Below are positions 1 through 64,000 of a DNA stretch of 64,000 nucleotides, one piece after another. The stretch is from contig CP011213.1 in assembly GCA_001029735.1 (NCBI GenBank), forward strand, positions 784,298-848,297, given 5' to 3'. Both the position numbers and the translations under genes were made by a program. Numbering within the stretch: position 1 is the first letter of the stretch; every line of letters starts with the position of its first letter. Source of the stretch: Berkelbacteria bacterium GW2011_GWE1_39_12. Lineage in GTDB: Bacteria; Patescibacteriota; UBA1384; UBA12157. Under the pieces are notes generated by a model, which worked only from the letters and a program-made list of their open reading frames with translations, did no database searches and had not been told where the DNA came from.

Positions 1-1278
<1,278 letters not shown>

Positions 1279-1285
1279 GATTAAA

Positions 1286-1504
1286 ATGGCTAATATTAAA
1301 CAACCAAAACCAAATCAATCAGAAAATAATGACGAAGAAATCTTAAAACCAAATGTTTTATTAGAAACTGAAAAAGAACATAAAGATTGGTATGACAGAA
1401 ATGCTGGCAAGATGCGCGGCAAGCCTCAAATGGTTAATAAAGAAATTAAGAAAGAAAAAGGTTCAGGCAAGCATTCTCTAAGGAAGGAAAAGCAAAATGG
1501 CTGA
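1286..1504 (+). CDS. hypothetical small Lys/Glu-rich protein (72 aa) between gyrB and gyrA
   Basis: ORF has an AAGGA RBS 6 nt upstream of the ATG. It is low-complexity and basic, has no recognisable domain, and overlaps the gyrA start by 8 nt. Confidence 0.25.
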
Positions 1505-4500
1505 CGAACAAGATAAAACAAACGACGAAGAAATAACAGATGCAGACGAAAAAGCGGAAGAAGTAGAAACGGAAGATTCTGAAACTTCAGAACCAGTGGA
1601 CGTTTCTAACCTTTCAGAAGACGAATTAAATCCGGAAAAAATTGCAGAAGAAGAGGCCGTTTTTGATTTTGGCGCAGAGACAGATCCGGATGAAAAAACC
1701 GACTATGGTTTGATGCGCCCGCGTACCCTGGAAATCGAAATGCAGGAGTCGTATCTTTCCTATGCCATGACTGTTATTATTTCGCGTGCTTTGCCAGACG
1801 TTCGTGACGGCTTAAAACCAGTTCACCGTCGGGTTCTGTTTTCCATGCATGAATTAGGACTAAGTTCAAAAGCTAAATTCAGGAAATGTGCCACTGTGGT
1901 TGGAGACGTTTTGGGTAAGTATCATCCACATGGTGACGTTGCGGTTTATGACACTTTAGCTCGTATGGCTCAGGACTTTTCAATGCGTTACAGATTAGTC
2001 GATGGTCAAGGAAACTTTGGTTCGATTGACGGTGATTCTCCGGCTGCCATGCGTTACACTGAAGCCCGAATGGCATCGATGGCCGAAGAATTATTGACCG
2101 ATATTGAAAAGGATACGGTTGATTTTGTGCCGAACTATGATGGCACAAGACAAGAACCAAGAGTTTTACCTTCACGTGTGCCTAACCTCTTATTAAATGG
2201 AGCCATGGGTATTGCTGTGGGTATGGCGACCAATATTCCACCGCATAATCTAACCGAAATAATCGACGGCACTATTCACGTAATCGATAATCCTGAATGT
2301 ACTGTCGAAGACTTGATGCAATTTGTCAAAGGACCGGATTTTCCAACCGGTGCCGAAATCTATGGTTTGGAACAGATTAAGGCCGCTTATACCATGGGTA
2401 AGGGGAGTATTGTGATGCGAGCTGTGGCCAACATTGAAGAAGTAAAGCGCGGCGGTTTTCGTATTATTATTTCTGAAATTCCTTACCAGGTAAATAAAGC
2501 TGAGTTGATTTTGAAAATTGCCGATTTGGTTAAAGATAAAAGAATTGACGGCATTTCCGGACTTCGCGATGAATCTGACAGAACTGAAGGTGTCCGTATT
2601 GTTATCGATCTGAAATCATCGGCCTATCCAAAGAAAATTTTGAATCGCTTATATGATTTAACGCCAATGCAAACTGCCTTCCATGTTAATATGTTGGCAT
2701 TAATCGACGGCATTCAACCGCGTGTTTTAACCTTGAAAAACGTTTTGGAAGAATATGTTAAGCATCGTCAAAAAGTCATTCGCCGTCGGGTAGAATATGA
2801 TTTAAGAAAAGCCAAAGAGCGTGCTCATATTTTGGAAGGCTTGAGAATTGCCCTGGCTCGAATTGATGAAGTTATTACTGTAATTAAAAAGAGTGCCAAT
2901 CGTGAGGAAGCCTTAAAAGCTTTGGTGGAAAAATTTGAGTTAACTCTCATTCAAGGTGGCGCCATTTTGGATATGAGACTTTCCGCCTTGGCCGCTTTGG
3001 AAGTTAAAAAAATTGAAGATGAATATCAGGCCTTATTAAAATTCATTGGTGAATGCGAAACCATTTTGAGCGACGAAAAGAAAATCCTCGCTATTATTAA
3101 AAAAGAATTAATTGAAGTCCGCGATAAGTTTAAGAGCGAACGCAAGACCAAAATATTCGATCAAGAAATCGGTAAGTTCCGCGCCGAAGATTTAATTCCT
3201 TCAGAGCAGGTAATCGTGATGCTTTCAAAAGGAAATTACATCAAACGTATGCCGGTTTCAGCTTACCGTAGTCAAGTTCGTGGCGGTAAAGGTGTTATGG
3301 GTATGGAAACCAAAGAAGAAGATACCATCGAACATTTAGTGGCAGCCAATACTCACGACGATGTTTTGTTTTTTACCGATCGCGGCCGCTTATTCCAAGC
3401 CAAAGTTTATGATATCCCGTCGGCTTCGCGTATTTCCAAAGGTCAGGCATTGGTAAATATTTTACAAATGTCGCCGGATGAGAAAGTGACAGCTGTTATT
3501 ACTTTGGATGCCAAAAACGAAGCTTTGAAATACTTTGTCATGGCTACGGAAAAAGGCGTGATTAAAAAAACAGAAATCGAACTTTATAAAAATGTTCGAA
3601 AAACCGGTATTGTTGCTATTAAATTGGGTGCCGGTGATAAATTGAAGTGGGTAAAAACCACCTCAGGCACAGACAAGATTTTTATGGCTTCTAGCCGAGG
3701 CCAATCGATTCTATATAACGAAACAGATATCCGCCCAATGGGTCGCAGCGCCGCCGGTGTTCGTGGAATTTTACTGAAGGGTGAAGATAAAGCTGTTGGC
3801 ATCGATGTGATTTTACCAAGCCTGGAAGAAAAAGCATTCGTTTTGGTCGTTATGGAAAACGGGCTAGGTAAGCGCACCCCATTAACGCATTTTAAGGTTC
3901 AGCTCCGTGGTGGTATGGGAATTCGTGTGGCTGCGGTTACTGCCAGAACTGGTAAAGTTGTGGCTATGCATGTGGTTTATGGCGATAAAGTTGACGTCAT
4001 TTTAGCTACCAAGAATGGTCAGATGATTCGAATGCCAATGGATACAATTAAAATTTTAAGTCGAGATACACAAGGCGTTACGCTGGTAAAACTAAAGGAT
4101 AATGATAAAGTCGCTTCGGTTACGGTTGTAACAAAGAGTGCCGAGGAATTAGTTCAGCAAATTCCAGGAGAAGAAGCTGTTGTTCAAGTGCCGCAAAAAG
4201 AAGATCGTCCAGTTCAGGAAGTACCAAAGCTTCAAGAATTTGACACTAAGGCCGAAATTGAACGAGAAGCGGAAGAAATGAAACTACACTCCGATGTTGG
4301 TGAAGGGCCAGATGACGACGATTCTGGAGAATCGGGAACAGCTTCGGAAGAATCGGGAACAGCTGATGATAAAAATATAAAAGCTCAGAGTAAAAAAACT
4401 GCAGAAGGCGACAAAATTGTTAAAGATGAATATTCCAAGCAAGTTGAAGTAAAGAAAACTGATAAGTTGCCCGAGTGGGCTAAATCACACAAAGATACTT

Positions 4501-4667
4501 GGCGTGAACCTTCGGTAACCAAATTAGGGAAGACTAAAGTTCACGACTACAAGGAAGGTGATGTCCCAAACCCTGAAGATTTGAAAAAAAATCTGAAGAA
4601 GTCAGAACCAGAAGATCAGAATTATTGGGGTGCCAAAGGTGATAAAGGACAAGGCAATTTGTTCTAA
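1497..4667 (+). CDS. gyrA: DNA gyrase subunit A, with an unusual ~85-aa acidic N-terminal extension and a ~170-aa K/D/E-rich C-terminal tail
   Basis: Conserved GyrA core is present (YAMSVI-like motif, DGLKPVHRR, active-site region [11 protein letters not shown]-terminal beta-pinwheel repeats). Total length is 1056 aa versus a typical ~830 aa. Confidence 0.95.
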
Positions 4668-4768
4668 CAGATTTTATCGTCATTGCGAGCAAAGCGAAGC
4701 AATCTGAATCTGGTTATTTAAAAAAGAGGCAGGAGCTATTTTCTGGCCTCTTTGGGTTAAATCGGGGA

Positions 4769-5203
4769 TTATGATTCAGGTTCTATCATTTCTCCATTGA
4801 AGATGATTCTGCCTTCTTCTGTTAACTCCACCTTCTTCGCATGGGGGATAATGGAGTATGTGGAGATTTTTTCGAGACACGATTTTTCCTCGTCGGTAGG
4901 AAGATAGTTATCGTGAAAACCGAATTTGATTTCGTCTGTTTTTTCGATGTACTTTAACCCTACAAGTATCTTCTTTTCTGGATTTTCGCCGAGAAAGAAA
5001 CATCCGACCGAATCGTAATACATCTCGAAATCAATTCCGCACCAGGCTCCTTTGAGGAAGGTTGCTTTGGGTGAAGTTGTGATGGATTGGATTTGTTCCA
5101 TAGCTCTATCAAATCTTAAAGAACCTCCTCTTAGCCTCCTCACCAAATCCTCAAATCGTCGGAAAAGATGTCCTAGCTGCTCATCAGTGATAGCATTTGC
5201 CAT
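4769..5203 (-). CDS. hypothetical protein (GC-rich relative to neighbours)
   Basis: Minus-strand ORF. Start is placed at MANAITD because an AAGGAGG RBS lies 9 nt upstream. No recognisable domain. Confidence 0.45.
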   Translation of the reverse strand: MANAITDEQLGHLFRRFEDLVRRLRGGSLRFDRAMEQIQSITTSPKATFLKGAWCGIDFEMYYDSVGCFFLGENPEKKILVGLKYIEKTDEIKFGFHDNYLPTDEEKSCLEKISTYSIIPHAKKVELTEEGRIIFNGEMIEPES

Positions 5204-5450
5204 CTGGATAAGCCTCCTTAATACAATACTCACTGTCTCTGACTGTGGCGCCAAAAGTATAGCAAAAATTGCCCAATAGGTCAAGATATTAATTGATTTC
5301 TTCTTCCTTGCCTTTTACTCCTGAAAGATGTAGAATAGGGTCAGTATGGCAAGAAAGCAAGTTTCTTGCGCGGAAATTTTTTGACTATTTATATTTGAAT
5401 TGGAATAAAATTATGGCTAAATAGATTTAGCGCGGAAATTTTAAAAAATT

Positions 5451-7298
5451 ATGGCAAGAAAAATACACAAAATGAGTAAAAAAGAGGCGAAAGCGGATTC
5501 AAAACGCGTATCTTTTGTTACGCAACAAAATGAGAATCGCCAACAGGTTATACAGCAGACCGAAAATAAAGTGGTGGAAGCACCATCGGTTTTGAGTGTA
5601 CGCGAATTCGCCGAATTACTTAAAGTGCCTGTTACTGAAATTATTGGCGCGTTGGTAAAAAATGGCGTTATGGCGACTATCAACGAATCGATTGATTACG
5701 ATACCATGTCAATTATTGCCGACGGTTTAGGTTTTTCTTTAACTGAAAAAGCCGAAGAAGAAATTAAACTCGAAACCAAAAATACAAAAAAGCATTTAAC
5801 CACTCGTCCTCCGGTTGTCACGGTTATGGGACATGTTGATCACGGTAAAACCATGCTTTTGGATGCAATCCGCCACACCGACGTTATTTCAACAGAATCA
5901 GGTGGAATTACTCAGCATATTGGTGCTTACCAAGTTACAGTAAAACGTGAAAATAAAGAACGTACGCTCACATTTTTAGATACTCCAGGTCATGAGGCTT
6001 TTTCCGCGATGCGTGCTCATGGCGCCAATATTACCGATGTTGTCGTTTTGGTGGTGGCGGCCAACGATGGCGTAAAACCTCAAACCATTGAAGCTATCAA
6101 CCATGCCAAAGCGGCTTCTGTTCCAGTGGTTGTAGCAATTAATAAAATTGATTTACCGGACTCTGATATTGATCGAGTTAAAAGACAATTGGCTGACAAT
6201 GGGCTTCTTTCCGAAGAATGGGGCGGCGATGTGCCGATGGTCCCAGTTTCAGCGAAAAACAAAGAAAATATTGATGAAATAATTGATATGATTTTGTTGG
6301 TTGCAGATTTGAAAGAATTGAAAGCAGACGCGACCTTACCAGCCACTGGCGTGGTGATAGAATCACACATGCAAGCTGGCCGCGGTCCGATTGCTACAAT
6401 TCTAATTCAAGAAGGCACATTACATGCCCATGACGTCGTTGTGATTGGTTCGACATATGGCAAAGTTCGTATCATGGAAAACTATTTAGGTAAAAAGATT
6501 TCTGAAGCAACTCCTTCAATGCCAGTGAGAATTGCTGGTCTTCAAGAAGTGCCAAACTTTGGTGATCGTGTTTTAGCAGTGGCAGACGAAAAAGAAGCCA
6601 AAGAATTAACCAAAGTAAAATCTATCAAACGAAAAGTTTTGTCGATTGGTGAGCTATCCCGTGATATTAAAGCTGGCAAAATTAAAGAATTAAAATTGAT
6701 TTTGAAAGCTGATGTCGCTGGATCTTTGGAAGCCATAAAAAAATCACTTAATGAAATTTCTAACGAAGAAGTAAAAATAAACGTTTTACATGAAGGTGTC
6801 GGCGATATTACTGAATCTGATGTAAACATGGCCTTGGCCTCCGAAGCGTTAGTAATTGGCTTTCGTGTCAAAGCATCGAGTGATGTGATGAATTTGGCGC
6901 GTCGAGAAAATGTTAAAATCAGTATTTATGATATTATCTATCAATTATTAGACGACTTAACCGCCGCTCTTTCAGGCTTATTAGAACCTGAAATCGTGGA
7001 AACTGAAATTGGCCGCATGAAAATTCTGGCTATCTTCAAGGTTCACCGCAACGAAAAAATTGTTGGCGGTAAGGTTACATCGGGTAAAATTGAAAATAAT
7101 TGTGAAGTTAAAATCGTTCGCGATAAAGAAACTATTGGAGAAGGAAAAATTGTTTCTTTGCAGCAAAATATGAAAGACGCTCGCGAAGTACTCGAAAACT
7201 TTGAGTGTGGTCTTAAAGTTGAGACCGAAATTAAACTCGCCGAAGATGATTCTCTTGAATGCTACAGAAAAGAAGAGCGAGTCCGTAGACTGTGCTAA
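5451..7298 (+). CDS. infB: translation initiation factor IF-2
   Basis: G-domain motifs [13 protein letters not shown] and NKID are present, followed by the IF2 beta-barrel domains. No nusA lies upstream. Confidence 0.95.
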   Translation: MARKIHKMSKKEAKADSKRVSFVTQQNENRQQVIQQTENKVVEAPSVLSVREFAELLKVPVTEIIGALVKNGVMATINESIDYDTMSIIADGLGFSLTEKAEEEIKLETKNTKKHLTTRPPVVTVMGHVDHGKTMLLDAIRHTDVISTESGGITQHIGAYQVTVKRENKERTLTFLDTPGHEAFSAMRAHGANITDVVVLVVAANDGVKPQTIEAINHAKAASVPVVVAINKIDLPDSDIDRVKRQLADNGLLSEEWGGDVPMVPVSAKNKENIDEIIDMILLVADLKELKADATLPATGVVIESHMQAGRGPIATILIQEGTLHAHDVVVIGSTYGKVRIMENYLGKKISEATPSMPVRIAGLQEVPNFGDRVLAVADEKEAKELTKVKSIKRKVLSIGELSRDIKAGKIKELKLILKADVAGSLEAIKKSLNEISNEEVKINVLHEGVGDITESDVNMALASEALVIGFRVKASSDVMNLARRENVKISIYDIIYQLLDDLTAALSGLLEPEIVETEIGRMKILAIFKVHRNEKIVGGKVTSGKIENNCEVKIVRDKETIGEGKIVSLQQNMKDAREVLENFECGLKVETEIKLAEDDSLECYRKEERVRRLC

Positions 7299-7359
7299 AA
7301 TATTTTTTGATCTAATAAAAAAGCTCCGATCTTGAAAACCGAAGCTTGATTTGGCGTGT

Positions 7360-7749
7360 TTAGTTTGATATTGCCGGATGTTCCAAGTCCCATTGGAGTA
7401 GCTTGGACTCGAATCGGCTGGCGACCTTGACGACGAACTTTCTGGTGACTCTCGCCCAAAGAGCGTCTCTGACCTCTTTTTCAGTTTCGCAATGCTCCGT
7501 GATGACTTTTTGAATAGCATTTTGAGCTGAATCTACTGTCACATTTACAGAATCCGACGGCACAAAACCGATTGTCTTGATAAGCTCGATGGCTAAATCG
7601 GATGTCAACCGATCGGTCATCTCATCGGTGCCGTCAGAAGCATCTAGTATGATCTGATCTGCTATCTCCACGGCTTTTCTGACTGTTTCCTGCCTTTCAT
7701 ACCCTATTCGCATTTGTGTATCTCGGTCTATCATTATACCCTCCGTCAT
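7360..7749 (-). CDS. hypothetical protein (GC-rich)
   Basis: Minus-strand ORF of 129 aa. An alternative start at MIDRD (7734) is preceded by GGAGGG. No recognisable domain. Confidence 0.35.
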   Translation of the reverse strand: MTEGIMIDRDTQMRIGYERQETVRKAVEIADQIILDASDGTDEMTDRLTSDLAIELIKTIGFVPSDSVNVTVDSAQNAIQKVITEHCETEKEVRDALWARVTRKFVVKVASRFESKLLQWDLEHPAISN

Positions 7750-7843
7750 CTGATTCGAAAATCTTCACTGTGATTTTACGCTTATTCACTCAAAAAGTCA
7801 AGACAAAAACACTGGTGAGATTTGTCTTAAAATGATTTTAGAA

Positions 7844-8770
7844 CTATTGTTTAATACAAGTATTGTATTTATCGACTTGAGTATTGTATGTATCACTTTC
7901 GGTTTGTATTTCTTTTGACAAACTGTCGGCTTGTGCTTGGAGGTCTTTTGCTTTTGCAGTGTCAGCGTCGGCTGTTTCACGAAGCGTTGTACCTTCATCC
8001 CAATATGGTTGTGCTTGAGTTTTGTCTTCTGTTTGAGTATATATTTCATTGCCTTGTTTTATCTTATCGTTTGCTTGGGCATTCATATTTGACGCTTCGG
8101 CGTAAAGAGCGTTTATTTGACTAGCCAAACTTTCATATATATTTTTTTTGTCATTGATATCTTGAAGGATGTTTGAATTGGGGCTCTTGCAATTTGGCAG
8201 GGGCTTACCGAATTCTTGAACTGCAAGCCAGGTCTTACCTCTATTCTCAAAGGTATCTAAACCGGTATAAATACCGATTTCCGTATACTCATTATTTAAT
8301 ATATTTGCCCTATGCCCAGGACTCGCCATCCAGGCATCCACCAAATCTTTTTCATCTTTAAAATCGCCCAAGGCCAAATTTTCGCCAGTGGTTTTGTAAT
8401 TGTAGCCGGTAGCGCTAACCAAATCGGAAGGGGAAACACCGGTAGGGGAAACATGCTCAAAATATTGATTGGTAAACATGTCATCGGTTTTTTTCTGAGC
8501 GGCAGTTACTAAAACAGTATTTGTTTTTAAGGCTAGTAAATTTTCGTCGGCGCGATATTTATTGGTCCAATCTAATACTTTGATGGGATCAAGTGTCTTA
8601 GCTTTTTCTGTGGTTTTTGGGCCAAAAAGTTGGCCTGGGAGACCAGTTGTTATTTTAGATGTACTTGTCTTAGAAAAATATTTTTTGTAAACAAAGTAAC
8701 TAGCCGTGCAAAACCCGCCTAAAATAATAACAATTAAGATAGTTAATAATATCTTTTTATTCAATTCCAT
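7844..8770 (-). CDS. CAP/SCP (YkwD-like) domain protein with an N-terminal TM anchor and a C-terminal coiled-coil, Q/K/D-rich extension
   Basis: N-terminal hydrophobic helix. The middle region has CAP-family signatures (HSQDM-like FTNQYFEHVSP, GENLALG, SPGHRANIL). The C-terminal ~120 aa is low-complexity and coiled-coil-like. Confidence 0.6.
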   Translation of the reverse strand: MELNKKILLTILIVIILGGFCTASYFVYKKYFSKTSTSKITTGLPGQLFGPKTTEKAKTLDPIKVLDWTNKYRADENLLALKTNTVLVTAAQKKTDDMFTNQYFEHVSPTGVSPSDLVSATGYNYKTTGENLALGDFKDEKDLVDAWMASPGHRANILNNEYTEIGIYTGLDTFENRGKTWLAVQEFGKPLPNCKSPNSNILQDINDKKNIYESLASQINALYAEASNMNAQANDKIKQGNEIYTQTEDKTQAQPYWDEGTTLRETADADTAKAKDLQAQADSLSKEIQTESDTYNTQVDKYNTCIKQ

Positions 8771-8878
8771 AATTTGCTTTGCAAATTTCCGCGAATTATT
8801 ATATTAATTCTATTTTACCAAAAATTTGGTTTCTTTTTTAGAACTAAAGCGGTATACTTTATATATATTAGGAGTATT

Positions 8879-9724
8879 TTGACTCAAACAGCGACTGAAC
8901 AAGCGATTTCACAAGTTCTTGGCGCTTCAGATAGGGCCAATTTTTTCGTAACTCAATTTAATTTTCGTGATCATCCCTACGAAATTTTAGATATTTTATT
9001 AGTAGCTATTCTCTTTTATTGGATCTATCTATTGCTAAAAGAAACCCGGGCAATGAGAATCCTATACGGTATTGCCATCCTTGCCATAATCATGCTTTTA
9101 GGCCGAATTTTGCAATTGGCAGCTCTGAATTTTATTTTAACTTATGTATTAGCGGGTTTAGTTGTGGCTATTCCGGTCTTATTCCAGCCTGAGCTAAGAG
9201 CCGCCTTAGAACGTCTTGGCAGGCCTCGATTTAACACCGGTGGGCTAAAACAGAATAAATTAAACCAAGTTGTGACAGAAGTGGTTGCCGCTGTTTCAGC
9301 ACTTTCGGAAAAAAGACAGGGCGGTATTTTTGTGATGGCGCGTCAAACTGGATTGCGCGATGTCATTTCTTCCGGCGTTCTTATTAATGCGGAAGTGACT
9401 AGACAATTATTAGTTAATATTTTTGCGCCAAAGACGCCTTTGCATGACGGCGCGGTTATTATTACTGCGGATAAAATCACTGCGGCTAATTGTTGGTTAC
9501 CATTACCACAGCAAGAATTTAAATTAGATTTAGGAACAAGACACCGAGCCGCCGCCGGTATAACGGCCGAAACAGATGCCATTGTGGTAGTAGTTTCGGA
9601 AGAAACTGGCCGTATTTCGTTGGCGGTCAGCGGAAACTTAACCGTAGGCCTTTCCCCTCAGCAACTGGGAGAATTTTTAGAAGGGCTGCTTTCGCATAGG
9701 ATGGAAGGGATAACAACAGGGTGA
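8879..9724 (+). CDS. cdaA: diadenylate cyclase CdaA (DisA_N domain, membrane-anchored)
   Basis: Three N-terminal TM helices are followed by DAC-domain motifs (TPLHDGAVII, DLGTRHRAA). A TTG start is chosen because AGGAG lies 4 nt upstream, although the ORF is open from 8774. cdaR lies downstream. Confidence 0.8.
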   Translation: MTQTATEQAISQVLGASDRANFFVTQFNFRDHPYEILDILLVAILFYWIYLLLKETRAMRILYGIAILAIIMLLGRILQLAALNFILTYVLAGLVVAIPVLFQPELRAALERLGRPRFNTGGLKQNKLNQVVTEVVAAVSALSEKRQGGIFVMARQTGLRDVISSGVLINAEVTRQLLVNIFAPKTPLHDGAVIITADKITAANCWLPLPQQEFKLDLGTRHRAAAGITAETDAIVVVVSEETGRISLAVSGNLTVGLSPQQLGEFLEGLLSHRMEGITTG

Positions 9725-10941
9725 AAAATTTTCTTCAAAAAATATTTGGCAATTTTTGGGCAAAAATTTTCTGCCTTATTTTGGCTGGTGCCCTTTGGCT
9801 TTATGTTGGCGTTGGCCAAACTAAAAGCAGCACTTTCCCTGGCGGCGTGCCACTGCAATTAAGAAATGTGCCACAGGGCTTGGTGCCGGTTACCGATGTT
9901 GATAAAGTGAAGGTTGATGTGGTTACTCAAAATGATGTCTTTAATAGTCTAAATGCAGATTCTTTTTCCGCCTATTTAGATTTGACGGGTCTTTCAGTTG
10001 GCACATACGATGTGAAGGTGACTATTGTGACTGCCGTAGCCAATGTTCAAATTGTTGAAACAAATCCTTCGACTGTAACCATTAGATTAGAACCTAAGGT
10101 CGAAAAAGAAGTTCAAATTAGCTGTTTGTTCGATGGTCAGGCCGGGACAGGCATGGCACCAGGCCAATGCGGTTTTGAGCCGAGTACTGTTAAAATATCC
10201 GGTGCAAGAAGTGTGGTTAACTCAATAACCGAAACAACGGCAAAAATCCATCTCCAAAATGAAACAGCTGATTTTAAAAAGTCTGTCAGTCTCGTTAGTA
10301 TTGATGCTCGTGGCAATGAAATTAAGAATCTAACCTTCTCTCCAGCCGAGGTTATGGTTACGGTTCCGATTGTGAAAGCCAGTAACATCAAAACTGTGGG
10401 TATAAAAGTTAACACTTCGGGAATCCCTGCCGACGGATATTGGGTCTCCAAAATTGAGTCATCTCCTTCAACTATTACCATTAACGCGGCGGATAACATT
10501 ATTAGTAGCATTAGTTATATCGAAACAGAGCCGATTGATGTAAATAACATCAGCAAAAATAAAACTGTTGAAGTCTCGCTAAAACCGTCTTCGGGAGTCA
10601 GTATTTTAGATAAAATCGATAAAGTGAAGGTAACCTTAACTATTAGCAAGAATCAGTCAACGAGAGAGGTGAATGCCGGCTTTAAATGGCTAAATCTTGC
10701 CGATAATCTAAAAGTGACCTCGGCTGATCCAAGTTCGGTTAAGATTGTGGCTGCCGGCTCACAAGATCAATTAAATAATCTCAACTCAGGTGACATTCTT
10801 GTTCAGGTTGATTTAACTGGCTTTGACGCTCCTGGTACTTATTCTGTTGATATTAGTCGAGCGAATATTTCTGGACCGACAGGTGTCTCAGTTTCGTCGA
10901 TTGTGCCGTCGGCGATCAATATAAGGTTGGATACTAAATAG
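9721..10941 (+). CDS. cdaR: CdaA regulatory protein CdaR (YbbR-like repeat protein)
   Basis: N-terminal TM is followed by repeated ~90-aa YbbR-type beta-domains. It overlaps the cdaA stop by 4 nt, which is the canonical cdaA-cdaR arrangement. Confidence 0.7.
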   Translation: MKNFLQKIFGNFWAKIFCLILAGALWLYVGVGQTKSSTFPGGVPLQLRNVPQGLVPVTDVDKVKVDVVTQNDVFNSLNADSFSAYLDLTGLSVGTYDVKVTIVTAVANVQIVETNPSTVTIRLEPKVEKEVQISCLFDGQAGTGMAPGQCGFEPSTVKISGARSVVNSITETTAKIHLQNETADFKKSVSLVSIDARGNEIKNLTFSPAEVMVTVPIVKASNIKTVGIKVNTSGIPADGYWVSKIESSPSTITINAADNIISSISYIETEPIDVNNISKNKTVEVSLKPSSGVSILDKIDKVKVTLTISKNQSTREVNAGFKWLNLADNLKVTSADPSSVKIVAAGSQDQLNNLNSGDILVQVDLTGFDAPGTYSVDISRANISGPTGVSVSSIVPSAINIRLDTK

Positions 10942-10989
10942 TCCTTGCATCTTCTGGCGCTTTTGCTAATGTAGAAAGTGCCTTTTTAA

Positions 10990-11958
10990 ATGGAGGATAA
11001 GATACTAAATCAAGTCGTGCCTTTTGCTAAAAAAACATATGGAAAGTTAGAGCTCATACAGAAAAAACTCAAAAATCGCACTCCGGATGGTGTCAAAAAT
11101 TTTGTTGGTAAATTCATTTTGCCTTATATGGCAATATTTTTAATTGGGGGTTTTGTCTTGGCAGCGAATTTTGCACATGCAGCAGAAAATACGAACTTTA
11201 TGGTTTCAGATGAAGTGATGGATCTTGAACCGGCAGAAGTTGCAAATGTTGTAAATTCGGTTTCGACCTACACACCAATAGTCCAAGCTGATCCGATTCA
11301 GGTGGCGCTTGCAATGCAAAATAATGATTTTGTTGAAAAACCAAAAGATGTCTTTGAAACGGTCATCACGGAGCAGCCAAAAGAAGTTACTGCTCCTGTG
11401 GTTAGAAAATCGACAACAAATTATGTTGTCAAAGACGGCGACACTTTGTCTAGCATTGGCTGGACTTATGGATTAAAAATTGCTACAATAAAGGCTACCA
11501 ATAATTTGACAAGTGATTCAATCAAACCCGGTCAGACATTAAAGCTGCCGACGGCGGATTTATCACCTGCAGCAATTAAGTTAGCTGCCGATAAAGCATC
11601 AAAGAAGAAGGTAGCTGGTGCCAAGACTGTTAATCGCGCACCAGGATCGTCGAATAACGCCTATCCATATGGCTGGTGTACCTATTACGTGGCTACCAGA
11701 CGATACGTACCGGCACATTGGGGTGATGCTAAGTCATGGTTGTCGTCGGCACAGCGTGCAGGTTATTCAACGGGGAGAGAGCCAGCAGCGGGCGCCATTG
11801 TCGTCACGACAGAGTCTTGGTGGGGACATGTCGCTTATGTCGAATCTGTCCACGGGGATTCGATTACCATTTCAGAAATGAATGCGGTTGGTTGGGGTAT
11901 TAAAAGCTCCAGAGTTCTTTCTGCGCATGCATCAAAAATAAGAGGATATATATATTAA
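10990..11958 (+). CDS. LysM + CHAP domain peptidoglycan hydrolase (membrane-anchored)
   Basis: TM helix, a LysM motif (YVVKDGDTLSSIGWTYGLKIATIKATNNL) and a C-terminal CHAP domain with Cys (YGWCTYYV) and His (GHVAYVESV). Confidence 0.7.
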   Translation: MEDKILNQVVPFAKKTYGKLELIQKKLKNRTPDGVKNFVGKFILPYMAIFLIGGFVLAANFAHAAENTNFMVSDEVMDLEPAEVANVVNSVSTYTPIVQADPIQVALAMQNNDFVEKPKDVFETVITEQPKEVTAPVVRKSTTNYVVKDGDTLSSIGWTYGLKIATIKATNNLTSDSIKPGQTLKLPTADLSPAAIKLAADKASKKKVAGAKTVNRAPGSSNNAYPYGWCTYYVATRRYVPAHWGDAKSWLSSAQRAGYSTGREPAAGAIVVTTESWWGHVAYVESVHGDSITISEMNAVGWGIKSSRVLSAHASKIRGYIY

Positions 11959-12957
<999 letters not shown>

Positions 12958-12995
12958 TAAAAAATAAAAAACCCAACCGTAAGGTTGGATTATAT

Positions 12996-13580
12996 CTAGA
13001 TGACCAGTATCGGTTGCCACTGGTTAGGTTTTGCTGTGAGGATGTCTTTGTTGAACGATTCGATAGCCAGCTCAATCATAATCTCATGGGGAAAAGGTGC
13101 ATCGGAAAACTTCTCGCCGAGGTAGCGCAGTAGGTACCAAAGCTGTTCGTAATTCTTCGGGCAATCGAACTTGTAGCCCGCCTTGTTGTCATACAGGCTT
13201 TTCTCGCCATAAAACGATGAAAAACGGATGATCGTCTTAGGCATCTCGGATAGTCTTTCGGACATAAGAAGAATCACCTTCTCGACGAGCGGGTTTTGTC
13301 CGGCAACAAGAATTGTGTAAGGTTCTCGACAGTACAGGCTCCTAATCGTCCGTCCGATAACTAACGCTTCATAGTCGTTATGGTTGGCAATCCCTGGCGG
13401 AAAACCACTATAACTATCATGGCCGATGTCCCAGGTTTCCACGAGATGTCCAGGTCCAAAAAGCTCTTCTCCCCGGACAACTTTCCCTGGTCTTGACTGG
13501 ATTGCGCTCATGATTTTCCAATCTGGGTGAACCGCACTATCAATATCTCCACAATGAAGAACCAATGTTCTCAAGCCCAT
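12996..13580 (-). CDS. hypothetical protein (GC-rich, possibly phosphoesterase-like)
   Basis: AAGGAGG RBS lies 6 nt upstream of the ATG. LVLHCGDIDS is weakly reminiscent of metallophosphoesterase motif I. No confident family assignment. Confidence 0.45.
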   Translation of the reverse strand: MGLRTLVLHCGDIDSAVHPDWKIMSAIQSRPGKVVRGEELFGPGHLVETWDIGHDSYSGFPPGIANHNDYEALVIGRTIRSLYCREPYTILVAGQNPLVEKVILLMSERLSEMPKTIIRFSSFYGEKSLYDNKAGYKFDCPKNYEQLWYLLRYLGEKFSDAPFPHEIMIELAIESFNKDILTAKPNQWQPILVI

Positions 13581-13763
13581 CGGTTTCCTCCTTTCGCTGA
13601 TTTTTTCGGACAGTTAATTATATCAAGTCATTTAGATAAAACAAGCCAGCGATATTTTGTTGAGTCTTTTTGGTTAATACTGCCGTTTTTTTAATTTAAC
13701 TACAAAAAGTGAGCGGTAAGTGATATAATGGTGGCAGATTTGCGAAAAGGTGGTGATAAATAA

Positions 13764-14288
13764 ATGAGAAAGCTTTGTTTGGTGCTACTGGTTATGTTCC
13801 TTGGCTTGATCATTATTGAGAAAGTTTGCACCGCTGAAGAGACAAATCTTCAGATTGAGAAGCGTTATGTTGAGTTGATTAACCAGAAGAGGAAACTTTA
13901 TGGACTTAAGAGTCTTGAAGTGGATCCGCTTCTAACTACCGTCGCACGGGATCATAGCTCAGATATGCGCGATAAACGCTACTTTGCGCATTGTTCGCCA
14001 GACGGAGCGACTCCTCTTGATCGCTATCTTCACAGGCTCCCATACGTTCCTGCTTACGCTCTTTATGGCGAAAACCTATTTTGGTGCTCATCGGCAAAGG
14101 ATTCTACTCCTGAGAACGGAGTCCAAGCATTCATGCTAAGTCCTTCTCACAGAGACAATGTTCTGTGTGAAGGATACGAAAGTATCGGAGTCGGAGTAAC
14201 TACAGATAAATCAGGACAAATTTGGGTCAGTGTCGAACTGGCCATTATCGATCCTAAACCTTCTATGGCCATTGTGGCCAAGAAGTAA
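13764..14288 (+). CDS. secreted CAP/SCP domain protein (YkwD family)
   Basis: Signal peptide, and CAP signatures HSSDMRDKRYFAHCSPDG, GENLFW and SPSHRDNVL. Confidence 0.65.
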   Translation: MRKLCLVLLVMFLGLIIIEKVCTAEETNLQIEKRYVELINQKRKLYGLKSLEVDPLLTTVARDHSSDMRDKRYFAHCSPDGATPLDRYLHRLPYVPAYALYGENLFWCSSAKDSTPENGVQAFMLSPSHRDNVLCEGYESIGVGVTTDKSGQIWVSVELAIIDPKPSMAIVAKK

Positions 14289-14348
14289 CCCATCCTCGAA
14301 AGAGGATGTTTTTATATTCTTGAAATCGTTCAGGAAATGGCTGAGATC

Positions 14349-14377
14349 TTGACATTTCTCTCCATATATGCTATGAT
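14349..14377 (+). promoter_or_regulatory. sigma70-type promoter (TTGACA-17-TATGAT)
   Basis: Perfect -35 with a near-consensus -10 upstream of the 14421 gene. It is preceded by the CAP-gene terminator CATCCTC-gaaa-GAGGATG+T5 (14291-14313). Confidence 0.55.
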
Positions 14378-14420
14378 GTACAGTCATAATTAGATGACAG
14401 TCGCGTACAGGAGGAAATCA

Positions 14421-14756
14421 GTGATACTTAAAAGAAGTGATGGCAACCTTGGCGGCAAAGGCGTTCAGCTCACAGTAGTAAACCTTATGGAGAGGAACAA
14501 TCTCCTGAGGTTACTCACTGATATGGGCATCGAGTCGACCAATATCGGCAATACAGTATGCATACCGGAAGGGCGTATCGAAGTGAATGCGGTATGTTTC
14601 GCGCTCTACACTGACGAAACATACATCCCAGGAACGAAGAAAACCCGTTGGGGTAGGATCTTCAAAGGCCGGATAAAGGAAATAAGTGACTTTAGCGGCC
14701 AGGTCCTATGGTGCAGGACAATTCCTAAGGTCCCGGCAACCATTAACCTCGCCTAG
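14421..14756 (+). CDS. hypothetical protein
   Basis: GTG start with an AGGAGG RBS 6 nt upstream. It sits downstream of a perfect TTGACA-17-TATGAT promoter and is followed by a hairpin terminator. GC content is moderate. Confidence 0.4.
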   Translation: MILKRSDGNLGGKGVQLTVVNLMERNNLLRLLTDMGIESTNIGNTVCIPEGRIEVNAVCFALYTDETYIPGTKKTRWGRIFKGRIKEISDFSGQVLWCRTIPKVPATINLA

Positions 14757-14764
14757 GCGAACAA

Positions 14765-15430
14765 TAAAGACTGCGAGTTGCATTAGCGCTCGCAGTTTTT
14801 AAAAAGCCAGGAAACCCCGTATGAAAGCGGGCGTCGTCTGGTTTTTTTAGCCCGCTGCAATGCGGGGATGAATGGCTTCCACTTTTACCAGATCCCGTCA
14901 GGGATATGGTAAAATTATCTCATGAGAATTAGAAATTTATGCCACTCCTGCTATCAACATCAATATCGCATTGTTTGGGGAACCAAGTGTCGAAGAAAAT
15001 ATCTCAAAGAATATGTCAAAATTGAGTTAATCAAAAACCTCAAAGAAACCATCAAAAAATATCCCACACTGGAAATTATCGAAATTAATACCAACGAAGA
15101 CCATCTACATCTTCAAATCGAGATACCGCCAGATCTCTCGGTGGCTGCTGTCGTTAGAATATTAAAATCAAAGTCTAGCCTTGCACTCAAGAAAAAGTTT
15201 AAATTTATCCGTGAGATATATCTCGACAGCAGCATTTGGAGTGTGGGATATTTTTCTTCGACAATTGGACTCAACGAGAAACAAATCCGAAAATACATTA
15301 AATGGCAAGGAAAAGAAGACCTCCCGAAGCAGTTAGAACTCTAATTCTCTTGAGCTCCCCAAAGAAACCCCGGCTGAAGCGAGCTTGCGAGCGGAGTCCG
15401 GGGAGTCTCATTCGTATAACTAAAAATTAG
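14765..15430 (+). mobile_element. IS200/IS605-family insertion sequence (TnpA-only, IS200-like) with subterminal hairpins
   Basis: Y1 HUH transposase ORF is flanked by structured ends. The left end has hairpin ACTGCGAG...CTCGCAGT and CCCCG/AGCGGGC...GCCCGCT/CGGGG. The right end has a CCCCGG...CCGGGG hairpin. Confidence 0.55.
14922..15344 (+). CDS. tnpA: IS200/IS605 family transposase TnpA (Y1 HUH)
   Basis: HUH motif HLHLQIEIPP and catalytic Tyr region SVGYFSSTIG. Length is ~140 aa and the N-terminal YRIVWGTKCRRK resembles the TnpA consensus. Confidence 0.8.
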   Translation: MRIRNLCHSCYQHQYRIVWGTKCRRKYLKEYVKIELIKNLKETIKKYPTLEIIEINTNEDHLHLQIEIPPDLSVAAVVRILKSKSSLALKKKFKFIREIYLDSSIWSVGYFSSTIGLNEKQIRKYIKWQGKEDLPKQLEL

Positions 15431-15492
15431 ATTCCTTAATTATCTATTTATAAAAAAATGCGATCAATGTGTAATTTGGTATTGACAATCTC

Positions 15493-15521
15493 TTGACAAT
15501 GATATCTCACTGTGATAGAGT
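15493..15521 (+). promoter_or_regulatory. rpoB promoter (tandem TTGACA boxes; TTGACA-17-TAGAGT) followed by a ~110-nt leader
   Basis: Sequence ATTGACAATCTCTTGACAATGATATCTCACTGTGATAGAGT. Confidence 0.5.
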
Positions 15522-15630
15522 AAATATACCAATAAAAAAGAGAAAAATTGATAAGAATCTTTCTCGTTAACTAAAAGTAATTGCACTAAGCGGCAACCAG
15601 CGTTGTTGCTGTAATTTTGGGAGTATTTTA

Positions 15631-18600
15631 GTGTCAACACAAAATCGTCTTCAATTTTCTAAGCCAAAGTTTACTGTGCCACTGCCTAATTTAATCGAAG
15701 TTCAAACCCAGAGCTATGATTGGTTCTTCAAGGAAGGGATTCGAGAACTCCTAGACGAAATTTCTCCGGTAGATGACTTTACCGGAAAAGTTTTGACGTT
15801 GGAATTTTTGGATTACTCACTTGACGCGCCAACCTACGATGAGCAGACAGCTAAGACTAAAAATCTTACCTTCGAAGCTCCTCTCAAATGCAATGTCCGT
15901 TTGACTAACAAAATCTCCGGTAAAACCAAAGATTCTTCAGTGTTTCTTGGTGTTTTTCCGTTGATGACCGATCGCGGTACCTTTATCGTGAACGGGATTG
16001 AAAGAGTCGTCGTTTCCCAGATTGTTCGAAGTTACGGCGTCCTTTTTGTATCAGAAGAAGTTGCCGGAAGAAAACTGTTCGGTTGCAAGATTATTCCTTC
16101 GAGAGGCGCTTGGTTGGAATTCGAAACCTCAAACCGCGACATCATTTCAGTCAAAGTTGATAGAAAACGCAAAATTCTGTTTACTACTTTCTTGCGCGCT
16201 TTAGGTTTGACCGATGATCAAATCATCCATGCTTTTGAAGGCGTCAACGACAATGCAGATCATGATTACGTTAAAGCGACTCTAGCTAAAGACACGGCCA
16301 AGACATTCGACGAGGCCGTTGTTGATGTATATAAAAGAATTCGTCCGGGTGATTTGGCAACTGCCGAAACTGCCCGCAGTTTCTTGGAAGCAATGTTCTT
16401 TAATCCAAAGCGCTATGATTTAGGTCGCGTTGGACGTTATAAAATGAATCAAAGACTTAATATTAAAGCTTCTGAAGACTTGAAGAATCGTATTTTACGA
16501 GTCGACGATGTTGTTGAAGCCATTAAAGAAATTATTCGCTTAAACAACGATCCGATGGCCGAACAAGATGATATTGACCATTTGCGCAACCGCCGTGTTC
16601 GCGCTGTGGGTGAATTAGTTCAAGCCAAGGTTCGCGTCGGTTTGCTTCGTATGGAAAGAATTATTAAAGACAGAATGTCGGTTTTGGACCCAGATACTGT
16701 TACTCCGGCTCAATTAATCAACGCTCGTCCAATTGCCGCTGTTTTGCAAGAATTCTTTGCTTCATCACAGATGTCTCAGTTTATGAACCAAACCAACCCG
16801 CTTGCCGAGTTGGAACATAAGCGTTGTTTGTCAGCCACTGGTCCAGGTGGACTTTCTCGTGAACGCGCTGGATTCGAAGTTCGAGACGTTCATCGTAGTC
16901 ACTATGGCCGTGTCTGTCCGATTGAAACTCCTGAAGGTCCAAACATCGGTTTGGTTGGTTATATGGCCAGTTATGCTCGTATCAATGAATATGGTTTTAT
17001 TGAATCACCATATTTAGTGGTTGAACATGTAAAAGGTCAGAAACCGAAAATTACCAACAAGGTTGTTTATCTGGATGCCGACGAAGAAGATCGTGTTATT
17101 GTTGCTCCAGCTTCGACCGATGTTGACAAAGACGGTTACATTACCGCCACCAAAACTGTTGTTCGGGAATTTGGTGAGCCGGTTATCGACTTAGCTAGTA
17201 AGATTGAATATATTGATGTTTCGCCAAAACAAATTGTATCTATTTCGACTGCCTTGATTCCGTTCGTCGAACATAATGACGCTGTTCGTGCTTCCATGGG
17301 TTCTAATATGGAACGACAAGCCGTGCCTTTGGTTCGCCCAACCTCACCGGTAGTTGGAACGGGTATGGAAGCTGATGCTGCCAGAGACTCTGGTCAGTGT
17401 TTGTTTGCCAAAAACGACGGTGTAGTAACAGAAGCTTCTGGTTCAGAAATTGTTGTTGGCGTTGACCGTTACCGATTAGAAAAATTTATTCGTTCTAACC
17501 AGGCAACCTGTATTAATCAAAGACCGGTTGTTCGGGTTGGCGATAAAGTTAAAAAAGGCCAAATCTTAGCTGATTCTTCTGCAACTGAAGAAGGTGAATT
17601 AGCACTTGGTCAAAACGTCTTAGTTGCCTTTATGCCTTTCAAGGGTGGCAACTTCGAAGACGCTATCATCCTTTCGGAAAAATTAGTTAGAAATGATAAC
17701 TTAACCTCAATTCACATTGAAAAATACTCGACTGAGGTCCGTGACACCAAATTGGGTCCGGAAGTTTTGACTCGCGATATTCCAAACGTGGGTGAAGGTG
17801 CTTTGGCCAACCTTGACGAGCAAGGAATTGTTCGAATTGGTGCTGAAGTTTCTGCCGGCGATATCTTAGTTGGTAAAATTACGCCAAAGGGTGAAACCGA
17901 ACTTTCAGCTGAAGAAAAACTGCTTCGGGCAATCTTCGGTGAAAAAGCTAAAGATGTTAAAGACACTTCCCTTCGACTTCCTCATGGAGAATATGGAAAA
18001 GTTGTTAATGTTGAAATCTTCTCCAAAGAAGCCGGTGATGAATTGCCAGCCGGTGTTTATCAGATGGTTGAAGTCGCAATTGCACAACTTAGAAAAGTCC
18101 AAGTTGGTGATAAATTAGCCGGACGACATGGTAACAAAGGTGTTATTTCCATGGTTTTGCCAGAAGCGGAAATGCCTTACATGCCAGACGGTACACCAGT
18201 TGATATTATCTTAAACCCATTAGGTGTTATTTCCCGTATGAACCTTGGTCAGCTGTTGGAAACTCACTTGGGTTGGGCTGCTAATAAATTAGGCTACAAG
18301 ATTGCCGTTCCGGTTTTTGAAAGCATGTCCTTTGAAGATATTCAGGCCGAATTAAAGAAAGCGGGTTTACCAGAAGACGGTAAGGTCCAATTACATGATG
18401 GACGTACCGGCGAACCTTTCGCTGAAAAAACAACTGTTGGTATTAAATATATGATGAAGCTTTGCCATTTGGTTGATGATAAGATGCACGCTCGATCGAC
18501 TGGACCATACTCTATGGTTACTCAACAGCCGCTGGGTGGTAAATCTCAATTCGGTGGACAAAGATTTGGAGAAATGGAAGTCTGGGCTCTGGAAGGTTAT

Positions 18601-18960
18601 GGAGCCGCTCATTCACTGCAAGAAATGTTAACGATTAAATCGGATGACGTTGTAGGCCGAAGCAAAGCTTATGAAGCCATTATCAAAGGCGAACAAATTC
18701 AGAAACCGTCGATTCCAGCTTCGTTCTTTGTCTTAGTCAAAGAACTTCAGTCGCTTGGCTTGAATGTTGAAATGCTTTCAGCCGCCGATTTAGCCAAGGC
18801 CGCAAAGAAAATTAGCCGCCCGGCAGTGGGCGAATCTGAAAACGAAAAAGAAGATAATGATATTAATAATGCAGAAGAATTAGACGCCGAGGTAACCGAA
18901 TTAAAAGAAGAAGAACCACCGATGGTCGAACCATCGATTGATGAGGGAGAAGATAAATAA
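15631..18960 (+). CDS. rpoB: DNA-directed RNA polymerase subunit beta
   Basis: GTG start with a GGGAG RBS. Conserved RpoB blocks throughout, plus a C-terminal acidic tail. Confidence 0.97.
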
Positions 18961-19005
18961 TGGTCAAGCTATGCTTATCGCGGAAATTTTAAAGGATTTA
19001 AAATT

Positions 19006-22000
19006 ATGAAAGATAACAAAACACAACCACAAATGGCGAGAGAAACTTCGAAAGTATCAGATTTTGATGCCTTGAAAATTTCTGTTGCTTCTCCTGAAGA
19101 CATTGCAAATTGGTCCTTCGGTGAAGTTACCAAGCCAGAAACTATCAACTACCGCACCCAGAAGCCGGAACGCGATGGTCTTTTTGATGAAAGAATTTTC
19201 GGTCCGACTAAAGATTGGGAATGTTACTGCGGTAAATACAAAAAAATCCGTTACAAAGGTGTAATTTGCGATAAATGCGGCGTTGAAGTCACTCGTAGCG
19301 CTGTCAGACGTGAAAGAATGGGTCATATTGATCTTGCTGTTCCTGTTACCCATATCTGGTATGTCCGTGGTGTTCCGTCTGTCGTAAGTTTGATTTTAGA
19401 TATTTCTGTTTCCGATTTAGAAAAAGTCGTCTATTTTGCCGGCTTTATTGTTTTGGATGTTAATGAAGATGTTAGAAAATCTTCGTTGGAACAATTGGAA
19501 AGAGAGTACGCCGAAGCCAAGGGTAAATTAACCAATAATATGGATATTGCGAAAGTTGATGCTTCTTATAAAGCCACCAAGCTAGAAATTATGTCCTTGG
19601 TTTCCAAGAAGATTTTAACTGAAGGCCAATATCATGATTTATCCTTGAAATATGGTCAGATTGTTAAAGTCGGAATTGGTGCCGAAGCCGTTTTTGAACT
19701 TCTAAAACGCGCTAATTTGGATGAATTAAATGAAGATTTCTCCGGACAATTAGTTTCAGCCATTGGTATTAATCGACGCAAATTATTACGTAGATTAAAG
19801 CTTGTTTCTGAAATGCGTGAAGCCGGTATTCGTCCGGAATGGTTGGTTTTAACCAAATTACCAGTTATTCCACCAGATCTACGTCCAATGGTTCAATTGG
19901 ATGGTGGCCGTTTTGCCGCCTCCGATTTAAATGATCTTTACCGACGTGTCATCAATAGAAATAACCGTCTAAAGAGACTTATTTCACAGGGCGCCCCAGA
20001 AGTTATCTGTCGCAATGAAAAAAGAATGCTTCAAGAAGCAGTTGATTCACTGATTGATAACTCAGCTCGAAGAGGACGCACTGCCTCAACCGGCGCTGCC
20101 GCCCGAAAACTTCGATCACTTTCCGATATGCTTCATGGTAAGCAAGGCCGGTTCCGCCAGAACTTGCTTGGAAAACGTGTCGACTATTCAGGTCGTTCAG
20201 TTATTGTTGTAGGTCCAAACCTTAAATTACATCAGTGTGGTATTCCTAAGATGATGGCTTTGGAACTTTTCAAACCATTCGTTATCTCCAAGCTTATCAA
20301 CGAAGGCCACGTTCATAATGTTAAAAATGCTACTAAATTAATGGAAAAAGGTGAACCAGTTGTTTGGGATATTCTTGAAAAAATTACTTCAGATTACAAT
20401 GTGTTGTTAAACCGCGCCCCAACGCTACATCGTTTGGGTATTCAGGGTTTCCAGCCAGTTTTAATCGAAGGTAAAGCCATTCAGATTCACCCATTGGTTT
20501 GTTATGCTTTCAACGCTGACTTTGATGGTGACCAGATGGCTATCCATGTTCCGTTGTCTACTCAGGCCAGAGAAGAAGCCGCTACCTTAATGCGCGCTGA
20601 TCATAATGTCTTAAAACCTTCATCCGGCGAACCAGTTATTATTCCTCGATATGAAATTGTCGCGGGTATTTATTGGTTGACCGGTATCCAAGAAGGCGCA
20701 CAAGGCGAAAATAAAATCTTTGGTAGCAAAAATGAAGCTATTTTAGCTCACCAAGAGGGTTTTGTTCATGCTCGCGCTAAGATTAAAGTTCGCATGAAAC
20801 TTAATAAAATGGATCCAGCGGCAAAAGAAGAAATCGTTGAAACAACAGCTGGTAGAATTTTATTCAACAATATTTTGCCAGATGAATTGCAATTTAGAAA
20901 TGAAACTTTTGATTCCAAAGCTTTGAAAAATATCTTGTCAGAGCATTTTGCCAGGTTTGATGTTGCTGGAACAGCAGAATTTGCTGATAGAATCAAGGAT
21001 ATTGGTTTCAGGTATTCATCTGTTTCCGGTATGACTATTTCGATTTCCGATATTCATATTTCAGATGATAAAAATATAATCGTCAAAGAAGGCGATAAGA
21101 AACTGGAAGAAATTGAATTGCAGTATCAACGCGGTTTAATTACCGACAGTGAACGCAAAATGAAGATTATCGAAATGTGGACCGAAATTCGTGGCAGAAT
21201 TGAGAAGAGTATGATTGCGCAATACGATGAACAGAGTCCGGTTTACCAAATGGTTAAATCTGGTGCTCGTGGTTCTTTTGCTCAGGTTACTCAGCTCGCT
21301 GGTATGAAAGGTTTAGTGGTTAACCCGGCTGGTGAAATTATTGAATTGCCGATTAAACATAACTATAAAGAAGGTTTACCTGTATTCGAATACTTTATTT
21401 CGACTCACGGTGCCAGAAAAGGTAAATCAGATACTTCACTTCGTACTTCTGAGGCTGGGTATTTGACTCGTCGTTTAGTCGACGTTTCACAAGATGTCGT
21501 CATTACTATGGACGACTGTGGCACAGATCAATTCCTAGATATCACCCGAACAGAATCCGAAGAGATGGGTGAGAAATATTCACAAAGAATGATTGGCCGC
21601 GTTTCAGCTCAAGACGTAAAAGCCGGTAAAGATACAATTGTAAAAGCCGGTGAAGAAATCACCGAAGAAATAGCTGAAAAGATTGATGCCACTGGCATTG
21701 ATACTTTAAAGGTTCGAACCGTGATGGGTTGCCATGCCGAGCGTGGCATTTGCCGCAACTGTTATGGTAAAGATCTTTCTTCAGGTAAGATGGCTGAACA
21801 TGGCGCTGTCGTTGGTATTATTGCCGCTCAGGCCATCGGTGAACCAGGTACGCAGCTTACTATGAAAACCTTCCACATGGGTGGTGTTACTGGAGAAGAT
21901 ATTACTTCTGGACTTCCACGTGTTGAAGAATTGTTTGAGGCTCGTACGCCAAGAAATCCTGCTATTATGGCTGATATGGATGGCATAGTTAGAATTTTTG

Positions 22001-22776
22001 AAGAGAAAGATATGCGCAAATTGGTTATCACTTCGGATGAAAAGCGCCAAGAAGAATATGTTTTAGAAAAAGGCTATGAACCGACAGTAACTGATGGCGA
22101 TATTGTTAAAGCACGACAAGCAATTGCCGTAGCTCCAAGCAAAAAAGCCTTCCGCACTGGTCTTACTGGTAAAGTCAAAATCGAAAAAAATAAGATTGTT
22201 ATCACATCGACCGAACAAAACTCAATCAGTTATTCAGTCTCGACTAAAACCAATCTTAAGGTCAGCGATGGTGATAAAGTTGTCATGGGTAAGGAATTGA
22301 CTGAAGGTCACTTCAGCCTAGAAAACATGTTGAAGCTAAGAGGACGCAAGGCAACTGAAAGATATATCATCCGCGGTGTCCAAGAAATCTATGCTTCACA
22401 GGGTCAGACAATTAATGATAAGCATATTGAAATCATCGTTCGCGAAATGTTTTCTAAGATCAAAGTTAAAGATCCGGGCGATTCAGGCATGCTTTCGGGT
22501 CAGGTTATCGATCATGTTGATTCGATGAAACTTAATAATGAATTAAAAAAACAAGGCAAACACGAAGCTACTTTTGACGAATCTGTCTTAGGTATCACCC
22601 GTGTCGCCTTGATTACAGATAGTTTCTTATCAGCTGCTTCCTTCCAAGAAACGACTGGTGTCTTAATCGACGCCGCCGTTCGCGGAGCTGTTGATCGCTT
22701 GCAAGGTTTGAAAGAAAATGTTATCATAGGGAAGCTGATTCCAGCAGGAACAGCATTTCACAGAAAGAAAGACTAA
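19006..22776 (+). CDS. rpoC: DNA-directed RNA polymerase subunit beta'
   Basis: Zn-finger CYCGKYKKIRYKGVICDKCG and active-site NADFDGDQMA. Confidence 0.97.
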   Translation: MKDNKTQPQMARETSKVSDFDALKISVASPEDIANWSFGEVTKPETINYRTQKPERDGLFDERIFGPTKDWECYCGKYKKIRYKGVICDKCGVEVTRSAVRRERMGHIDLAVPVTHIWYVRGVPSVVSLILDISVSDLEKVVYFAGFIVLDVNEDVRKSSLEQLEREYAEAKGKLTNNMDIAKVDASYKATKLEIMSLVSKKILTEGQYHDLSLKYGQIVKVGIGAEAVFELLKRANLDELNEDFSGQLVSAIGINRRKLLRRLKLVSEMREAGIRPEWLVLTKLPVIPPDLRPMVQLDGGRFAASDLNDLYRRVINRNNRLKRLISQGAPEVICRNEKRMLQEAVDSLIDNSARRGRTASTGAAARKLRSLSDMLHGKQGRFRQNLLGKRVDYSGRSVIVVGPNLKLHQCGIPKMMALELFKPFVISKLINEGHVHNVKNATKLMEKGEPVVWDILEKITSDYNVLLNRAPTLHRLGIQGFQPVLIEGKAIQIHPLVCYAFNADFDGDQMAIHVPLSTQAREEAATLMRADHNVLKPSSGEPVIIPRYEIVAGIYWLTGIQEGAQGENKIFGSKNEAILAHQEGFVHARAKIKVRMKLNKMDPAAKEEIVETTAGRILFNNILPDELQFRNETFDSKALKNILSEHFARFDVAGTAEFADRIKDIGFRYSSVSGMTISISDIHISDDKNIIVKEGDKKLEEIELQYQRGLITDSERKMKIIEMWTEIRGRIEKSMIAQYDEQSPVYQMVKSGARGSFAQVTQLAGMKGLVVNPAGEIIELPIKHNYKEGLPVFEYFISTHGARKGKSDTSLRTSEAGYLTRRLVDVSQDVVITMDDCGTDQFLDITRTESEEMGEKYSQRMIGRVSAQDVKAGKDTIVKAGEEITEEIAEKIDATGIDTLKVRTVMGCHAERGICRNCYGKDLSSGKMAEHGAVVGIIAAQAIGEPGTQLTMKTFHMGGVTGEDITSGLPRVEELFEARTPRNPAIMADMDGIVRIFEEKDMRKLVITSDEKRQEEYVLEKGYEPTVTDGDIVKARQAIAVAPSKKAFRTGLTGKVKIEKNKIVITSTEQNSISYSVSTKTNLKVSDGDKVVMGKELTEGHFSLENMLKLRGRKATERYIIRGVQEIYASQGQTINDKHIEIIVREMFSKIKVKDPGDSGMLSGQVIDHVDSMKLNNELKKQGKHEATFDESVLGITRVALITDSFLSAASFQETTGVLIDAAVRGAVDRLQGLKENVIIGKLIPAGTAFHRKKD

Positions 22777-23190
22777 ATGCCAACAATTTCACAATTAATC
22801 AGAAAACCAAGAAAATCGAAAGTTTCCAAAGCAAAGACGCCTGCGTTACGCCGCGGTTTTAACTTTCTTAAAAACAAACCGGTTATTTTCAAAGAAGGCA
22901 GACCTTTTCTTCGCGGTGTTTGTGTTAAGGTTACAACTGTTACTCCAAAAAAACCTAACTCCGCTTTAAGAAAAATTGCCAGAGTCAGACTTACTTCCGG
23001 TCAAGAAGTCACTGCCTATATTCCAGGTGAAGGTCACAATTTACAAGAACACTCCGTAGTTTTAATCCGCGGTGGTCGTGTAAAAGATCTTCCGGGTGTA
23101 CGATATCATATTATTCGCGGTAAACTTGATACTGGCGGTGTCGAAAACCGTAAACAGGGCCGTTCAAAATACGGTGCTAAAAAATCATAA
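22777..23190 (+). CDS. rpsL: 30S ribosomal protein S12
   Basis: Sequence PTISQLIRK...[10 protein letters not shown]. Confidence 0.96.
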
Positions 23191-23226
23191 GATTTTTGCA
23201 AGTAAAGTCGTAAAAGGAAAACTACC

Positions 23227-23697
23227 ATGCGTGGAAAAAAAGCTCCAAGAAGAACAATTGATCCAGATTTGAAATATAATTCCGTTACAGTCAGCAGATT
23301 TATAAATAAAATTATCGTTCGTGGTCAAAAAGAAACGGCCCGAAAGAATGTTTATAAAGCTTTTGATGTCTTAAAAGACAAGACCGGCAAAGAGCCACTT
23401 GGTATTTTTGAGACAGCTTTAAAGAATGCTGCTCCTGTTTTGGAAGTAAATGCTCGTCGAATCGGCGGCGCAACTTACCAAGTTCCAATGGAAGTTCGTC
23501 CAGAGCGACGTGAAACTTTAGCTATGCGATGGATTATTACCGCAGCTCGTGCCGGCAAAGGTGGAAACTTTTCAGACTTTCTTGCCAACGAAATTCTTGA
23601 TGCGTACAACAACACTGGTACAGCCATGAAGAAAAAAGAAGTGTTGCACAAGATGGCCGAAGCCAACAAAGCGTTTGCTCATTTCGCCAGATTCTAA
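23227..23697 (+). CDS. rpsG: 30S ribosomal protein S7
   Basis: S7 signature and length (156 aa). Confidence 0.95.
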   Translation: MRGKKAPRRTIDPDLKYNSVTVSRFINKIIVRGQKETARKNVYKAFDVLKDKTGKEPLGIFETALKNAAPVLEVNARRIGGATYQVPMEVRPERRETLAMRWIITAARAGKGGNFSDFLANEILDAYNNTGTAMKKKEVLHKMAEANKAFAHFARF

Positions 23698-23715
23698 ATA
23701 AAAGATATCATATTT

Positions 23716-23742
23716 CAAAAAAGCACCGAAAGGTGCTTTTTT
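23716..23742 (+). terminator. intrinsic terminator after rpsG (AGCACC-gaaa-GGTGCT + T6)
   Basis: Perfect hairpin plus a U-run. Confidence 0.7.
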
Positions 23743-23825
23743 GATTGGATCGCTTGAAAAGAAAAAGTATATTTGTAATAATAGTGATGAATTAATTAAT
23801 GTCCTATTTTGGACAGGAGGGTTCG

Positions 23826-24179
23826 ATGTCATCAATTCTTCTCGCTCAAGCAACCGACACGGTTGATTGGGGTACAACGACGACAGCCGCGGATACTGCA
23901 GCAGATACGGCTGTGGCCGCAACTGGACTTGCCGTCTTCGGTGGATTCTTTATTGTTATGATGGTCATTGGTTTGGCCAGTTTGGCGATTTGGATTTGGG
24001 CTTTGGTTGATGTTATCAAGCGACAGTTTACAAATCCAAGTGACAAAACTCTTTGGATGGTCTTAGTTATCGCCGGTGCTTTTGTCTTGGGTCCAATTTT
24101 GCCGATCGTTTATCTTATTGTTGGCCGCAAAAAAGGCACAATTCCAGGTGGATCAAGTCCAGCTGCTCCGCAACAGTAA
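23826..24179 (+). CDS. small membrane protein with a PLD-nuclease N-terminal-like (PLDc_N) domain
   Basis: ATG lies after an AGGAGGG RBS. An Ala/Thr-rich N-terminus is followed by two TM helices carrying WALVDVIKRQF...KTLWMVLVIAG...PIVYLIVGRK. It is inserted between rpsG and fusA with its own promoter and terminator. Confidence 0.5.
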   Translation: MSSILLAQATDTVDWGTTTTAADTAADTAVAATGLAVFGGFFIVMMVIGLASLAIWIWALVDVIKRQFTNPSDKTLWMVLVIAGAFVLGPILPIVYLIVGRKKGTIPGGSSPAAPQQ

Positions 24180-24225
24180 TCTTGTTTAAAATACAAAAAG
24201 GCGCTTACAGCGCTTTTTTGTATAC

Positions 24226-24254
24226 TTGATATTCTTGAAGAAATCGTATACAAT
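24226..24254 (+). promoter_or_regulatory. fusA promoter (TTGATA-17-TACAAT)
   Basis: Lies downstream of the hairpin terminator of the PLDc_N gene (24195-24219). Confidence 0.5.
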
Positions 24255-24309
24255 ATCTCATGAGGGGAATCTTTTTGTAATAAATAAATTAATTGAAGTA
24301 AAGGATTAA

Positions 24310-26406
24310 ATGGCCAGAGAATATCCATTAGAAAAAACTCGAAACATCGGAATTATTGCTCACATTGACGCAGGAAAAACAACCGTTTCTGAACGCGTTC
24401 TGTTTTATACCGGTAAAACCTATAAAATTGGTGAAGTTCATGAAGGCGAAGCCGTTATGGACTGGATGGAACAGGAACAAGAACGCGGTATCACTATTAC
24501 TTCCGCCGCCACCACTTGTTTTTGGGCAACTCGCGACAATCCAAATGAAAAATACCGTTTTAACATCATCGACACTCCGGGACACATTGACTTCACTGCT
24601 GAGGTTCAGCGTTCCTTGCGTGTTCTTGATGGTGCCGTTGTTATTTTTGATGGTGTAGCTGGCGTTGAACCGCAGTCAGAAACCGTCTGGCATCAAGCTG
24701 ATAAATTTGAAGTACCTCGTATCTGCTTTATTAACAAGTTAGATCGAATGGGTGCAGATTTTTATCGCTCATTCCAATCGATAATCGATCGACTTTCCAA
24801 TAATGCAGTGGCCATGCAAATCCCAATCGGTGAAGAGGCTGACCTTTCTGGTGTTATTGATCTGTTAAAAATGAAAGCATTGCGTTTTGAAGGGGATAAA
24901 GGTCAAACTGTTACTGAAGAAGAAATTCCAGCCGATCTCAAAACAAAAGCTGAAGAATATCGCCAAAAGTTAATTGAAAAAATTGCTGAAACTGATGATA
25001 CCTTAATCAATAAATATCTCGAAGGTGAAGAAATCGCATATGCAGATCTAAAGAACGCACTTCGAAAAGCTACTTTAGCCAACCTGTTAATTCCAGTATT
25101 CGCTGGTACGGCTTTGAAAAATAAAGGTGTTCAGCCAATGCTTGATGCTGTTATTGATTATTTGCCTTCACCAATCGACATTCCTGCAATAAAAGGTGTA
25201 AAGCCTCGAACTGAAGAAGAAATCGAACGCCACGCATCCGACGAAGAACCGTTTTCCGCTTTGGCCTTTAAAGTTGCTGCCGATCCTTTCGTTGGCACTT
25301 TGACTTTCTTCCGAGTTTATTCAGGTCAGCTTAAAGCAGGTTCGTATGTTTTAAACCCAACCAAAAATATCAAAGAAAGAATTGGACGTATAGTTCGACT
25401 TCATGCTAACCATCGCGAAGATGTTGAAGAAGTTTTTGCTGGAGACATTGCCGCCGCTGTCGGTCTAAAAAACACTTTTACTTCCGATACTCTTTGCGAC
25501 GAACAAAACCCAATTGTCTTGGAAGTCATTAACTTCCCAGAACCAGTGATTTCCTTGGCAATCGAGCCAAAAACCAAGCAAGATCAAGAAAAAATGGGTA
25601 TTGCTTTAAATCGATTGGCACAAGAGGATCCGACATTCCAAATTAAAGGTGATATTGAAACTGGTCAAACCACTATTTCCGGTATGGGCGAATTGCATCT
25701 GGACGTTTTAGTTGATCGTATGAAGCGTGAATTTAACGTCGAGGCCAATGTTGGCGCACCTCAGGTTGCTTATAAAGAAACAATCAAACAAGCTGTCAAA
25801 CAAGAATCAAAATTCATCCGTCAGTCTGGTGGTCGTGGTCAATATGGTCATGTCTACATTGAGCTTGCTCCACGAGAACGCGGTGAGGGCTTTGAATTCA
25901 TCGATAAAGTTGTCGGCGGCGCCATTCCAAAGGAATATATTCCTGCTGTTGAAAAAGGTGTCAAAGATGCCATGAGCCGCGGTGTCGTTGCCGGTTATCC
26001 TTTAGTTGATATGTCAGTAACTCTATATGATGGTACTTACCATGATGTTGACTCTTCGGAAATGTCTTTCCAAATTGCTGGTTCGATGGCTTTGCAAGAA
26101 GGTGTTAAAAAAGCCAACGCAGTTTTACTTGAACCGGTAATGAAAATTGAAGTCGTTACTCCTGAAGATTTTATGGGGGACGTCATGGGCGATCTTAACT
26201 CCAAACGAGGTCAGATCAAAGAAATGTCCGACCGCGGCAAAATGAAAGTTATTGATGCCGAAGCACCGCTTTCTGAAATGTTTGGTTATGCCACTCAGCT
26301 TCGATCAATGACTCAAGGCCGTGCATCCTACACTATGGAATTCGACCATTTGGCCGAAGTTCCAGCCCATTTGACCCAAAAGATCATTGAAGGCAAAAAA
26401 AAGTAA
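24310..26406 (+). CDS. fusA: elongation factor G
   Basis: Motifs [17 protein letters not shown] and NKLD, with full-length EF-G domains. Confidence 0.97.
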
Positions 26407-26416
26407 ATTATATAAA

Positions 26417-26481
26417 GTCATTGCGAGGCCTTCTGGCCGAAGCAATCTATTCAAGATTGCCACGCTATCGCTCGCAATGAC
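26417..26481 (+). repeat. structured intergenic element: 11-bp inverted repeat GTCATTGCGAG...CTCGCAATGAC enclosing nested hairpins (GGCC-ttct-GGCC; GCAATC-tattcaa-GATTGC); shares GTCATTGCGAG + CGAAGCAATCT boxes with 4681-4707
   Basis: Seen directly. A second, partial copy lies after gyrA (GTCATTGCGAGcaaagCGAAGCAATCT). Confidence 0.6.
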
Positions 26482-26495
26482 AAAAAAATAGATTA

Positions 26496-26536
26496 TTAAA
26501 AAACCGCTCTGAGCTTGTCGAAGAGCGGTTTTGGGT
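26496..26536. terminator. bidirectional intrinsic terminator between fusA and the minus-strand 26542 gene (AACCGCTCT...AGAGCGGTT with T-runs on both strands)
   Basis: 9-bp stem. A-run upstream and T-run downstream. Confidence 0.6.
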
Positions 26537-26541
26537 TATGA

Positions 26542-27054
26542 TTACTTGAGCGATTTAGGAGTGATATTCAACCTTGTGCTCAATCCGACTTCTATAAGCA
26601 GTGGCTTTGCGTCAACTCGCAAGCGGTAGAGATCCCAACAGAAATCACCCATATTACCGATTCTAACGAATGCTGTGTGGGTGACAAAACCGGGGGTACT
26701 ATTACACAACATCACTTTGAGCACATTACTCTTGAAGTTTCTTGTCATTAGATGATGTGGAGTCACACACTGTGCGAGCCCAGGATTATCTTTTTCGGGA
26801 TTTACAAAATCTGATGGGAGTTCCGGCTCCCGGTATGTCCAAACCGAATAGTATCCCTCCTGAAAAATACCCAGAAGTTGCTTGTCGACTCTTCTTGCTG
26901 CCCAATGGAGCGTTAACTCTTGGAGATCTTGCCTAAAGGGATCGGATTCAATCGCCAGATTAATGAAATCCGGCGATATCGTGCTTAGCCCCTCTAGTAG
27001 TTCTGAGACACGTCTTAGGCCTGCGGCCAAATTATTCAAGCTTACCTTACTCAT
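26542..27054 (-). CDS. hypothetical protein (GC-rich) inserted between fusA and tuf
   Basis: Minus-strand ORF. An ATG at MSKVSL has AGGGAGG upstream. A bidirectional hairpin terminator lies at its 3' end. Confidence 0.4.
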   Translation of the reverse strand: MSKVSLNNLAAGLRRVSELLEGLSTISPDFINLAIESDPFRQDLQELTLHWAARRVDKQLLGIFQEGYYSVWTYREPELPSDFVNPEKDNPGLAQCVTPHHLMTRNFKSNVLKVMLCNSTPGFVTHTAFVRIGNMGDFCWDLYRLRVDAKPLLIEVGLSTRLNITPKSLK

Positions 27055-27351
27055 TGTAAAGCGTACCTCCCTTTTCACAGCCAACCACAGCTACCGATGT
27101 AACCCCAGCTGGTTCTGTGGCTTCCCTTAGGAAACAGGTCGATATTACTCTTAAGGTGTCATTTTGTCAATGAACTCTTGTGTATTTTTTCTCCGCATTG
27201 TGCCATAATATAATTAATAAGTAATTAACGCCCCACTTCGCTAAAGCTTCGCGGGACACACTTCATTCAATTCTTTTTGGGTATCAATAGAATGGAGTGG
27301 CTTGCCACGCGTAGCCCAAGCAAAGCGAAGGGCGAAGTGTGGAGGGATCAC

Positions 27352-28251
27352 ATGGACTATTTTGGTATTATCAAAAAGGCCTTTAAGATTAATTTAAAGA
27401 ATAAGTTTTTGTGGATTTTTGGTATCTTAGCCGGTGGAGCAGCGGGTTTTAATGGAATGAATGGCAATTTTGGTTCGCCGTCGAGTAACTCTACTTGGTC
27501 GGATATGAGTAAAAAGTTTGCGGATTTTGATATTACCGCTTTCTGGGCTGACCACGGCGCAACAATTATATTCTTGACAGTTTTGTTTACTGTTTTAGCT
27601 ATTATCTTTTTTGTTCTTAATTTAACCAGCCAAGGTGCTTTAATTGGCTCAGTCGAAAAAATTGAAGCAGACGAAAAAGTAGATTTTTCCAAAGGTTTTA
27701 GTATTGGTTGGAAGAATTTTTGGCGCGTTTGGGCATTGAATATTACTATTTTGTTGGCTATTCTCCTTGGTCTTTGTCTTTTGGTAATTCCAACCTGTCT
27801 TTTGGTCATTGCCGGCGCCTATGTTTCGGCAACCGTAATCGGCATTTTAATGTTTGTTGTAAACTTAGCTTTTTGGATTGTAATTTCTTTTATCTCTCCT
27901 TATGCTTTAAGAATTGTTATTTTAAGAAAGCTAACCATCTTTCAAAGTTTGCGACAGGCCCTACATTTTGTTCGTGACAACCTAGCGGAAGTCGTAGTCA
28001 TATACTTGTTATTAGCAGCTATCGGTATTGCAGTTGGCCTTGGTGTAGCTATTGCTGCAGTTATTATCATCGGCTTGTTATTCGCGATTGGGTACGGCCT
28101 TTTCTTGGCAAGCCTTACCGCAGCAGTATTTTATGGTTTGATTGTCGCCTTCATACTAGTTTTAGCCATAATCGCTTTTTCTGGTGCCTATTCTTCCTTC
28201 CAATCAACTGTTTTAACCCTGACTTACTTGAAGCTTGTAAACCGCAACTAA
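27352..28251 (+). CDS. polytopic membrane protein (DUF-like, ~6 TM)
   Basis: ATG lies after a GGAGGG RBS. A Gly-rich loop is followed by multiple hydrophobic helices. No catalytic motif is recognised. Confidence 0.5.
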   Translation: MDYFGIIKKAFKINLKNKFLWIFGILAGGAAGFNGMNGNFGSPSSNSTWSDMSKKFADFDITAFWADHGATIIFLTVLFTVLAIIFFVLNLTSQGALIGSVEKIEADEKVDFSKGFSIGWKNFWRVWALNITILLAILLGLCLLVIPTCLLVIAGAYVSATVIGILMFVVNLAFWIVISFISPYALRIVILRKLTIFQSLRQALHFVRDNLAEVVVIYLLLAAIGIAVGLGVAIAAVIIIGLLFAIGYGLFLASLTAAVFYGLIVAFILVLAIIAFSGAYSSFQSTVLTLTYLKLVNRN

Positions 28252-28294
28252 GCTTCGAAGAAGATTGAGTTTAGCTTCGAAGAAGATTGAGTTT
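28251..28294 (+). repeat. perfect tandem direct repeat 2 x 22 bp (AGCTTCGAAGAAGATTGAGTTT) immediately upstream of the tuf promoters
   Basis: Seen directly. The unit contains the internal palindrome TTCGAA. Confidence 0.8.
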
Positions 28295-28298
28295 AGAT

Positions 28299-28388
28299 TT
28301 GACGGATCATGTAAGATATGATATGATTCATCTAGTCAATCCCTACCTTATCAACAGGGTTGACATTATTGAATTTTTATCGTACAAT
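28299..28388 (+). promoter_or_regulatory. two tandem tuf promoters (TTGACG-17-TATGAT at 28299-28327; TTGACA-17-TACAAT at 28360-28388)
   Basis: Both have consensus-like hexamers with 17-nt spacers. They are preceded by a 2x22-bp tandem repeat. Confidence 0.6.
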
Positions 28389-28427
28389 TAAAAAGCAAAA
28401 AACAATTTAAATCATCGGAGGTCTTTA

Positions 28428-29612
28428 ATGGCTGCAGAAAAATTCGAACGTAAAAAACCCCATGTAAACGTGGGAACTATTGGTCACGTTGACCACGGTA
28501 AGACTACCTTAACCGCGGCTATTTTGGCTGTACAAGCTAAAAAAGGTTTAGCCGCTCCTCGCTCGGTTGATCAAATTGACGCCGCTCCTGAAGAAAAAGA
28601 ACGCGGTATTACTATTGCAACCTGCCATGTCGAATATGAAACTGAAAAACGACACTATGCTCACGTCGACTGTCCGGGACATGCTGATTATGTTAAAAAC
28701 ATGATCACTGGTGCCGCTCAGATGGATGGCGCTATCTTGGTTGTTTCCGCTGCTGACGGCCCGATGCCTCAGACTCGCGAACACATCCTTTTGGCATACC
28801 AAGTTGGTGTTCCAAATATCGTCGTTTTCATGAATAAAACCGACCAAGTATCTGATCCTGAACTCTTAGAATTGGTCGAAATGGAAATTCGCGATTTGTT
28901 AACTAAATATCATTTCAAGGGCGATGAAGTTCCGATTGTTAAGGGCTCAGCTCTTAAAGCACTTGAAGGTGATGCTGATGCAGAAAAAGCTGTTTCTGAT
29001 TTAATGGATGCCTTAGATTCATATATTCCAGAACCAACCCGAGAAATTGACAAGCCGCTTTTAATGGCTGTTGAAGACGTTTTCTCTATCAAGGGTCGTG
29101 GTACCGTTGCTACTGGTAGAATTGAACGCGGTCAAGTAAAAATCAACGATGAAGTTGAAATTGTTGGTCTTAAACCAACCAAAAAAGTTATTGTAACTGG
29201 TGTTGAAATGTTCAAAAAACAACTTGACGAAGGTCAAGCCGGCGACAACGTTGGCTTGTTGCTTCGTGGTGTTGAACGAGAAGACATCGAACGCGGTCAA
29301 GTTATTGCCAAAACTGGTACTATTACTCCACACACTGAATTTGACGCTGAAGTTTATATTTTAAGCAAAGAAGAAGGTGGACGACATACACCGTTTATGA
29401 AGGGTTACAAACCACAGTTCTATGTTAGAACTACTGACGTGACCGGTGAAGTCGAACTTCCAGCAGATACCGAAATGGTTATGCCGGGCGATACCATCTC
29501 CTTTAAAGTTAAATTAATCCAACCAGTTGCTATGGAAGAAGGCATGAAGTTCGCTATCCGTGAAGGTGGCAGAACTGTCGGCGCTGGTGTGGTTACGAAA
29601 ATCAACAAATAA
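28428..29612 (+). CDS. tuf: elongation factor Tu
   Basis: Motifs [18 protein letters not shown] and NKTD. Two sigma70-type promoters lie upstream. Confidence 0.98.
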
Positions 29613-29621
29613 AAGAGGAAT

Positions 29622-29945
29622 ATGGCAAAGACAAACGCTCCTAAACAAAAAATCAGAATCAGACTTAAGGCTTATGATTATCGAATTATCGATAAGTCAG
29701 CCCGTAAGATTATTGAAACCGCAGAGCGCACAGGAGCTCAAGTAATTGGGCCGATTCCTTTGCCAACTGAAAAAAGTAAAGTCACGGTTTTGAAGAGTCC
29801 TTATATTCATAAAGATGCCCGCGAGCAGTTCGAAATGAGAATTCACAAGAGATTAATCGATGTTTTAGAACCAAATGCTAAGACCATCGACTCTCTAATG
29901 AGTTTAGATCTGCCAGCAGGCGTAGACATCGAGATCAAAACCTGA
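29622..29945 (+). CDS. rpsJ: 30S ribosomal protein S10
   Basis: [10 protein letters not shown]...PIPLPT. Confidence 0.96.
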
Positions 29946-30055
29946 TACAATAACGTTATAAATACAAAAAATTTAGTCCGGATAATGTTCGCTACGGCGG
30001 GCGTTTCCAGACCAAATTTTTTTACTTGAGACCCATAAAGGACACAAGGAAACAT

Positions 30056-30700
30056 ATGAAAGCTATAATTGGTAAAAAAATAGGTATGACGAGAGTTTTT
30101 GACGAAAAAGGCATGGTAATTCCGGTTACCCTTATTTCTGTAGGCGAAAACGTCATTACCCAGGTCAAAACAGCCGACACTGATGGTTACGAAGCCGCTC
30201 AGGTTGGTATGGTTGAAAACAAGAAAATCAACAAACCGTTAAGTGGTCATTTGGCCAAAACCAAAATCAAGAGCCGCACTTTCAAAGAATTTCATTTTTC
30301 CGGGCTTGAATTAGGTCAAAAACTTGACCTTACTCAATTTGAAGAAGGTGAAGCAGTTTTCGCTCAAAATATTTCCAAAGGTAAAGGTTGGGCTGGTGTC
30401 GTTAAACGTCATCATTTCAATACTGGACCTCGTACACATGGTAGTGACAACTATCGACGTCCTGGTTCAATTGGTGCCACAGGCCCACAGCGTGTCATCA
30501 AGGGCCGCCGTATGGCTGGTCAGATGGGTTTTGAGCAAGTCACCCAAAAGAACATCAAAATTGTTAGTATCGATATAGAAAAGAATATTTTAATGGTTAA
30601 AGGCGCAATTCCTGGCCCAAATAAGAGCACTGTTTATATTTGGTCTAACAACGCCATAAAAGCCAAAAACGAAGAAAATACAGGTGAATCAAATGAATAA
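30056..30700 (+). CDS. rplC: 50S ribosomal protein L3
   Basis: Start is placed at MKAIIGKKIGMT, the canonical L3 N-terminus, with AAGGA upstream. The ORF is open from 30026. Confidence 0.93.
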   Translation: MKAIIGKKIGMTRVFDEKGMVIPVTLISVGENVITQVKTADTDGYEAAQVGMVENKKINKPLSGHLAKTKIKSRTFKEFHFSGLELGQKLDLTQFEEGEAVFAQNISKGKGWAGVVKRHHFNTGPRTHGSDNYRRPGSIGATGPQRVIKGRRMAGQMGFEQVTQKNIKIVSIDIEKNILMVKGAIPGPNKSTVYIWSNNAIKAKNEENTGESNE

Positions 30701-31349
30701 TAAAGTTGCTATCTACAATATAGACGGTAAAGCTACCGCTTCTGAGCAGGAAGTTTCAACTCTTTTAGTTGAAGAACAAAACGATGCCTTGTTTTCACAA
30801 GCCGTTTTGACCCAGCAAGCTAATCGTCGCCGCGCCATTGCTTCAACCAAAGATCGTGGTCATGTTTCAGGTGGCGGAAAGAAGCCTTTTAAACAAAAAG
30901 GTACTGGCAATGCTCGTGCAGGTTCAACTCGTTCACCATTATGGATCGGTGGAGGCGTAACTTTTGGCCCACATGGCACCAGAAATTACAGCAAAAGAAT
31001 TCCTACTGCAATGAAACAAAGAGCCATTAAGATGGTTTTAACTCAGAAAATCCTTGATAACCGTTTTATTGTTTTAGAAGATTTGCAATTGGAAAAGATT
31101 TCCACCAAGCAAATTCAAGGTATTTTTGAAAAATTGCCTTTGCAAGATGGAAAGATTTTAGTCATTTTGCCGCAAATTGATGTTAATATAGAGCTTTCTC
31201 TCGCTAACGTCCCTTACGCCAAAGTGATTAAGGCAGAAAATTTAAACGTTTTAGATTTAAGTAAATTTAACTACGTTTTAACAACTGTCGCCGGTGTAGA
31301 AAAAATTATGAATATATTTTCCGGTAAAGCCGCAAAGGAGTCTAAATGA
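30684..31349 (+). CDS. rplD: 50S ribosomal protein L4
   Basis: L4 family sequence and position. Confidence 0.93.
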   Translation: MNQMNNKVAIYNIDGKATASEQEVSTLLVEEQNDALFSQAVLTQQANRRRAIASTKDRGHVSGGGKKPFKQKGTGNARAGSTRSPLWIGGGVTFGPHGTRNYSKRIPTAMKQRAIKMVLTQKILDNRFIVLEDLQLEKISTKQIQGIFEKLPLQDGKILVILPQIDVNIELSLANVPYAKVIKAENLNVLDLSKFNYVLTTVAGVEKIMNIFSGKAAKESK

Positions 31350-31627
31350 AGGTATTAATTAGACCAGTTATTACAGAAAAGACAATGGCCGGAGCAGCAG
31401 ATAGCAAGTTCGTATTTGAAGTGATGCCAAATGTTAACAAACATCAAATCACTCAAACTATTGAAGAAATTTATAAAGTGAATGTTATTAAGATAAATAT
31501 TAATAAATACAAACCGGAAGAGAAATTGATTCGCGGTCGGCTCAAATCCAGAATTCATGGCGAAAAAAGAGCGATCGTTACCTTGAAAAAGGGTCAAAAA
31601 ATCGAAGGTTTCGAAATTAAAGAATAA
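31346..31627 (+). CDS. rplW: 50S ribosomal protein L23
   Basis: VIRPVITEK... Confidence 0.93.
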   Translation: MKVLIRPVITEKTMAGAADSKFVFEVMPNVNKHQITQTIEEIYKVNVIKININKYKPEEKLIRGRLKSRIHGEKRAIVTLKKGQKIEGFEIKE

Positions 31628-31647
31628 GATCGAAAAGGGTATAAAAA

Positions 31648-32478
31648 ATGGCTATTAGAATCTTAAAACCAAATACAGCAGGACGACGCAATATGTCGGT
31701 AACCGACTTCTCTGGTTTGACGAAGAAAAAATCTGAACGATCATTGACTAAGGTTTTAAAACGTTCAGCTGGTCGTGATTATACCGGTCAAATCAGTGTT
31801 CGTCACAAAGGTGGCGGCGCAAAACGAAGATATCGCGAAATTTCTCATTTAAATGAGAAAATCGGTGTTAAAGCTGTTGTTAGTTCATTAGAATATGATC
31901 CATATCGAAGTGCTTTTATTTGTTTAATCACCTTCGAAGATGGTACAAAAAGATATATTTTAGCTTGGGACGGTGCAGCAGAAGGTAATGAAATTATTGC
32001 CAATGAAAAAGCTGAAGTAATTTTCGGCAACCGAATGATGTTGAAAAACATTCCAACCGGTAATCAAATTCATGATATTGAAATCCATATGAACCAGGGC
32101 GGAAAATTAGTTAAATCGGCTGGTAATTCAGCTGTGATTTTAGCTAAAGACGCCGGCTGGTGCCAGATTAAGATGCCTTCAGGTGAAATTAGAAAAATTA
32201 ACGAAAAATGTTTTGCTTCAATCGGACAAGTCAGTAACACCACGCATTCGGCTCAAACAATTGGAAAAGCCGGCCGCAAACGTCACATGGGTGTTAGACC
32301 ATCTGTCCGTGGTAAAGCAATGAACCCGAATTCGCATCCGCATGGTGGTGGAGAAGGTCAAAACTCAATTGGTTTGAAATATCCAAAGACTCCATGGGGT
32401 AAGCATGCAATCGGTGTAAGAACCAGAAAAAAGAATAAATATTCTGCACAATTTATTGTGAAGAGGAGAAAGAAGTAA
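31648..32478 (+). CDS. rplB: 50S ribosomal protein L2
   Basis: GGGAKRRYR...HPHGGGEG. Confidence 0.96.
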
Positions 32479-32816
32479 TGTCAAGATCACTGAAAAAAGG
32501 GCCATTTATTGACCTTCGGTTAATAAACAAGCTCCAAAATATGAAGGCAGGCGACAAGAGTACCATCAAAACATGGTCACGCGCTGCTGTTATTACTCCA
32601 GAAATGGTTGGATTCCGTTTTGGTGTTCATAATGGCAAAGTACATGTAGAAGTTTTAGTGGTTGAAGATATGGTTGGCCATAAATTAGGCGAATTTTCTC
32701 CAACACGTAAGTTTGCCAGACATGGTGGTAAGATGGCAAAAGAACAGGCACAAGCTGTAGCAGCTAAAGAAGCTCAAGGCGTAAAAGCCGCAGCCGCACC
32801 TAAGGCAGGAAAATAA
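32478..32816 (+). CDS. rpsS: 30S ribosomal protein S19 (with a ~20-aa Ala/Lys-rich C-terminal extension)
   Basis: SRSLKKGPF...[11 protein letters not shown] core plus an [17 protein letters not shown] tail. Confidence 0.94.
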
Positions 32817-32818
32817 TT

Positions 32819-33208
32819 ATGAATTTTATTTCTAAACAAAGATTTTCTAAAATCGCTCCAGATAAAATCAGAATTTTGTCCAGCATGATCAAAGGTCAGA
32901 AAGTCGATTGGGCTTTGGCTCAATTAGAATTCTCTGGCAAAATCGGATCAAAATCTTTGATCAATGCCATCAAGCAAGCCATGGATCAAGTTAAAGTCAA
33001 AGGTTTGAATATTGATGATTTTAGAATTTCTACGACTCAAGTTGATGAAGGGCCAAAGTTGAAACGCCGCCGCATCAGACATCAGGGTCGTTCAACCATG
33101 ATTTTAAAAAGAATGTCACATGTAGCAGTCATATTAACAGATGAAATTAAACCAAAAGCCAAAAAAGAAACGACAAAAGAAGTCGTTGCGACCAAAGGGA
33201 GCAAATAA
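32819..33208 (+). CDS. rplV: 50S ribosomal protein L22
   Basis: Position and family-level similarity. Confidence 0.9.
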   Translation: MNFISKQRFSKIAPDKIRILSSMIKGQKVDWALAQLEFSGKIGSKSLINAIKQAMDQVKVKGLNIDDFRISTTQVDEGPKLKRRRIRHQGRSTMILKRMSHVAVILTDEIKPKAKKETTKEVVATKGSK

Positions 33209-33885
33209 TGGGCCAAAAAGTTAATCCAATTAGTTTTCGATTACCACTCAATAAGGATTGGCAATCAAAATGGTTTTCCAAGGGTAATTTTGCAAAAAAT
33301 TTAGCCGAAGATTTAGCCATTCGCCAAGCTATTGAAAAAAAATATGGTAAAACTGCCGGTATTGGCCGAGTTGAAGTTTTGCGAGACAACGATTCTATTA
33401 CCGTCAATCTTCACTCCTCAAAGCCTGGTATTTTGATCGGTCGCAGTGGCCAAGGTGTTATTGAATTAAAAGCTTATTTATTAAAAAATGTTGCTATTTA
33501 TAAAACTATGGACAGCAACAAACAACCAAAAATTAAAGTTGACGTCATTGAAATTAAAGCCCCTGAGTTAAATGCTCAATTGGTGGCTGAAAATATCGCT
33601 ATTCAGATTGAAAAAAGAATTCCTTTCAAGAGAGCAACCAAGCAAGCTATTCAGAAAACCATGGAAATGCGCGCCAAAGGAATTAAAATCCAGGTTTCAG
33701 GTCGCCTTGGTGGCGCTGAAATTGCCAGAAGCGAAAAATATGGCGAAGGTTCTGTCCCATTGGGTCGCCTTAAAGCCAACGTTGACTACGGTTATGCGAT
33801 CGCGATGACTACCTATGGTACCATCGGCGTCAAAACATGGATTTACAAAGGTGATATTTTGAAAGAAGAGAAGGAAAAAAACTAG
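33208..33885 (+). CDS. rpsC: 30S ribosomal protein S3
   Basis: MGQKVNPISFRL... and a KH domain. Confidence 0.96.
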   Translation: MGQKVNPISFRLPLNKDWQSKWFSKGNFAKNLAEDLAIRQAIEKKYGKTAGIGRVEVLRDNDSITVNLHSSKPGILIGRSGQGVIELKAYLLKNVAIYKTMDSNKQPKIKVDVIEIKAPELNAQLVAENIAIQIEKRIPFKRATKQAIQKTMEMRAKGIKIQVSGRLGGAEIARSEKYGEGSVPLGRLKANVDYGYAIAMTTYGTIGVKTWIYKGDILKEEKEKN

Positions 33886-33925
33886 CTCACGCTAGTCGCG
33901 GAATTTTCTAGAAAGAAAATATAAT

Positions 33926-34333
33926 ATGTTAATGCCCAAGAAATTAAAACACAGAAAAGTTAACCGTGGCAAACGCGCTGGCGTAGCCTCACGCGGCTTT
34001 GAGATATCGTTTGGCCAATATGGTTTGAAATCATTGGGCAGAGGATGGCTTACGGCTCGTGAAATCGAAGCCGCCCGACGTGCCATGACCCGTTATATCA
34101 AACGTGGTGGCGCAGTCTGGATCCGTATTTTCCCAGATAAACCAGTTACCCAGAAAGCCGCCGAAGTTGGTATGGGTGGTGGAAAAGGTACTATGGATCA
34201 CTTTGTAGCCGTCGTTCGACCAGGAAATATTTTGTTTGAAATGGCTGGCGTTCCTGAGGATATTGCTCGCGAAGCGTTACGCTTAGCCTCACATAAATTA
34301 AGAGTTGAAACCAAATTCGTTAAGAAAGATTAA
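33926..34333 (+). CDS. rplP: 50S ribosomal protein L16
   Basis: [11 protein letters not shown]... Confidence 0.95.
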
Positions 34334-34341
34334 TCAAAAAT

Positions 34342-34569
34342 ATGAAAAAAGTTACTGAATTAAAAGAAATTAGAGAAAAAGACACCAAGGCCTTAGTTAA
34401 GGAATTGGCTGACTTAAATAAAAAAATGGCAGAATTGCAATTTAAAACTTCTTTTCGTAGATTAAAAAACTTTCACGAGATTACCGATATGAGAAAGCGC
34501 ACCGCTCGAATTTGGACAGTTTTAAATGAAAAGGCGATCGCCGAATTTAATAACAAGGAAAGTAAATAA
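34342..34569 (+). CDS. rpmC: 50S ribosomal protein L29
   Basis: Size, position and coiled-coil composition. Confidence 0.88.
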   Translation: MKKVTELKEIREKDTKALVKELADLNKKMAELQFKTSFRRLKNFHEITDMRKRTARIWTVLNEKAIAEFNNKESK

Positions 34570-34799
34570 TGAAAAAGTTAACTGGAACAATTGTTTCCGA
34601 TAAAATGGATAAAACCAGAACAGTTGCCGTCGTCGAAAAACGCCGCCATCCTATTTATGACAAGGCATTTACGGTTACTGGTAAGATTAAAGCTCATGAT
34701 GAAAAAAATGAGTTTGTTTCAGGTGATGTTGTCGAAATCGTCCCAGTTCGGCCGATTAGCAAAGACAAAGCCTGGAAAATTGTAAAGAAGGTTAAATAA
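34569..34799 (+). CDS. rpsQ: 30S ribosomal protein S17
   Basis: [17 protein letters not shown]. Confidence 0.93.
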
Positions 34800-34800
34800 A

Positions 34801-35169
34801 ATGATACAACCATATTCAAGATTAAAAGTGGCCGACAACACCGGCGCTAAAATAGTTCAGGTCATCACGGTAGTCGGCGGAGCAAAAGCAAATGCCGCCA
34901 AGATTGGTGATGTCGTGGTTGCTTCTGTAAAAAGCGCAGTGCCTCATGGCGCTGTTAAGAAAAAAGAAGTGGTCAAAGGTGTTATAATTCGCCAGGTTTT
35001 CCCTCATTCCAGACCAGATGGCACCATGATTCGCTTTGACGATAACGCAATTGTATTGATTAATGCAGATAAGACACCCCGTGGCAGTCGTATTTTTGGC
35101 CCAGTTGCCAGAGAATTACGCGAACGTGGGTATATGAAGATTATTTCTTTAGCATCGGAGGTTTTGTGA
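34801..35169 (+). CDS. rplN: 50S ribosomal protein L14
   Basis: [17 protein letters not shown]. Confidence 0.96.
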
Positions 35170-35498
35170 AGTTAAAAAAGGGTGACAATGTATTTGTAAT
35201 CGCTGGTAAATCCAAAGGCAAAACTGGAGAAATTACCGCGGTTATTAAAAAAGACGACAAAGTTGTGGTTACCGGTGTTAATATTGCCAAACATCACTTA
35301 AAACCTTCTCGTAAGGCCCCACATGGCGGCATTATGGACATTCCGGCCCCAATCCAAGCAAGTAACCTTATGGTTGTTTGTCCACATTGTGGCAAAATTG
35401 TCCGTATCGCACACAAGATTACGAAGGATGCCAAGGAAAGAATTTGCAGCAAATGCAAAGGCAGTTTGGATGTAAAGGAGAAGAATGTCAAGGCTTAA
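35166..35498 (+). CDS. rplX: 50S ribosomal protein L24 (Cys-containing C-terminal extension)
   Basis: [25 protein letters not shown] motif and a C-terminal CPHCG...CSKC. Confidence 0.93.
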
Positions 35499-36030
35499 AG
35501 ATATGTATTTAGAAAAAATCGTGCCACAGCTACAAAAAGAAGACAAGCTCAATAAAATGGCTGTTCCGAAAGTAGAAAAAGTGGTTATCAACGTCGGTAT
35601 CGGTAAAATCCGTGCCAACGAGGGTTTAGTTAATCAAATCAAGAAGAATATCGAAGCTATTGCCGGACAAAAACCGGCCGTCCGCAAAGCCAAAAAAGCC
35701 ATTTCAGGTTTTAAAGTTCGCGAAGGTGATGAAGTCGGTTTGACTGTTACCTTACGGGGCGAAAGAATGTATGATTTTATGGATAAATTGGCTAATGTCA
35801 CTTTGCCTCGAGTTCGTGATTTTCGCGGCTTGAACCCAAAAAGCTTTGACAAAAAAGGTGGTTTTACCCTTGGTATTAGAGAACACATATACTTCCCAGA
35901 GGTTGCACACAGTACAGAAAATATTCATGGTCTTGAAGTCACAATCGTGACAACGGCCAAAACCCCTGTCGAAGCACAAAAATTATTAAAATTGTTAGGT
36001 TTTCCTTTTAAGGAGAAAGATAATGGCTAA
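35485..36030 (+). CDS. rplE: 50S ribosomal protein L5
   Basis: L5 family sequence. Confidence 0.95.
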
Positions 36031-36208
36031 AGTAAGTCAAATTAATAGGGCCTTAAAAAAGCCAAAATTTAGCACCAGAATTGTTCGCCGATGCAACCGC
36101 TGTGGTCGACGCCACGGTTTCATCCGAAAATTCGGGCTTTGCAGAATTTGTTTTCGCGAATTAGCGACCAAAGCGCAAATCCCTGGTGTAACAAAGTCAT
36201 CGTGGTAG
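36023..36208 (+). CDS. rpsZ: 30S ribosomal protein S14 type Z (zinc-binding)
   Basis: 61 aa, with [20 protein letters not shown]. Confidence 0.94.
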
Positions 36209-36217
36209 GAGTATAAA

Positions 36218-36613
36218 ATGGATACAATAGCAAACATGTTCACACAACTTAAAAACGCAGGTCATGCCGGAAAGAAAGAAGTTTCCGTTTCTTACTCAAA
36301 GCTAAATTTAGCCATTTTAGCCATTTTGAAGGAAAAAGGTTTTGTTGCTTCATTCAAAGAAGAAACAGCCGAAGGAAAAAAATATCCTAACCTAACAGTT
36401 ACCTTATCTTTTAAGGCAAATAACGAATTATCATTCAATGATATTCGCCGTGTCAGCCGATCTGGTCGCCGCATTTATGTTGGCGCCGGACGATTGCCAC
36501 AGTTAATGCGCGGCAAAGCGGAAATCTTAGTTTCAACTTCCAAAGGTGTTATGAGTGGAACTGACGCGAAGAAAAAAGGCCTTGGCGGAGAGATTCTAGG
36601 AGAGGTGGTCTAA
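36218..36613 (+). CDS. rpsH: 30S ribosomal protein S8
   Basis: MDTIANMFTQLKNA... Confidence 0.95.
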   Translation: MDTIANMFTQLKNAGHAGKKEVSVSYSKLNLAILAILKEKGFVASFKEETAEGKKYPNLTVTLSFKANNELSFNDIRRVSRSGRRIYVGAGRLPQLMRGKAEILVSTSKGVMSGTDAKKKGLGGEILGEVV

Positions 36614-36659
36614 TGGCCATGATAAATCATGTCGCGGAATTTTCGGGAAAGAGGAAAAT

Positions 36660-37214
36660 ATGAGTAGAATTGGAAGATTACCGATCAAAAATATAGAAGG
36701 TGTGACTTTCACCGAGGATCATGGTCACATTGTGATTACTGGCCCAAAGGGCGAGCAGGTTTTAGAATTCCCAAGACAGCTTAAGCTGGAAAAGACGGAT
36801 TCTGAAATTATTTTATCTCGTAACTCTGAAGACAAAAAAATCAGAGCTTTGCATGGTTTATATCGCCAGTTAATCGCTAATGCCATGGAAGGCGTTAGTA
36901 AAGGTTGGGAAAAGAAATTAGATTTTAAAGGTGTTGGTTATCGCGCGGAAACGCAAGGCGATAATAAATTAGTTATGGCATTGGGTTTTTCCCATCCGGT
37001 TGAAATTATTGCCCCAGAAGGCATCACTTTCACGGTTCAAAAAAATGTCATTACTGTCAGCGGCATCGACAAACAAAAAGTCGGTCAAGTTGCTGCCAAT
37101 ATCCGAAAAATTCGCCCAGTCGAACCATATAAAGGTAAAGGTCTTAAATATATTGACGAAATCCCACGTAAAAAACTTGGTAAAGCGGCTAAAGCAGCCG
37201 GGGGAGCAGCCTAA
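36660..37214 (+). CDS. rplF: 50S ribosomal protein L6
   Basis: SRIGRLPIK... with two L6 domains. Confidence 0.95.
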
Positions 37215-37522
37215 TGATATTAGATAGAAAAATAAGAACAATTAACCGCGTTCGCGCGAAAGTCTCCGGTACAGCCGAAAGACCAAGATTAGCGGTCTTT
37301 AGATCTTTAACCGGCATTTCTGGCCAATTGATTGACGACCAAAAAGGTGTCACTCTTATTTCAGTTGCAGGTAAAGATGCCAGTGAAGCAGGTAAAACAA
37401 TGGCCAAAAAAGCAGTCGAAATGAAAATTCAAGAAGCTGTTTTTGATCGCCGATCTTATCGCTACCATGGTCGTGTTAAAGCCTTTGCTGAAGGCGCCCG
37501 AGATGGAGGATTAAAGATATGA
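37214..37522 (+). CDS. rplR: 50S ribosomal protein L18
   Basis: [10 protein letters not shown]... Confidence 0.92.
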
Positions 37523-38088
37523 ACCCATCACAAGATATAAAACAACCGGTTCAACCGGCTGCAAATCCAAAGAGAAACGAACGCGAATTCAGCGTTGGAC
37601 GACGTGGCGAAGGCCGCGAAAGGCCAAAGAGCGAATTCGAAGAGCATGTTTTGCAGGTTGACCGCGTTTCCCGAACAGTTAAGGGTGGAAAACGTGTTCG
37701 ATTCCGTGCTTTAGTTATTATCGGTAACCGTAATGGTAAAATTGCCATGGGTGTCGGTAAAGCCGCTGAAGTTCAAGTCGCCGTTCAGAAAGCCGTTACT
37801 ATCGCTAAAAAGAATATTTTAGTAATTCCGATCGTAAATGAAACCATTCCTTATCCGATTGATATTCATTCTGGCGCCGCTCACATTATTTTGAAGCCGG
37901 CCAAACCAGGTACATCTGTTATTGCTGGTGGCACCATTCGTGTCATTTGTAACCTAGCTGGTATTCGTAACTTAGTCGCCAAGATTTTAGGGACAGCCAA
38001 TAAGATCAATAATGCGCAAACTACTATGTTGGCATTATCACAAATGGCCAAGAGACATGCAGAGGAGAATCCAAATGGAGTTAAATAA
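37519..38088 (+). CDS. rpsE: 30S ribosomal protein S5 (with a basic N-terminal extension)
   Basis: Motifs [21 protein letters not shown] and GGTIRVICN. Confidence 0.95.
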
Positions 38089-38605
38089 ACTTATTTCAAT
38101 TAAGACGACCAAAAAAGCAAAGCGTTTAGGACGCGGGCTTTCTTCAGGAAAAGGTGAAACTTCTGGTCGTGGTACCAAGGGTCAGAAATCACGCTCAGGC
38201 CATAACATTCCTCGATCATTCGAAGGTGGACAAACTCCGTTAATCCAACGTTTAGCCAAAGCTCGTGGTTTTAATTCTATTCATGCCAAGCCAGAAATCG
38301 TTCATATTGTTGATATTGAAAAAAACTTCAACGACGGCGACACAGTCAATTTTAAATCTTTATTAGAGAAGAAATTAGTTCATTCAGTTAAAGATGGTGT
38401 CAAAGTAGTCGGACCGGGTAAATTAACCAAGTCTTTGCGGTTCCTGGAAGTTAAACTAACCAAGAGTTTGTTTGAAGCAGCTTCCAACAATAAGCCAGCT
38501 GCTAAACCAGCCAAGGCTGTTGAAGCGGAAGTCAAAGAAGCACCTGTTAAGAAAGTTACAGAGAAGAAACCAGTCGCCAAAAAGTCTGCAAAAAAGGCAG
38601 AGTAA
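38075..38605 (+). CDS. rplO: 50S ribosomal protein L15
   Basis: Start at [14 protein letters not shown]...GRGLSSGKGETSGRGTKGQK. It immediately follows rpsE with no rpmD (L30) between, and has a K/A-rich C-terminal tail. Confidence 0.93.
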   Translation: MELNKLISIKTTKKAKRLGRGLSSGKGETSGRGTKGQKSRSGHNIPRSFEGGQTPLIQRLAKARGFNSIHAKPEIVHIVDIEKNFNDGDTVNFKSLLEKKLVHSVKDGVKVVGPGKLTKSLRFLEVKLTKSLFEAASNNKPAAKPAKAVEAEVKEAPVKKVTEKKPVAKKSAKKAE

Positions 38606-38658
38606 CAAAGATATATGTGATTGATATATATGCAAAAAGGATCCGCAAGGGTCTTTTT

Positions 38659-38688
38659 TGGTATAATATAACTGTATTTGTAAATACA
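38659..38688 (+). promoter_or_regulatory. uvdE extended -10 promoter (TGgTATAAT) with an overlapping 7-2-7 palindrome TGTATTT-GT-AAATACA (operator-like)
   Basis: The palindrome at 38673-38688 sits at the predicted transcription start. A weak terminator for rplO lies just upstream (38628-38657). Confidence 0.45.
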
Positions 38689-38724
38689 TAGACAATATTA
38701 ATAATAGAAATCTGAGTCTAAACT

Positions 38725-39618
38725 ATGATTAGAATCGGCTATGTTGGTAACAATTTAACTTTGGGTTGTACCAGTTCCAGTACTTTTCGGCTTGCATCAT
38801 ATAGTGATGTGAGACTGATCCAAACAGTGGCATCAAATCTTGAATGTTTACAAAAGATTCAAGATTTTAATGCTGAAAACAAAATCGAACTTTTTAGAAT
38901 CAGTTCTGATCTTATTCCTTTTGCTTCTCATGAAGTTTTGTCCTTCCTGTGGCAAGAGCATTTTAGAAGCGATTTTGCCAAAATCGGTCAATTTGCAGAA
39001 GAGAATAATATGCGTTTAACCATGCATCCGGATCAATTTGTAATTTTAAACTCACAAAACAACGCTTTAACTCAAAAATCAATTTTAGAACTAAATTACC
39101 ACGCTGAGGTATTAGATTTATTAGGCACCGATTCTAGCTCAAAAATACAAATTCATATCGGCGGAGGCTATGGCGATAAAAAAGCAAGTATGAATAGGTT
39201 TATGGAAAATTACAAGCAATTGCCAGAAAAAATAAAAAGAAGATTAATAATTGAAAATGACGATCGGATCTTTACCGCTAAAGATTGTTTAAGCGTTTCG
39301 AGTAAGACCGGTATTCCGATAGTTTTAGATTATTTTCACCAGGCTTTAAATAATGACGGCGAAGAATTCATCGAAGTTTTAAATCAAGCTGCTAAAACTT
39401 GGAAACCTTCAGATGGATTTCCAATGTTGGATTATAGCAGTCAGAATATTAACAAAAGACGTGGTTCTCATGCGGAAACCTTAGATAGCGAAGATTTTAA
39501 GATATTTTTAGAAAAATTAACCGGTAACTTCGATGTTACAATTGAAATAAAAGATAAAGAAATAAGCGCGCTCAAAGCCAATCTTATTTTAAAAAGATTT
39601 AAAAAAGCGGCTTGTTAG
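38725..39618 (+). CDS. uvdE: UV DNA damage endonuclease (UvdE/UVDE family)
   Basis: UvdE-like blocks RISSDLIPFASH, HPDQFVILNS, IHIGGGYGDK and IENDD (TIM-barrel AP-endonuclease-like fold). It has its own extended -10 promoter with an operator-like palindrome. Confidence 0.75.
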   Translation: MIRIGYVGNNLTLGCTSSSTFRLASYSDVRLIQTVASNLECLQKIQDFNAENKIELFRISSDLIPFASHEVLSFLWQEHFRSDFAKIGQFAEENNMRLTMHPDQFVILNSQNNALTQKSILELNYHAEVLDLLGTDSSSKIQIHIGGGYGDKKASMNRFMENYKQLPEKIKRRLIIENDDRIFTAKDCLSVSSKTGIPIVLDYFHQALNNDGEEFIEVLNQAAKTWKPSDGFPMLDYSSQNINKRRGSHAETLDSEDFKIFLEKLTGNFDVTIEIKDKEISALKANLILKRFKKAAC

Positions 39619-40226
39619 CCGCTTACTGTGGTCACTGTCTCCAAATCGATAAATCTTCGACACTGGTCGAGACGTTCTCGAGCTTTCCCTTCTTGCTCTA
39701 GGGTCAGGTCATCTCTGCCTAGTATCCGCAGGTAAAGTGTTGCGGAGAATCGGTACGCGTCGTGGGTTTCCTGACACATATATCTATCTGCGAGCGACAG
39801 CATGTCGTCAGGGTCGGAACCTGGATCCTCAAAGACCTTCTTCGGGCAAATGAGGACTCCCTCCATGTCAAACGGATTTGTTCTCCAATGCTGCTCGCTC
39901 TCTGGCTCGACGGAGGAAAATACTCCGTCGTATTGCGAAAATCTGTAGCCAAGCACCAAGCCGGGAACATTCAACGGATTGAGCTTCGGATCCGCGGTGA
40001 TCCTCGCCATCACCGGGAACCAGCCGCCCATGAATCGTGTAAGGCTGATTGAATATGCGTAATCTCCATTATCGCTTTCCACCTCAGCCATGTATTTATC
40101 TGTCGCACTATCGAGCTGGGTGGTGACCGCTTCAATCTTACTGGCGTTCTCTCCGGACAAGATGGCAATAGCCATCCTAACCGATTTGTCCAAGTCGTTG
40201 TCTGCTATAACGCACATTACTTCCAT
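39615..40226 (-). CDS. hypothetical protein (GC-rich, acidic)
   Basis: Minus-strand ORF. The ATG is preceded by GAGGAGG. No recognisable domain. Confidence 0.4.
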   Translation of the reverse strand: MEVMCVIADNDLDKSVRMAIAILSGENASKIEAVTTQLDSATDKYMAEVESDNGDYAYSISLTRFMGGWFPVMARITADPKLNPLNVPGLVLGYRFSQYDGVFSSVEPESEQHWRTNPFDMEGVLICPKKVFEDPGSDPDDMLSLADRYMCQETHDAYRFSATLYLRILGRDDLTLEQEGKARERLDQCRRFIDLETVTTVSG

Positions 40227-40294
40227 CAACATCCTCCTCAGCGATAAAAACAATCCGTTAACATTATAGGTAATTTTTCGCCTTTTGTCAACGC

Positions 40295-40990
40295 TTGAGC
40301 TATGTTTTTGATACAATAGAACTAATGATAAATTTATTAATTATTTTCGCCGCCTTAATCCTCTTCGCATACCTCACGAACTTTTTGCTTGTTCGGTCGT
40401 TTTTAGGTTTTAGATGGCGGTTTTTTGTCGCACCAGGTGTTATTATCCACGAACTTTCTCATGCTTTCGCCTGTGTCTTAATGTTTGCCAAGGTAAAGAA
40501 AATATCATTTTTCGATAAAGATGGGGGATCAGTCACTCATGAAAAATCAAAGATCCCAATCATCGGCCCAATATTGATCTCGTTGGCACCATTGGCTGTT
40601 GGTATCTTTCTTTTCTTTTTCTTAGGTAGGATCATTCATTTGGATGGTTCGCTCGACACCTCAGCTGTCGTAAATAACCTTAAAACCATTTATTGCCAAA
40701 TTGATTTCACTAATTGGCGAAACATTCTCATCGTTTATTTACTCCTCTCCATTGCCGTGACCATGACACCAAGCTGGCAGGATTTAATTAATATGCTACT
40801 ACCGCTCGTCATTTTAGCGGGAAGTTTTTATCTGCTCTTTCGCTTTACGCATCTCGTTAATTTCTCACAATACGAGCCGTTTGTCTTGCATCTCACGCCG
40901 ATTTTAGATCTTGTGGTTTTTGTACTCGCAGTTTGTTTGGCCATTAGTTTCATCTTTTATTTGATCACTTGGGCTGTGTTTCAAAGATAG
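40295..40990 (+). CDS. polytopic membrane protein with an HExxH motif (putative intramembrane zinc metallopeptidase-like)
   Basis: 5-6 TM helices. IHELSHAF sits at the edge of the first helix pair. The start is uncertain (possible ATG at 40325). Confidence 0.4.
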   Translation: MSYVFDTIELMINLLIIFAALILFAYLTNFLLVRSFLGFRWRFFVAPGVIIHELSHAFACVLMFAKVKKISFFDKDGGSVTHEKSKIPIIGPILISLAPLAVGIFLFFFLGRIIHLDGSLDTSAVVNNLKTIYCQIDFTNWRNILIVYLLLSIAVTMTPSWQDLINMLLPLVILAGSFYLLFRFTHLVNFSQYEPFVLHLTPILDLVVFVLAVCLAISFIFYLITWAVFQR

Positions 40991-41050
40991 TTTATACTAA
41001 AAAAGGGCAAGTGTTTAACTTACCCTTGATGGTTACTTGTTAAGTATGGT

Positions 41051-41845
41051 TTATTCGTCTGACTCAATCTCTGTGATCAGACGGCTTGCCATCGCTTCAA
41101 CCAATTTCTTACGGGTCGATCCTTCCTTGTCGTCGATAATCTCGTCGATCATGCTTGGAAGGCGCAATCTGAGTTGCGTTAGAATAGCGTCTCGATCATC
41201 GTTTTCATTATAGCTATCTGTATCGAAGAACGTGCTGACGAGATCTTCGGCATCACTGATGAGCCGAGCCTTCAGCTTGTCTCGATAAGCTAGCAGTACC
41301 TCTTCGTCTAGGATGACTTTCTCGATTTGTTCAGAAATCGTATCCTTGCGTCTATCGCCAAGGTCATCCTCGTTGTCATCGAAGTATTCATCGATATCTG
41401 AATCGCTTGGGATAAGCTTGCTTCCGATCAAGCGCAGTTTTTCTTCCGGTATGTTTCCTGCGATTGCCTGATCTTTAAGCCTCTCAAGGGAATCACTGAA
41501 GAAACTTTGCGGAAGATTATCGATGATCGCTTCAAATCTCAATTGCAGCTTCTGCTGAGAAACCTGCAATGTTGTTGGGGACAACGAAAAGCCTGAAGAT
41601 TGTTCACCGATCATGGCACTGATCGTGGACTCAATTCGACTACCGATCGCTTTCTCGTAGGCTTGAACTCTTTTCTCAAAGGCTTCAAACTCTTGTCTAA
41701 CATTGACCGAATCTTTTTTGGGGATATTCTGAAGTTGAAACGTAAGTTCTGCAATTCTTTTCTTTGAAGAAAGGGCAGAACCTATTGCGACACCAACAGC
41801 GATAACACATAGAACAACTACGATAAGCATTAAACCAGACAACAT
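41051..41845 (-). CDS. hypothetical single-pass membrane protein with a coiled-coil and acidic C-terminal region
   Basis: Start at MLSGLM follows an AGGAGGGA RBS. An N-terminal TM is followed by heptad-like and D/E-rich segments. GC-rich. Confidence 0.45.
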   Translation of the reverse strand: MLSGLMLIVVVLCVIAVGVAIGSALSSKKRIAELTFQLQNIPKKDSVNVRQEFEAFEKRVQAYEKAIGSRIESTISAMIGEQSSGFSLSPTTLQVSQQKLQLRFEAIIDNLPQSFFSDSLERLKDQAIAGNIPEEKLRLIGSKLIPSDSDIDEYFDDNEDDLGDRRKDTISEQIEKVILDEEVLLAYRDKLKARLISDAEDLVSTFFDTDSYNENDDRDAILTQLRLRLPSMIDEIIDDKEGSTRKKLVEAMASRLITEIESDE

Positions 41846-42035
41846 GCTTGGATCCCTCCTGTTTGTTATGTGTGCTTTGCGAGCAACAGAGTAATATACC
41901 ATATAACTATACATTTGTAAAGGCTGTTAACATCTATTAAGTTTTGAAATATTAACCAATTAAAGTGACATGGAAAAATGTTAAGCTGTTTAAGGGTGAA
42001 AAACACAAAGCTAAAAATTAATTTAGGAAAAAACC

Positions 42036-42518
42036 ATGGAAAAAACGAAAATTACAACTGAGCCTGACAAACTGAAAATTGTTATCGAAAGAGTGCTTAA
42101 CGCGCCAAGAGAACTTGTATGGAAAGCCTTCAATGATCCGGAACTTATCGTCCAATGGTGGGGACTGAGAGATCAAACAACTGTTATCGAAAAAATGGAG
42201 GTCAAGCCTGGCGGCGAATGGAGATTTATTTCTCATAACCCAGATGGTAGTAAAGATATTTTTTATGGCGAATACAAAGAAATTAAGCCGCCTTATCTTG
42301 TTTCACAAACGTTCAACTATGAGCCAATTGGTTTAGGCCATGAATCTTTGGACACGGTTGATCTTTCGGAAATGGACGGGAAAACAAAGCTCAAAACAAC
42401 TTCAGTTTTCAAGACACTTGATGACTTAAATGGTATGATTGGGTCAGGTATGGAAAAAGGGGTTAATGAGTCATACGAACGACTCGATGACCTTTTGGAA
42501 AAAATGAAAGCTGAATAG
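42036..42518 (+). CDS. SRPBCC superfamily protein (AHSA1/Activator-of-Hsp90-ATPase-like domain)
   Basis: IERVLNAPRELVWKAFNDPELIVQWWG... is typical of the AHSA1/polyketide-cyclase-like family. 160 aa. Confidence 0.65.
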   Translation: MEKTKITTEPDKLKIVIERVLNAPRELVWKAFNDPELIVQWWGLRDQTTVIEKMEVKPGGEWRFISHNPDGSKDIFYGEYKEIKPPYLVSQTFNYEPIGLGHESLDTVDLSEMDGKTKLKTTSVFKTLDDLNGMIGSGMEKGVNESYERLDDLLEKMKAE

Positions 42519-42526
42519 ATCGTTAA

Positions 42527-43012
42527 ATGAATAAAGTTCAATTTACTCAAAAATTCAAATCCAGAATTTATTTGGGGAAATTTAACTATTGGAAGTTTTT
42601 TGTTTCGCCGGTTGAATTGTCGGAAGAAAAAATTCTAATAGAAGATTTCGCTGAATTTTATTGTCCTTGGTATTATGTAGATAATCGAGAAGTTAGCTTT
42701 AGTGAAGCGCAAAAAAATCCAACGGCAAGGGCAATAAATATAAACAAGGCCAGCAAAATTAATTTAAGTGATAGTCGAATGAAGGCGATTAGTTGTATTA
42801 AGCCTGATATTATTAGCTCGTTGAATCCAATTCCTTTAGCTCAAGATCTAAAAACAAATAAAGTGTTAGTTCTCGACAGTAATAAAACACTGATTGGTTT
42901 GTATAAATTTTTTCTCACTAACAAAATCGAAAATGTAAAAATACCGGTAGTTATAATTAAGGGGTATAATCTCGAAAAGATTGTCGGCGATTTTGAAATT
43001 ATTAATAGATAG
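42527..43012 (+). CDS. hypothetical protein
   Basis: Low-GC ORF of 161 aa with no recognisable domain. It lies 8 nt after the previous gene. Confidence 0.4.
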   Translation: MNKVQFTQKFKSRIYLGKFNYWKFFVSPVELSEEKILIEDFAEFYCPWYYVDNREVSFSEAQKNPTARAININKASKINLSDSRMKAISCIKPDIISSLNPIPLAQDLKTNKVLVLDSNKTLIGLYKFFLTNKIENVKIPVVIIKGYNLEKIVGDFEIINR

Positions 43013-43132
43013 ATAAAAATGCCCTTGATTCCAGGGCATTACCATTAGTTGATTTGACTGTGGTTTATTGATGTTTCTATTAAAAAAGGATATGATGTAC
43101 GCATCATACCTTGCTGGGTTAGGAGGATTGCA

Positions 43133-43369
43133 ATGATTATTAATTGTAGAGAGTGTGGCCATGGTCTGAGCCATAGAATACAAGGCCCGTGTGTGAATTG
43201 CGGTGAACCAGAACCATTCAAATGCTGTATCTGTGGCAGATTTCTAAATGGACCTTTGACCAACGATGTCACAACTCAGCCTACGCACAGAATCACGAGC
43301 AAAGGTCCCGTTTGCGCATCAACAAGTTGCATGGAGAAATTTATTATTCTCCAACTTTCGAAACGATGA
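43133..43369 (+). CDS. small Cys-rich zinc-ribbon-like protein (78 aa)
   Basis: CRECG...CVNCG...CCICGR...C: four or more Cys pairs. GGAGG RBS. A strong terminator hairpin lies downstream. Confidence 0.5.
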   Translation: MIINCRECGHGLSHRIQGPCVNCGEPEPFKCCICGRFLNGPLTNDVTTQPTHRITSKGPVCASTSCMEKFIILQLSKR

Positions 43370-43373
43370 TCGG

Positions 43374-43398
43374 CCGCGGATAAACCCCGCGGTTTTTT
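43374..43398 (+). terminator. intrinsic terminator after the 43133 gene (CCGCGG-ataaacc-CCGCGG + T6)
   Basis: Hairpin plus a U-run. Confidence 0.6.
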
Positions 43399-43507
43399 AA
43401 TTCCTGAGATATTCAATTTCCTTCTCACTGGTAAGATTGACTTTGACCCTTAATTTTGTTATGATTTAGCGTTATTTGTACCTACTACAATAAGGAAGGT
43501 GATTTAA

Positions 43508-44299
43508 ATGGAGTTGATTTCTCAATGTGCATTGGCTCATGGCCAACCTATAAAAGGTATAAGAACGCCTTGCTACGAATGTAATAGTACCTTCGAGATT
43601 ACTGGAAGAGAACATTACTTCGAATGGCACGGAGAAAGATACAATAGAGCTGAAAAGATCTTCCCTAAAGGTCTGGCCGATTTCATTTACTTGATCAATT
43701 ACAATTTTAGTACCGAGTATAATCTACGACGAATATATAACTTTATGGTGAAATGCCCGACGCCCGGCTGCAGAAACTGGTTAAGCATTCAAAGTAAGGA
43801 CAGTATAGAGCTTGTGGTGGCTTGGCAATACGATCAGGGAATGGTGAACTACGCGGAATATCAGAAGTCATGGCTGAATAATCTTAAAGAAAAGCTTCAT
43901 TTTGCATCAAAAGAGTCTGTGGAGCATCAAGTTTTCAGGAGTAACTTTGAAGTAAGAAAAGAAGTGCACGGGCTTATAGAAAGCATCTTGCAAACGGAAA
44001 GGTTGATTAGCTCTTATGAAGGGCTTGTAGAACAACCCTATTTGGATCGATATGTTGCTGCAAAGCATAATTTAGACACTTTGCATTCACGTTTGGAGCG
44101 TTTCTTGGTGCTTCGAGCGAAGATTGAAAGGATAACCGAAGATCTGCGAAATGCTCTAATTACCAATGCTTTTACAGAGAAAGAGGCAGAGCTCAGAGCC
44201 CAAAAGGATCTTGAATCCTTGGCGGTTAAGCAAAAGAGCGATCCTGTTGCGTGGGCAGACCTACTTTCTGCTTACGAAGACATTATACAAATCAATTAA
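43508..44299 (+). CDS. hypothetical protein with N-terminal Cys pairs (zinc-ribbon-like) and a C-terminal coiled-coil
   Basis: TTGACT-17-TATGAT promoter lies upstream. Cys pairs CALAHG...CYEC and CPTPGC. Confidence 0.45.
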   Translation: MELISQCALAHGQPIKGIRTPCYECNSTFEITGREHYFEWHGERYNRAEKIFPKGLADFIYLINYNFSTEYNLRRIYNFMVKCPTPGCRNWLSIQSKDSIELVVAWQYDQGMVNYAEYQKSWLNNLKEKLHFASKESVEHQVFRSNFEVRKEVHGLIESILQTERLISSYEGLVEQPYLDRYVAAKHNLDTLHSRLERFLVLRAKIERITEDLRNALITNAFTEKEAELRAQKDLESLAVKQKSDPVAWADLLSAYEDIIQIN

Positions 44300-44343
44300 T
44301 CATATGAGGAAGTTATTACTTCCTCTTTTTAATATCGAAATAC

Positions 44344-44370
44344 TAAAAAAGCGGTTATTTCTAACCGCTA
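44344..44370. terminator. bidirectional terminator hairpin (AAAAAAGCGGTTAtttctAACCGCT), copy 1 of an identical 27-mer
   Basis: Lies between convergent genes 43508-44299(+) and 44379-44768(-). Confidence 0.6.
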
Positions 44371-44378
44371 GAATATTC

Positions 44379-44768
44379 TCATTTAGGTCGTGACGTCTTA
44401 CGTTTGTTCTCATCTGGATGTGGATCGCAGATTTCTCTCCATTTGCTATAGTCGACCCCATTGGTTTTCGCAGGAGCTGACGGAGGCTCATCACGTCCGC
44501 ATCGCCGACACTTACCATTATTGAAATCGCAAATCATCTTGCTTTCCCCCAGAGGGATGTGACATCTTTTGCATCTTACAACTTTTGCACAGGGATGATT
44601 CTCGGTCAAGGTCGGCTCTGATTCTGCATGTTTGACACGTACTTCAGTTGCGCGGCAACCGGCGCGCATACACTTTCGCTTTTGGACGCATTCACTATCC
44701 GTGTTATATTTCCAATTGCTCCAGCTGTGTCCCGAAAAAAGACACTTTAGGCGGTCAATAATTCCCAT
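44379..44768 (-). CDS. Cys-rich (multi zinc-ribbon-like) basic protein, GC-rich
   Basis: 11 Cys in 129 aa, arranged as CxxxxC/CxxC pairs (CMRAGC, CKRC, CRRCG). Confidence 0.45.
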   Translation of the reverse strand: MGIIDRLKCLFSGHSWSNWKYNTDSECVQKRKCMRAGCRATEVRVKHAESEPTLTENHPCAKVVRCKRCHIPLGESKMICDFNNGKCRRCGRDEPPSAPAKTNGVDYSKWREICDPHPDENKRKTSRPK

Positions 44769-45001
44769 TGGACTGCTCCTTATGGCAAATTGTTAAGGGA
44801 GAACCCGAAACTGTACAAATCGTAACAACTCATGAGGCTAAAGTCAATATCAGTAAGGCTTTCCTTTTTTATTTATTTAAAAAAGCCCCCGCCTTCCAGT
44901 GTCTGGTTGAAAAGGTGGTATATTCATTTTAACTATTTACTTTACATATATTATTTTCTATAATAGTGGCAAATAAGAGGTTATTACCTCGAGGAGTATA
45001 A

Positions 45002-45781
45002 ATGTTATTAACATGGACTTTGTCAATTTTTGTAATAGCTGTGATTTTAAGCAGCATTAAGCAGATCAACCAATATCAGCGCGGGGTAAAGTTTAGATTG
45101 GGCAAGTTTGTAGGAATTATTGAACCAGGTTGGCGCTTAATTTTGCCTATTTTTGAATCAGTCACTAAAGTGGATATTCGCGTTAAAGCCGTCGATGTGC
45201 CAAATCAAGAAGCGATCACCAAAGACAATATTTCTGTTGGCATTAATGCAGTCATTTATTACAAAGTCGACGATGTCAGTAAAGCTATTTTGGAAGTCGA
45301 AAATTATTTCTACGCCATTTCTCAATTGGCCCAAACAACTATGCGAAATATTGTCGGTTCGGTGGATCTGGACACTTTGCTTTCCGAACGCGATAAAGTT
45401 TCAGAACAAATCCGCATGATAGTTGATAAACTTACCGATCCGTGGGGTATTAAAGTTCAAAATGTCGATCTAAAAGATGTATCCCTACCGGAAGATATGA
45501 AGCGTGTTATTGCCAAGCAAGCGGAAGCCGAACGTGAAAAAAGAGCGGTTATCACTAAAGCCGAAGGCGAAGTTATTGCTTCTACTAATTTAGCTAAAGC
45601 GGCACAGACCTTATCCGCTTCCGATGGCGCTTTGCACTTAAGAACGCTCAATACTTTAAATGATCTTTCATCGGATCAATCTAATACGGTTATTTTCGCT
45701 ATTCCTCTAGAGGTGTTAAGAGCCTTTGAAGGAAAAGGCAATGATACTCTTAAAAAACTCGCCGAGAAATTTTTAAAGTAA
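45002..45781 (+). CDS. SPFH/band-7 (stomatin/prohibitin-like) membrane protein
   Basis: N-terminal TM and SPFH-domain blocks (YQRGVKFRLGKF, TKDNISVGINAVIYYKV) with a coiled-coil C-terminus. Confidence 0.8.
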   Translation: MLLTWTLSIFVIAVILSSIKQINQYQRGVKFRLGKFVGIIEPGWRLILPIFESVTKVDIRVKAVDVPNQEAITKDNISVGINAVIYYKVDDVSKAILEVENYFYAISQLAQTTMRNIVGSVDLDTLLSERDKVSEQIRMIVDKLTDPWGIKVQNVDLKDVSLPEDMKRVIAKQAEAEREKRAVITKAEGEVIASTNLAKAAQTLSASDGALHLRTLNTLNDLSSDQSNTVIFAIPLEVLRAFEGKGNDTLKKLAEKFLK

Positions 45782-45789
45782 GACCCAAT

Positions 45790-45816
45790 TAAAAAAGCGG
45801 TTATTTCTAACCGCTA
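45790..45816. terminator. bidirectional terminator hairpin, copy 2 of the identical 27-mer TAAAAAAGCGGTTATTTCTAACCGCTA
   Basis: Lies between convergent genes 45002-45781(+) and 45850-46194(-). Sequence is identical to the one at 44344-44370. Confidence 0.6.
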
Positions 45817-45849
45817 ATACTCAGGAATAGTTTGTCCTCTTGACCGAAT

Positions 45850-46194
45850 TTACGGTGGCGGTGGCCATCTGCTTACTGGAGAACCGATTGACGAGTCATC
45901 ATCTGATGGTATGCCCGGCCTGTAAGGAGGAGGATCGGCTGACGGGCCAGGTTGTCTGACATTATCGCCTTGAGATCCAAGCGCAAATGAAGTCTTCTTT
46001 TGTGCGAGTTTCTCGCGAACATCTTTTGGCTTGTCGTAATCTTTGAATATGCCAACGACATACAGAACTATGCCAACTACGAATAGGCCAAGGATGCTGT
46101 AGCAAGGGATCATATTGTCTAGTTTGGAGCAGACAAAAATTCCAACGAGCAATAAGCCAAAAATACCAATCCAAGTCCAGTTGTATCTGTCCAT
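45850..46194 (-). CDS. small membrane protein with a Pro-rich C-terminus (GC-rich)
   Basis: Three hydrophobic helices followed by a PGPSADPPPYRPGIP...WPPPP tail. Confidence 0.4.
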   Translation of the reverse strand: MDRYNWTWIGIFGLLLVGIFVCSKLDNMIPCYSILGLFVVGIVLYVVGIFKDYDKPKDVREKLAQKKTSFALGSQGDNVRQPGPSADPPPYRPGIPSDDDSSIGSPVSRWPPPP

Positions 46195-46317
46195 CTTCGC
46201 CTCCAGAACAATCGTTTGCTCATTCGGCTGTATCGTAGTTCAAAATTGTTTTGGAGTCAAATTTGCCAAACCCAAAATAAAAATGGGACGAGTTGGATCT
46301 CATCCCATGAACAAAAT

Positions 46318-46758
46318 TTAGTCATCATCATTGCTGTCAGAAGAACTCACCGTGTATCCTTCGGAATTCACATAATCAACGGGGGTCGAATAGCCTTCTG
46401 AGTTTTTAGGTCCACCCCATTGAGGATAACCTTCTGAGTTGTAGCCACCATGGGGAGTTAGATGGCCCTCATTGTTGTATTTTGCCTCTATTCTAGTTCT
46501 GCCACCACCGTTACCTCCATCATTGTAACCTGAACTTACACTTCTATTTTGGACTCGACCGCCGCTACGACCGCCATTGTTGCGACTTCTTTTGTCGACC
46601 CCGTTGCTTCCTGAAGGATTTTTTAGGGCACCTACTACGGCTAATAATCCAACTAACAGCCCGATGATCCAGCCGATTACTGCTCCTAAATCTCCTCTAA
46701 TTTGATAACCTATAGCAGTGCCTATAAACATGGTTACTAAAAGTAAACCTGCGACCAT
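46318..46758 (-). CDS. membrane protein with a Gly/Asn-rich tail containing three NSEGY repeats (GC-rich)
   Basis: Start at MVAGLL follows GGAGGTGA. Two TM helices are followed by low-complexity GGNGGG and a YNSEGY/KNSEGY/VNSEGY triplicate. Confidence 0.4.
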   Translation of the reverse strand: MVAGLLLVTMFIGTAIGYQIRGDLGAVIGWIIGLLVGLLAVVGALKNPSGSNGVDKRSRNNGGRSGGRVQNRSVSSGYNDGGNGGGRTRIEAKYNNEGHLTPHGGYNSEGYPQWGGPKNSEGYSTPVDYVNSEGYTVSSSDSNDDD

Positions 46759-46970
46759 TTCTTTCACCTCCATGGGCAGTAGTATTTATTGCGCTGATTG
46801 TAGCTTGAAAAACATAAAAAGTCAATGTGTTGTCATTGCGAACGGTAGTGCGGCAATCTATCTTTCGACTTTCTACTTTAGTGGGCTTTACAGACTTTCA
46901 ACTATCCTAATCTCATCCGTTGCGCTTTCTACTGTTTCAGAGTAATATTTTAGTTAGAAAGGCGATATAA

Positions 46971-47450
46971 ATGCCAGAAAAATATAGTCTAGAAATAGCC
47001 AAAGCTATCGACTCCGCCCTGGGTGAGAAAGAATTTAATAAACGAAAAGAAATGCAGGCCGATATATCGCTCGCGTACTTAGAAGGTCATATTAATCGTG
47101 ATGAATCCGACGCTCTATATGAGAGCGAGGGGAAAATTGAATGGGGAGTGGCTGAATTTAAAACGCCGGAGGAGTTCTTGGAAGCATTGGATTCGATTGG
47201 GCTCCCAGAAGAACAGGTGATGTTGTATTATCGTCATGAGCTTTCACATTATCAAACCGATATAAAAAATGGCCACGAGTCTTCGTTTTTATTGTTATTT
47301 AGCCGAATTGAAGACGGTTCTCTCTCAGTTACACCGGCGGTTAAGACCATGTATACAGAAACGCCAAAACATAAAGAAAATTTGAGAGAATCGATTACTG
47401 CCCCTCAAGATATGAGTGAATTTGATAAACGAAGCGTCGGAATGACTTAA
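46971..47450 (+). CDS. hypothetical protein with a HELSH(x8)GHE metal-binding-like motif (possible YgjP/SprT-like zinc hydrolase remnant)
   Basis: YYRHELSHYQTDIKNGHESSF resembles the HEXXH...NHS motif of DUF45/YgjP-type metallohydrolases. Only 159 aa. Confidence 0.35.
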   Translation: MPEKYSLEIAKAIDSALGEKEFNKRKEMQADISLAYLEGHINRDESDALYESEGKIEWGVAEFKTPEEFLEALDSIGLPEEQVMLYYRHELSHYQTDIKNGHESSFLLLFSRIEDGSLSVTPAVKTMYTETPKHKENLRESITAPQDMSEFDKRSVGMT

Positions 47451-47459
47451 AGGAGAACA

Positions 47460-48005
47460 ATGTCAGTTAAAATTATTTATTTTGTTCATGGCACAACTAC
47501 CGATAACGAGAAAAATATCTCTTCGGGATGGAAAGACACAGAACTGTCAGATCTCGGTATTCAGCAGTCGAAAGATTTAAGAGATCAAATTAATATTGAC
47601 GATTTTGATGTCGTTTTTTGTTCTGATCTAAAGAGATCAATCGATTCAGCAAAATTAACCTTTGAAGAAAAAGTGCCGATTAAGATTGATGCTCGTTTAC
47701 GTGAATGTGACTACGGCGATCTAAATGGCGAATCCTCGGATATTGTCGAACCAATGCAAGAAAAATCGATCTACGAAAAAATGCCGAATGGCGAAAGCTA
47801 TGAAGATGTTAAAACTCGCATCAACGAATTTTTAAATGATCTTAAAAAAGACTATGATGGCAAGAATATTGCAATTGTCGCTCACAAGGCGCCTCAGCTT
47901 GCCATCGAAGTTTTGTTAAACAGCAAAACTTGGGAACAGGCTTTTGCTGAAGACTGGCGCAAAACCAAATCTTGGCAGCCAGGCTGGGAATACGAAGTCG
48001 GATAA
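47460..48005 (+). CDS. histidine phosphatase superfamily protein (PGAM-like), Arg of RHG motif apparently absent
   Basis: IIYFVHGTTTDN...LSDLGIQQS...VVFCSDLKRSIDSA matches the branch-1 histidine phosphatase layout. The canonical RHG reads VHG. Confidence 0.6.
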   Translation: MSVKIIYFVHGTTTDNEKNISSGWKDTELSDLGIQQSKDLRDQINIDDFDVVFCSDLKRSIDSAKLTFEEKVPIKIDARLRECDYGDLNGESSDIVEPMQEKSIYEKMPNGESYEDVKTRINEFLNDLKKDYDGKNIAIVAHKAPQLAIEVLLNSKTWEQAFAEDWRKTKSWQPGWEYEVG

Positions 48006-48084
48006 TATCTGTCGCTATTTTGAAGTATCTCCGCAACCTTGCCCAGTCTGGATAATTAGAATGGAATTAAGTTAATCTCATCTG

Positions 48085-48454
48085 TTGAATCATATCTGGC
48101 AAAAGAGTAAACTTGAGTCAGAAAAGGAATTTTTACTATGGCAAAAGAAGGATTCTGATATTGCTGATCTTATGATCCCGTTTTCTAGTTGTTCCTATGT
48201 TCATAAGGATTTCTTTGGTAGTGCCTCGATCAAAAACGTGTTGCCAGTACTAATTCCCGAATTGTCATACAAAGATCTCGTATATCCATGCCGGCGGAGC
48301 CGCACAAAGGTTATGGATGGAAGCGGTCTTAGACGGAAAAAGACCAGACGAAAAAGATAAAATCCTTGAAGATTTAAAAAAATATTGTGAACTAGATACC
48401 TATGCCATGGTTCGCATCTTTCAACATTTAACAGAATCAATTAATGAAAATTAA
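48085..48454 (+). pseudogene. frameshifted or disrupted gene remnant (two consecutive reading frames; C-terminal part ...YCELDTYAMVRIFQHL resembles DUF2779-type C-termini)
   Basis: Protein-like translation in frame 1 (48085-~48285) continues in frame 2 (48254-48454) after a +1 shift. Neither half has its own start or RBS. Confidence 0.4.
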
Positions 48455-48716
48455 ATTCCCTAAACTTGAAATGAGCGGTGTCACTTCGTTTCTATTAATG
48501 TGGCTGTTTGGGAACTTTTTATTCTACGCCTTGATTATGTTATGTAGAGAAAAATTCGGCTATCATATTGATTCACACCAAGCTGTATTTATTTCATTTC
48601 CCGCTAGTCTTATTTGGGCCATAGTAGGAGCCGTATTAACTAATAAAGACGAAAAAATTGCTGCGGGACGCAAAGATATAAGCAATGCAGTGGCCAAGTT
48701 ATTTAATAAGGACTAA
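48444..48716 (+). CDS. small membrane protein (90 aa, 2 TM)
   Basis: ORF with two hydrophobic helices. It overlaps the end of the pseudogene. Confidence 0.35.
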   Translation: MKIKFPKLEMSGVTSFLLMWLFGNFLFYALIMLCREKFGYHIDSHQAVFISFPASLIWAIVGAVLTNKDEKIAAGRKDISNAVAKLFNKD

Positions 48717-48757
48717 AAAAGGCAGAGATTATTCTCTTGCCTTGATGGGATCTGTAG

Positions 48758-49054
48758 CTATTTGTTTTCTTGCTGGCGGCGTTTGCCAAGCTCAATGAGC
48801 TCTTTTACTCTCTGGCCGCCCTTGTGGCCGATCTCCTCGTAGAACTCGTGGCCGTACTTTTCGCTTGTCGTCTTGCCGCCCTTGGCGCCGATCTCTTCGT
48901 AGAAGGGCGAGCCATAGCGTTCTGCGGTAGTCCTACCACCTTTTCTGCCGATTTGTTGATAAAACTCGTAACCATATCTTTCGCAAGTAGCTTCGCCGCC
49001 TCTTCTGCCGGCCTCATGGACCGTCATCCCGCCCTTTTTCTCTTCTCTTGCCAT
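48758..49054 (-). CDS. KGG-repeat general stress protein (GsiB/Con-10-like), GC-rich
   Basis: Three tandem ~23-aa repeats GxKGGxTTxERYGxEFYxxIG containing KGG motifs. Confidence 0.7.
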   Translation of the reverse strand: MAREEKKGGMTVHEAGRRGGEATCERYGYEFYQQIGRKGGRTTAERYGSPFYEEIGAKGGKTTSEKYGHEFYEEIGHKGGQRVKELIELGKRRQQENK

Positions 49055-49158
49055 TTCAGATGGTACCTCCTCGCGTTGATTTCATATGCACAGTTTACTT
49101 TAAGAATCGATAAATGTCAATACTGTAAAATAAATACGCTTAATGTCATAATAGAGAA

Positions 49159-50520
49159 ATGAACCAAACACAAGCACTCAAAATTTTAAAATCAGGCGCC
49201 AATGTTTTCCTGACCGGAGAACCTGGTAGTGGTAAAACATATTTAATCAATCAATATGTGGAGTATTTGAATTCTCATGGAATCAAGACAGCTATCACCG
49301 CTTCAACTGGAATTGCCGCCACGCACATCGGTGGAATGACGATTCATTCTTGGAGCGGCATCGGCATAAAAAGCAGATTGAATATTGGCGAACTGCATAA
49401 AATTGCAAGTAATAGCTATGTTTCAAAAAGAATTAAACCAGCAAAGGTATTAATTATCGACGAGATATCGATGTTGCCGCCAGAGACTTTGCAAACAATT
49501 GACCAAATTTGTCGAGAGGTAAAGAAAAACTCAATGCCTTTTGGTGGCATACAAGTTGTTTTAGTTGGCGACTTTTTTCAATTGCCGCCAGTTACTAAAA
49601 GAGTAGTTTTGGATGATTTTTCGCAAGAAAGTTTATTTGAAGAAGTTCCTCTAGGACGCTTTGCGTACGATTCACCATTGTGGCGTCAGGCGGATTTTGT
49701 GACTTGTTATATCACTGAACAACATCGCCAAGATGATGACAAGTTTGTCAGATTACTTTCGAAGATCCGTAGTAATAGTTTTGACGAAACATCGCTTAAT
49801 TGTATTAAGGAAAGACAAGTTGACGGAGTCAGTATTCCTAGTTCCGTACCTAAACTTTTTTCACATAATGTTGACGTTGATACAGTTAACGACCGTATGT
49901 TAAGTAAAATTCCGGGAGAAGCGCAATATTTCCCCATGTTAACCAAAGGTCATGAGGCATTAATTGGGGTGATGAAAAAAGGCTGTTTATCGCCTGAGAA
50001 TTTATTTTTGAAAGTCGGTGCGTCCGTCATGTTTACAAAAAATAGTCCTAAAGACGGTTACGTAAATGGAACGTTAGGCGTGATAGAAAGTTTTGATAAA
50101 GAAACAGAAATGCCGGTTGTTGAAATACGAAACGGACGCAAGATAAAGGTTTCTTATGCGGAATGGATTTTAGAAGAAGATGGCAAAGTAAAAGGCAGAC
50201 TTTCACAAATTCCATTACGATTGGCTTGGGCAATCACGGTTCATAAAAGTCAGGGGATTAGTTTGGACGAAGCGGTTATCGATTTGTCTAGGGTCTTTGA
50301 ATTTGGTCAGGGTTATGTGGCCATTTCAAGAGTAAAAAGACTTTCAGGAGTTTACATCCTTGGCTGGAATGATAAGGCTTTTCAGGTTGATCCCGAAATC
50401 TTAGAAAAAGATAAAGAATTTAGTACTCACTCAGCTGACGCAGAAAAACTCTTCGCTAATTTTTCGGAAGAAGAATTTCAAAAAATGCACGGAGATTTTA
50501 TCACTCTTTCAACCCTTTAA
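49159..50520 (+). CDS. Pif1-family (RecD-like SF1B) DNA helicase
   Basis: Walker A TGEPGSGKTY, ASTGIAA, GGMTIHS, DEISML and Pif1-family motifs VLVGDFFQLPPV and TVHKSQG. Confidence 0.8.
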   Translation: MNQTQALKILKSGANVFLTGEPGSGKTYLINQYVEYLNSHGIKTAITASTGIAATHIGGMTIHSWSGIGIKSRLNIGELHKIASNSYVSKRIKPAKVLIIDEISMLPPETLQTIDQICREVKKNSMPFGGIQVVLVGDFFQLPPVTKRVVLDDFSQESLFEEVPLGRFAYDSPLWRQADFVTCYITEQHRQDDDKFVRLLSKIRSNSFDETSLNCIKERQVDGVSIPSSVPKLFSHNVDVDTVNDRMLSKIPGEAQYFPMLTKGHEALIGVMKKGCLSPENLFLKVGASVMFTKNSPKDGYVNGTLGVIESFDKETEMPVVEIRNGRKIKVSYAEWILEEDGKVKGRLSQIPLRLAWAITVHKSQGISLDEAVIDLSRVFEFGQGYVAISRVKRLSGVYILGWNDKAFQVDPEILEKDKEFSTHSADAEKLFANFSEEEFQKMHGDFITLSTL

Positions 50521-50571
50521 CTTTGCGTTTATTTATGATACGATGTGCTTTGTTAACGCTGACAACAGGGG

Positions 50572-51150
50572 GTGAACGAAATGAGAGATTTCTGGGTTTT
50601 TGTCGCATTAATGGTTGGATTCTGGTTTAACCTTAATTTGGCACTCGATTACACTCGATCCGGAATTGAAATAAAGCAAGAAATCTCGAAGCGTATTGCA
50701 GAAAAAAGTGAGCTTGAGAGACAGAACCTCTATTTTGTCTTCACTGAATTCCTTCAGGATCCATTGGATGCAATTAAGGGTAGTTACATCATCGCTAACA
50801 AGGTATGGATCATTTTGCTTGTCCTTTTCTATCCTTTTGTCATGAGTTTCTCAAGCTACATCGGAAGCCATTTCCCATTTTCCAACACCATTACCGGCGC
50901 CTTTCTGTTTGGCATGATACTGGTGATTCCATTGTTCCTTGTGGACTTAGGCTTATATCTACTTGCTGCGGCTTTTGGGCTTAATCATAACCTGACAGCA
51001 TACCAGACAATGATTTCAGAGCGCAGAAGACGTCTCGAGACTCAAACTTGTTACATGGAGGATCTGGATTTTTTCATCAGGCTGGATCATCAGCTTGATG
51101 CAATAATAAGTGAGCTTCGAACTAAAACTGTCAAAGAGGAAGTTGTCTAA
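50572..51150 (+). CDS. hypothetical polytopic membrane protein
   Basis: Four hydrophobic helices with a C-terminal charged helix. Confidence 0.4.
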   Translation: MNEMRDFWVFVALMVGFWFNLNLALDYTRSGIEIKQEISKRIAEKSELERQNLYFVFTEFLQDPLDAIKGSYIIANKVWIILLVLFYPFVMSFSSYIGSHFPFSNTITGAFLFGMILVIPLFLVDLGLYLLAAAFGLNHNLTAYQTMISERRRRLETQTCYMEDLDFFIRLDHQLDAIISELRTKTVKEEVV

Positions 51151-51193
51151 TTTCCTCTTTTTTAGTACCTAAATATTTGAAATTATTGAGATA

Positions 51194-51478
51194 ATGAAAA
51201 CAAAAAATTGGTCACAAGATGTAACGAAACATAGTGCGGCTCTGGATTTAGAGCCCGGCGTTTTTACATTGCAACATCCAAGAGAAATCGCCCTATCATT
51301 GCAAAGATCGGCAGAAAAAAGCACTCGACGAAAGGCCGAGCCATATCAATCCGCCATGTCGATGTTAAATTTCTATATTAATCGAGCAGGCAAAAACTTA
51401 GATTCAAATCAAAAAAGGATATTGGAGCGGGCGAAAACAGAACTCAAAAGGATTTACAAAAGGAAATCATTCGGTTGA
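51194..51478 (+). CDS. DUF3175 family protein
   Basis: WSQDVTKHSAALDLEPGVF...SAMSMLNFYINRAGKNL matches the conserved DUF3175 blocks. Confidence 0.65.
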   Translation: MKTKNWSQDVTKHSAALDLEPGVFTLQHPREIALSLQRSAEKSTRRKAEPYQSAMSMLNFYINRAGKNLDSNQKRILERAKTELKRIYKRKSFG

Positions 51479-51553
51479 CTTAACACACGATAAAAGATAT
51501 AATGTGCTCAGATATTACTACCCGCAAGGGTATTTGGGAAAGGGGATCGAACG

Positions 51554-52012
51554 TTGGCAAGCGTAGATGAAAGAATACGGGTAATTAGAGAAACGAATGA
51601 TCTAGAGATTGCGCTACGAGCGATCAGAGACTCAAATCACGAGATAAGACTAGCTGGATACATAACGCTGGTCGAAATGCGCGACAAGGATGCGGCGCCA
51701 GAGATTGAGAGCGCCTATCTGTCGGAGAAAGACGACAAGGTGCGCGGTGCGGCTTTGATCGCGCTTGGTCTTTGTTCGGACGGAGGACGAATGGATCTCT
51801 TTGTACCCGTTGCAACGGATCCAGAATCGACCGACAACATGATCGCGGCTTCTTATATCGCCATGTGCGAGAGCGGATTCGAGTATATGGTAGAATATGC
51901 CGCAGAATCAAACGAGAGTGAAAGACATCGCGAAATCGCCGCCAAGGTTTTGGAGGATATTCGCAGCGGGCGCCGTGAAAGAATCGAAAAGATCTACGGT
52001 ATCGCCCCTTAG
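51554..52012 (+). CDS. HEAT/PBS-lyase-like repeat protein (GC-rich, ~50%)
   Basis: TTG start. Repeated helical-hairpin units with conserved Ala/Leu/Arg spacing (AIRDSNHEIRLAGYITL, DKVRGAALIALG). Confidence 0.45.
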   Translation: MASVDERIRVIRETNDLEIALRAIRDSNHEIRLAGYITLVEMRDKDAAPEIESAYLSEKDDKVRGAALIALGLCSDGGRMDLFVPVATDPESTDNMIAASYIAMCESGFEYMVEYAAESNESERHREIAAKVLEDIRSGRRERIEKIYGIAP

Positions 52013-52119
52013 GGTAAGCAGCCGGACAAACGTCCGGCTTTTTTAAAAAAATTATGTAAATCAATACAGGCTTTTTTTACTTTGCTATGATAAAATATAT
52101 TTAATAAGAAAGGATAAAT

Positions 52120-52422
52120 ATGCCGGTAAGGAAAACGAAAAAAGCTTTGGAAAAGACAGTAAAAATAGAAAAACAAAAAGGAAGTTTTGCGTCTTCGCTT
52201 CAAAAAGCTGCCTTTACATTTGGTATTATTGGAGTATTTATTCCATTTTTTCCAATCGTGGCAATCGTGCTTGGCGCGGTCACTAAAAAAGAACTTCCAG
52301 ATAATTGGCGGGCAAAATGGGCCATCGGATTAGGTATTTTTGGAATTTTAACGTCTTTCTTGGTGATCTTTGCTTTTATCTCGTATCTTGCGCTTATTAT
52401 TGGTAATATAATTTTAGGTTAA
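52120..52422 (+). CDS. small membrane protein (2 TM)
   Basis: ATG follows AAGGATAAAT. Basic N-terminus and two hydrophobic helices. Confidence 0.45.
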   Translation: MPVRKTKKALEKTVKIEKQKGSFASSLQKAAFTFGIIGVFIPFFPIVAIVLGAVTKKELPDNWRAKWAIGLGIFGILTSFLVIFAFISYLALIIGNIILG

Positions 52423-52440
52423 CTAATTAAAGGAGGTTTC

Positions 52441-52614
52441 ATGTCAATCGTTTCAGAGTCAGAGTACAAGGGTAATCCTATGATCGTTATTAAAAACGAT
52501 GAGGAAGATAAATTTCCTTTTCAATTTGGCGTTAAAAAAGCTAAGCTAGTTTTAGAGAACATTGAAGAGATTAAGAAGTTTGTAGAAAAAAACGACAAAT
52601 TCAAAAATGAATAA
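52441..52614 (+). CDS. small hypothetical protein (57 aa), not in the ORF track because it is under 60 aa
   Basis: Strong RBS AAAGGAGGT 5 nt upstream of the ATG. It overlaps the next gene start by 8 nt. Translation is MSIVSESEYKGNPMIVIKNDEEDKFPFQFGVKKAKLVLENIEEIKKFVEKNDKFKNE. Confidence 0.45.
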   Translation: MSIVSESEYKGNPMIVIKNDEEDKFPFQFGVKKAKLVLENIEEIKKFVEKNDKFKNE

Positions 52615-53227
52615 AAAAATCGAAGTCGAGTTACGCGGGCCAATTACCAAAGAACAATTTGATCGTTTGGAAAGTCTTTTTGAAAAAGATGGCAAGTTCA
52701 TTGATCACAAGGACCGTGTTTTGATTTGCTATCCTGATCCTGATACAGGGAGCTTTGTCGAAGAATGTTTTACCGATATCCGTGTTCGTACGACTAATGG
52801 CACACCGGAAATGATAATCAAGTTAGGCAAATGGGGTGGCGACAACGAAAATCGTCGTGAATTATCACTTATGGGAAAACCTGGCGAGTTCGATAAAATG
52901 GTCGTCATGATGGCCGCCCTAGGACACAAAAAAGGTGTTTGGGCCGTACGCAAAGGGAAAGTTTTTGATTACAAAGAAGTGGAATTTTCACTTGTCGAAG
53001 TGCCGGATCATAGTTATTACTATGAAGCAGAAATAATGGTAGAAGAGGTATCTAAAGCAAAAGCAGCTCGAGTAAAAATGGAAAAACTTTGTAAAGAATT
53101 AAACCTAGAAGTTTTTGACGATGACGGTTTTTATGGTTATATCAATCGCTTAAATAAAGAATCAAATAAGGAATTTTTGTTCGAAAAGTACTCAGAGGGA
53201 TTCTTCAAAAAAGAATTTGGGATCTAG
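52607..53227 (+). CDS. CYTH-like (CyaB/thiamine-triphosphatase fold) domain protein
   Basis: N-terminal KIEVELRG resembles the EIERKF motif of CYTH, and a later acidic strand EVPDHSYYYEAEIMVE matches the fold pattern. Confidence 0.4.
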   Translation: MNKKIEVELRGPITKEQFDRLESLFEKDGKFIDHKDRVLICYPDPDTGSFVEECFTDIRVRTTNGTPEMIIKLGKWGGDNENRRELSLMGKPGEFDKMVVMMAALGHKKGVWAVRKGKVFDYKEVEFSLVEVPDHSYYYEAEIMVEEVSKAKAARVKMEKLCKELNLEVFDDDGFYGYINRLNKESNKEFLFEKYSEGFFKKEFGI

Positions 53228-53454
53228 CTTTTATATAATAGACGTGAATAGTGTTGACAATTATTGATGAGTCTGATATAATTTTTTTATCAAATGCTTA
53301 GGCACTAGAAATTCCGCCTTCTTGCAGAAGGCTGTTTCTTTTTTTGTTGCTAAGTAAGACCCTTGAAAATCTAGTTGATGTTTTTCCTCCAAAGGAGGAT
53401 GACATAGTGGTCGCCAAGGCCAGCGAAAAAAATACAGAAAAACAGGAGAAACCG

Positions 53455-54087
53455 TTGAAATTAAAAGTAATTCTCGTTCTTGCAATGATGCTCTGCGTGA
53501 GCATCGCCTTCGCTTCAGGCGGGTCAGTTACCGGTGACAGTATCGGCACGACAGTAACGTCGGTTGTCCCGACCTACATCGACTGCGTCGACGAGATGCA
53601 GGCGTTCGCGATGGGCACTCAGCACTTTACAAGCGCTTGGGGTCCCGAACGACTTGAAGGTCAGGCATCGTTTAGCGGAGCTTTGGCTTACGCGAACTGT
53701 CCAACAGTTGTCACAGTAACCGGAAACAATCCGGCCGGCGACAATATCCCGAGGCTTGCTCGTGCTGAAGTCGGTGTAAGAGCTGACGGCTTTGACCGAA
53801 TTCCCACAGTTTATGGGATTTCTGTCCTTGCCAATGGCGACAACTATCCGATTACAGACTGGCTCGACGGTTCTTCCCAGGTTCCATTTGTGGGAACAAT
53901 TGCGGAAACCCCGCACAACGGATACGTGGGCTATTCGGTTTTTATTGAAGCCAATGGAACGACAACGATCGACCCGGGGTGTTCAGTGAAAAACACCTAC
54001 ATCGATCCCAACAAGTCAAACGGCGACTCGGCTGACGCCGGCGTCTACGAGGCCAGCCTGGTCTTTACGTTGACACCCGCGCTCTAA
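53455..54087 (+). CDS. Sec-secreted beta-rich protein, putative cargo or fibre subunit of the secretin module (GC-rich ~52%)
   Basis: TTG start lies 5 nt after an AGGAGA RBS. Signal peptide MKLKVILVLAMMLCVSIAFA is followed by a Thr/Gly/Val-rich, strand-like sequence with no TM. Confidence 0.5.
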   Translation: MKLKVILVLAMMLCVSIAFASGGSVTGDSIGTTVTSVVPTYIDCVDEMQAFAMGTQHFTSAWGPERLEGQASFSGALAYANCPTVVTVTGNNPAGDNIPRLARAEVGVRADGFDRIPTVYGISVLANGDNYPITDWLDGSSQVPFVGTIAETPHNGYVGYSVFIEANGTTTIDPGCSVKNTYIDPNKSNGDSADAGVYEASLVFTLTPAL

Positions 54088-54176
54088 AGCTAGAGTGCAA
54101 AACAGGAACACAGTCTTGGCGACTGCGATCAGGGCACCCTTTCGGGGGTGCCCTAGATTTTTATTTGGAGGTAAAA

Positions 54177-55346
54177 ATGAGAGTTCCACTGTTGTTGGTT
54201 CTTTTCTTATTGAGCGCAACAGGATCTTGGGCTGTTGGAATTTATCCGGCAAAAGTTGATGTTGAAGCCCGCGCTGGCAACCAAGTAAAGTTGGTTTTTC
54301 ACATAGTGAACAAATCAGACGATACAAAGGATGCTACGCTTACACCAACCAATTTGTCGGCAGATTCAAATTTCGTTTTGGTTTTCGAACCATCGCGAAT
54401 GGGAACGCCAGCATCTTGGTTTTGGCCACAGGCTGAAGCGTTTAAGTTGCTGCCGAAGTCTGATACCGAACATGTTTTTCGAGTTAAAGTGCCGTCAGGT
54501 ACAAAACCCGGAGAATATTTTGTCGGTTTGCTTCTTGACCCTAATGAAAGCAGAGCGCTTGTCGGAAAGAAATATAAGTTAAATTTGAAGACTCGCGTAG
54601 CGGCAATCATTAAGGTTGTTGTCCCGGGCGTCGGACAATTACCGAAATCAGCCACTCTAGGGGAGTCCACAATTGTCATTGAAAAGAAGAGCCCGATCAA
54701 GTTTGGGGTTCTCTTCCAAAGCACCTGTGTATCAAGTCTTTTAGCTCGGGGGCAATGCCGCGTTATAGGTAAAAATGGAAGAGTCTTTGACTCATTTATC
54801 CTACAAGCAGCCGGTCAGAGCACAAAGGGTTCCGCGTTTGTGTTTCCTAAAGGATCGCGTCGATTTGGCGGAAAATTGCAAAGATGTTTACCTTTGGGGA
54901 GCTATACTGTGGAATTCACTTTTGACTATGGCAACGGTTGGCGTAGAGCCATGACCAAAAAGGATTTTGAAGTTACACAGGAAGTCTCTTCCGAACAAGG
55001 AAAACTCCTTATACTTGGAGTCGACAAGGAATTAATCGAAGAAGTCATTCCCAGAGGTGGGTTTCGGGCGTTTAAGACTACTGTGACGAATATCGGTTTC
55101 GAACCGACTGAAATTACAGTTTCAAAGACATTGATTGCAGAGGTATCGCCGGAAAAGGCGATTTTAGCACCTGGCGGAAAAAAAGATTTCCGAATCATTG
55201 TCAAAATGCCAAGGGATGGCGAGACTCAACTTGTTGAACAATCTGGCAAGATCAGTTTTAAACCCCAGAGTGGGGAACCGATATCTGTCGATGTGAGAAT
55301 TAAGCTCCCGGCAGAGAAATCAAGTGGAAGGAAGGAAACGGAATGA
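54177..55346 (+). CDS. periplasmic two-domain Ig-like/PapD-like protein (putative chaperone or assembly factor)
   Basis: GGAGGT RBS and signal peptide RVPLLLVLFLLSATGSWA. The N-terminal domain GIYPAKVDVEARAGNQVKLVFHIVN fits the PapD-like/MSP beta-sandwich pattern. A second beta-rich domain follows. It overlaps the secretin start by 4 nt. Confidence 0.45.
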   Translation: MRVPLLLVLFLLSATGSWAVGIYPAKVDVEARAGNQVKLVFHIVNKSDDTKDATLTPTNLSADSNFVLVFEPSRMGTPASWFWPQAEAFKLLPKSDTEHVFRVKVPSGTKPGEYFVGLLLDPNESRALVGKKYKLNLKTRVAAIIKVVVPGVGQLPKSATLGESTIVIEKKSPIKFGVLFQSTCVSSLLARGQCRVIGKNGRVFDSFILQAAGQSTKGSAFVFPKGSRRFGGKLQRCLPLGSYTVEFTFDYGNGWRRAMTKKDFEVTQEVSSEQGKLLILGVDKELIEEVIPRGGFRAFKTTVTNIGFEPTEITVSKTLIAEVSPEKAILAPGGKKDFRIIVKMPRDGETQLVEQSGKISFKPQSGEPISVDVRIKLPAEKSSGRKETE

Positions 55347-56587
55347 AAAGGTTGATATTGTGTAGTATTGCACTGTTATGTTTGTTTTTCGGTTCTTCGG
55401 TCGTCAATGCGGACCCAGCCACCAAAATTACCAATGTCTTTCAGGATACAGATATCCGCCAAGCCTTGGTCACGATAGCAGTCCAAGCTGGTGAAAATGT
55501 TGTCCCTGACTCATCGGTCGGCAACATGACTGTCACACTTGATTTGAAAGATGCGCCGTTTGAGGTTGTTTTGCAGATGATCTGCGACTCAGGCGGTTAT
55601 TCGTTCATCAAAGACGAGCATTGTTATCTTGTCGGCCAGGCCGTGCCAACTAACCCGAATTTTGACAGATTCTGCACCTCGGAAGCAGTTAAGCTGAAAA
55701 ACAGTGAAGCTTGTGAAATGGTTAAGGTTTTCAATCAATTTTACGCGCAGTATGTTAAGGCCGGCGGAACAAGGGAAAACGTTATAGTAATCTCTGCTCC
55801 ACAACGCATCAGCCAAGCTATTAAGAAGATAATTCAAGAAATCGATCAGCCAAAGAGACAGATCGAGATCGAGGTGATGGCAGTTGAAATCCAGAAGGTC
55901 AAGGGAAGAGATTTTATGCTTGATTGGACGGAAGGAAGGCCGGGCGTCAGTGGAGGAATTGAGACTCTTTCATTTGCGAACTTTGTGTTTGGTTATACAA
56001 ACACATTGTCCAAGAATGTCCTAATCGGGCTCAAAAGCGCCCTTCAAAATGGAGTTGCTAGAGTTCGTGCGAATCCACGGATAACGACAATGGACGGATA
56101 CGAAGCTTTATTTTCCTCTGGACAAGAAGATTACTTTGACACTTCCAGTCAGAATCCGAATGGATGGCAGACTGGTAAGCTCGAAAAGATCGAGTCTGGT
56201 GTCAAATTGAAAATACTGCCACGTCTAGCAGAAAATGGAGAAATCAATCTTTGTATAACGCCGGATGTGTCAGACGTCATTGGAAAAACCGAACAGGGTT
56301 TACCAAGACTTAATGTTCGGACAATGACAACGACGCTTCGGGTTAAAGACGGAGAAACGATTGTTATGGGAGGTATGCTGAGTGAGATAAGCAGATCCTC
56401 TAAAAAGAAATTGCCGATTCTAGGAGACCTTCCTCTGATCGGTTTCGCTTTCAGAAGCAACTCGACGTCCGCGATTGTGACCGATATGGCGATCCTGGTG
56501 ACGCCACGAATAGTCAACGATCTTACAACGCGAACATCTGTTGAAGCCAACTCTGATCTTCTTGAAGCCGTTGGCGAAAGACGATAA
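55343..56587 (+). CDS. secretin (GspD/PilQ/CpaC family) with one N-domain and a C-terminal secretin domain
   Basis: Signal peptide. An N0-like domain carries the STN-like motif. The Secretin_N block reads VISAPQRISQAIKKIIQEIDQPKRQIEIEVMAVEI. The C-terminal secretin signature reads LRVKDGETIVMGGM...LPILGDLPLIGFAFRS...AILVTPRIV. Confidence 0.8.
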   Translation: MKRLILCSIALLCLFFGSSVVNADPATKITNVFQDTDIRQALVTIAVQAGENVVPDSSVGNMTVTLDLKDAPFEVVLQMICDSGGYSFIKDEHCYLVGQAVPTNPNFDRFCTSEAVKLKNSEACEMVKVFNQFYAQYVKAGGTRENVIVISAPQRISQAIKKIIQEIDQPKRQIEIEVMAVEIQKVKGRDFMLDWTEGRPGVSGGIETLSFANFVFGYTNTLSKNVLIGLKSALQNGVARVRANPRITTMDGYEALFSSGQEDYFDTSSQNPNGWQTGKLEKIESGVKLKILPRLAENGEINLCITPDVSDVIGKTEQGLPRLNVRTMTTTLRVKDGETIVMGGMLSEISRSSKKKLPILGDLPLIGFAFRSNSTSAIVTDMAILVTPRIVNDLTTRTSVEANSDLLEAVGERR

Positions 56588-56606
56588 AATAATATACATT
56601 TATACG

Positions 56607-56633
56607 GGAGTAGTCACATGACTGCTCCTTTTT
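56607..56633 (+). terminator. intrinsic terminator after the secretin gene (GGAGtAGTC-acat-GACTGCTCC + T5)
   Basis: 9-bp stem with one mismatch, followed by a U-run. Confidence 0.55.
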
Positions 56634-56747
56634 AATTACAATTAAAAACGCCGAGCGGTAAACTATCCGAATTGTCGAAAGAATTATAAATTTTAATAGT
56701 TGAAAAATATATTTATCGGCTATATATTAGATATATAAGGAGAATAT

Positions 56748-56924
56748 ATGAAAATACAGGACAATGGGCCTGCAGGTGCAGTTTATGGCATGGGTTTCGT
56801 TGGCGCATTGGTTTATTTCTTAACCAATGCCGGAACTTTTTGGATTGGCGTTTTGGGCGTTCTAAAAGCCATTGTTTGGCCAGCCATCTTAGTTTACGAA
56901 GCCCTAAAGTTTTTAATTAAATAA
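56748..56924 (+). CDS. small hydrophobic protein (58 aa, 2 TM), not in the ORF track
   Basis: Strong RBS TAAGGAGAA 6 nt upstream. Translation is MKIQDNGPAGAVYGMGFVGALVYFLTNAGTFWIGVLGVLKAIVWPAILVYEALKFLIK. Confidence 0.45.
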   Translation: MKIQDNGPAGAVYGMGFVGALVYFLTNAGTFWIGVLGVLKAIVWPAILVYEALKFLIK

Positions 56925-56971
56925 AATACGGAACAAATCAGATAGCGGAAAATTCGATGTAATAAATTACA

Positions 56972-57130
56972 ATTTAAATATCAAGAAGCGGTGAGAGATT
57001 TGGCTCGTTGACCCGCTACCAACCGTTCGACTAGTTGTCTAAAGGCGCTCACGGTGGTAAATCCAACCCGAAAGGGAAAGATACGGCAAGTGCAAAACTA
57101 GCTTTTTCTTTCCAATCGGAAAGTTTTTTT
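56972..57130 (+). promoter_or_regulatory. SAM-I (S-box) riboswitch with an intrinsic-terminator expression platform, leader of metK
   Basis: AUCAAGAAGCGGUGAGAGAUUUGGCUCGUUGACCCGCUACCAACC matches the S-box core (AUCAAGAG.GGYGGAGGGA.UGGCCCGAUGAA.CCCGGCAACC). It continues GGUGGUAAAUCC...GAAAGGGAAAGAUACGG and ends in the terminator CUUUCC-AAUC-GGAAAG+U7 at 57106-57130. Confidence 0.7.
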
Positions 57131-57147
57131 GATATAGAAAGGACAAA

Positions 57148-58107
57148 ATGCGAACAGCCGAATGTGTGAGTGCCGGCCATCCGGACAAAATTTGCGATCA
57201 AATTTCCGATGCAATACTAGATGAATGCTTGAGACAGGATCCAATGTCTCGTGTGGCAGTTGAAACTATGGGTGGTCATGGGAAGATTTTTATTTGCGGG
57301 GAGGTTACCACAAAAGCGGAGTTTAATGCTAAAGAAATTGCCATCAAAATTTATCGTGAGCTAGGCTATGAAGATGAGATAAAAGTGATTTCAAATATTG
57401 TTAAGCAAAGCCCAGATATTGCTTGCGGCGTTGATACTGGCGGGGCGGGGGATCAGGGAATAATGGTTGGTTATGCGTGTAACGATAACGAGCAGATGAT
57501 TCCGCAGGAATTATATTTGGCGAGAAAGATTTTAAGTCAATTACCAAAAAACTTTGGGCCGGATGCCAAGTGCCAAGTGACATTGGATAAAAAAAATAAT
57601 ATTGAAACAATTGTTTTGTCAGCTCAGCATACTGAAGGACAGAATTTAAAACCTCTTGAGAACTTAGTAAAAAAATATAATCCGAAAAAGTACTTTGTAA
57701 ATCCGACGGGCAAATTCGTGATCGGTGGTTTTTTTGGCGACACCGGTCTAACTGGACGCAAACTGGCTGTTGATAATTATGGCCCTCAAGTACCAATCGG
57801 CGGCGGCGCTTTTTCCGGTAAAGATCCAAGTAAAGTAGATCGCTCTGCTGCATATATGGCTCGTCGAGTCGCCGTAGATTTATTGAAAGAAAAAAAAGCA
57901 AAAGAAGTACTTGTTAAGATCGCTTATTCAATTGGTATAGCAGAGCCAGTGATGGCGATCGCTGAGATTGATGGTAAAAGATTTGAAATAACAGGCTATG
58001 ACTTAACACCTCAAGGCATAATTAAATATTTGGATCTAAGGAAACCGATTTATCTTAAAACTGCTAAACTAGGTCATTTCGGCAATAATCTTACTTGGGA
58101 CAAATAA
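57148..58107 (+). CDS. metK: S-adenosylmethionine synthetase (compact ~320-aa form)
   Basis: MRTAECVSAGHPDKICDQISDAILDE and GGGAFSGKDPSKVDRSAAYMAR signatures. Confidence 0.9.
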   Translation: MRTAECVSAGHPDKICDQISDAILDECLRQDPMSRVAVETMGGHGKIFICGEVTTKAEFNAKEIAIKIYRELGYEDEIKVISNIVKQSPDIACGVDTGGAGDQGIMVGYACNDNEQMIPQELYLARKILSQLPKNFGPDAKCQVTLDKKNNIETIVLSAQHTEGQNLKPLENLVKKYNPKKYFVNPTGKFVIGGFFGDTGLTGRKLAVDNYGPQVPIGGGAFSGKDPSKVDRSAAYMARRVAVDLLKEKKAKEVLVKIAYSIGIAEPVMAIAEIDGKRFEITGYDLTPQGIIKYLDLRKPIYLKTAKLGHFGNNLTWDK

Positions 58108-58183
58108 AAAGGGGTTATCCGCTTGACAAATATGACAAATGGGTTTATTTTGTATTAAGAGTGATTACGTACGGAGGTTGCAA

Positions 58184-58396
58184 ATGTCTGATGATAACAC
58201 TCGTGTGACGGGCCTATGCAATGATTGTATGGCTGAACAAGATGTGGTGCTTGTACACGAGCTGGATAACGACGAGTTTGCCAAGAACAAGATAAACAAC
58301 AACATGCATCTCAATTTCATCCTATCTCCTCACAACTTCGGCGGCGCCATTTGCCCTGGAGTAGGGCAGCATCCAGTTGATTTGTACAACGTGTAG
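58184..58396 (+). CDS. small hypothetical Cys-containing protein (70 aa)
   Basis: ATG follows a GGAGG RBS. An intrinsic terminator lies downstream at 58419-58443. Confidence 0.35.
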   Translation: MSDDNTRVTGLCNDCMAEQDVVLVHELDNDEFAKNKINNNMHLNFILSPHNFGGAICPGVGQHPVDLYNV

Positions 58397-58460
58397 CTTG
58401 TTTTTTGGCCATTTTTTTCAAACCGGCTTTTGCCGGTTTTTTCTACCCTGTTGCGTTATC

Positions 58461-58682
58461 CTAATCTGAGATCTCTACAATTTTATTTTTATTCTTATGC
58501 CCGGCGTTAATTGTTATTAATGACTTGGGCTTTTTAAAATATTTACTTAAAGCATCAATTATTGCGCTGTTGGCTTTACCTTTTTCCGGGATAGCAGTGA
58601 CATAAACTTCGTAGGTGAGGTCATCTATTTGTTTGACAAGTGTTTTATTGGCGTTTGTTTTCGCATTTACAATTATTTTCAT
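58461..58682 (-). CDS. DUF167 (YggU/UPF0235) family protein
   Basis: 73 aa. KGKANSAIIDALSKYF...ITINAGHKNKNKIVEI matches the DUF167 pattern. Confidence 0.6.
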   Translation of the reverse strand: MKIIVNAKTNANKTLVKQIDDLTYEVYVTAIPEKGKANSAIIDALSKYFKKPKSLITINAGHKNKNKIVEISD

Positions 58683-58706
58683 AAAGTTATTATAACAAAA
58701 AACCGC

Positions 58707-59414
58707 CTATTGTTTAGGCGGCTTGGTAACAGCCGTGATGTTTTTTGGCGCTTTGTGCCAACGAAAGACAATATGGAAAGGACTCTTACCCTTAACAACA
58801 TGTCCGCCGTCAGTATTAATCGCTTCATCGCACTTAAGAACATTGGCGAAAAAACTGGCCAAAGTTCTAATATTAGTACGACTCTGAACTATGTATATAT
58901 AGCCAGAGGTAAAACCCATGCCCATTCTGTCGGTTTCTGCATCAATAAAGACCGTTTTAAAACCATCGTAGCGAAAAGGCTTGATCATCTGTCCTAAGGC
59001 AACAGCATCGATTTCCTTATTCTTATTAAGAAGCTGGTAGTCTTGAGACAGGTTGATGCGGCCATCCGGATGGATAGCAAGAAAATACCGCCCAACCTCG
59101 CGTCCTTTTACCTTTACACCGTTACGACGAAAGTAATCAACTGGAAGATTGGTTCTGCAGTCATAGAAGTTGCCAGAACAAACCGCAAAACCACCGAGCC
59201 GCTTCTTAGCTCTTTCTTTCTTTTCGCCACCAGGTTCATAGGAAATCACTGCCTCAACGTGGTTGCATCGAGGCAGCTGAACAACGAGGAATGTTGCGCC
59301 TTTGTACTTGGTAACCCAAGGTTTCACTATATGCTTGGGATGATTTTGGGTCCAAGAGGCGCACGGCAAGGCAAGTAAAGCAAGAACAACAAGAACTATC
59401 AGTAGAACTCGCAT
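58707..59414 (-). CDS. secreted phosphodiester glycosidase family (DUF2233/NAGPA-like) protein
   Basis: Signal peptide. C-terminal INTDGGHV matches the DUF2233 DGGGS-like block. GC-rich. Confidence 0.5.
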   Translation of the reverse strand: MRVLLIVLVVLALLALPCASWTQNHPKHIVKPWVTKYKGATFLVVQLPRCNHVEAVISYEPGGEKKERAKKRLGGFAVCSGNFYDCRTNLPVDYFRRNGVKVKGREVGRYFLAIHPDGRINLSQDYQLLNKNKEIDAVALGQMIKPFRYDGFKTVFIDAETDRMGMGFTSGYIYIVQSRTNIRTLASFFANVLKCDEAINTDGGHVVKGKSPFHIVFRWHKAPKNITAVTKPPKQ

Positions 59415-59498
59415 CTTAGACCTCCTATTGTTAAGGTAGATTTATTATGGCACAAAAGCGAAAACAGTCCAAAAAGTATATCATTCTGCAAGCGCTGT

Positions 59499-59538
59499 GT
59501 CAATTGGTAATTGACTATATTGCTCAACCTGATAAAAT
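59499..59538 (+). promoter_or_regulatory. secY promoter (TTGACT-16-TAAAAT) with a palindrome GTCAATT-GGT-AATTGAC overlapping the -35
   Basis: Perfect 7-bp inverted arms at 59499-59515. Confidence 0.45.
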
Positions 59539-59593
59539 GGTGTAGGATTTAAATGTAAGTAATTAAGAAATAGCTGCTTTAGGAATAATTAAT

Positions 59594-60868
59594 ATGAGAA
59601 TAATTGAAACATTTCAAGAAATCTTTACGATGAAAGATTTGCGTAATCGTATTTTGTATGCGGTTGGGCTGTTGTTGGCTGCAAGAATTTTAGCGCATGT
59701 ACCATTACCGGGTGTTGATCTTGATGCCTTACAAAGCTTTTTTGCAAGAAACCAAATTTTCGGTTTATTCAATATGTTTTCCGGCGGCGCGATGGAAAAT
59801 TTTTCCGTAATATTGATGGGTGTCGGGCCATATATTACCGCAACGATTATATTTCAGTTGCTTACCATGATAATTCCAGCGATGGATGAACTTAATAAGG
59901 AAGGCGAAAGTGGTCGTGCAAAAATCAACTACTGGACTCGAATTGCCACCGTGCCTTTAGCGCTTGTTCAATCGTTTAGTATGATCCGGATTTTACAAAG
60001 CCAAAGTATTTTAGGCTCCTTAGAACCTTTACAATGGGCAACCATTCTTGTTTCGGTTACTGCTGGTACTATTTTATTAATGTGGCTGGGTGAACTTATA
60101 ACGGAAAACGGCATTGGAAACGGCGTTTCCCTTATCATTGCTTTAGGTATTATCTCCGCCATTCCAGGCCAAGTGCGAAATACCTTACAATTAGTTGATT
60201 CTGGTATGATTGTCGGTTTAATTATTTATATTGCCATTTCAATTGCCGTTGTTGTGTTAATTGTGCTGGCTAACGAGGGTACGCGGCAAATTCCAGTTTC
60301 CTATGCGCGGCGAATACGAGGGCTAAAATCATATGGCGGCGTTGATTCGTTTATTCCTATTAGAGTCAACTCAGCCGGCGTTATTCCAATCATTTTTGCC
60401 ATGAGCATTTTACTTGTTCCAGGTGTGGTGGCTAATTTACTACAAAATGCAAAATCCGAATGGTTAGCCAGTTCTGCTGCACATATGGCAACTTTTTTCC
60501 AGAATAATCTTTACCAGGGAATCATCTACTTTATTCTTGTAGTAGCCTTTACCTATTTCTACACAGGCATTGTATTAAAACCAACCGATATGGCCGAGAA
60601 TTTGCAAAAGCAAGGCGGTTTCATTCCAGGCATCAGACCAGGCACAGAAACGTCTAATTATTTGAGTAAGGTCGTGCTATATATTACTCTTTCAAGCGCA
60701 ATCTTTCTTGGCGCAATTGCTGTTTTACCATATATCGTCCAAGCTATCACCAATATTAATACACTTGTTCTAGGTGGAACCGGTATCTTGATTATGGTTT
60801 CGGTTATAATTGAAACGATGAGACAAATTCAGGCTCAGTTAGCAATGAGATCGTACGATAAATATTAA
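59594..60868 (+). CDS. secY: preprotein translocase subunit SecY (displaced ~21 kb from rplO)
   Basis: 10-TM SecY with conserved blocks (GVGPYITATIIFQLL, plug and TM7 regions). It has its own promoter, TTGACT-16-TAAAAT. Confidence 0.95.
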   Translation: MRIIETFQEIFTMKDLRNRILYAVGLLLAARILAHVPLPGVDLDALQSFFARNQIFGLFNMFSGGAMENFSVILMGVGPYITATIIFQLLTMIIPAMDELNKEGESGRAKINYWTRIATVPLALVQSFSMIRILQSQSILGSLEPLQWATILVSVTAGTILLMWLGELITENGIGNGVSLIIALGIISAIPGQVRNTLQLVDSGMIVGLIIYIAISIAVVVLIVLANEGTRQIPVSYARRIRGLKSYGGVDSFIPIRVNSAGVIPIIFAMSILLVPGVVANLLQNAKSEWLASSAAHMATFFQNNLYQGIIYFILVVAFTYFYTGIVLKPTDMAENLQKQGGFIPGIRPGTETSNYLSKVVLYITLSSAIFLGAIAVLPYIVQAITNINTLVLGGTGILIMVSVIIETMRQIQAQLAMRSYDKY

Positions 60869-60977
60869 ACCGTTTACATATTCACCAGCATGTTCCGCGG
60901 AAATTTACTTCTTAAATTATCGAGACTATGCGTCAGATTCAAGCACAATTAGTAATGAGATCATACGATAAATATTA
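60815..60977 (+). repeat. degenerate direct repeat of the secY 3' terminus (~50 nt, ~80% identity) flanking a 59-nt spacer that carries a CCGCGGAAATTT motif
   Basis: CGATGAGACAAATTCAGGCTCAGTTAGCAATGAGATCGTACGATAAATATTAA (end of secY) is matched by CGAGACTATGCGTCAGATTCAAGCACAATTAGTAATGAGATCATACGATAAATATTAG at 60928-60977. Confidence 0.7.
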
Positions 60978-60987
60978 GGCTGTTCAA

Positions 60988-61980
60988 ATGACAAAAAAAA
61001 TTATATTGATTGTCGGAACAATAATCGTTTTGTTTTTTAGTGCTTTTGTTTTGCTTAAAATCCAACAAAACAAAATCAATCAAGCGGAAAATACAAATAA
61101 TTCAAGCCAAAATACCTCTTTAGTCAAAGCGACGGAAAGTACGAAGCTAAATGGCAAAATTTACTATATTTCCTACAAAGAGGGCAGTTTAGAGATCAAC
61201 TCTTATAACACTTCAGACGATAAAATAACTACCGTTTATTCAGATAAAGACGAAGAATATAAAATTGGGAAATTCGGCAATTTTACAAACCTTTCATCGG
61301 AATTTTTGGCTACTATTAAAAATAGTAATAAGGAGAAGCTTGTTTCTTTTAAGTTTAACGATAAAGCGGATATGCACGTTTTAAGAGAAGATTTTTCCAT
61401 TTCAGAATCCTTTGCCGCCGATCCATTGGGTAAAGAGATCTATTATAGTAAAGAGTTTATTACTGATTCTGAAACAAAGCATAATTTATATCAAGAAACT
61501 CGTGATGGAAAAAACCAAAGGTTGCTTTATCAGGCCAATGCTCCGATTTTAGATCTATCAATTTCGATTGATGGCCAAAAGGCGTTTTTTACCCAAGACG
61601 ATAACAGAATAATAGGCTTAGATTTAAATACTTTTGAAGATGAACAGATTTATAAAACAGGCGACAAAATTTTTGATCTTTCTGTTTTATCAAACGGCAA
61701 TTTAATTTTTACCGAAGCAAACGAAAAAAATATTAACAGTTCAATTGTTTATTTAATTAATTTAAAAACCGGCGAGCTAAAAAAAGATTTGTCTTTGAGG
61801 GAGAAGATGTTATCGTCCGCGATTATCTCTCCGGATATGATCGCCACAGGCGTTGTTCAAAAGAACTTTGAGGACAATTTTAATGACATGCAAACAGGTG
61901 AATTAAGTACAATAAGGATTGGTAGTGATAAAATAAATACTATTGGCTCCGGTATTCATATTATTTGCTGGAAGCCATAG
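60988..61980 (+). CDS. membrane-anchored beta-propeller-like (TolB/PD40-like repeat) protein
   Basis: N-terminal TM. Repeated ~40-aa units with D-x-S/T and hydrophobic strands (DLSISIDGQKAFFT, DLSVLSNGNLIFTE). Inserted between secY and adk. Confidence 0.4.
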   Translation: MTKKIILIVGTIIVLFFSAFVLLKIQQNKINQAENTNNSSQNTSLVKATESTKLNGKIYYISYKEGSLEINSYNTSDDKITTVYSDKDEEYKIGKFGNFTNLSSEFLATIKNSNKEKLVSFKFNDKADMHVLREDFSISESFAADPLGKEIYYSKEFITDSETKHNLYQETRDGKNQRLLYQANAPILDLSISIDGQKAFFTQDDNRIIGLDLNTFEDEQIYKTGDKIFDLSVLSNGNLIFTEANEKNINSSIVYLINLKTGELKKDLSLREKMLSSAIISPDMIATGVVQKNFEDNFNDMQTGELSTIRIGSDKINTIGSGIHIICWKP

Positions 61981-61992
61981 CAAAGGAGTGGA

Positions 61993-62682
61993 ATGAGCAA
62001 AAGCGTTAAAACATTAATTGCTATTTTAATCTTTTTTGCAGCTATTTTTGCTGCAGGTAACGGTTACTTTTATGCTAAAACTGTTTCACTAGAAAACACG
62101 ATGAATAACAAGGATGACTCAGCTATAACAAAAACGAAAACTACAGATACTGTTTCGGCATCCATAACTACCACTACTCCTGTCAAAACCACTGACACAA
62201 CTACTGTTGCAACTTCTAGTACTGACAGTCGCCCATCGAGTCCATCGGATACAGTCGTCGTTGGTCAGGGTGAAACTTTGTTTGCCATCGGTCAAAAAGC
62301 TGGAGTTAGTTGGACACAGATTGCCGATGCCAATGGTATAGACGCAGATAAGATTAAGGTTGATCAAACTCTTATTATCCCTAAAAATAATCAAATCGGT
62401 TTTACTGTAAATAAAGATATGGCCGCAAGTTTACAGAAAGATGTTGATGCTGGCAAATATTTATTTAGACTTACAGCGGTAGACACAGCTAAAGCAGATT
62501 CTCCATCTGCTTACGGAATTACCTCTACTGATACTTTTGCCCAAGCATCAATCGATGAAACCGCGGGTTCGGCAACAGTTACTGCTAAAAAGGGTGACAA
62601 GATATATTTGATAACGTTAATTCAACCGTCAACAAAGGGTGCAAAGGGAATTTGGGCAATTGAATCGATTAAATCAAATTAG
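61993..62682 (+). CDS. LysM domain protein with an N-terminal TM and a Thr-rich linker
   Basis: LysM motif VVVGQGETLFAIGQKAGVSWTQIADANGI...DQTLIIP. Confidence 0.55.
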   Translation: MSKSVKTLIAILIFFAAIFAAGNGYFYAKTVSLENTMNNKDDSAITKTKTTDTVSASITTTTPVKTTDTTTVATSSTDSRPSSPSDTVVVGQGETLFAIGQKAGVSWTQIADANGIDADKIKVDQTLIIPKNNQIGFTVNKDMAASLQKDVDAGKYLFRLTAVDTAKADSPSAYGITSTDTFAQASIDETAGSATVTAKKGDKIYLITLIQPSTKGAKGIWAIESIKSN

Positions 62683-62721
62683 CGATTTATGAATCGAAAG
62701 TAGTTAAACAGAAAAGGAAAA

Positions 62722-63369
62722 ATGCAAAGTTTCATTTTTTTAGGGCCACCAGCTTCCGGTAAAGGAACGCAGGCCAAAGATTTAGCCGAAAAGTTAGGTT
62801 TAATCTATTTCGGAACGGGTGATTTCATGAGGGCTGAAGCAAAAAAACAAAGCCATTTCGGTCAAATCTTTCAACGTGTTTGGGATGAGGGTAAAGGCAA
62901 TTTAGTAGACGATGATATAGTATTAGAATTCGTTAAGGCTAAAATAGAAGAAATTGGTCAAGAAAAAGGTTTTGTTTTTGATGGTTTCCCAAGAACCATT
63001 AAACAAGCGGAGTTTCTTAATCAAGAGCTCAAGCATAATTTAACCGTTTTCAATATTGAGGTTTCAGAAGATTCTATTGTTTCCAGATCAGGCACTAGAA
63101 AAGTTTGCGAAAATTGCGGAAAAATATTCTTTAAGGCGCCGGTAGACAAGCGAAACTGCGAAGTTTGTGGGGGAGGATTAATTCATCGTCAGGAAGACAC
63201 TCCGGGGGTTGTAAAAAAGCGCTTAGAGGTTTATAATCTTCAAACAAAGCCATTAATTGATCACTATAAAAGTAATAATGCATTAGTAGAAATTGATGGT
63301 GAACCAAATATAGAAGAAGTCGCATTGGAAATTGAGGAAAAGGTCAATGAAAGAAGAAGTAACAATTAA
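62722..63369 (+). CDS. adk: adenylate kinase (with a zinc-binding lid, CxxC...CxxC)
   Basis: P-loop GPPASGKGTQA and lid CENCG...CEVCGG. Confidence 0.93.
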   Translation: MQSFIFLGPPASGKGTQAKDLAEKLGLIYFGTGDFMRAEAKKQSHFGQIFQRVWDEGKGNLVDDDIVLEFVKAKIEEIGQEKGFVFDGFPRTIKQAEFLNQELKHNLTVFNIEVSEDSIVSRSGTRKVCENCGKIFFKAPVDKRNCEVCGGGLIHRQEDTPGVVKKRLEVYNLQTKPLIDHYKSNNALVEIDGEPNIEEVALEIEEKVNERRSNN

Positions 63370-64000
63370 ATCAGCCGAAGAAATAGTAACAATGAGAAAA
63401 GCCGGCTACATAGCCGCATTGGTTTTAGATACACTGAAAAAAGAACTGAAACCAGGAATGTCCACCTATGAAATTGACCAGATTGCAGAAAAAACCATCC
63501 TTGATAACGGTGCCACGCCTTCATTTAAAGGTTTTGGCGGTTTTCCTGCTGCAACTTGTATCTCGGTGAATGAAGAAATTGTTCATGGTATTCCTTCAAA
63601 AGGTCGCATAGTTAGGGAAGGCGATATAGTTGGAATCGATGTCGGGGCCTACTACCAAGGTTTTCACTCAGATACGGCTGTTACACTTGCCGTCGGTCAA
63701 ATTAGTCAGGATAAACAGAAATTACTGGATGTGACCAAAAAATCGCTTATCGAAGCAATAAAACTTATTAAGCCCGGTATTCATTTGGGTGATATTCAGG
63801 AAACAATCCAAAAGATAATCGAGACAGAAGGTTATGGTGTCATACGCGATCTGACCGGCCATGGAGTTGGCAGGCAGCTTCAAGAGCCACCGCAAATTCC
63901 AAATTATGGTAAAAAAGGAACAGGTTTAATTTTGAAAGAGGGAATGACTATTGCTGTTGAGCCAATGGTTTCGATTGGAACCTGGCAGGTCAGAGTTAAA
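63347..64000 (+). CDS. map: methionine aminopeptidase type I, 3'-partial
   Basis: MKEEVTIKSAEEIVTMRKAGYIAAL...GHGVGRQLQEPPQIPNY. It runs off the window and overlaps the adk end by 23 nt. Confidence 0.9.
   Translation, partial: MKEEVTIKSAEEIVTMRKAGYIAALVLDTLKKELKPGMSTYEIDQIAEKTILDNGATPSFKGFGGFPAATCISVNEEIVHGIPSKGRIVREGDIVGIDVGAYYQGFHSDTAVTLAVGQISQDKQKLLDVTKKSLIEAIKLIKPGIHLGDIQETIQKIIETEGYGVIRDLTGHGVGRQLQEPPQIPNYGKKGTGLILKEGMTIAVEPMVSIGTWQVRVK

Follow-up and report, generated by a model that had tools for sequence, protein, structure and literature searches.

A twin-hairpin repeat with a CGCGGAAWTTT core at start codons of Berkelbacteria

The window analysed in this study, a stretch of 64,000 nt from Berkelbacteria bacterium GW2011_GWE1_39_12, contains infB, a CAP-domain gene adjoining cdaA, the gene pairs rpoB|rpoC, rpsC|rplP and rpsH|rplF, and secY. 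Beside these genes lie seven exact matches to the 11-mer CGCGGAAWTTT (5369+, 5431+, 8793- (8783-8793), 18979+, 33897+, 36633+ and 60896+), against 0.24 expected from shuffled sequence; none of 100 shuffles reached seven. All seven are intergenic and share the orientation of the next gene, and the distances to ATGs are 9, 15, 18, ~16 and ~12 nt. The recurrent motif noted in a preliminary description of this DNA is thus non-random, and the coordinates given there proved right to within 1-2 nt, as did the ATG distances and the gene names. The accompanying statement that CGCGG is rare did not hold, since this word occurs 91 times in the window (both strands counted). CGCGGAA alone was not significantly enriched in the window (14 versus 7.9); the enrichment is confined to the longer word. 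Two flanking hairpins were present at 6 of the 91 CGCGG sites, all six being copies of the 11-mer, and in the seventh copy (3' of secY) hairpin 1 was not scored as present.

The motif CGCGGAAATTT and the 11-mer form the invariant core of a unit of 35-70 nt, and do not constitute a free-standing site. The unit consists of AT(G/A), a variable perfect hairpin 1, GCGGA, an A/T-rich hairpin 2 (AAWTTT...AAAWT) and an ATG which is the start codon of the downstream gene. The two hairpins had gone unremarked in the preliminary description.

Upstream of infB, a consensus scan placed a promoter-like site (TTGCCT-N17-TAGAAT, 5308..5336, + strand) before the first of two tandem units. Unit A, a long variant (5346..5415, +; covariance model score 25.6 bits), comprises ATG, hairpin 1 GCAAGAAA-gcaag-TTTCTTGC (5349-5369), the core CGCGGAA (5369-5375), hairpin 2 AATTTT...AAAATT with a 26-nt loop, and ATG (5413-5415); the unit opens with an 11-nt repeat of the infB start, ATGGCAAGAAA. 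Unit B (5413..5453, +; 52.3 bits) reads ATG, hairpin 1 GCTAAAT-ag-ATTTAGC, GCGGA, AATTT-taaa-AAATT and the ATG of infB (5451), and IF-2 read from this terminal codon is the protein called in public data (P0135). On the minus strand, the unit before the CAP-domain gene (8768..8813; 49.4 bits) begins with ATA, followed by hairpin 1 GAATTA-atataa-TAATTC (8793-8810), GCGGA, hairpin 2 AATTTGC-aaa-GCAAATT (8771-8787) and ATG (8770-8768).

Three further units, all on the plus strand, separate genes within operons. In the rpoB|rpoC unit (18960..19008; 53.5 bits) the first ATG overlaps the rpoB stop (TAATGG), hairpin 1 is AAGC-tat-GCTT, and CGCGG is followed by hairpin 2 AATTTTAAA-gga-TTTAAAATT and the rpoC start (19006). 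The rpsC|rplP unit (33881..33928; 39.1 bits) holds the S3 stop codon within hairpin 1 (ACTAGC-tcac-GCTAGT) and continues with CGCGG, hairpin 2 ATTTTCT-agaa-AGAAAAT, ATAAT and the rplP start (33926). In the rpsH|rplF unit (36613..36662; 49.9 bits) the first ATG overlaps the S8 stop (TAATGG), and hairpin 1 CATGA-taaa-TCATG, a single T, CGCGG and hairpin 2 ATTTTC-gggaaagag-GAAAAT lead to the rplF start (36660).

A degenerate unit follows secY (60876..60921, +; 14 bits, E 0.48), with a weak hairpin 1 (ACAT...ATGT), the core inside the palindrome TTCCGCGGAA, hairpin 2 AATTTA-cttct-TAAATT and ATC at the ATG position. Directly 3' of it, comparison with the last 20 codons and stop of functional secY (60806..60868, +) revealed an orphan duplicate of this gene end (IIETMRQIQAQLVMRSYDKY and stop; 60916..60978, +). 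Of 11 differences between the two copies, 10 are silent: nine are synonymous codon changes, and the stop codon accounts for the other (TAA versus TAG). The native secY end of relative L208 is closer to the orphan than to the functional copy, which suggests that the functional copy, together with the unit, was the incoming DNA. The 3' end of lepA is also duplicated next to a unit, again with almost only synonymous differences. The lengths of such flank duplications differ (11, 21 and 63 nt).

A covariance model combined with a metagenome scan yielded 82 units in 68 sources (the window and 67 fetched contigs), a census biased by the search pattern, which demanded CGCGGAAATTT...AAATTATG. All sources that carry an organism name are Berkelbacteria, and the view that the motif is lineage-restricted and physically tied to start codons was borne out. 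Across the units 94.9% of the cells scored for pairing were paired, versus 78.3% in shuffles and 31-61% in slid-register controls, and double-sided changes numbered 139 against 33.6 expected, which reveals strong covariation. The stems differ between copies and are nearly all perfect Watson-Crick, with very few G-U pairs; the units were never found as inverted pairs. Predicted RNA folding is weak (-4.7 to -10.8 kcal/mol, z-scores ~0 to -2.9), and comparison of the units with Rfam gave no family match. ATA takes the place of ATG at the 5' border in half of the units, some have a TAnAAT box exactly 6 nt before the first ATR, and short ORFs from the first ATG end at irregular positions. One unit lies antisense in a tRNA spacer and plays no start-codon role.

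At the other border, 38 of 49 terminal units (78%) start an ORF that has 60 codons or more or reaches the contig end with its frame still open, and 19 of 20 ORFs read from the terminal ATG agree exactly with proteins called in public data. The genes 3' of units are unrelated (L16, L3, L25, L31, S6, S18, TopA, GreA, RuvX, PheT, RsmH, MraY and TypA among them). The anatomy of the unit and its covariation, its presence in many Berkelbacteria contigs, the terminal ATG as gene start and the diversity of downstream genes are thus directly supported. The reported lack of Shine-Dalgarno (SD) sequences at motif sites is valid only in relative terms, because unit-preceded genes are SD-poor (an SD-like 4-mer in 17 of 62), not SD-free; SDs are used by this genome, at 25 of 37 ordinary genes of the window.

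Conservation at orthologous sites was mixed. Where close relatives lack a unit, the S3|L16 and S8|L6 gene pairs are directly adjacent or overlap, and the layout of infB and the CAP gene is of the leaderless type. The S8|L6 unit is a clean 45-nt insertion compared with L083 (...GTCTAAT^ATGAGT), and the site is also empty in L085, L087, L208 and L209. A homologue of the S3|L16 unit of the window occurs in L084, and eight relatives (L083, L206, L207, L208, L209, L210, L085 and L087) have an empty site, among them the closest relative, whose L16 is 93% identical. In L213, infB is leaderless-type (TAGAAT-N6-ATGGCAAGAAAA) with the same promoter boxes and no unit, whereas in the window and in L211/L212 that promoter is followed by two units. 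No unit occurs in the CAP|cdaA intergenic region of L211, and L162 has an orthologous rpoB|rpoC unit with changed stems. The syntenic loci L184 and L191 have only one of four unit sites in common, and near-identical strains carry two versus four units between flanks 99.5-100% identical. Further tandem arrays were found in L122, L139, L191 and L194, that of L191 with reassorted hairpin-1 and hairpin-2 modules. Other syntenic unit sites (L25, S6, RuvX and YfiH-like) are kept, with intact cores, between contigs at protein identities of only 45-70%, and one of these units shows a compensatory stem change from C-G to T-A. The data also directly support the absence of units from orthologous sites in close relatives, the variation in unit number among near-identical strains and the duplication of gene ends next to units.

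The explanation we prefer, to which we give an even chance of being correct, is that CGCGGAAWTTT is the core of a gain/loss-polymorphic, copy-number-variable repeat which sits on start codons, supplies the ATG and is a near-neutral passenger. Such a twin-hairpin start-codon repeat has apparently not been described previously for Berkelbacteria, an uncultured candidate-phyla group. Units would be placed, singly or in tandem, right at start codons and occasionally at ATG/ATT codons near gene 3' ends. Tandem duplication or unequal recombination could raise their number locally, and homology-anchored illegitimate recombination may carry them, along with flanking gene sequence, between lineages; a putative factor reading the structure and GCGGAA may move them as well. 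Neither a transposase nor terminal inverted repeats nor a target duplication of fixed length was found for the units, and mobility in the strict sense is therefore only a candidate property. The downstream gene would now use the delivered ATG. Insertion is probably tolerated because the unit brings its own ATG, is co-transcribed with the gene and forms only weak AU-rich hairpins. Direct initiation at this terminal ATG is one possible route for ribosomes; they might also re-initiate there, having terminated at the upstream stop codon or at the end of a short ORF that begins at the first ATG.

Several observations weigh against a passenger. An invariant single-stranded core with freely co-varying stems is also typical of a functional RNA or DNA site with a common reader, and essential SD-poor genes (rpoC, infB) would need efficient translation from the ATG of the unit. 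Moreover, pure neutrality is hard to square, unless turnover is continuous, with sites retained at 45-70% protein identity with intact cores and a compensatory change.

It is possible, although we regard it as doubtful, that the unit benefits the host as a cis-acting RNA module, in which a lineage-specific protein or RNase would recognise GCGGA(A) between two helices. An invariant linker with co-varying stems is the signature of structured cis-elements, and syntenic retention, the co-orientation of all window copies with transcription, the 78% of terminal units abutting a real start and the SD-poor genes point in the same direction. The unit may be an intercistronic or 5'-UTR processing site, the cut leaving hairpin 1 as a 3' protector upstream and hairpin 2 with the AUG as a new 5' end. 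RNase E/Y-type enzymes prefer A/U-rich single-stranded sites next to a hairpin, and GG/AAWUU would fit this preference. Stem-loops at the very 5' end of an mRNA stabilise transcripts, and the TAnAAT box of some units would put hairpin 1 there. The unit may also be a platform for SD-independent initiation or re-initiation. An RNA-level initiation signal, as first suggested, would thus be possible as an initiation or processing role of the whole two-hairpin unit, but not as a substitute SD: GCGGA pairs with only 3 nt of the canonical anti-SD and sits 20-30 nt from the ATG. Against an RNA module, the same essential genes are expressed in close relatives that lack a unit and use overlapping or leaderless-type starts, and copy number differs between near-identical strains. 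Near-perfect Watson-Crick stems with so few G-U pairs are unusual for RNA-selected helices; the weak predicted hairpins, the antisense copy in the tRNA spacer and the lack of an Rfam match also speak against it.

The stems, which are perfect, lack an RNA-specific G-U signature and, like those of attC sites, vary in sequence while the core stays invariant, would suit a structure-specific DNA recombination or transposition substrate. A putative enzyme would read it as folded single-stranded DNA, the two hairpins flanking GCGGAA, much as integron attC sites and IS200/IS605 ends are read, and would insert it at ATG. Clean insertions bounded by AT(G/A)...ATG and the reassorted modules of the L191 array are consistent with this idea, which we nevertheless consider unlikely. 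A candidate enzyme gene was not found within the window, the variable flank duplications resemble illegitimate recombination more than the work of a transposase, and the gene-following orientation, found in every case seen, is also obtainable from selection alone.

On the best reading, the unit is not an operator, promoter or substitute SD sequence. An operator bound by a global transcription factor, or else a promoter element, both put forward in the preliminary description, could be seen in the palindrome of the post-secY copy and in a TTGACT hexamer 3' of the copy at 5369, but is very improbable: the downstream genes are functionally unrelated, only half-sites were present, ATG spacing is variable, several copies are internal to the rpoBC and S10/spc operons, sites occur in tandem arrays and are gained and lost between close strains, and recognisable promoters lie upstream of the whole unit. 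Equally slim are the prospects of a take-off/landing or re-initiation pair, in which ribosomes starting at a 5'-terminal or coupled AUG#1 would meet hairpin 1 (often with a stop codon) and transfer to AUG#2; the ATG...ATG borders, hairpin 1 beginning at +4 of AUG#1, TAnAAT-N6-ATR layouts placing AUG#1 at the transcript 5' end, and displaced lepA and secY ends that look still translated would agree with it, but half of the units have ATA at the 5' border, the short ORFs end irregularly, and units from different lineages explain the synonymous pattern equally well.

Returning to the repeat on start codons, several known systems offer parallels. Programmed bypass elements (T4 gene 60; mitochondrial 'byp') are also short hairpin-forming insertions with matching border codons which keep the host gene functional; however, they lie within coding regions and need ribosome hopping, whereas the units lie at gene borders, where ordinary (re)initiation suffices, and half no longer have the first ATG. 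Integron attC sites and IS200/IS605 ends likewise combine free stem sequence with a conserved fold and short core, and in both the perfect stems fit a DNA-level constraint. The units have no integrase/TnpA, gene cassettes, R-box or TTAC-type cleavage motifs. Like the units, REP/BIME elements with RAYT transposases are short and palindromic, are repeated many times in intergenic DNA and can lie within operons. In contrast to the units, REPs share one common palindrome per genome with a GTAG tetranucleotide, often form inverted pairs and follow genes; the units have differing stems, are never inverted pairs and end on a start codon.

On our best reading, mycobacterial MIRUs come nearest to the unit; according to section 11 of PMC12548453, which summarises Supply et al. 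1997, they insert at start codons. The Berkelbacteria unit differs in its unrelated sequence, its host phylum and its two variable perfect hairpins around invariant GCGGAA; it does not regularly show the stop/start overlaps typical of MIRUs, nor their internal ORFs, which overlap the flanking genes at -4 or -1, and it also occurs on leaderless-type genes at the transcript start. As far as the summary in PMC12548453 describes them, MIRUs and the units would have in common a length of tens of nucleotides, an intergenic and operon-co-oriented position, a location at start codons that preserves downstream expression, and tandem arrays whose copy number depends on the strain.

We found that the word CGCGGAAWTTT occurs seven times in the window, against 0.24 copies expected, and a count of seven was attained by none of 100 dinucleotide-preserving shuffles. 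All seven copies are intergenic and oriented toward the next gene: two lie upstream of infB (5369 and 5431, plus strand), one upstream of the CAP-domain gene, which is divergent from cdaA (8793, minus strand), one each in the rpoB/rpoC (18979, plus), rpsC/rplP (33897, plus) and rpsH/rplF (36633, plus) intervals, and one downstream of secY (60896, plus). The gene names assigned to these copies in the preliminary description agree with the gene table of the window. The rarity of CGCGG on which it also relied was not borne out, as 91 such sites are present on both strands of this DNA (G+C content ~40%); CGCGGAA alone occurs 14 times in the window, with 7.9 expected, and shorter pieces of the motif are not special.

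Each copy is preceded by a hairpin (hairpin 1), whose sequence differs from copy to copy within the window (e.g. arms GCAAGAAA/TTTCTTGC, GCTAAAT/ATTTAGC, GAATTA/TAATTC, ACTAGC/GCTAGT and CATGA/TCATG). The A/T part of the motif constitutes the 5' arm of a second hairpin (hairpin 2), whose 3' arm (AAAWT) adjoins an ATG, as in AATTTTAAA-gga-TTTAAAATT-ATG at rpoC and AATTTGC-aaa-GCAAATT-ATG at the CAP gene; some hairpin-2 loops contain AGGA or GGAG. When all 91 CGCGG sites of the window were tested, both hairpins were present only at six of the seven motif copies, the copy downstream of secY being degenerate and failing for hairpin 1. The motif is therefore part of a larger unit, AT(G/A)-hairpin 1-GCGGA-hairpin 2-ATG, which mostly measures 35-45 nt, counted from hairpin 1 up to but excluding the ATG, and in which the first C of CGCGG is usually the pairing partner of the G following the first ATR. 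At infB and the CAP gene, the 5' arm of hairpin 1 copies the first codons of the gene; as a general explanation of the arm this was rejected (3.21 versus 2.75 identities per nine positions overall).

The L16 protein of the window matches that of Berkelbacteria bacterium GW2011_GWE1_39_12 with 100% identity, and the window DNA is also found on a 342-kb groundwater-metagenome contig. Public metagenome contigs were scanned for CGCGGAAATTT-N3-12-AAATTATG, which returned at least 116 stretches; about half of the matches listed are chance occurrences in higher-GC DNA devoid of hairpin 1, and the remaining ones listed reside on low-GC contigs (33-46% G+C) and have the complete two-hairpin layout. A single match to a viral contig, in DNA of 55% GC and without hairpin 1, was judged to be due to chance. 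A covariance model built on 30 units detected the same seven copies in the window and nothing more, and 82 units at E <= 0.001 over 68 sources, a census that rests on a search pattern presupposing the core and AAATTATG. In the 82-unit alignment, standard pairs occupy 94.9% of cells, compared with 78.3% in shuffles and 31-61% in a slid-register control, and 139 cells are altered on both sides, compared with 33.6 in shuffles. The core C-G-C-G-G-A-A, the flanking AT(R)G and the terminal ATG are all essentially invariant in the alignment, an invariance partly built in by the retrieval pattern and the model, both of which favour these elements.

The commonest type of hairpin 1, G-Y-CAAGC...GCTTG-T-C, carries a recurrent pyrimidine-T mismatch at its second pair (27 of the 82 units, alignment columns 5/47); since the stems are otherwise perfect, this mismatch may be a recognition feature. 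The named source genomes are all Berkelbacteria, namely RBG_13_40_8 (locus L130; fetched contigs and loci, whether relatives or other unit carriers, are denoted by L and a number) and 'Candidatus Berkelbacteria bacterium' (L090, L087). CGCGGAAWTTT is absent from the species-representative genomes matched with the L6 protein, the best of which is just 56% identical. A search of Rfam 15 gave no match at E <= 1 for seven unit-rich loci, and in the window placed only a SAM riboswitch above the gathering threshold (RF00162, 49.4 bits, 56975-57087, plus strand), directly 5' of metK, encoding S-adenosylmethionine synthetase (57148-58107, plus strand). A literature search found neither the motif in a relevant context nor such repeats in candidate-phyla bacteria.

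The relation of the unit to start codons is close. In 38 of 49 terminal units, an ORF of 60 codons or more, or a frame open to the contig end, begins at the terminal ATG, and the ORFs beginning there coincide exactly with proteins called in public collections in 19 of 20 cases. The downstream genes are unrelated (L16, L3, L25, L31, S6, S18, TopA, GreA, RuvX, PheT, RsmH, MraY and TypA, as well as glycosyltransferases and membrane proteins). Upstream stop codons are irregularly placed, from -38 to +15 relative to hairpin 1, and short ORFs starting at the first ATG also end irregularly, with an ATGA overlap in 4 of 19. Regular stop/start overlaps of the type known from mycobacterial interspersed repetitive units (MIRUs) were not found, apart from single cases at S8/L6 and rpoB/rpoC (both TAATG). 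One unit, at 3614-3662 (plus strand) of L090, lies antisense in the tRNA-Glu/tRNA-Gln spacer (3509-3772), and its ATG opens no gene.

Comparison with relatives revealed numerous empty sites. At S8/L6 the unit is present in the window and L002 and missing from L083, L085, L087, L208 and L209; relative to L083 (...GTCTAAT^ATGAGT), the window carries a clean 45-nt insertion at the caret. At S3/L16 it is shared by the window and L084 (L16 91% identical, homologous hairpin 1), and the site is empty in L083, L206 (93%), L207, L208, L209, L210, L085 and L087; L083 is a sister strain of L084 with ~94% nucleotide identity in the flanks, yet it has no unit there. At rpoB/rpoC, units occur in the window and L162 (flanks ~85% identical, altered stems), and no empty site was seen.

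Upstream of infB, the window and L211/L212 (IF-2 85% identical) have the same promoter, separated from the gene by two units. The corresponding region of L213 (RBG_13_40_8, IF-2 73%; 5985-6003) is unit-free and reads TTGCCT-N17-TAGAAT-N6-ATGGCAAGAAAA, a leaderless-type start. The CAP-gene unit of the window is likewise missing from L211 (~9003-9030, minus strand), where TATAAT-N6-ATG is found. Where these relatives lack the unit, a -10 box stands exactly 6 nt ahead of the infB (L213) and CAP-gene (L211) ATG, an arrangement suggestive of leaderless mRNAs for core genes in Berkelbacteria. The infB start ATGGCAAGAAA has, in the window, stayed behind at the promoter, where it makes up the 5' arm of hairpin 1 in the first unit. 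A -10 box 6 nt ahead of the unit is not a rule, being confined to a subset (four clear cases and infB).

Further gains and losses are apparent among other carriers. L184 and L191, whose cell-division clusters are syntenic (65-80% protein identity), have just one of four unit sites there in common, and at this site a compensatory C-G to T-A change has occurred in hairpin 1. Unit number is 2 in L143 versus 4 in L176, with flanks 99.5-100% identical, and additional tandem arrays are present in L122, L139, L191 and L194. Conservation in orthologous intergenic regions, which the preliminary description proposed as a check on the motif, was only partial: many sites are empty in close relatives, but contigs with a protein identity of 45-70% have units at syntenic positions 5' of L25, S6, RuvX and a YfiH-like gene.

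Other segments of the window also differ from these relatives. About 600 nt between gyrA and the infB promoter (4668-5300) are missing in L211, L212 and L213; they contain a palindromic repeat, TCGTCATTGCGAGCAAAGCGAAGCAATC (~4677-4706), similar to one in L177, and a minus-strand ORF (4769-5284, 171 aa) without a Pfam match. Some 21 kb (38605-59594) separate the L15 gene from secY, which in L208 lies within 1.3 kb of L15; this stretch encodes UvdE, an M50B-like peptidase, AHSA1, Band_7, a histidine phosphatase, a PIF1-like helicase, a secretin and metK, and contains no repeat units. The L30 gene is absent between the S5 and L15 genes (38012-38605), and in this genome Pfam gives no confident match for the protein at the L15 position, in agreement with reports that candidate-phyla bacteria have a reduced set of ribosomal proteins.

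Another feature of the units is their association with duplicated gene ends. The unit downstream of secY lies between two copies of the last 20 codons of that gene (60806-60868 and 60916-60978); the copies differ at 11 positions, ten of which are silent (nine synonymous codon changes and the stop, TAA versus TAG). The native secY end of L208 is closer to the orphan copy than to the functional one, suggesting that DNA of a foreign lineage (a secY end plus unit) was joined upstream of the resident secY end. L122 (reverse strand, ~580-830 of the reverse complement) carries five copies of the lepA end, MEILKQ*, which differ only synonymously; behind each of copies 1-4 come its own perfect reverse complement and a CGCGGAA core, and behind the fifth comes the original downstream sequence. 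Flank duplications are of variable length (3, 11, 21 or 63 nt), and for this reason illegitimate or unequal recombination would fit the longer ones (11, 21 and 63 nt) better than a transposase.

Taken together, these data agree with a repeat subject to gain, loss and amplification, which would survive because it occupies and supplies a start codon. Once in place, as in the cases seen here, it would convert overlapping gene pairs or leaderless-type starts into leaders of 40-100 nt with few Shine-Dalgarno (SD) sequences. The long stems are nearly all perfect (34/35 and 30/35), G-U pairs are rare (12 of about 470 hairpin-1 cells), and allowing G-U versus A-C pairs at stem ends gave no asymmetry and no strand signal (27 versus 25). 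Predicted RNA stability is low (-4.7 to -10.8 kcal/mol, z-scores ~0 to -2.9). Together with the antisense unit in the tRNA spacer, these observations favour an origin or maintenance of the palindromes at the DNA level and suggest that the effect of the unit on mRNA is mild; upkeep might proceed, for example, by templated correction of quasi-palindromes.

The invariant GCGGAA between free but perfect stems points to a site read by some common factor. Such a factor could act on the RNA of the unit, in processing, stabilisation or initiation, or, by analogy with integron attC sites or IS200/IS605 ends, on folded single-stranded DNA. Both alternatives are kept alive by the retention of units at some syntenic sites across diverged contigs; the signs of DNA-level upkeep are also compatible with the former. 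A more elaborate scheme, to which we give a low probability, is a so far undescribed, structure-guided insertion system of candidate-phyla bacteria, in which the invariant GCGGAA with its two freely varying hairpins would be recognised as a folded single strand and placed at ATG codons. Insertion would turn leaderless or overlapping starts into leadered ones, giving the gene a new start codon, and the paired ATGs might, at the RNA level, pass ribosomes from the first AUG to the second.

It is unlikely that GCGGA is a substitute SD sequence. A canonical SD can pair with the CCUCC anti-SD over 4 nt or more and lies 5-10 nt 5' of the start; within GCGGA only GGA matches, 20-30 nt from the ATG, and canonical SDs are used elsewhere. 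The absence of SD sequences noted previously holds in part: many window genes have AGGAGG-like sequences, so the genome is not SD-free, but starts preceded by a unit are SD-poor (an SD-like 4-mer at -16 to -5 in 17 of 62 units, versus 25 of 37 ordinary window genes). A native SD is not generally kept upstream of the first ATG/ATA of the unit either, being present in just 12 of 46. No rRNA was present in any fetched locus, where 16S 3'-end complementarity to GCGGAAAUUU was sought.

The regulator-site and promoter readings of the preliminary description are disfavoured, since the genes are diverse, some copies are internal to operons, spacing varies, arrays occur and turnover is rapid. A sigma-70 promoter consists of -35 and -10 hexamers at fixed spacing, with the transcript start 5' of the gene. 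The distance from core to ATG is variable, promoter-like sites are no commoner than in shuffles, and the conserved infB promoter sits 5' of the units. A CodY-box-like reading of hairpin 2 (AATTTTC...GAAAATT) is rejected on its variable inner bases and spacing. An intrinsic terminator, a G+C-rich hairpin followed at once by a T run, is not what hairpin 1 resembles, as CGCGGAA comes next and the T run begins 8 nt on; no plus-strand terminator was called at the units in 5200-9000. Seven copies per 64 kb, all intergenic and each aligned with the next gene, do not correspond to a DNA uptake sequence (DUS/USS), which is dense (about one per kb), present in both orientations and found in coding DNA as well.

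If the proposed reading is correct, Berkelbacteria harbour a very small repeat in many copies (roughly 100 per genome as extrapolated, rather than counted, from seven copies per 64 kb and genomes of less than 1 Mb), and this repeat rewrites the initiation regions of core genes (rpoC, infB and those of ribosomal proteins). The units raise the question of how candidate-phyla ribosomes initiate translation. They also bear on genome annotation, through start-codon calls and short ORFs within units, and their variable number might serve as a strain marker, as in MIRU-VNTR typing of mycobacteria.

Among known palindromic repeats, REP/BIME elements (RAYT-associated) share a single conserved imperfect palindrome within a genome, bear a 5' GTAG and frequently form inverted pairs, whereas the window contains seven distinct hairpin-1 sequences, no GTAG, and units in direct tandem or single orientation only. 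MITEs have terminal inverted repeats and a fixed-length target-site duplication; the consensus ends of the unit (ATRG... and ...AAWTATG) are not inverted repeats, and no duplication of fixed length accompanies them. Palindromic elements derived from IS200/IS605 have conserved subterminal hairpins recognised by a genome-encoded TnpA; the unit has two hairpins, but their sequences are not conserved, and the 64-kb window contains no TnpA gene, nor any other transposase or recombinase gene.

The closest described case, by analogy, is the mycobacterial MIRU, an apparently mobile repeat inserted at start codons, with a short ORF coupled to the gene (reviewed in PMC12548453). The likeness, as judged from the description of MIRUs, extends to position, orientation, size range and copy-number variation: the Berkelbacteria unit is short, forms tandem arrays, varies in number between strains (L143 versus L176), and lies on the start codon in alignment with the gene, with empty sites in relatives. 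It differs from MIRUs, which have -4 or -1 overlaps, in lacking a regular coupled internal ORF, as well as in its two free perfect stems around an invariant GCGGAA, its A/T-rich composition and its Patescibacteria host. If this interpretation is correct, the unit would be a second, independent case in which a repeat owes its survival to its place on start codons.

Follow-up and report, generated by a model that had tools for sequence, protein, structure and literature searches.

The rplO-secY junction of the spc operon is a probable hotspot of gene gain and loss in a Berkelbacteria sub-clade

In the window analysed here, the whole 64-kb stretch of DNA under study, a gap of 20,988 bp (38606-59593) separates the end of rplO at 38605 from the start of secY at 59594, which raises the question of how a block of this size came to lie within a normally rigid ribosomal operon. 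The gap holds about 30 genes, none of them ribosomal, and rplO itself is identified by TIGR01071 (125.8 bits; cutoff 77.95). In well-studied clades the spc operon is rarely broken, with secY lying outside the operon in one species studied (Brandis 2021, PMC8046335). The coordinates, gene identities and junctions of the 21-kb insertion agree with a preliminary description of the locus; the block from rpsJ through rplO, placed there at 30026-38605, ends as given, but 30026 is the start of rplC and rpsJ occupies 29622-29945. The genome belongs to Candidatus Berkelbacteria (CPR), and rpmD is absent from the left flank, as in other CPR genomes.

Both junctions recur base for base in independent assemblies at 99.9-100% identity, on contigs from different assemblers and samples. 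The secY side, from the NAGPA-like gene to secY, lies inside ENA 341-kb, Logan and JGI contigs, and the passage from rplO to uvdE lies within a single contig of a Logan assembly and within an ENA ANAN16 scaffold. An assembly artefact is thus excluded, and a misjoining of 21 kb from elsewhere, or from another organism, to rplO and secY during assembly or binning is extremely improbable; SecY and MetK proteins are also on record in contigs up to 915 kb, and the same site is filled in relatives. The observation that would favour such a misjoining is that contigs of some assemblies end exactly at 38629, 24 nt past rplO (on the rplO side, an ENA k141 contig from another assembly starts there), and those of two others at 44251, as can happen at branches of an assembly graph. 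All contigs of the species are 99.9-100% identical, and no within-species variation was seen among them.

On the left side of the gap, DNA homology to the closest relative (L173) reaches 38430 and stops there. A terminator-like hairpin 3' of rplO, followed by a TATAAT upstream of uvdE, marks the left boundary of the variable interval; this hairpin is missing from the list of a consensus terminator scan. On the right side, DNA homology to all relatives restarts no more than about 35 nt from the start codon of secY, and exactly at that codon for the closest one. The spacer 5' of secY carries two divergent predicted promoters with strong consensus matches, a good sigma-70-like TTGACT-16-TAAAAT (59511-59538, +), in line with the earlier proposal that secY has its own promoter, and TTGACA-17-TATACT on the opposite strand (59503-59475, -).

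The fill is composed, mosaic-like, of small units that are terminated separately and have repair, stress and envelope functions, in addition to a metK unit (Table 1). Terminator-like sites reach about twice the shuffled expectation (22 vs 9.1±3.2; 25 vs 11.2±3.8), and one 27-nt terminator hairpin occurs as an identical pair at 44344-44370 and 45790-45816. The genes for UvdE, SRPBCC, SPFH, Pif1, DUF3175, the secretin and MetK with its SAM riboswitch, all named in the preliminary description, were found again, and its zinc-ribbon proteins correspond to Cys-rich ORFs visible in the translations. Its CYTH protein persists as a sub-threshold match, and a KGG stress protein was not confirmed. Sub-block 1, with per-gene GC of 0.30-0.51, gave no PADLOC or PHROG matches. 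The secretin aligns over its full length with PHROG 1012 (M13 pIV; 161 bits), and its PDB matches comprise GspD, PilQ and pIV.

Table 1. Features of the rplO-secY interval and of its surroundings
Feature	Coordinates	Strand	Evidence or remark
rplF, rplR, rpsE, rplO (left flank, end of spc ribosomal block)	36660..38605	+	Pfam
Terminator-like hairpin with T-run, 3' of rplO	38629..38665	+	read directly in sequence
Sub-block 1	38725..44768	mixed	Pfam, translations
UvdE	38725-39618		Pfam
203-aa ORF (sub-block 1)		-
M50B-like membrane protein (sub-block 1)
264-aa acidic coiled-coil-like ORF (sub-block 1)		-
AHSA1/SRPBCC	42036-42518		Pfam
161-aa ORF (sub-block 1)
Three Cys-rich zinc-ribbon-like ORFs (78, 263 and 129 aa)	43133, 43508, 44379	third -	translations
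Sub-block 2	45002..48716	mixed	Pfam
SPFH/Band 7	45002-45781		Pfam
Two small membrane or low-complexity ORFs (sub-block 2)		-
159-aa ORF (sub-block 2)
Histidine phosphatase, His_Phos_1	47460-48005		Pfam
Possible DUF2779 C-terminal fragment	48085-48360
90-aa membrane ORF (sub-block 2)
Sub-block 3	49159..52614	+	Pfam, PHROG
Pif1/Dda-like helicase	49159-50520	+	Pfam; PHROG Dda-like helicase (PHROG 325), 237 bits
189-aa membrane ORF (sub-block 3)		+
DUF3175	51194-51478	+	Pfam
HEAT-repeat ORF	51677-52012	+	Pfam; GC 0.53
100-aa membrane ORF (sub-block 3)		+
57-aa ORF	52441-52614	+	89% protein identity to ORF in L172 fill
Sub-block 4	52607..56924	+	GC-richest part of interval
CYTH-like ORF	52607-53227	+	sub-threshold cyaB/CYTH match, 30.2 bits
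Secreted 200-aa ORF (sub-block 4)		+	GC 0.55
Secreted 389-aa beta-rich ORF (sub-block 4)		+
Short secretin, 414 aa	55343-56587	+	PF00263, 134.6 bits
58-aa membrane ORF (sub-block 4)		+
SAM-I riboswitch	56975-57087	+	Rfam RF00162, 49.4 bits
MetK	57148-58107	+	Pfam
secY-proximal gene pair	58461..59414	-
DUF167/YggU	58461-58682	-	E=1.1e-17
NAGPA-like secreted protein	58707-59414	-	weak match, 23.7 bits
Divergent promoter-like sites in 179-bp spacer 5' of secY	59475..59538	both	consensus matches only
secY (right flank)	59594..60868	+	PF00344, 329 bits
Tandem copy of last 20 codons and stop of secY	60806..60978	+	copies 60806-60868, 60916-60978
330-aa beta-propeller-like gene and LysM gene, then adk	60988..63369	+	Pfam
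126-aa ORF	between rpsG and fusA
180-aa ORF and DUF7544	between fusA and tuf	180-aa ORF -

The composition of the interval is broadly host-like, though GC varies gene by gene. Mean GC is 0.407 in the interval and 0.405 elsewhere, the tetranucleotide usage of the interval correlates with that of its surroundings at r=0.96, and sliding-window composition gave no inside/outside difference (p=0.16). GC3 is 0.401 inside versus 0.353 outside (p=0.004), per-gene GC spans 0.30 to 0.55, and sub-block 4 has a GC of 0.44 with a tetranucleotide correlation of 0.86. The heterogeneous GC described earlier therefore holds for single genes, but not for mean GC or sliding windows. The host-like oligonucleotide usage suggests that the fill is old or came from related Berkelbacteria. 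In addition, the riboswitch and metK (56975..58107) form a housekeeping unit, so that the content of the interval is not purely accessory. Relatives of MetK are 79-72% identical, a divergence rate that mirrors that of SecY. The neighbourhoods of metK are entirely different across three lineages; in the relatives L174 and L175 they are unrelated, with the riboswitch retained in L175.

Comparison of the rplO-secY junction in eight relatives revealed other DNA in five of them, at about 3 to 25 kb. The closest relative found (L167/L173, one 131-kb contig; SecY 82%) has a fill of ~25.0 kb in the same place, followed by at least 10 kb each in L168 and L172, 6.9 kb in L170 and ~3.1-3.4 kb in L171. 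The intact junctions of the other three (L169, L176 and L088, with SecY at 73%, 70% and 67% among them) demonstrate that the gap can be empty. Fill size across relatives thus ranges from 0.1 to 25 kb, and six lineages, including this window with its 21 kb, hold different content at the same site. In an all-against-all blastp and tblastx comparison, covering all but 5.5 kb of the fill in the sister and the right-hand parts of those in L168 and L172, this fill and that of the 82% relative have a single gene in common, DUF167 (68% amino acid identity), and two tiny ORFs are common to this fill and that of L172. The 21-kb content is accordingly not common to the relatives. Among the fills of the relatives, a GIY-YIG gene is common to two lineages at 92% identity (SecY 73-75%) and a Y1_Tnp gene is common at 59%. 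Restriction-modification systems occur in four of these five fills, the type II pairs being AlwI, HinfI, BsaWI and MutH-like, and the further cargo comprises an AIPR gene, Fic, GIY-YIG and IS200/IS605-type transposases.

The flanks of the sister lineage show collinearity over 10 kb or more on each side, including the non-ribosomal DUF7544, rbfA and pheST, and both flanks keep position and orientation in every lineage with both ends seen. In the SecY tree, the filled lineages form two supported clades, with bootstrap values of 98-100 and 94. Trees for the right-hand genes were unresolved. Loci were taken as informative when at least 1.5 kb upstream of secY, or an identifiable upstream rplO/rpsE, was available. 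Among 149 such CPR and other loci at SecY identities of 40-60%, 17 have extra DNA or a break, 12 of which make up a robust subset (1 kb or more of extra DNA, or an upstream region free of ribosomal genes), and five of the seven loci with SecY identity of at least 70% are filled. The rplO-secY junction had been called universally conserved; however, ~8-11% of the distant CPR loci sampled are broken, usually holding one or few housekeeping genes, e.g. purL, typA, dnaX or guaA.

As five of eight relatives carry different genes there, genes turn over at this junction across the clade, in a normally rigid operon; the turnover is documented between lineages whose SecY differs by at least 18%. We propose that the rplO-secY junction of this Berkelbacteria sub-clade is probably a chromosomal hotspot where genes are gained and lost, and that the gap is, on balance, a permissive site inside the str-S10-spc-alpha ribosomal cluster. 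The accessory-gene hotspot of the preliminary description is thereby supported, and its "long-lived" character fits the host-like tetranucleotide usage, the DUF167 common to the sister and the filled state in two SecY clades. Several observations weigh against a hotspot. The flanks, in which the window and the 82% relative are sisters on both sides, gave no recombination signal; the species showed no internal variation; and this fill lacks the recognisable defence or mobile genes of the relatives' fills. Moreover, the shifting neighbourhoods of metK indicate that synteny outside operons may be poor everywhere, in which case the interval may turn over no faster than average.

The same neighbourhoods, together with the undetected flank recombination, the housekeeping-type genes of host-like oligonucleotide usage in the fill (metK and its riboswitch) and the plain housekeeping genes in broken distant CPR loci, would suit ordinary synteny decay after a single ancient break between rplO and secY, with no special propensity or mechanism at the site. 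On this view an insertion or minor rearrangement separated the two genes once in an ancestor of the sub-clade, and the interval then evolved as any non-operon segment does in small genomes that rearrange fast. We regard this explanation as rather unlikely, since general rearrangement should scatter the flanks, which instead stay within 0.1-25 kb of each other in the same orientation in every lineage with both ends seen, and since the restriction-modification pairs, AIPR, Fic, GIY-YIG and Y1 transposases of the relatives are typical cargo of gene-flux hotspots. In addition, neighbouring insertions have remained stable across this divergence. The closest relative retains DUF7544 between fusA and tuf, all eight relatives retain the LysM gene between secY and adk, and seven have the beta-propeller gene in the same position, with sequence similarity detected in five. 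This gene pair, in the same place in L167-L172 and L176, is a conserved, clade-specific insertion. The smaller insertions reported at rpsG-fusA, fusA-tuf and secY-adk therefore exist, but, being conserved in relatives, are not of the same kind as the 21-kb fill.

For the hotspot, a plausible course is that secY gained a promoter and rplO a terminator of its own, whereupon DNA in the gap would no longer disturb expression of the ribosomal proteins or SecY, and insertions would become tolerable. CPR bacteria probably depend on the uptake of DNA. Exchange of content might proceed mostly without dedicated integrases, with imported DNA recombining through the highly conserved flanking core genes, alongside occasional insertions and deletions that are IS-mediated or illegitimate.

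Mobile elements are absent from many hotspots, which show recombination in the core genes beside them and occur more often in transformable species (Oliveira, Touchon, Cury & Rocha 2017, PMC5635113). The locus resembles them in its fixed interval between persistent genes, its different accessory genes per genome, the lack of integrase or tRNA in this instance, the defence and mobile genes at the site in relatives, and a proposed double recombination in flanking core genes, which here is our inference. It differs in that those hotspots were defined within species, whereas this one is seen between lineages with SecY differing by 18-27%, sits within the spc ribosomal operon instead of between ordinary core genes, and has flanks in which recombination was undetected. 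For insertions into the ribosomal cluster, duplication with loss, transposon-directed events and transfer from close relatives have been proposed (Brandis 2021, PMC8046335). There, too, non-ribosomal genes enter a conserved cluster whose flanking order is retained; however, the cases detailed involve few genes, inserted for the most part between operons and largely kept throughout a clade, whereas the present gap lies within spc, reaches 21-25 kb and differs in content per lineage.

Defence islands are variable loci in which restriction-modification, abortive-infection and toxin genes cluster. The relatives' fills resemble them in their type II restriction-modification pairs, AIPR, Fic and GIY-YIG, whereas in this window 10 of the ~30 insert ORFs, compared with PADLOC models, gave no match beyond generic helicase similarity.

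The large non-core block at a defined site, with some atypical-GC genes, also recalls integrase-mediated genomic islands and prophages. One decayed integrative element or a nested set of them (e.g. genomic island, prophage or filamentous-phage-like element), inserted by site-specific recombination and now devoid of integrase and attachment sites, would account for the full-length pIV-family match of the secretin in the GC-richest, most deviant 4-5 kb, for the Dda/Pif1-like helicase, and for genes with GC 10-15 points above the genome mean. Such an origin is nevertheless improbable. No integrase, recombinase or transposase families were found in the 33 distinct insert ORFs scanned, and the comparison of insert ORFs with PHROGs yielded no Zot/pI ATPase, replication initiator, capsid or tail genes. 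The window as a whole contains no tRNA, and no direct repeats of at least 16 nt bridge both junctions. The lack of integrase, tRNA and repeats fits the earlier view that this is not a recent mobile-element insertion. The viral-contig scan with the helicase as query returned no match, secretins are all homologous to one another, and among solved structures GspD gives the best matches. Compared to islands of this type, the block also has host-like oligonucleotide usage and is not bracketed by the duplicated secY end. This tandem 3' end resembles the target-end duplication left by integrases that insert at gene 3' ends; however, its copies begin 110 nt apart, downstream of the gap at the end of secY, and occur in L176, whose junction is intact. 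The copies flank a 47-nt spacer containing a palindrome and are identical at 50 of 63 nt, with one amino acid change, and the same architecture is present in L167 (three copies), L168 and L170.

In the window, rplO and secY are separated by 20,988 bp of DNA (~82% coding) with 23 genes on the plus strand and seven on the minus strand, in agreement with the preliminary description, which reported that a ~21-kb non-ribosomal block of about 30 genes on both strands splits this junction. ORF listing and family scans gave the upstream gene order rpsL, rpsG, a 126-aa membrane ORF, fusA, a 180-aa minus-strand ORF, DUF7544, tuf and rpsJ, followed by rplC through rplF, rplR, rpsE and rplO, whereas secY is followed by a 330-aa β-propeller-like ORF, a LysM protein and adk. 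The order from rpsJ to rplO had been read correctly; however, the position then taken as the start of rpsJ is that of rplC. The fill encodes UvdE, an M50B-like membrane protein, an SRPBCC/AHSA1 protein, three Cys-rich ORFs, SPFH, a histidine phosphatase, a Pif1/Dda-like helicase, DUF3175, a HEAT-repeat ORF, a CYTH-like ORF, two secreted ORFs followed by a short secretin, and metK preceded by a SAM-I riboswitch (RF00162, 49.4 bits), with DUF167 and a NAGPA-like ORF on the minus strand. Among the genes named earlier, UvdE, SRPBCC, SPFH, Pif1, DUF3175, the secretin and metK with its riboswitch were recovered, but the CYTH protein matched only below threshold and the identity of the KGG stress protein was not confirmed. 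A 91-aa ORF, which weakly resembles only the C-terminal end of DUF2779 (E=0.15), may be a gene fragment left by decay within the interval.

Positions of features in the window and in the compared loci (L-handles; percentages are SecY identity to the window)
Locus	Feature	Position or size	Strand	Remarks
Window	126-aa membrane ORF	23799-24179		between rpsG and fusA
Window	180-aa ORF	26542-27084	minus	3′ of fusA
Window	DUF7544 gene	27277-28251		between fusA and tuf; conserved in the 82% relative (L173 1-790)
Window	rpsJ	29622-29945		family scan
Window	rplC	starts 30026		first gene of the run to rplO
Window	rplO	ends 38605		TIGR01071, 125.8 bits
Window	27-nt hairpins	44344-44370; 45790-45816		identical
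Window	91-aa ORF	48085-48360		DUF2779-like end
Window	57-aa ORF	52441-52614		counterpart L172 7633-7797, 89% aa identity
Window	two secreted β-rich ORFs	53485-55346		precede secretin
Window	secretin, 414 aa	55343-56587		PHROG 1012
Window	58-aa membrane ORF	56748-56924		counterpart L172 8674-8883, 67% aa identity
Window	promoter-like site	59511-59538		TTGACT-16-TAAAAT
Window	secY	starts 59594		PF00344, 329 bits
Window	secY 3′ copies	60806-60868; 60916-60978
Window	β-propeller-like and LysM genes	60988-62682		between secY and adk
L167	secY 3′ repeat region	11216-11527		three copies
L168	secY 3′ repeat region	11213-11388
L170	secY 3′ repeat region	11213-11424
L176	secY 3′ repeat region	11213-11398
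L168; L172	GIY-YIG gene	770-1024; 1792-2085		inside both fills
L106	secY directly after rplF	9014-10001
L171	rplO in two ORFs	6346-6853
L167 + L173 (one 131-kb contig), 82%	rplO-secY interval	~25.0 kb, ~19.5 kb of it seen		DUF5652, DUF2207, Fic, DUF1801, D12 methylase + AlwI endonuclease, two-component system, PDDEXK, PMSR, DUF167
L171, 76%	rplO-secY interval	~3.1-3.4 kb		includes IS200/IS605-type Y1 transposase
L168 (RBG_13_40_8), 75%	rplO-secY interval	at least 10 kb		Bro-N, GIY-YIG, methylase + HinfI, PGA_cap
L170, 75%	rplO-secY interval	6.9 kb		MazG, BsaWI + methylase, AIPR, FtsK-gamma, zincin
L172, 73%	rplO-secY interval	at least 10 kb		NYN, methylase + MutH-like, Y1 transposase, TspO, CDGSH
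L169, 73%	rplO-secY interval	307 bp		intact, no fill genes
L176 (GW2011_GWB1_38_5), 70%	rplO-secY interval	106 bp		intact, no fill genes
L088, 67%	rplO-secY interval			intact, no fill genes

The rplO and secY junctions are not assembly artefacts, an explanation that had been raised with the preliminary description. The exact SecY of the window occurs on eight contigs and its exact UvdE on ten, from different samples and assemblers; one Logan contig and one ENA scaffold run through the rplO-uvdE junction, and contigs from ENA (341 kb), Logan and JGI run through the one directly upstream of secY, every spanning contig being 99.9-100% identical to the window. The source is recorded as Candidatus Berkelbacteria from groundwater, with the SecY and MetK proteins also on contigs up to 915 kb. 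No within-species variation was found in the region, all contigs with identical SecY or UvdE being 99.9-100% identical, and these contigs may all derive from one aquifer population. Contigs of this population from other assemblies (L085 and L086) break off at precisely 38629 (24 nt beyond the rplO stop codon) or 44251, and one 5.6-kb contig covers just the segment between them; the ends may represent assembly-graph branches caused by strain variants that lack or replace the uvdE-to-zinc-ribbon sub-block.

SecY scans of genome and metagenome collections yielded at least 600 matches each, mostly from distant CPR bacteria, with a best identity of 59% and 67%, respectively, among the matches listed; close relatives were reached by protein search and exact-protein look-ups. 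A locus was considered informative if it had at least 1.5 kb upstream of secY or an identifiable upstream rplO or rpsE. In distant CPR, rplO and secY are usually adjacent among the matches listed; however, at 40-60% SecY identity, extra DNA or a lack of ribosomal genes upstream was found in 17 of the 149 informative loci listed, 12 of them robustly, so that the junction is not universally conserved as previously stated. The extra genes of these distant loci are mostly housekeeping ones (purL, typA, dnaX, guaA and glycosyltransferases). In locus L106, ribosomal genes up to rplF directly precede secY and neither rplR, rpsE nor rplO was detected in between, which is a different anomaly and was rejected as an rplO-secY split. 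The two rplO ORFs of L171 reflect a frameshift or a sequencing error.

Among the closer relatives, the interval has rplO at one end and secY at the other, both oriented as in the window, in L167/L173, L170, L171, L169, L176 and L088; fills of 3-25 kb are present in six lineages, the window included. As the hotspot interpretation predicted, the content differs: by blastp and tblastx, the window and its sister lineage (L167/L173) have only DUF167 in common (68% aa identity), which adjoins secY in both. A 64-aa ORF in the intact L169 junction, considered as an ancestral remnant, was rejected as unrelated to DUF167. A tblastn search of all window insert proteins against 172 loci revealed no common insert genes except DUF3175, which lies downstream of secY in two loci. 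Two small ORFs of the window have counterparts in the L172 fill; the identity of the 57-aa ORF is well above that of SecY (73%), which hints at recent transfer or strong constraint. The small GIY-YIG proteins of L168 and L172 are 92% identical although the SecY proteins of their hosts are 73-75% identical to that of the window, as would fit an element that has moved recently, and the two Y1 transposases among the relatives' fills are 59% identical.

The window and the sister lineage keep the same gene order over at least 10 kb to either side of the gap and are closest relatives on both sides. These flanks consist of operon DNA, including the non-ribosomal DUF7544, β-propeller, LysM, rbfA and pheST genes, with protein identities of 57-90% except for the β-propeller protein (37%). 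In a neighbor-joining (NJ) tree of SecY, the filled lineages form two supported clades, one of the window, L167 and L171 (bootstrap 98-100) and the other of L170, L168 and L172 (bootstrap 94), with which the intact L169 is weakly placed; the intact L088 and L176 fall outside both. The tree is most simply explained if the junction opened long ago in this sub-clade and its content has kept turning over since, with independent openings in different lineages as a possible alternative. NJ trees of the left flank, SecY and the right flank showed no supported conflict, the right-hand gene trees having no resolution; in the trees of LysM, adk and map, L171 falls outside the window clade, with bootstraps of only 15-55.

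The ribosomal-protein/secY cluster is a textbook case of change-resistant gene order, and commonly serves as a phylogenetic marker set and binning check. In one CPR clade, it tolerates a lineage-specific cargo bay of 3-25 kb at one internal junction, which would imply, judging from the sequence, that secY expression is uncoupled from the spc operon there. Breaks in the spc operon are rare in well-studied clades, secY lying outside it in one species of Brandis 2021 (PMC8046335). Compared with the model of core-gene-bounded hotspots of horizontal gene transfer (HGT) (Oliveira et al. 2017, PMC5635113), the locus has the same two core genes as bounds and a high turnover of gene families, but differs in that no variation was seen among the contigs of the window's species. 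We consider rplO-secY to be probably a clade-level gene-turnover hotspot, an unusually placed example of a familiar type of locus; the hotspot proposed from the sequence alone is supported at this level by fixed bounds and different fills in six lineages. Literature searches surfaced no paper joining rplO, secY and a hotspot, and among the papers listed for genomic-island hotspots in CPR none dealt with CPR. The site is defined and easily located for harvesting accessory and defence genes of uncultured Berkelbacteria, and contig breaks or apparently foreign genes in the marker block need not indicate misassembly or contamination.

Mean GC is 0.407 inside the interval versus 0.405 outside, and tetranucleotide usage is highly correlated between the two (r=0.96), with 3-kb windows not distinguishable (p=0.16). 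The heterogeneous GC described before therefore holds gene by gene (0.30-0.55, several genes at 0.51-0.55), but not for the means. GC3 is higher (0.401 vs 0.353, p=0.004) and more dispersed inside, a comparison weakened by the highly expressed ribosomal genes that dominate the outside set. The largest deviation is that of the secretin block at 52.5-57 kb (GC 0.44, tetranucleotide correlation 0.86). Host-like means with a few outliers suggest a mosaic of mostly host-adapted genes rather than a fresh foreign block.

Nor is the content entirely accessory as had been proposed: it is mostly lineage-specific, but metK with its SAM riboswitch is a housekeeping unit, and the gap can thus capture such units. 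The identities of MetK in relatives (79, 76, 75, 73 and 72%) run alongside those of SecY (82, 78, 76 and 75%) and are consistent with vertical descent of metK within the clade. Two relatives carry metK apart from secY and among unrelated genes, one of them with the SAM riboswitch, which suggests that gene order outside operons is generally poor in these genomes. This is the main argument for ordinary synteny decay, in which the rplO-secY site would have no special propensity; given the fixed site and kept flank orientation, the variable size and content, and the mobile and defence cargo in relatives, we regard such decay as unlikely.

Consistent with the preliminary description, scans and repeat searches found no integrase, recombinase, tRNA or flanking direct repeats. 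The whole window has no tRNA; Pfam families Phage_integrase, Resolvase, rve, DDE and Y1_Tnp had no match in 33 distinct insert ORFs; recombinase families were absent from the 10 insert ORFs scanned against PHROGs and the 10 against PADLOC; and no direct repeat of at least 16 nt links 38.6 kb and 59.6 kb. An integrase-mediated genomic island or prophage is expected to carry a recombinase near one end and att repeats, neither of which was found in the window fill. The clustered systems of a defence island were likewise absent from 10 window ORFs scanned with PADLOC, which gave only generic helicase matches, whereas the relatives' fills contain restriction-modification pairs and AIPR by Pfam names. 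PADLOC and PHROG scans of unassigned window ORFs returned nothing beyond the helicase and the secretin, and a viral-contig scan with the helicase had no match.

A secretin is unexpected in a CPR bacterium, as CPR bacteria are not known to have an outer membrane. That of the window can be aligned from end to end with the pIV family of filamentous phages; it follows two secreted β-rich ORFs and lies within the GC-richest stretch of the interval. In an inovirus-like remnant, a pI/Zot ATPase, a replication initiator and small coat proteins are expected beside the pIV secretin, but they were not found in the window: no Zot/pI ATPase lies near the secretin, no Pfam match to Zot or Rep was obtained, and its two scanned upstream neighbours have no PHROG match, leaving the secretin alone with a phage family.

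A terminator-like hairpin with a T-run lies directly 3′ of rplO, and a promoter-like site precedes secY. Terminator-like sites across the interval are about twice as frequent as in shuffled sequence, a density that points to numerous short units, each transcribed independently. Two identical 27-nt terminator hairpins (AGCGGTTAGAAATAACCGCT core), 1,446 bp apart, lie directly downstream of minus-strand genes and bracket a zinc-ribbon ORF and the SPFH gene; no such pair is expected by chance, and it may mark a duplicated or inserted module. In the hotspot reading, termination behind rplO and a promoter of secY's own would make the gap transcriptionally neutral, and cargo could be exchanged after DNA uptake via recombination in the conserved flanks, as Oliveira et al. 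model it, supplemented now and then by IS-mediated or illegitimate events. No rplO or secY fragments that could be recombination scars were found within the fills. If flank recombination is the route, the locus would be a natural test case for gene exchange in tiny genomes with few mobile elements.

The last 20 codons of secY, with the stop codon and a hairpin-bearing spacer of 47-86 nt, are tandemly repeated, in two or three copies, directly downstream of the gene, and only there. The repeat occurs in six of 170 loci scanned (two contigs of the window's own species counted), representing five lineages, and is absent from all others; it is not tied to the fill, because it is present in L176, whose junction is intact. 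The copies are identical in L168 and L176, and elsewhere differ by 12 nt/1 aa, 13/1, 12/0 and 5/0, almost all synonymous; in the larger cases, random substitution gave such a bias in under 1 of 20,000 trials. This suggests that the extra copies were refreshed from working secY ends, by gene conversion or diverged-allele replacement, or are under coding constraint. In a broader reading, which strikes us as rather doubtful, the gap would be a dedicated integrase-free exchange site: DNA uptake, followed by recombination in the ultra-conserved ribosomal and secY sequences to either side, would let diverged lineages trade whole blocks of cargo and sometimes secY, and the copies would be traces left by replacement with alleles of other lineages. 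The synonymous differences are compatible with allele replacement, but other explanations also fit.

A diversity-generating retroelement was rejected for the copies, as the changes are not adenine-specific and no reverse transcriptase is nearby. Frameshift or read-through translation was rejected as well, since the offset in reading frame is 0, 1 or 2 depending on the genome and the window copy comes directly after a stop codon. More speculatively, the copies might be functional, for example translated or serving as a regulatory element.

The gaps at secY-adk and fusA-tuf had been taken for smaller insertions of the same kind, a view that comparison with relatives does not bear out. The DUF7544 gene between fusA and tuf is conserved in the sister lineage. 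The gene in the β-propeller position (330 aa in the window, with faint Tricorn-type matches) and the LysM gene lie between secY and adk in every Berkelbacteria relative examined (L167-L172 and L176), joined in three lineages by a third, PsbP-like gene; this two-gene insertion is fixed and clade-specific, unlike the variable rplO-secY gap. Further downstream, the map-infA junction holds lineage-specific genes in L169, L170, L171 and L176.

Follow-up and report, generated by a model that had tools for sequence, protein, structure and literature searches.

The plus-strand operon at positions 53254-56629 of the 64,000-nucleotide stretch of DNA analysed here (the window) encodes three proteins, g1, g2 and g3, and probably constitutes a self-contained, horizontally acquired export module for a surface protein or fibre that works without an ATPase. 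The three products, a putative exported subunit or cargo (g1), a putative chaperone or adaptor (g2) and a minimal secretin (g3), are identical in sequence to AKM82726-AKM82728 from Berkelbacteria bacterium GW2011_GWE1_39_12, which has a closed genome of one 915,059-bp contig. The original prediction had raised the possibility of a minimal export or fibre system that depends on a secretin, and this remains the best reading of the locus. Its tie between the module and CPR was dropped, since the window holds one member of a recurrent module whose other members lie mostly in diderm bacteria, with a clearly diderm context for several.

Operon architecture and gene products

The operon runs through a promoter, g1, a hairpin, g2, g3 and a terminator (Table 1), and was compared throughout with an orthologous cassette, L001. 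Upstream of the L001 cassette the -35 box is kept in the same position, and the promoter and leader (53240-53460) align with the L001 stretch at a mean column identity of 78%, compared with only ~70% at the protein level for the coding genes. The leader had no match in an Rfam search, and is not coding, because its indels relative to L001 are not multiples of three. The start of g1 is most likely TTG 53455, as predicted, because the start codon and its RBS spacing are kept in the L001 orthologue and the upstream frame is not. The GC-rich hairpin and T-run lie in the 89-nt gap between g1 and g2, with a hairpin and T-run of other sequence at the same place in L001 and another in L011, and the element is probably an attenuator giving a high ratio of g1 to g2 and g3. 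Translational coupling, earlier proposed for all three genes, was retained for g2 and g3, which overlap by 4 nt, and discarded for g1 and g2, given their spacing and the hairpin between them. The end of the locus, formerly placed at 56924, was moved back to the terminator, since the longer interval includes a separate 58-aa membrane ORF with its own promoter-like site, which is absent beside the orthologous L001 cassette.

Table 1. Features of the operon, with positions counted from the first letter of the window
Feature	Position	Strand	Description
Sigma-70-type promoter	53254-53282	+	TTGACA, 17 nt, TATAAT, extended -10 TG; 12/12 consensus positions
5' leader, ~170 nt	53283-53454	+	Conserved; ends in g1 RBS GGAGA, 5 nt before TTG
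g1, 210 aa	53455-54087	+	Sec signal, cleavage between AFA and SGG; C-terminal end DAGVYEASLVFTLTPAL
Intrinsic-terminator-like hairpin	54131-54154	+	10-bp stem, 7 GC pairs, then ATTTTTAT
g2, 389 aa	54177-55346	+	Sec signal, soluble, pI 9.6, start ATG 54177
g3, 414 aa	55343-56587	+	Signal peptide, cleavage between VNA and DP; N0 ~27-95, Secretin_N-type 114-173, core 235-391
Intrinsic terminator, operon end	56606-56629	+	Equivalent hairpin and T-run after the L001 secretin gene

Mature g1 (19.7 kDa, pI 4.1) is all-beta, with a high content of Gly, Thr, Val and Ala and no transmembrane segment, in agreement with its earlier description as a secreted Thr/Gly-rich beta protein with a Sec signal, the length being corrected from 211 to 210 aa. 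A word-indexed search of 5.8 billion proteins returned only 1 other homologue, no Pfam family matched at E ≤ 0.1, PDB sequences gave no significant match, and the predicted structure had a pLDDT of 31. Comparison with small proteins of other modules showed relationship to L013_251 (28.6% over 168 aa, E 6e-13) and L010_167, and the C-terminal motif of g1 is common to small proteins across modules. The g1-type proteins as a group had no match to Pfam, including WxL, SCPU and DUF4402, or to PDB sequences, and the g1 sequence holds no W-x-L tripeptide.

For g2, a start at TTG 54165 was considered and rejected in favour of the ATG. The protein folds into three beta-sandwich domains, the first two WxLIP-like, with remote homology to the tandem Ig-like domains of WxLIP (DUF916 PF06030 and DUF3324 PF11797), and the third PapD/ASH/MSP-like. 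No hydrophobic or transmembrane segment is present in the mature protein (maximum 19-residue Kyte-Doolittle average 1.22), and neither PapD_N nor PapD_C (PF00345/PF02753) matched at E ≤ 0.1. The two-domain, 390-aa PapD/Ig-like protein of the original prediction thus kept its Sec signal and its PapD-like fold while gaining a domain and losing one residue, and by sequence it does not belong to the PapD chaperone family.

The secretin domain predicted in g3 was confirmed by the Pfam Secretin model PF00263 (134.6 bits, cut-off 27.5; E 3.4e-39; residues 235-391). In the HMM searches that had been proposed as a check, this model passed, Secretin_N (25.5 bits, cut-off 28.2) and the N0 model (16.6 bits, cut-off 27) fell short of their thresholds, and no PapD match was obtained. 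The N0 region matches the PilQ N0 structure 4ar0 (E 1e-4), the protein matches PDB secretins at E 1e-28 to 1e-10, and positions orthologous to its N-region are called STN (PF07660) in relatives. The core keeps the gate and lip motifs (GETIVMGG, LPILGDLPLIGFAF, VTPRIV) and is followed by 23 residues, and g3 has neither lipobox, N-terminal linker nor S-domain. Its scores lie below all curated subfamily cut-offs: 134.9 against 284.35 for PilQ (TIGR02515), 132.7 against 351.35 for GspD (TIGR02517), 114 against 238 for SctC, 106 against 250 for MshL, and, over a full-length alignment, 77.3 against 598 and 75.4 against 554 for HofQ (NF007851 and NF010083).

The prediction that g3 lies outside the canonical loci of T4P, Tad, T2SS and chaperone-usher systems was upheld. 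The C-terminal secretin core of g3 is homologous to those of PilQ, GspD, RcpA and SctC, but g3 lacks AMIN and N1-N2 as well as the S-domain, a single N domain following N0, and has no PilMNOP, GspC, TadZ/TadA or SctD/SctJ neighbour of the kind found in T4P, T2SS, Tad and T3SS loci. Phage pIV and the HofQ/ComE secretins are closer in layout (N0, one N domain and core, ~410 aa), but g3 is far under the HofQ cut-offs, has no adjacent phage or competence genes, and has a WxLIP-like protein as its conserved partner. Chaperone-usher systems of the PapD/FimC/CsuC type differ in that g2 has three domains and no PapD_N/PapD_C match, and in that g2 is coupled to a secretin gene in 15/15 modules, not to the gene of an usher (PF00577) beta-barrel.

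A recurrent module across loci

Fifteen non-identical modules were compared (the window, L001, L004, L006, L008, L009, L010, L011, L013, L015, L016, L017, L021, L022 and L023), with GC across loci of 36-62%. A g2 homologue is followed directly by a secretin, often with overlapping genes, wherever downstream DNA exists, and in each module with upstream DNA this pair is preceded by small signal-peptide proteins that have the C-terminal strand DAGxYxAxLTxT. Homology to these small proteins extends to the C-terminal domain of the large proteins in L004 and L008. The module consists of at least one small (sometimes large, multi-domain) Sec-exported beta protein, a soluble multi-Ig g2 and a short N0-N3-secretin. 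No Pfam or NCBIfam model covers it, and a limited literature search found no description.

Among the neighbouring genes, some of which mark their loci as diderm, TamB and BamA adjoin the L013 module, L008 has a TolC-like OEP and an RND adaptor, and T4P genes occur within 10 kb of two modules (L004 and L023) and are absent from the other 13. No ATPase or platform gene was found in 13/15 modules. A single contig, that of L010, is labelled Saccharibacteria, and its binning is unreliable because the contig is only 5 kb. A search of 2.9 million viral contigs gave no g2 homologue and 1 weak secretin match (27% identity over 200 aa).

The L001 cassette is 69% identical to that of the window and has different neighbours, and its promoter, leader, attenuator and terminator are conserved. 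Between the two, dN is 0.22-0.24, dS is saturated and dN/dS is < ~0.08 for all three genes, which are under strong purifying selection in both loci. In neighbour-joining trees of g3 and g2, built without support values, the window and L001 pair nests among other module sequences, and in a tree of the same kind a long branch separates the module secretins from one canonical PilQ. A lipobox and a linker of ~40-50 residues are present in the secretins of L009, L010, L011, L015, L016 and L017 and not in those of the window and L001; the window secretin has lost its lipobox. Horizontal acquisition, as originally suggested, is consistent with the nested position, the different neighbours in L001 and a moderate GC shift.

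The gene grammar is like that of Firmicute WxL clusters (Enterococcus, Lactiplantibacillus, Listeria), which comprise a small WxL, a large WxL and a WxLIP gene, an analogy that may hold for g2 and the grammar of the gene cluster only. In place of the C-terminal transmembrane helix of WxLIP, g2 has its third, PapD/ASH-like domain, and the module always has a secretin gene, which is not known from Firmicute clusters; no LPxTG protein was noted in the module. None of the 15 small module proteins matched the WxL domain (PF13731) at E ≤ 1, and none had a PDB sequence match, though entry 9i25 holds a long WxL chain.

Host genome and chromosomal setting

The CPR host deduced in the original prediction agrees with the named genome: rpsE directly abuts rplO, the L30 gene being missing between the S5 and L15 ORFs, and cdaA and obg are found in the window. 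The operon lies between rplO and secY, and further assemblies of the same locus exist in a 341-kb ENA contig and in Logan contigs, with g1 also on a 786-kb ENA contig. A chimera or misbinned fragment, which the original prediction had allowed for, is excluded because the locus was assembled independently several times, and by its placement in the 915-kb contig.

GC is 53.4% in g1, 44.7% in g2 and 44.9% in g3, compared with 40.6% for the window, and GC3 of the cassette is 40-57%, compared with ~33% in core genes. The predicted GC shift of ~45-52% was therefore kept as a moderate one, but the tetranucleotide distance at 53-56 kb is no outlier (z = 1.6). Rather than the single insertion that had been proposed, the 21-kb interval from rplO to secY is a mosaic, with mixed strands, GC per gene of 30-53% and housekeeping genes, among them a metK under riboswitch control; no tRNA, no flanking repeats and, among Pfam matches of the scanned ORFs, no integrase were found in it. 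Pilin, ATPase and platform genes were likewise not found nearby, as had been stated, there being no prepilin motif in any of the window's six frames and no T2SSE or T2SSF family among the window ORFs scanned with Pfam.

A secretin normally requires an outer membrane. In the 64-kb window and 10-kb flanks, no outer-membrane biogenesis genes (BamA, LptD, Lpx, Lol) were seen. Outer membrane and secretins are reported absent from the CPR, to which this ultra-small bacterium belongs and the cells of which are, in the published view, episymbionts attached to host cells; CPR generally carry T4P genes, and their pili reportedly function with no secretin.

Proposed function and alternative explanations

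In the mechanism that we favour, g1, g2 and g3 would cross the cytoplasmic membrane by Sec, and the basic g2 would bind and stabilise the acidic g1, as WxLIP does with WxL proteins and PapD-like chaperones with pilins, and would deliver it to the N0 ring of the secretin. A secretin multimer may then serve as a gated channel through the outermost layer of the envelope, here that of a CPR cell, with g1 reaching the cell surface to form an adhesin layer or fibre and no dedicated ATPase being used, and the attenuator after g1 would place the subunit in excess over the machinery. A diderm donor would have passed the module to Berkelbacteria, in which the secretin then lost its lipobox and linker and all three genes were kept by purifying selection. 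Genes elsewhere in the genome could supply an ATPase or inner-membrane platform, the L004 and L023 modules being near T4P genes.

It is improbable that g3 is an ordinary PilQ/GspD/HofQ-type secretin serving T4P or competence machinery elsewhere (e.g. in DNA uptake), with g1 and g2 as unrelated neighbours. Its names in NCBI and UniRef, GspD or PilQ, suggest such a role, as do its HofQ-like length and layout (N0, single N domain and secretin, with the NF007851 alignment spanning residues 9-392), but its scores are far under every curated subfamily cut-off. Two related modules lie close to T4P genes, and CPR generally have such genes; the g2-secretin adjacency is nevertheless invariant in all 15 modules, T4P genes being absent from most of them, and L004, with its PilMNO-PilQ genes, holds a separate canonical PilQ only 28% identical to its module secretin. 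The empty pilin-motif and T2SSE/T2SSF scans and the reported secretin-free operation of CPR pili also argue against this role. An outward-acting secretin, which after export by Sec would form a large gated pore in the outer membrane of the diderm cell that the episymbiont attaches to, with g1 and g2 as adhesin or bridge, was judged similarly unlikely. Some secretins (PulD, pIV) enter lipid bilayers without Bam machinery, and the plain signal peptide that the window and L001 secretins have in place of a lipobox and linker would fit a protein leaving its producer. In favour are also the lack of outer-membrane markers in the 64 kb inspected and the description of CPR as host-attached cells without an outer membrane. 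This proposal is purely inferential, however, and the BamA and TamB genes of diderm relatives, adjoining their module, suggest use in cis; to our knowledge, no secretin acts in trans on another cell.

Derivation from the extrusion system of a filamentous phage (inovirus-like) or other mobile element, in which g3 would be a secretin of the pIV type, is highly improbable. The f1 pIV chain in 7ofh is, like g3, 414 aa long, residues 104-392 of g3 aligning to 107-412 (E 2.4e-19), and the cassette is GC-shifted in a variable region, but the ORFs scanned included no gene for a Zot/pI ATPase, a coat protein, replication or an integrase, the viral contigs gave only the one weak secretin match and no g2 homologue, and the locus has neither flanking repeats nor a tRNA, with conserved chromosomal partners in 15 loci. 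The reported absence of secretins from other CPR and the moderate GC shift would fit an artefact of assembly or binning, or a cluster of decaying pseudogenes without function in a CPR cell, a reading that is effectively refuted by the re-assemblies, by the placement between rplO and secY in a 915,059-bp contig and by purifying selection, together with unexceptional tetranucleotides, intact frames and conserved signals.

Beyond export by this one operon, the module might represent a new class of secretin pathway, in which small beta-sandwich subunits pass from a periplasmic WxLIP/PapD-like chaperone to a minimal secretin, neither an ATPase nor an inner-membrane platform taking part, a suggestion that we make tentatively and consider possible rather than likely. 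If true, it would define a chaperone-secretin route, the diderm counterpart of Gram-positive WxL surface complexes, and its retention under selection in a CPR bacterium would imply either an outer envelope layer able to host the secretin or a secretin deployed into the outer membrane of the host.

Operon anatomy and surrounding region

The cassette, comprising g1 (small secreted beta protein, 210 aa), g2 (WxLIP/PapD-like protein) and g3 (secretin, 414 aa), was delineated together with its control elements and neighbouring features (table). The original prediction of a three-gene unit was borne out overall, but translational coupling, also proposed there for g1 and g2, was confined to g2 and g3, whose genes overlap by 4 nt. 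The g2 product is 389 aa rather than 390 aa long, and the predicted extent to 56924 had taken in a 58-aa membrane ORF that is a separate gene, lying 3' of the secretin terminator and 5' of the SAM riboswitch, and missing beside the orthologous cassette of the locus L001. Canonical Sec signal peptides were found in all three cassette products, with no further hydrophobic segments; mature g1 is acidic (pI 4.1) and Gly/Thr/Val/Ala-rich, and mature g2 is basic (pI 9.6).

Features of the secretin operon and of the wider window
Feature	Position	Strand	Remarks
CAP-domain (cysteine-rich secretory protein family) protein	7844-8770	-	
CAP-domain (cysteine-rich secretory protein family) protein	13764-14288	+	
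IS200-like Y1 transposase	14922-15344	+	PF01797, E 3.2e-27
Sigma-70 promoter, perfect	53254-53282	+	TTGACA, 17 nt, TATAAT, TG
g1 leader, ~170 nt	53283-53454	+	in L001 about 6690-6869
g1	53455-54087	+	TTG start, GGAGA ribosome-binding site 5 nt upstream
Hairpin (10-bp, GC-rich), then T-run	54131-54154	+	g1-g2 spacer
g2	54177-55346	+	ATG start, GGAGG before start
g3	55343-56587	+	
Terminator 3' of g3	56606-56629	+	
58-aa ORF	56748-56924	+	two hydrophobic stretches (MKIQDNGPAGAVYGMGFVGALVYFLT...); own promoter-like site at 56700-56728
SAM-I riboswitch	56975-57087	+	RF00162, full-length match, 49.4 bits vs gathering score 44.4
metK, short, 319 aa	57148-58107		directly downstream of the SAM-I riboswitch

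The promoter and leader stretch showed 78% mean column identity between the window and L001, with the proteins only ~70% identical. The leader contains a block, GATGTTTTTCCTC..AGGAGGAT.ACATAG.GGTCGCCAAG, plus a CCTCC/GGAGG hairpin, and matched nothing in Rfam; judged on two sequences, it may be a regulatory RNA. The intergenic hairpin was found in modules with long spacers (window, L001, L011 and probably L006 and L008) and was missing after the subunit gene in modules with 12-27 nt between genes, and thus is not universal. The operon is autonomous, with a probable attenuator separating g1, the predicted highly expressed subunit gene, from the g2-g3 pair.

The cassette had been placed in a 21-kb insertion. 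Synteny is indeed broken between rplO (ending at 38605) and secY (starting at 59594), but the intervening stretch is put together as a mosaic and not as a single island, using both strands, with per-gene GC of 30-53%, and holding housekeeping genes, including metK behind its riboswitch, as well as UvdE, SPFH, His_Phos and Pif1-family genes. As marks of an integration site, tRNAs were looked for in this stretch and direct or inverted repeats around the cassette, and none turned up; nor did the ORFs scanned include an integrase. It is the 3.4-kb cassette alone that behaves as a transferable unit. The ribosomal super-operon (37519-38605 and 59594-63369) is interrupted twice, by the ~21 kb of mixed genes that splits rplO from secY, and between secY and adk by two extra genes, a 330-aa ORF without a Pfam match and one for a 229-aa LysM protein. 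Elsewhere in the window, the IS200-like transposase lies ~290 nt upstream of a probable rpoB (15631-18960), so identified from its size and its place ahead of rpoC, and the CAP-domain protein encoded on the reverse strand shares 44% identity across the CAP domain with a CAP protein flanking the L001 cassette.

The three cassette proteins

The secretin assignment of g3 made from sequence alone was confirmed with the Pfam Secretin model (E 3.4e-39). Matches to the Secretin_N and N0 models were slightly below cut-offs, and the N0 region matched the PilQ N0 structure 4ar0. Scores for PilQ, GspD, SctC, MshL and HofQ were roughly equal and all far under the curated cut-offs, and g3 is therefore a secretin of no named subfamily. 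It is a minimal secretin, in which the signal peptide is followed directly by N0, one N domain, the core with its motifs intact, and then only 23 residues. Secretins of the low-GC loci L009, L010, L011, L015, L016 and L017 are predicted lipoproteins, in which an xGC lipobox and a low-complexity linker of ~40-50 residues precede N0. Both are missing from the secretins of the window and L001, and the Berkelbacteria copy seems to have been streamlined by losing its lipid anchor.

For g2, no match was found in Pfam or NCBIfam. Exhaustive phmmer searching gave 151 cluster representatives at E <= 1e-3, 41 of them below 1e-10 and most 350-570 aa long; a word-indexed search with a 31-sequence g2 profile gave at least five proteins, and a genome-contig scan with a seven-sequence alignment one locus only. 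An AF2 model from the 31-sequence alignment (pLDDT 89.9, pTM 0.78) consists of three beta-sandwich domains. Since this model matched WxLIP in Foldseek (target-normalised TM-scores 0.56-0.61), and the family profile retrieved WxLIP by sequence with E 4.9e-8, the second-domain PxGxYxAE motif being part of the match, g2 was assigned as a remote WxLIP homologue. It differs from WxLIP in having a third PapD-like domain in place of the membrane helix. The earlier description of g2 as PapD-like thus holds for the fold, which the model predicts to be that of pilus chaperones, and not for the family. WxLIP has been reported to bind and stabilise beta-rich WxL surface proteins, through a contact that an AlphaFold2 model predicts to be insertion of a beta-hairpin strand.

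The g1 protein retrieved itself and one orthologue only in a word-indexed search of 5.8 billion proteins, and its AF2 model from a two-sequence alignment reached a pLDDT of 31. Local comparison aligned it with a 251-aa protein of L013 at 28.6% identity over 168 aa and shows kinship between g1 and the small secreted proteins found in other modules. Three features recur in these proteins: a post-signal strand (V/T)xVxVxxY(I), an 'F/YxxxAN' strand, and a C-terminal DAGxYxAxLTxT strand. Pfam (E <= 1) and PDB profile searches with 15 small subunits gave nothing significant, and membership of SCPU, DUF4402 or WxL, considered on account of the C-terminal motif, found no support.

Related modules, provenance and alternative explanations

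Loci bearing module homologues were collected by walking out from secretin homologues, from g2 homologues, and by collection scans, and every ORF of these loci was scored with HMMs for g2 and for secretin. Fifteen non-identical modules (GC 36-62%) extend beyond g2 on the downstream side, and in each of them g2 is followed directly by a secretin; motif-bearing small proteins lie upstream in every module having upstream DNA. L004 and L008 encode a large multi-domain protein whose C-terminal domain is that of the small one. The L013 module adjoins TamB and BamA, L008 carries a TolC-like OEP and an RND adaptor, and L004 a separate canonical PilMNO-PilQ; these relatives are clearly diderm. The L001 cassette (209, 384 and 412 aa) is 69% identical to that of the window and has different neighbours, with the promoter at the same position, a hairpin in the g1-g2 spacer that agrees in location but not in sequence, and a terminator. 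In neighbour-joining trees, which carry no support values, the Berkelbacteria/L001 pair was nested among other module sequences. Because of this nesting, and a GC3 of 40-57% in the cassette against ~33% in core genes, the Berkelbacteria copy appears to have come from a diderm.

Two metagenomic loci extend the range of arrangements. L023 (5880-12959 and 15533-19374; 37% GC) contains a pair of g2-like genes, for proteins of 273 and 535 aa, and two secretins in tandem, of 435 and 599 aa, then a GAF histidine kinase, followed on the opposite strand by PilC, PilT and PilB. L010 (CAZJJV010000032.1, 5.1 kb), a complete module adjoining a thioredoxin-like membrane protein, comes from a 'Candidatus Saccharibacteria' MAG bin; the contig is too short for the binning to be trusted, and if the binning is right, a second CPR phylum has the module.

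An artefact or pseudogene cluster is the least probable of the alternatives and scarcely credible. The three proteins are identical to AKM82726, AKM82727 and AKM82728 of Berkelbacteria bacterium GW2011_GWE1_39_12 (915,059-bp contig; locus tags UT28_C0001G0949 for g1 and UT28_C0001G0950 for g2), and are annotated a second time as TPA entries HBO60186-HBO60188. The locus and its neighbours were also found on an independent 341-kb ENA contig (groundwater run SRR1658469) and on Logan contigs, with g1 additionally on a 786-kb ENA contig, and the tetranucleotide distance of the 53-56 kb interval from the window mean was z = 1.6; chimerism and misbinning, raised as possible refutations, were excluded. 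The CPR markers noted originally (rpsE adjoining rplO without the L30 gene, and cdaA and obg) were recovered, along with a YbbR-domain gene. Between the window and L001, dN was 0.22-0.24 with dS saturated, and dN/dS was below about 0.08 for all three genes, a pattern that points to a cassette functional in two diverged lineages.

That g3 is an ordinary PilQ or HofQ working with type IV pili encoded elsewhere was judged unlikely: T4P genes occur within 10 kb only at L004 and L023. In the neighbour-joining trees, which lack support values, the module secretins grouped far from the sole canonical PilQ, the outgroup. Origin as an inovirus remnant was considered very improbable; among 2.9 million viral contigs there were no g2 relatives and only one weak secretin match.

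Proposed mechanism and significance

In the favoured reading, once g1, g2 and g3 have been exported via Sec, g1 would be held by g2, g2 would dock onto the secretin N0 ring, and g1 would pass through the secretin to the far side of the outermost layer and build an adhesin layer or a fibre on the surface, driven by folding or assembly rather than ATP. A dedicated ATPase gene is missing from every module. The ring could sit in an S-layer-like outer layer or in the host cell's outer membrane; deployment of the secretin outward into a host membrane, as a separate explanation, was given only a slim chance.

To our knowledge, all characterised secretins operate alongside an inner-membrane machine powered by ATP (T2SS, T3SS, T4P, Tad or filamentous-phage extrusion). 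If small secreted subunits and a chaperone-like Ig protein are the only partners of the module secretin, the known uses of the channel would come to include one that is independent of ATP. The module would also tie the WxL/WxLIP surface system of Gram-positive bacteria, itself poorly understood, to an export route of diderms. The parts belong to known families; what appears new is the partner set of the secretin system, with an ATPase seemingly unneeded, and a limited literature search (secretin in Berkelbacteria; 'orphan secretin'; secretin with WxL) returned no prior description of gene or module.

The module is unexpected in a CPR genome. An outer membrane has been reported missing from CPR cells, and comparative studies found PilQ and GspD missing from CPR and took this to argue for a monoderm envelope. 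To that reported absence the Berkelbacteria genome, a single contig of 915 kb, provides a definite counterexample in the form of a secretin operon under selection, which renders the question of the CPR envelope testable.
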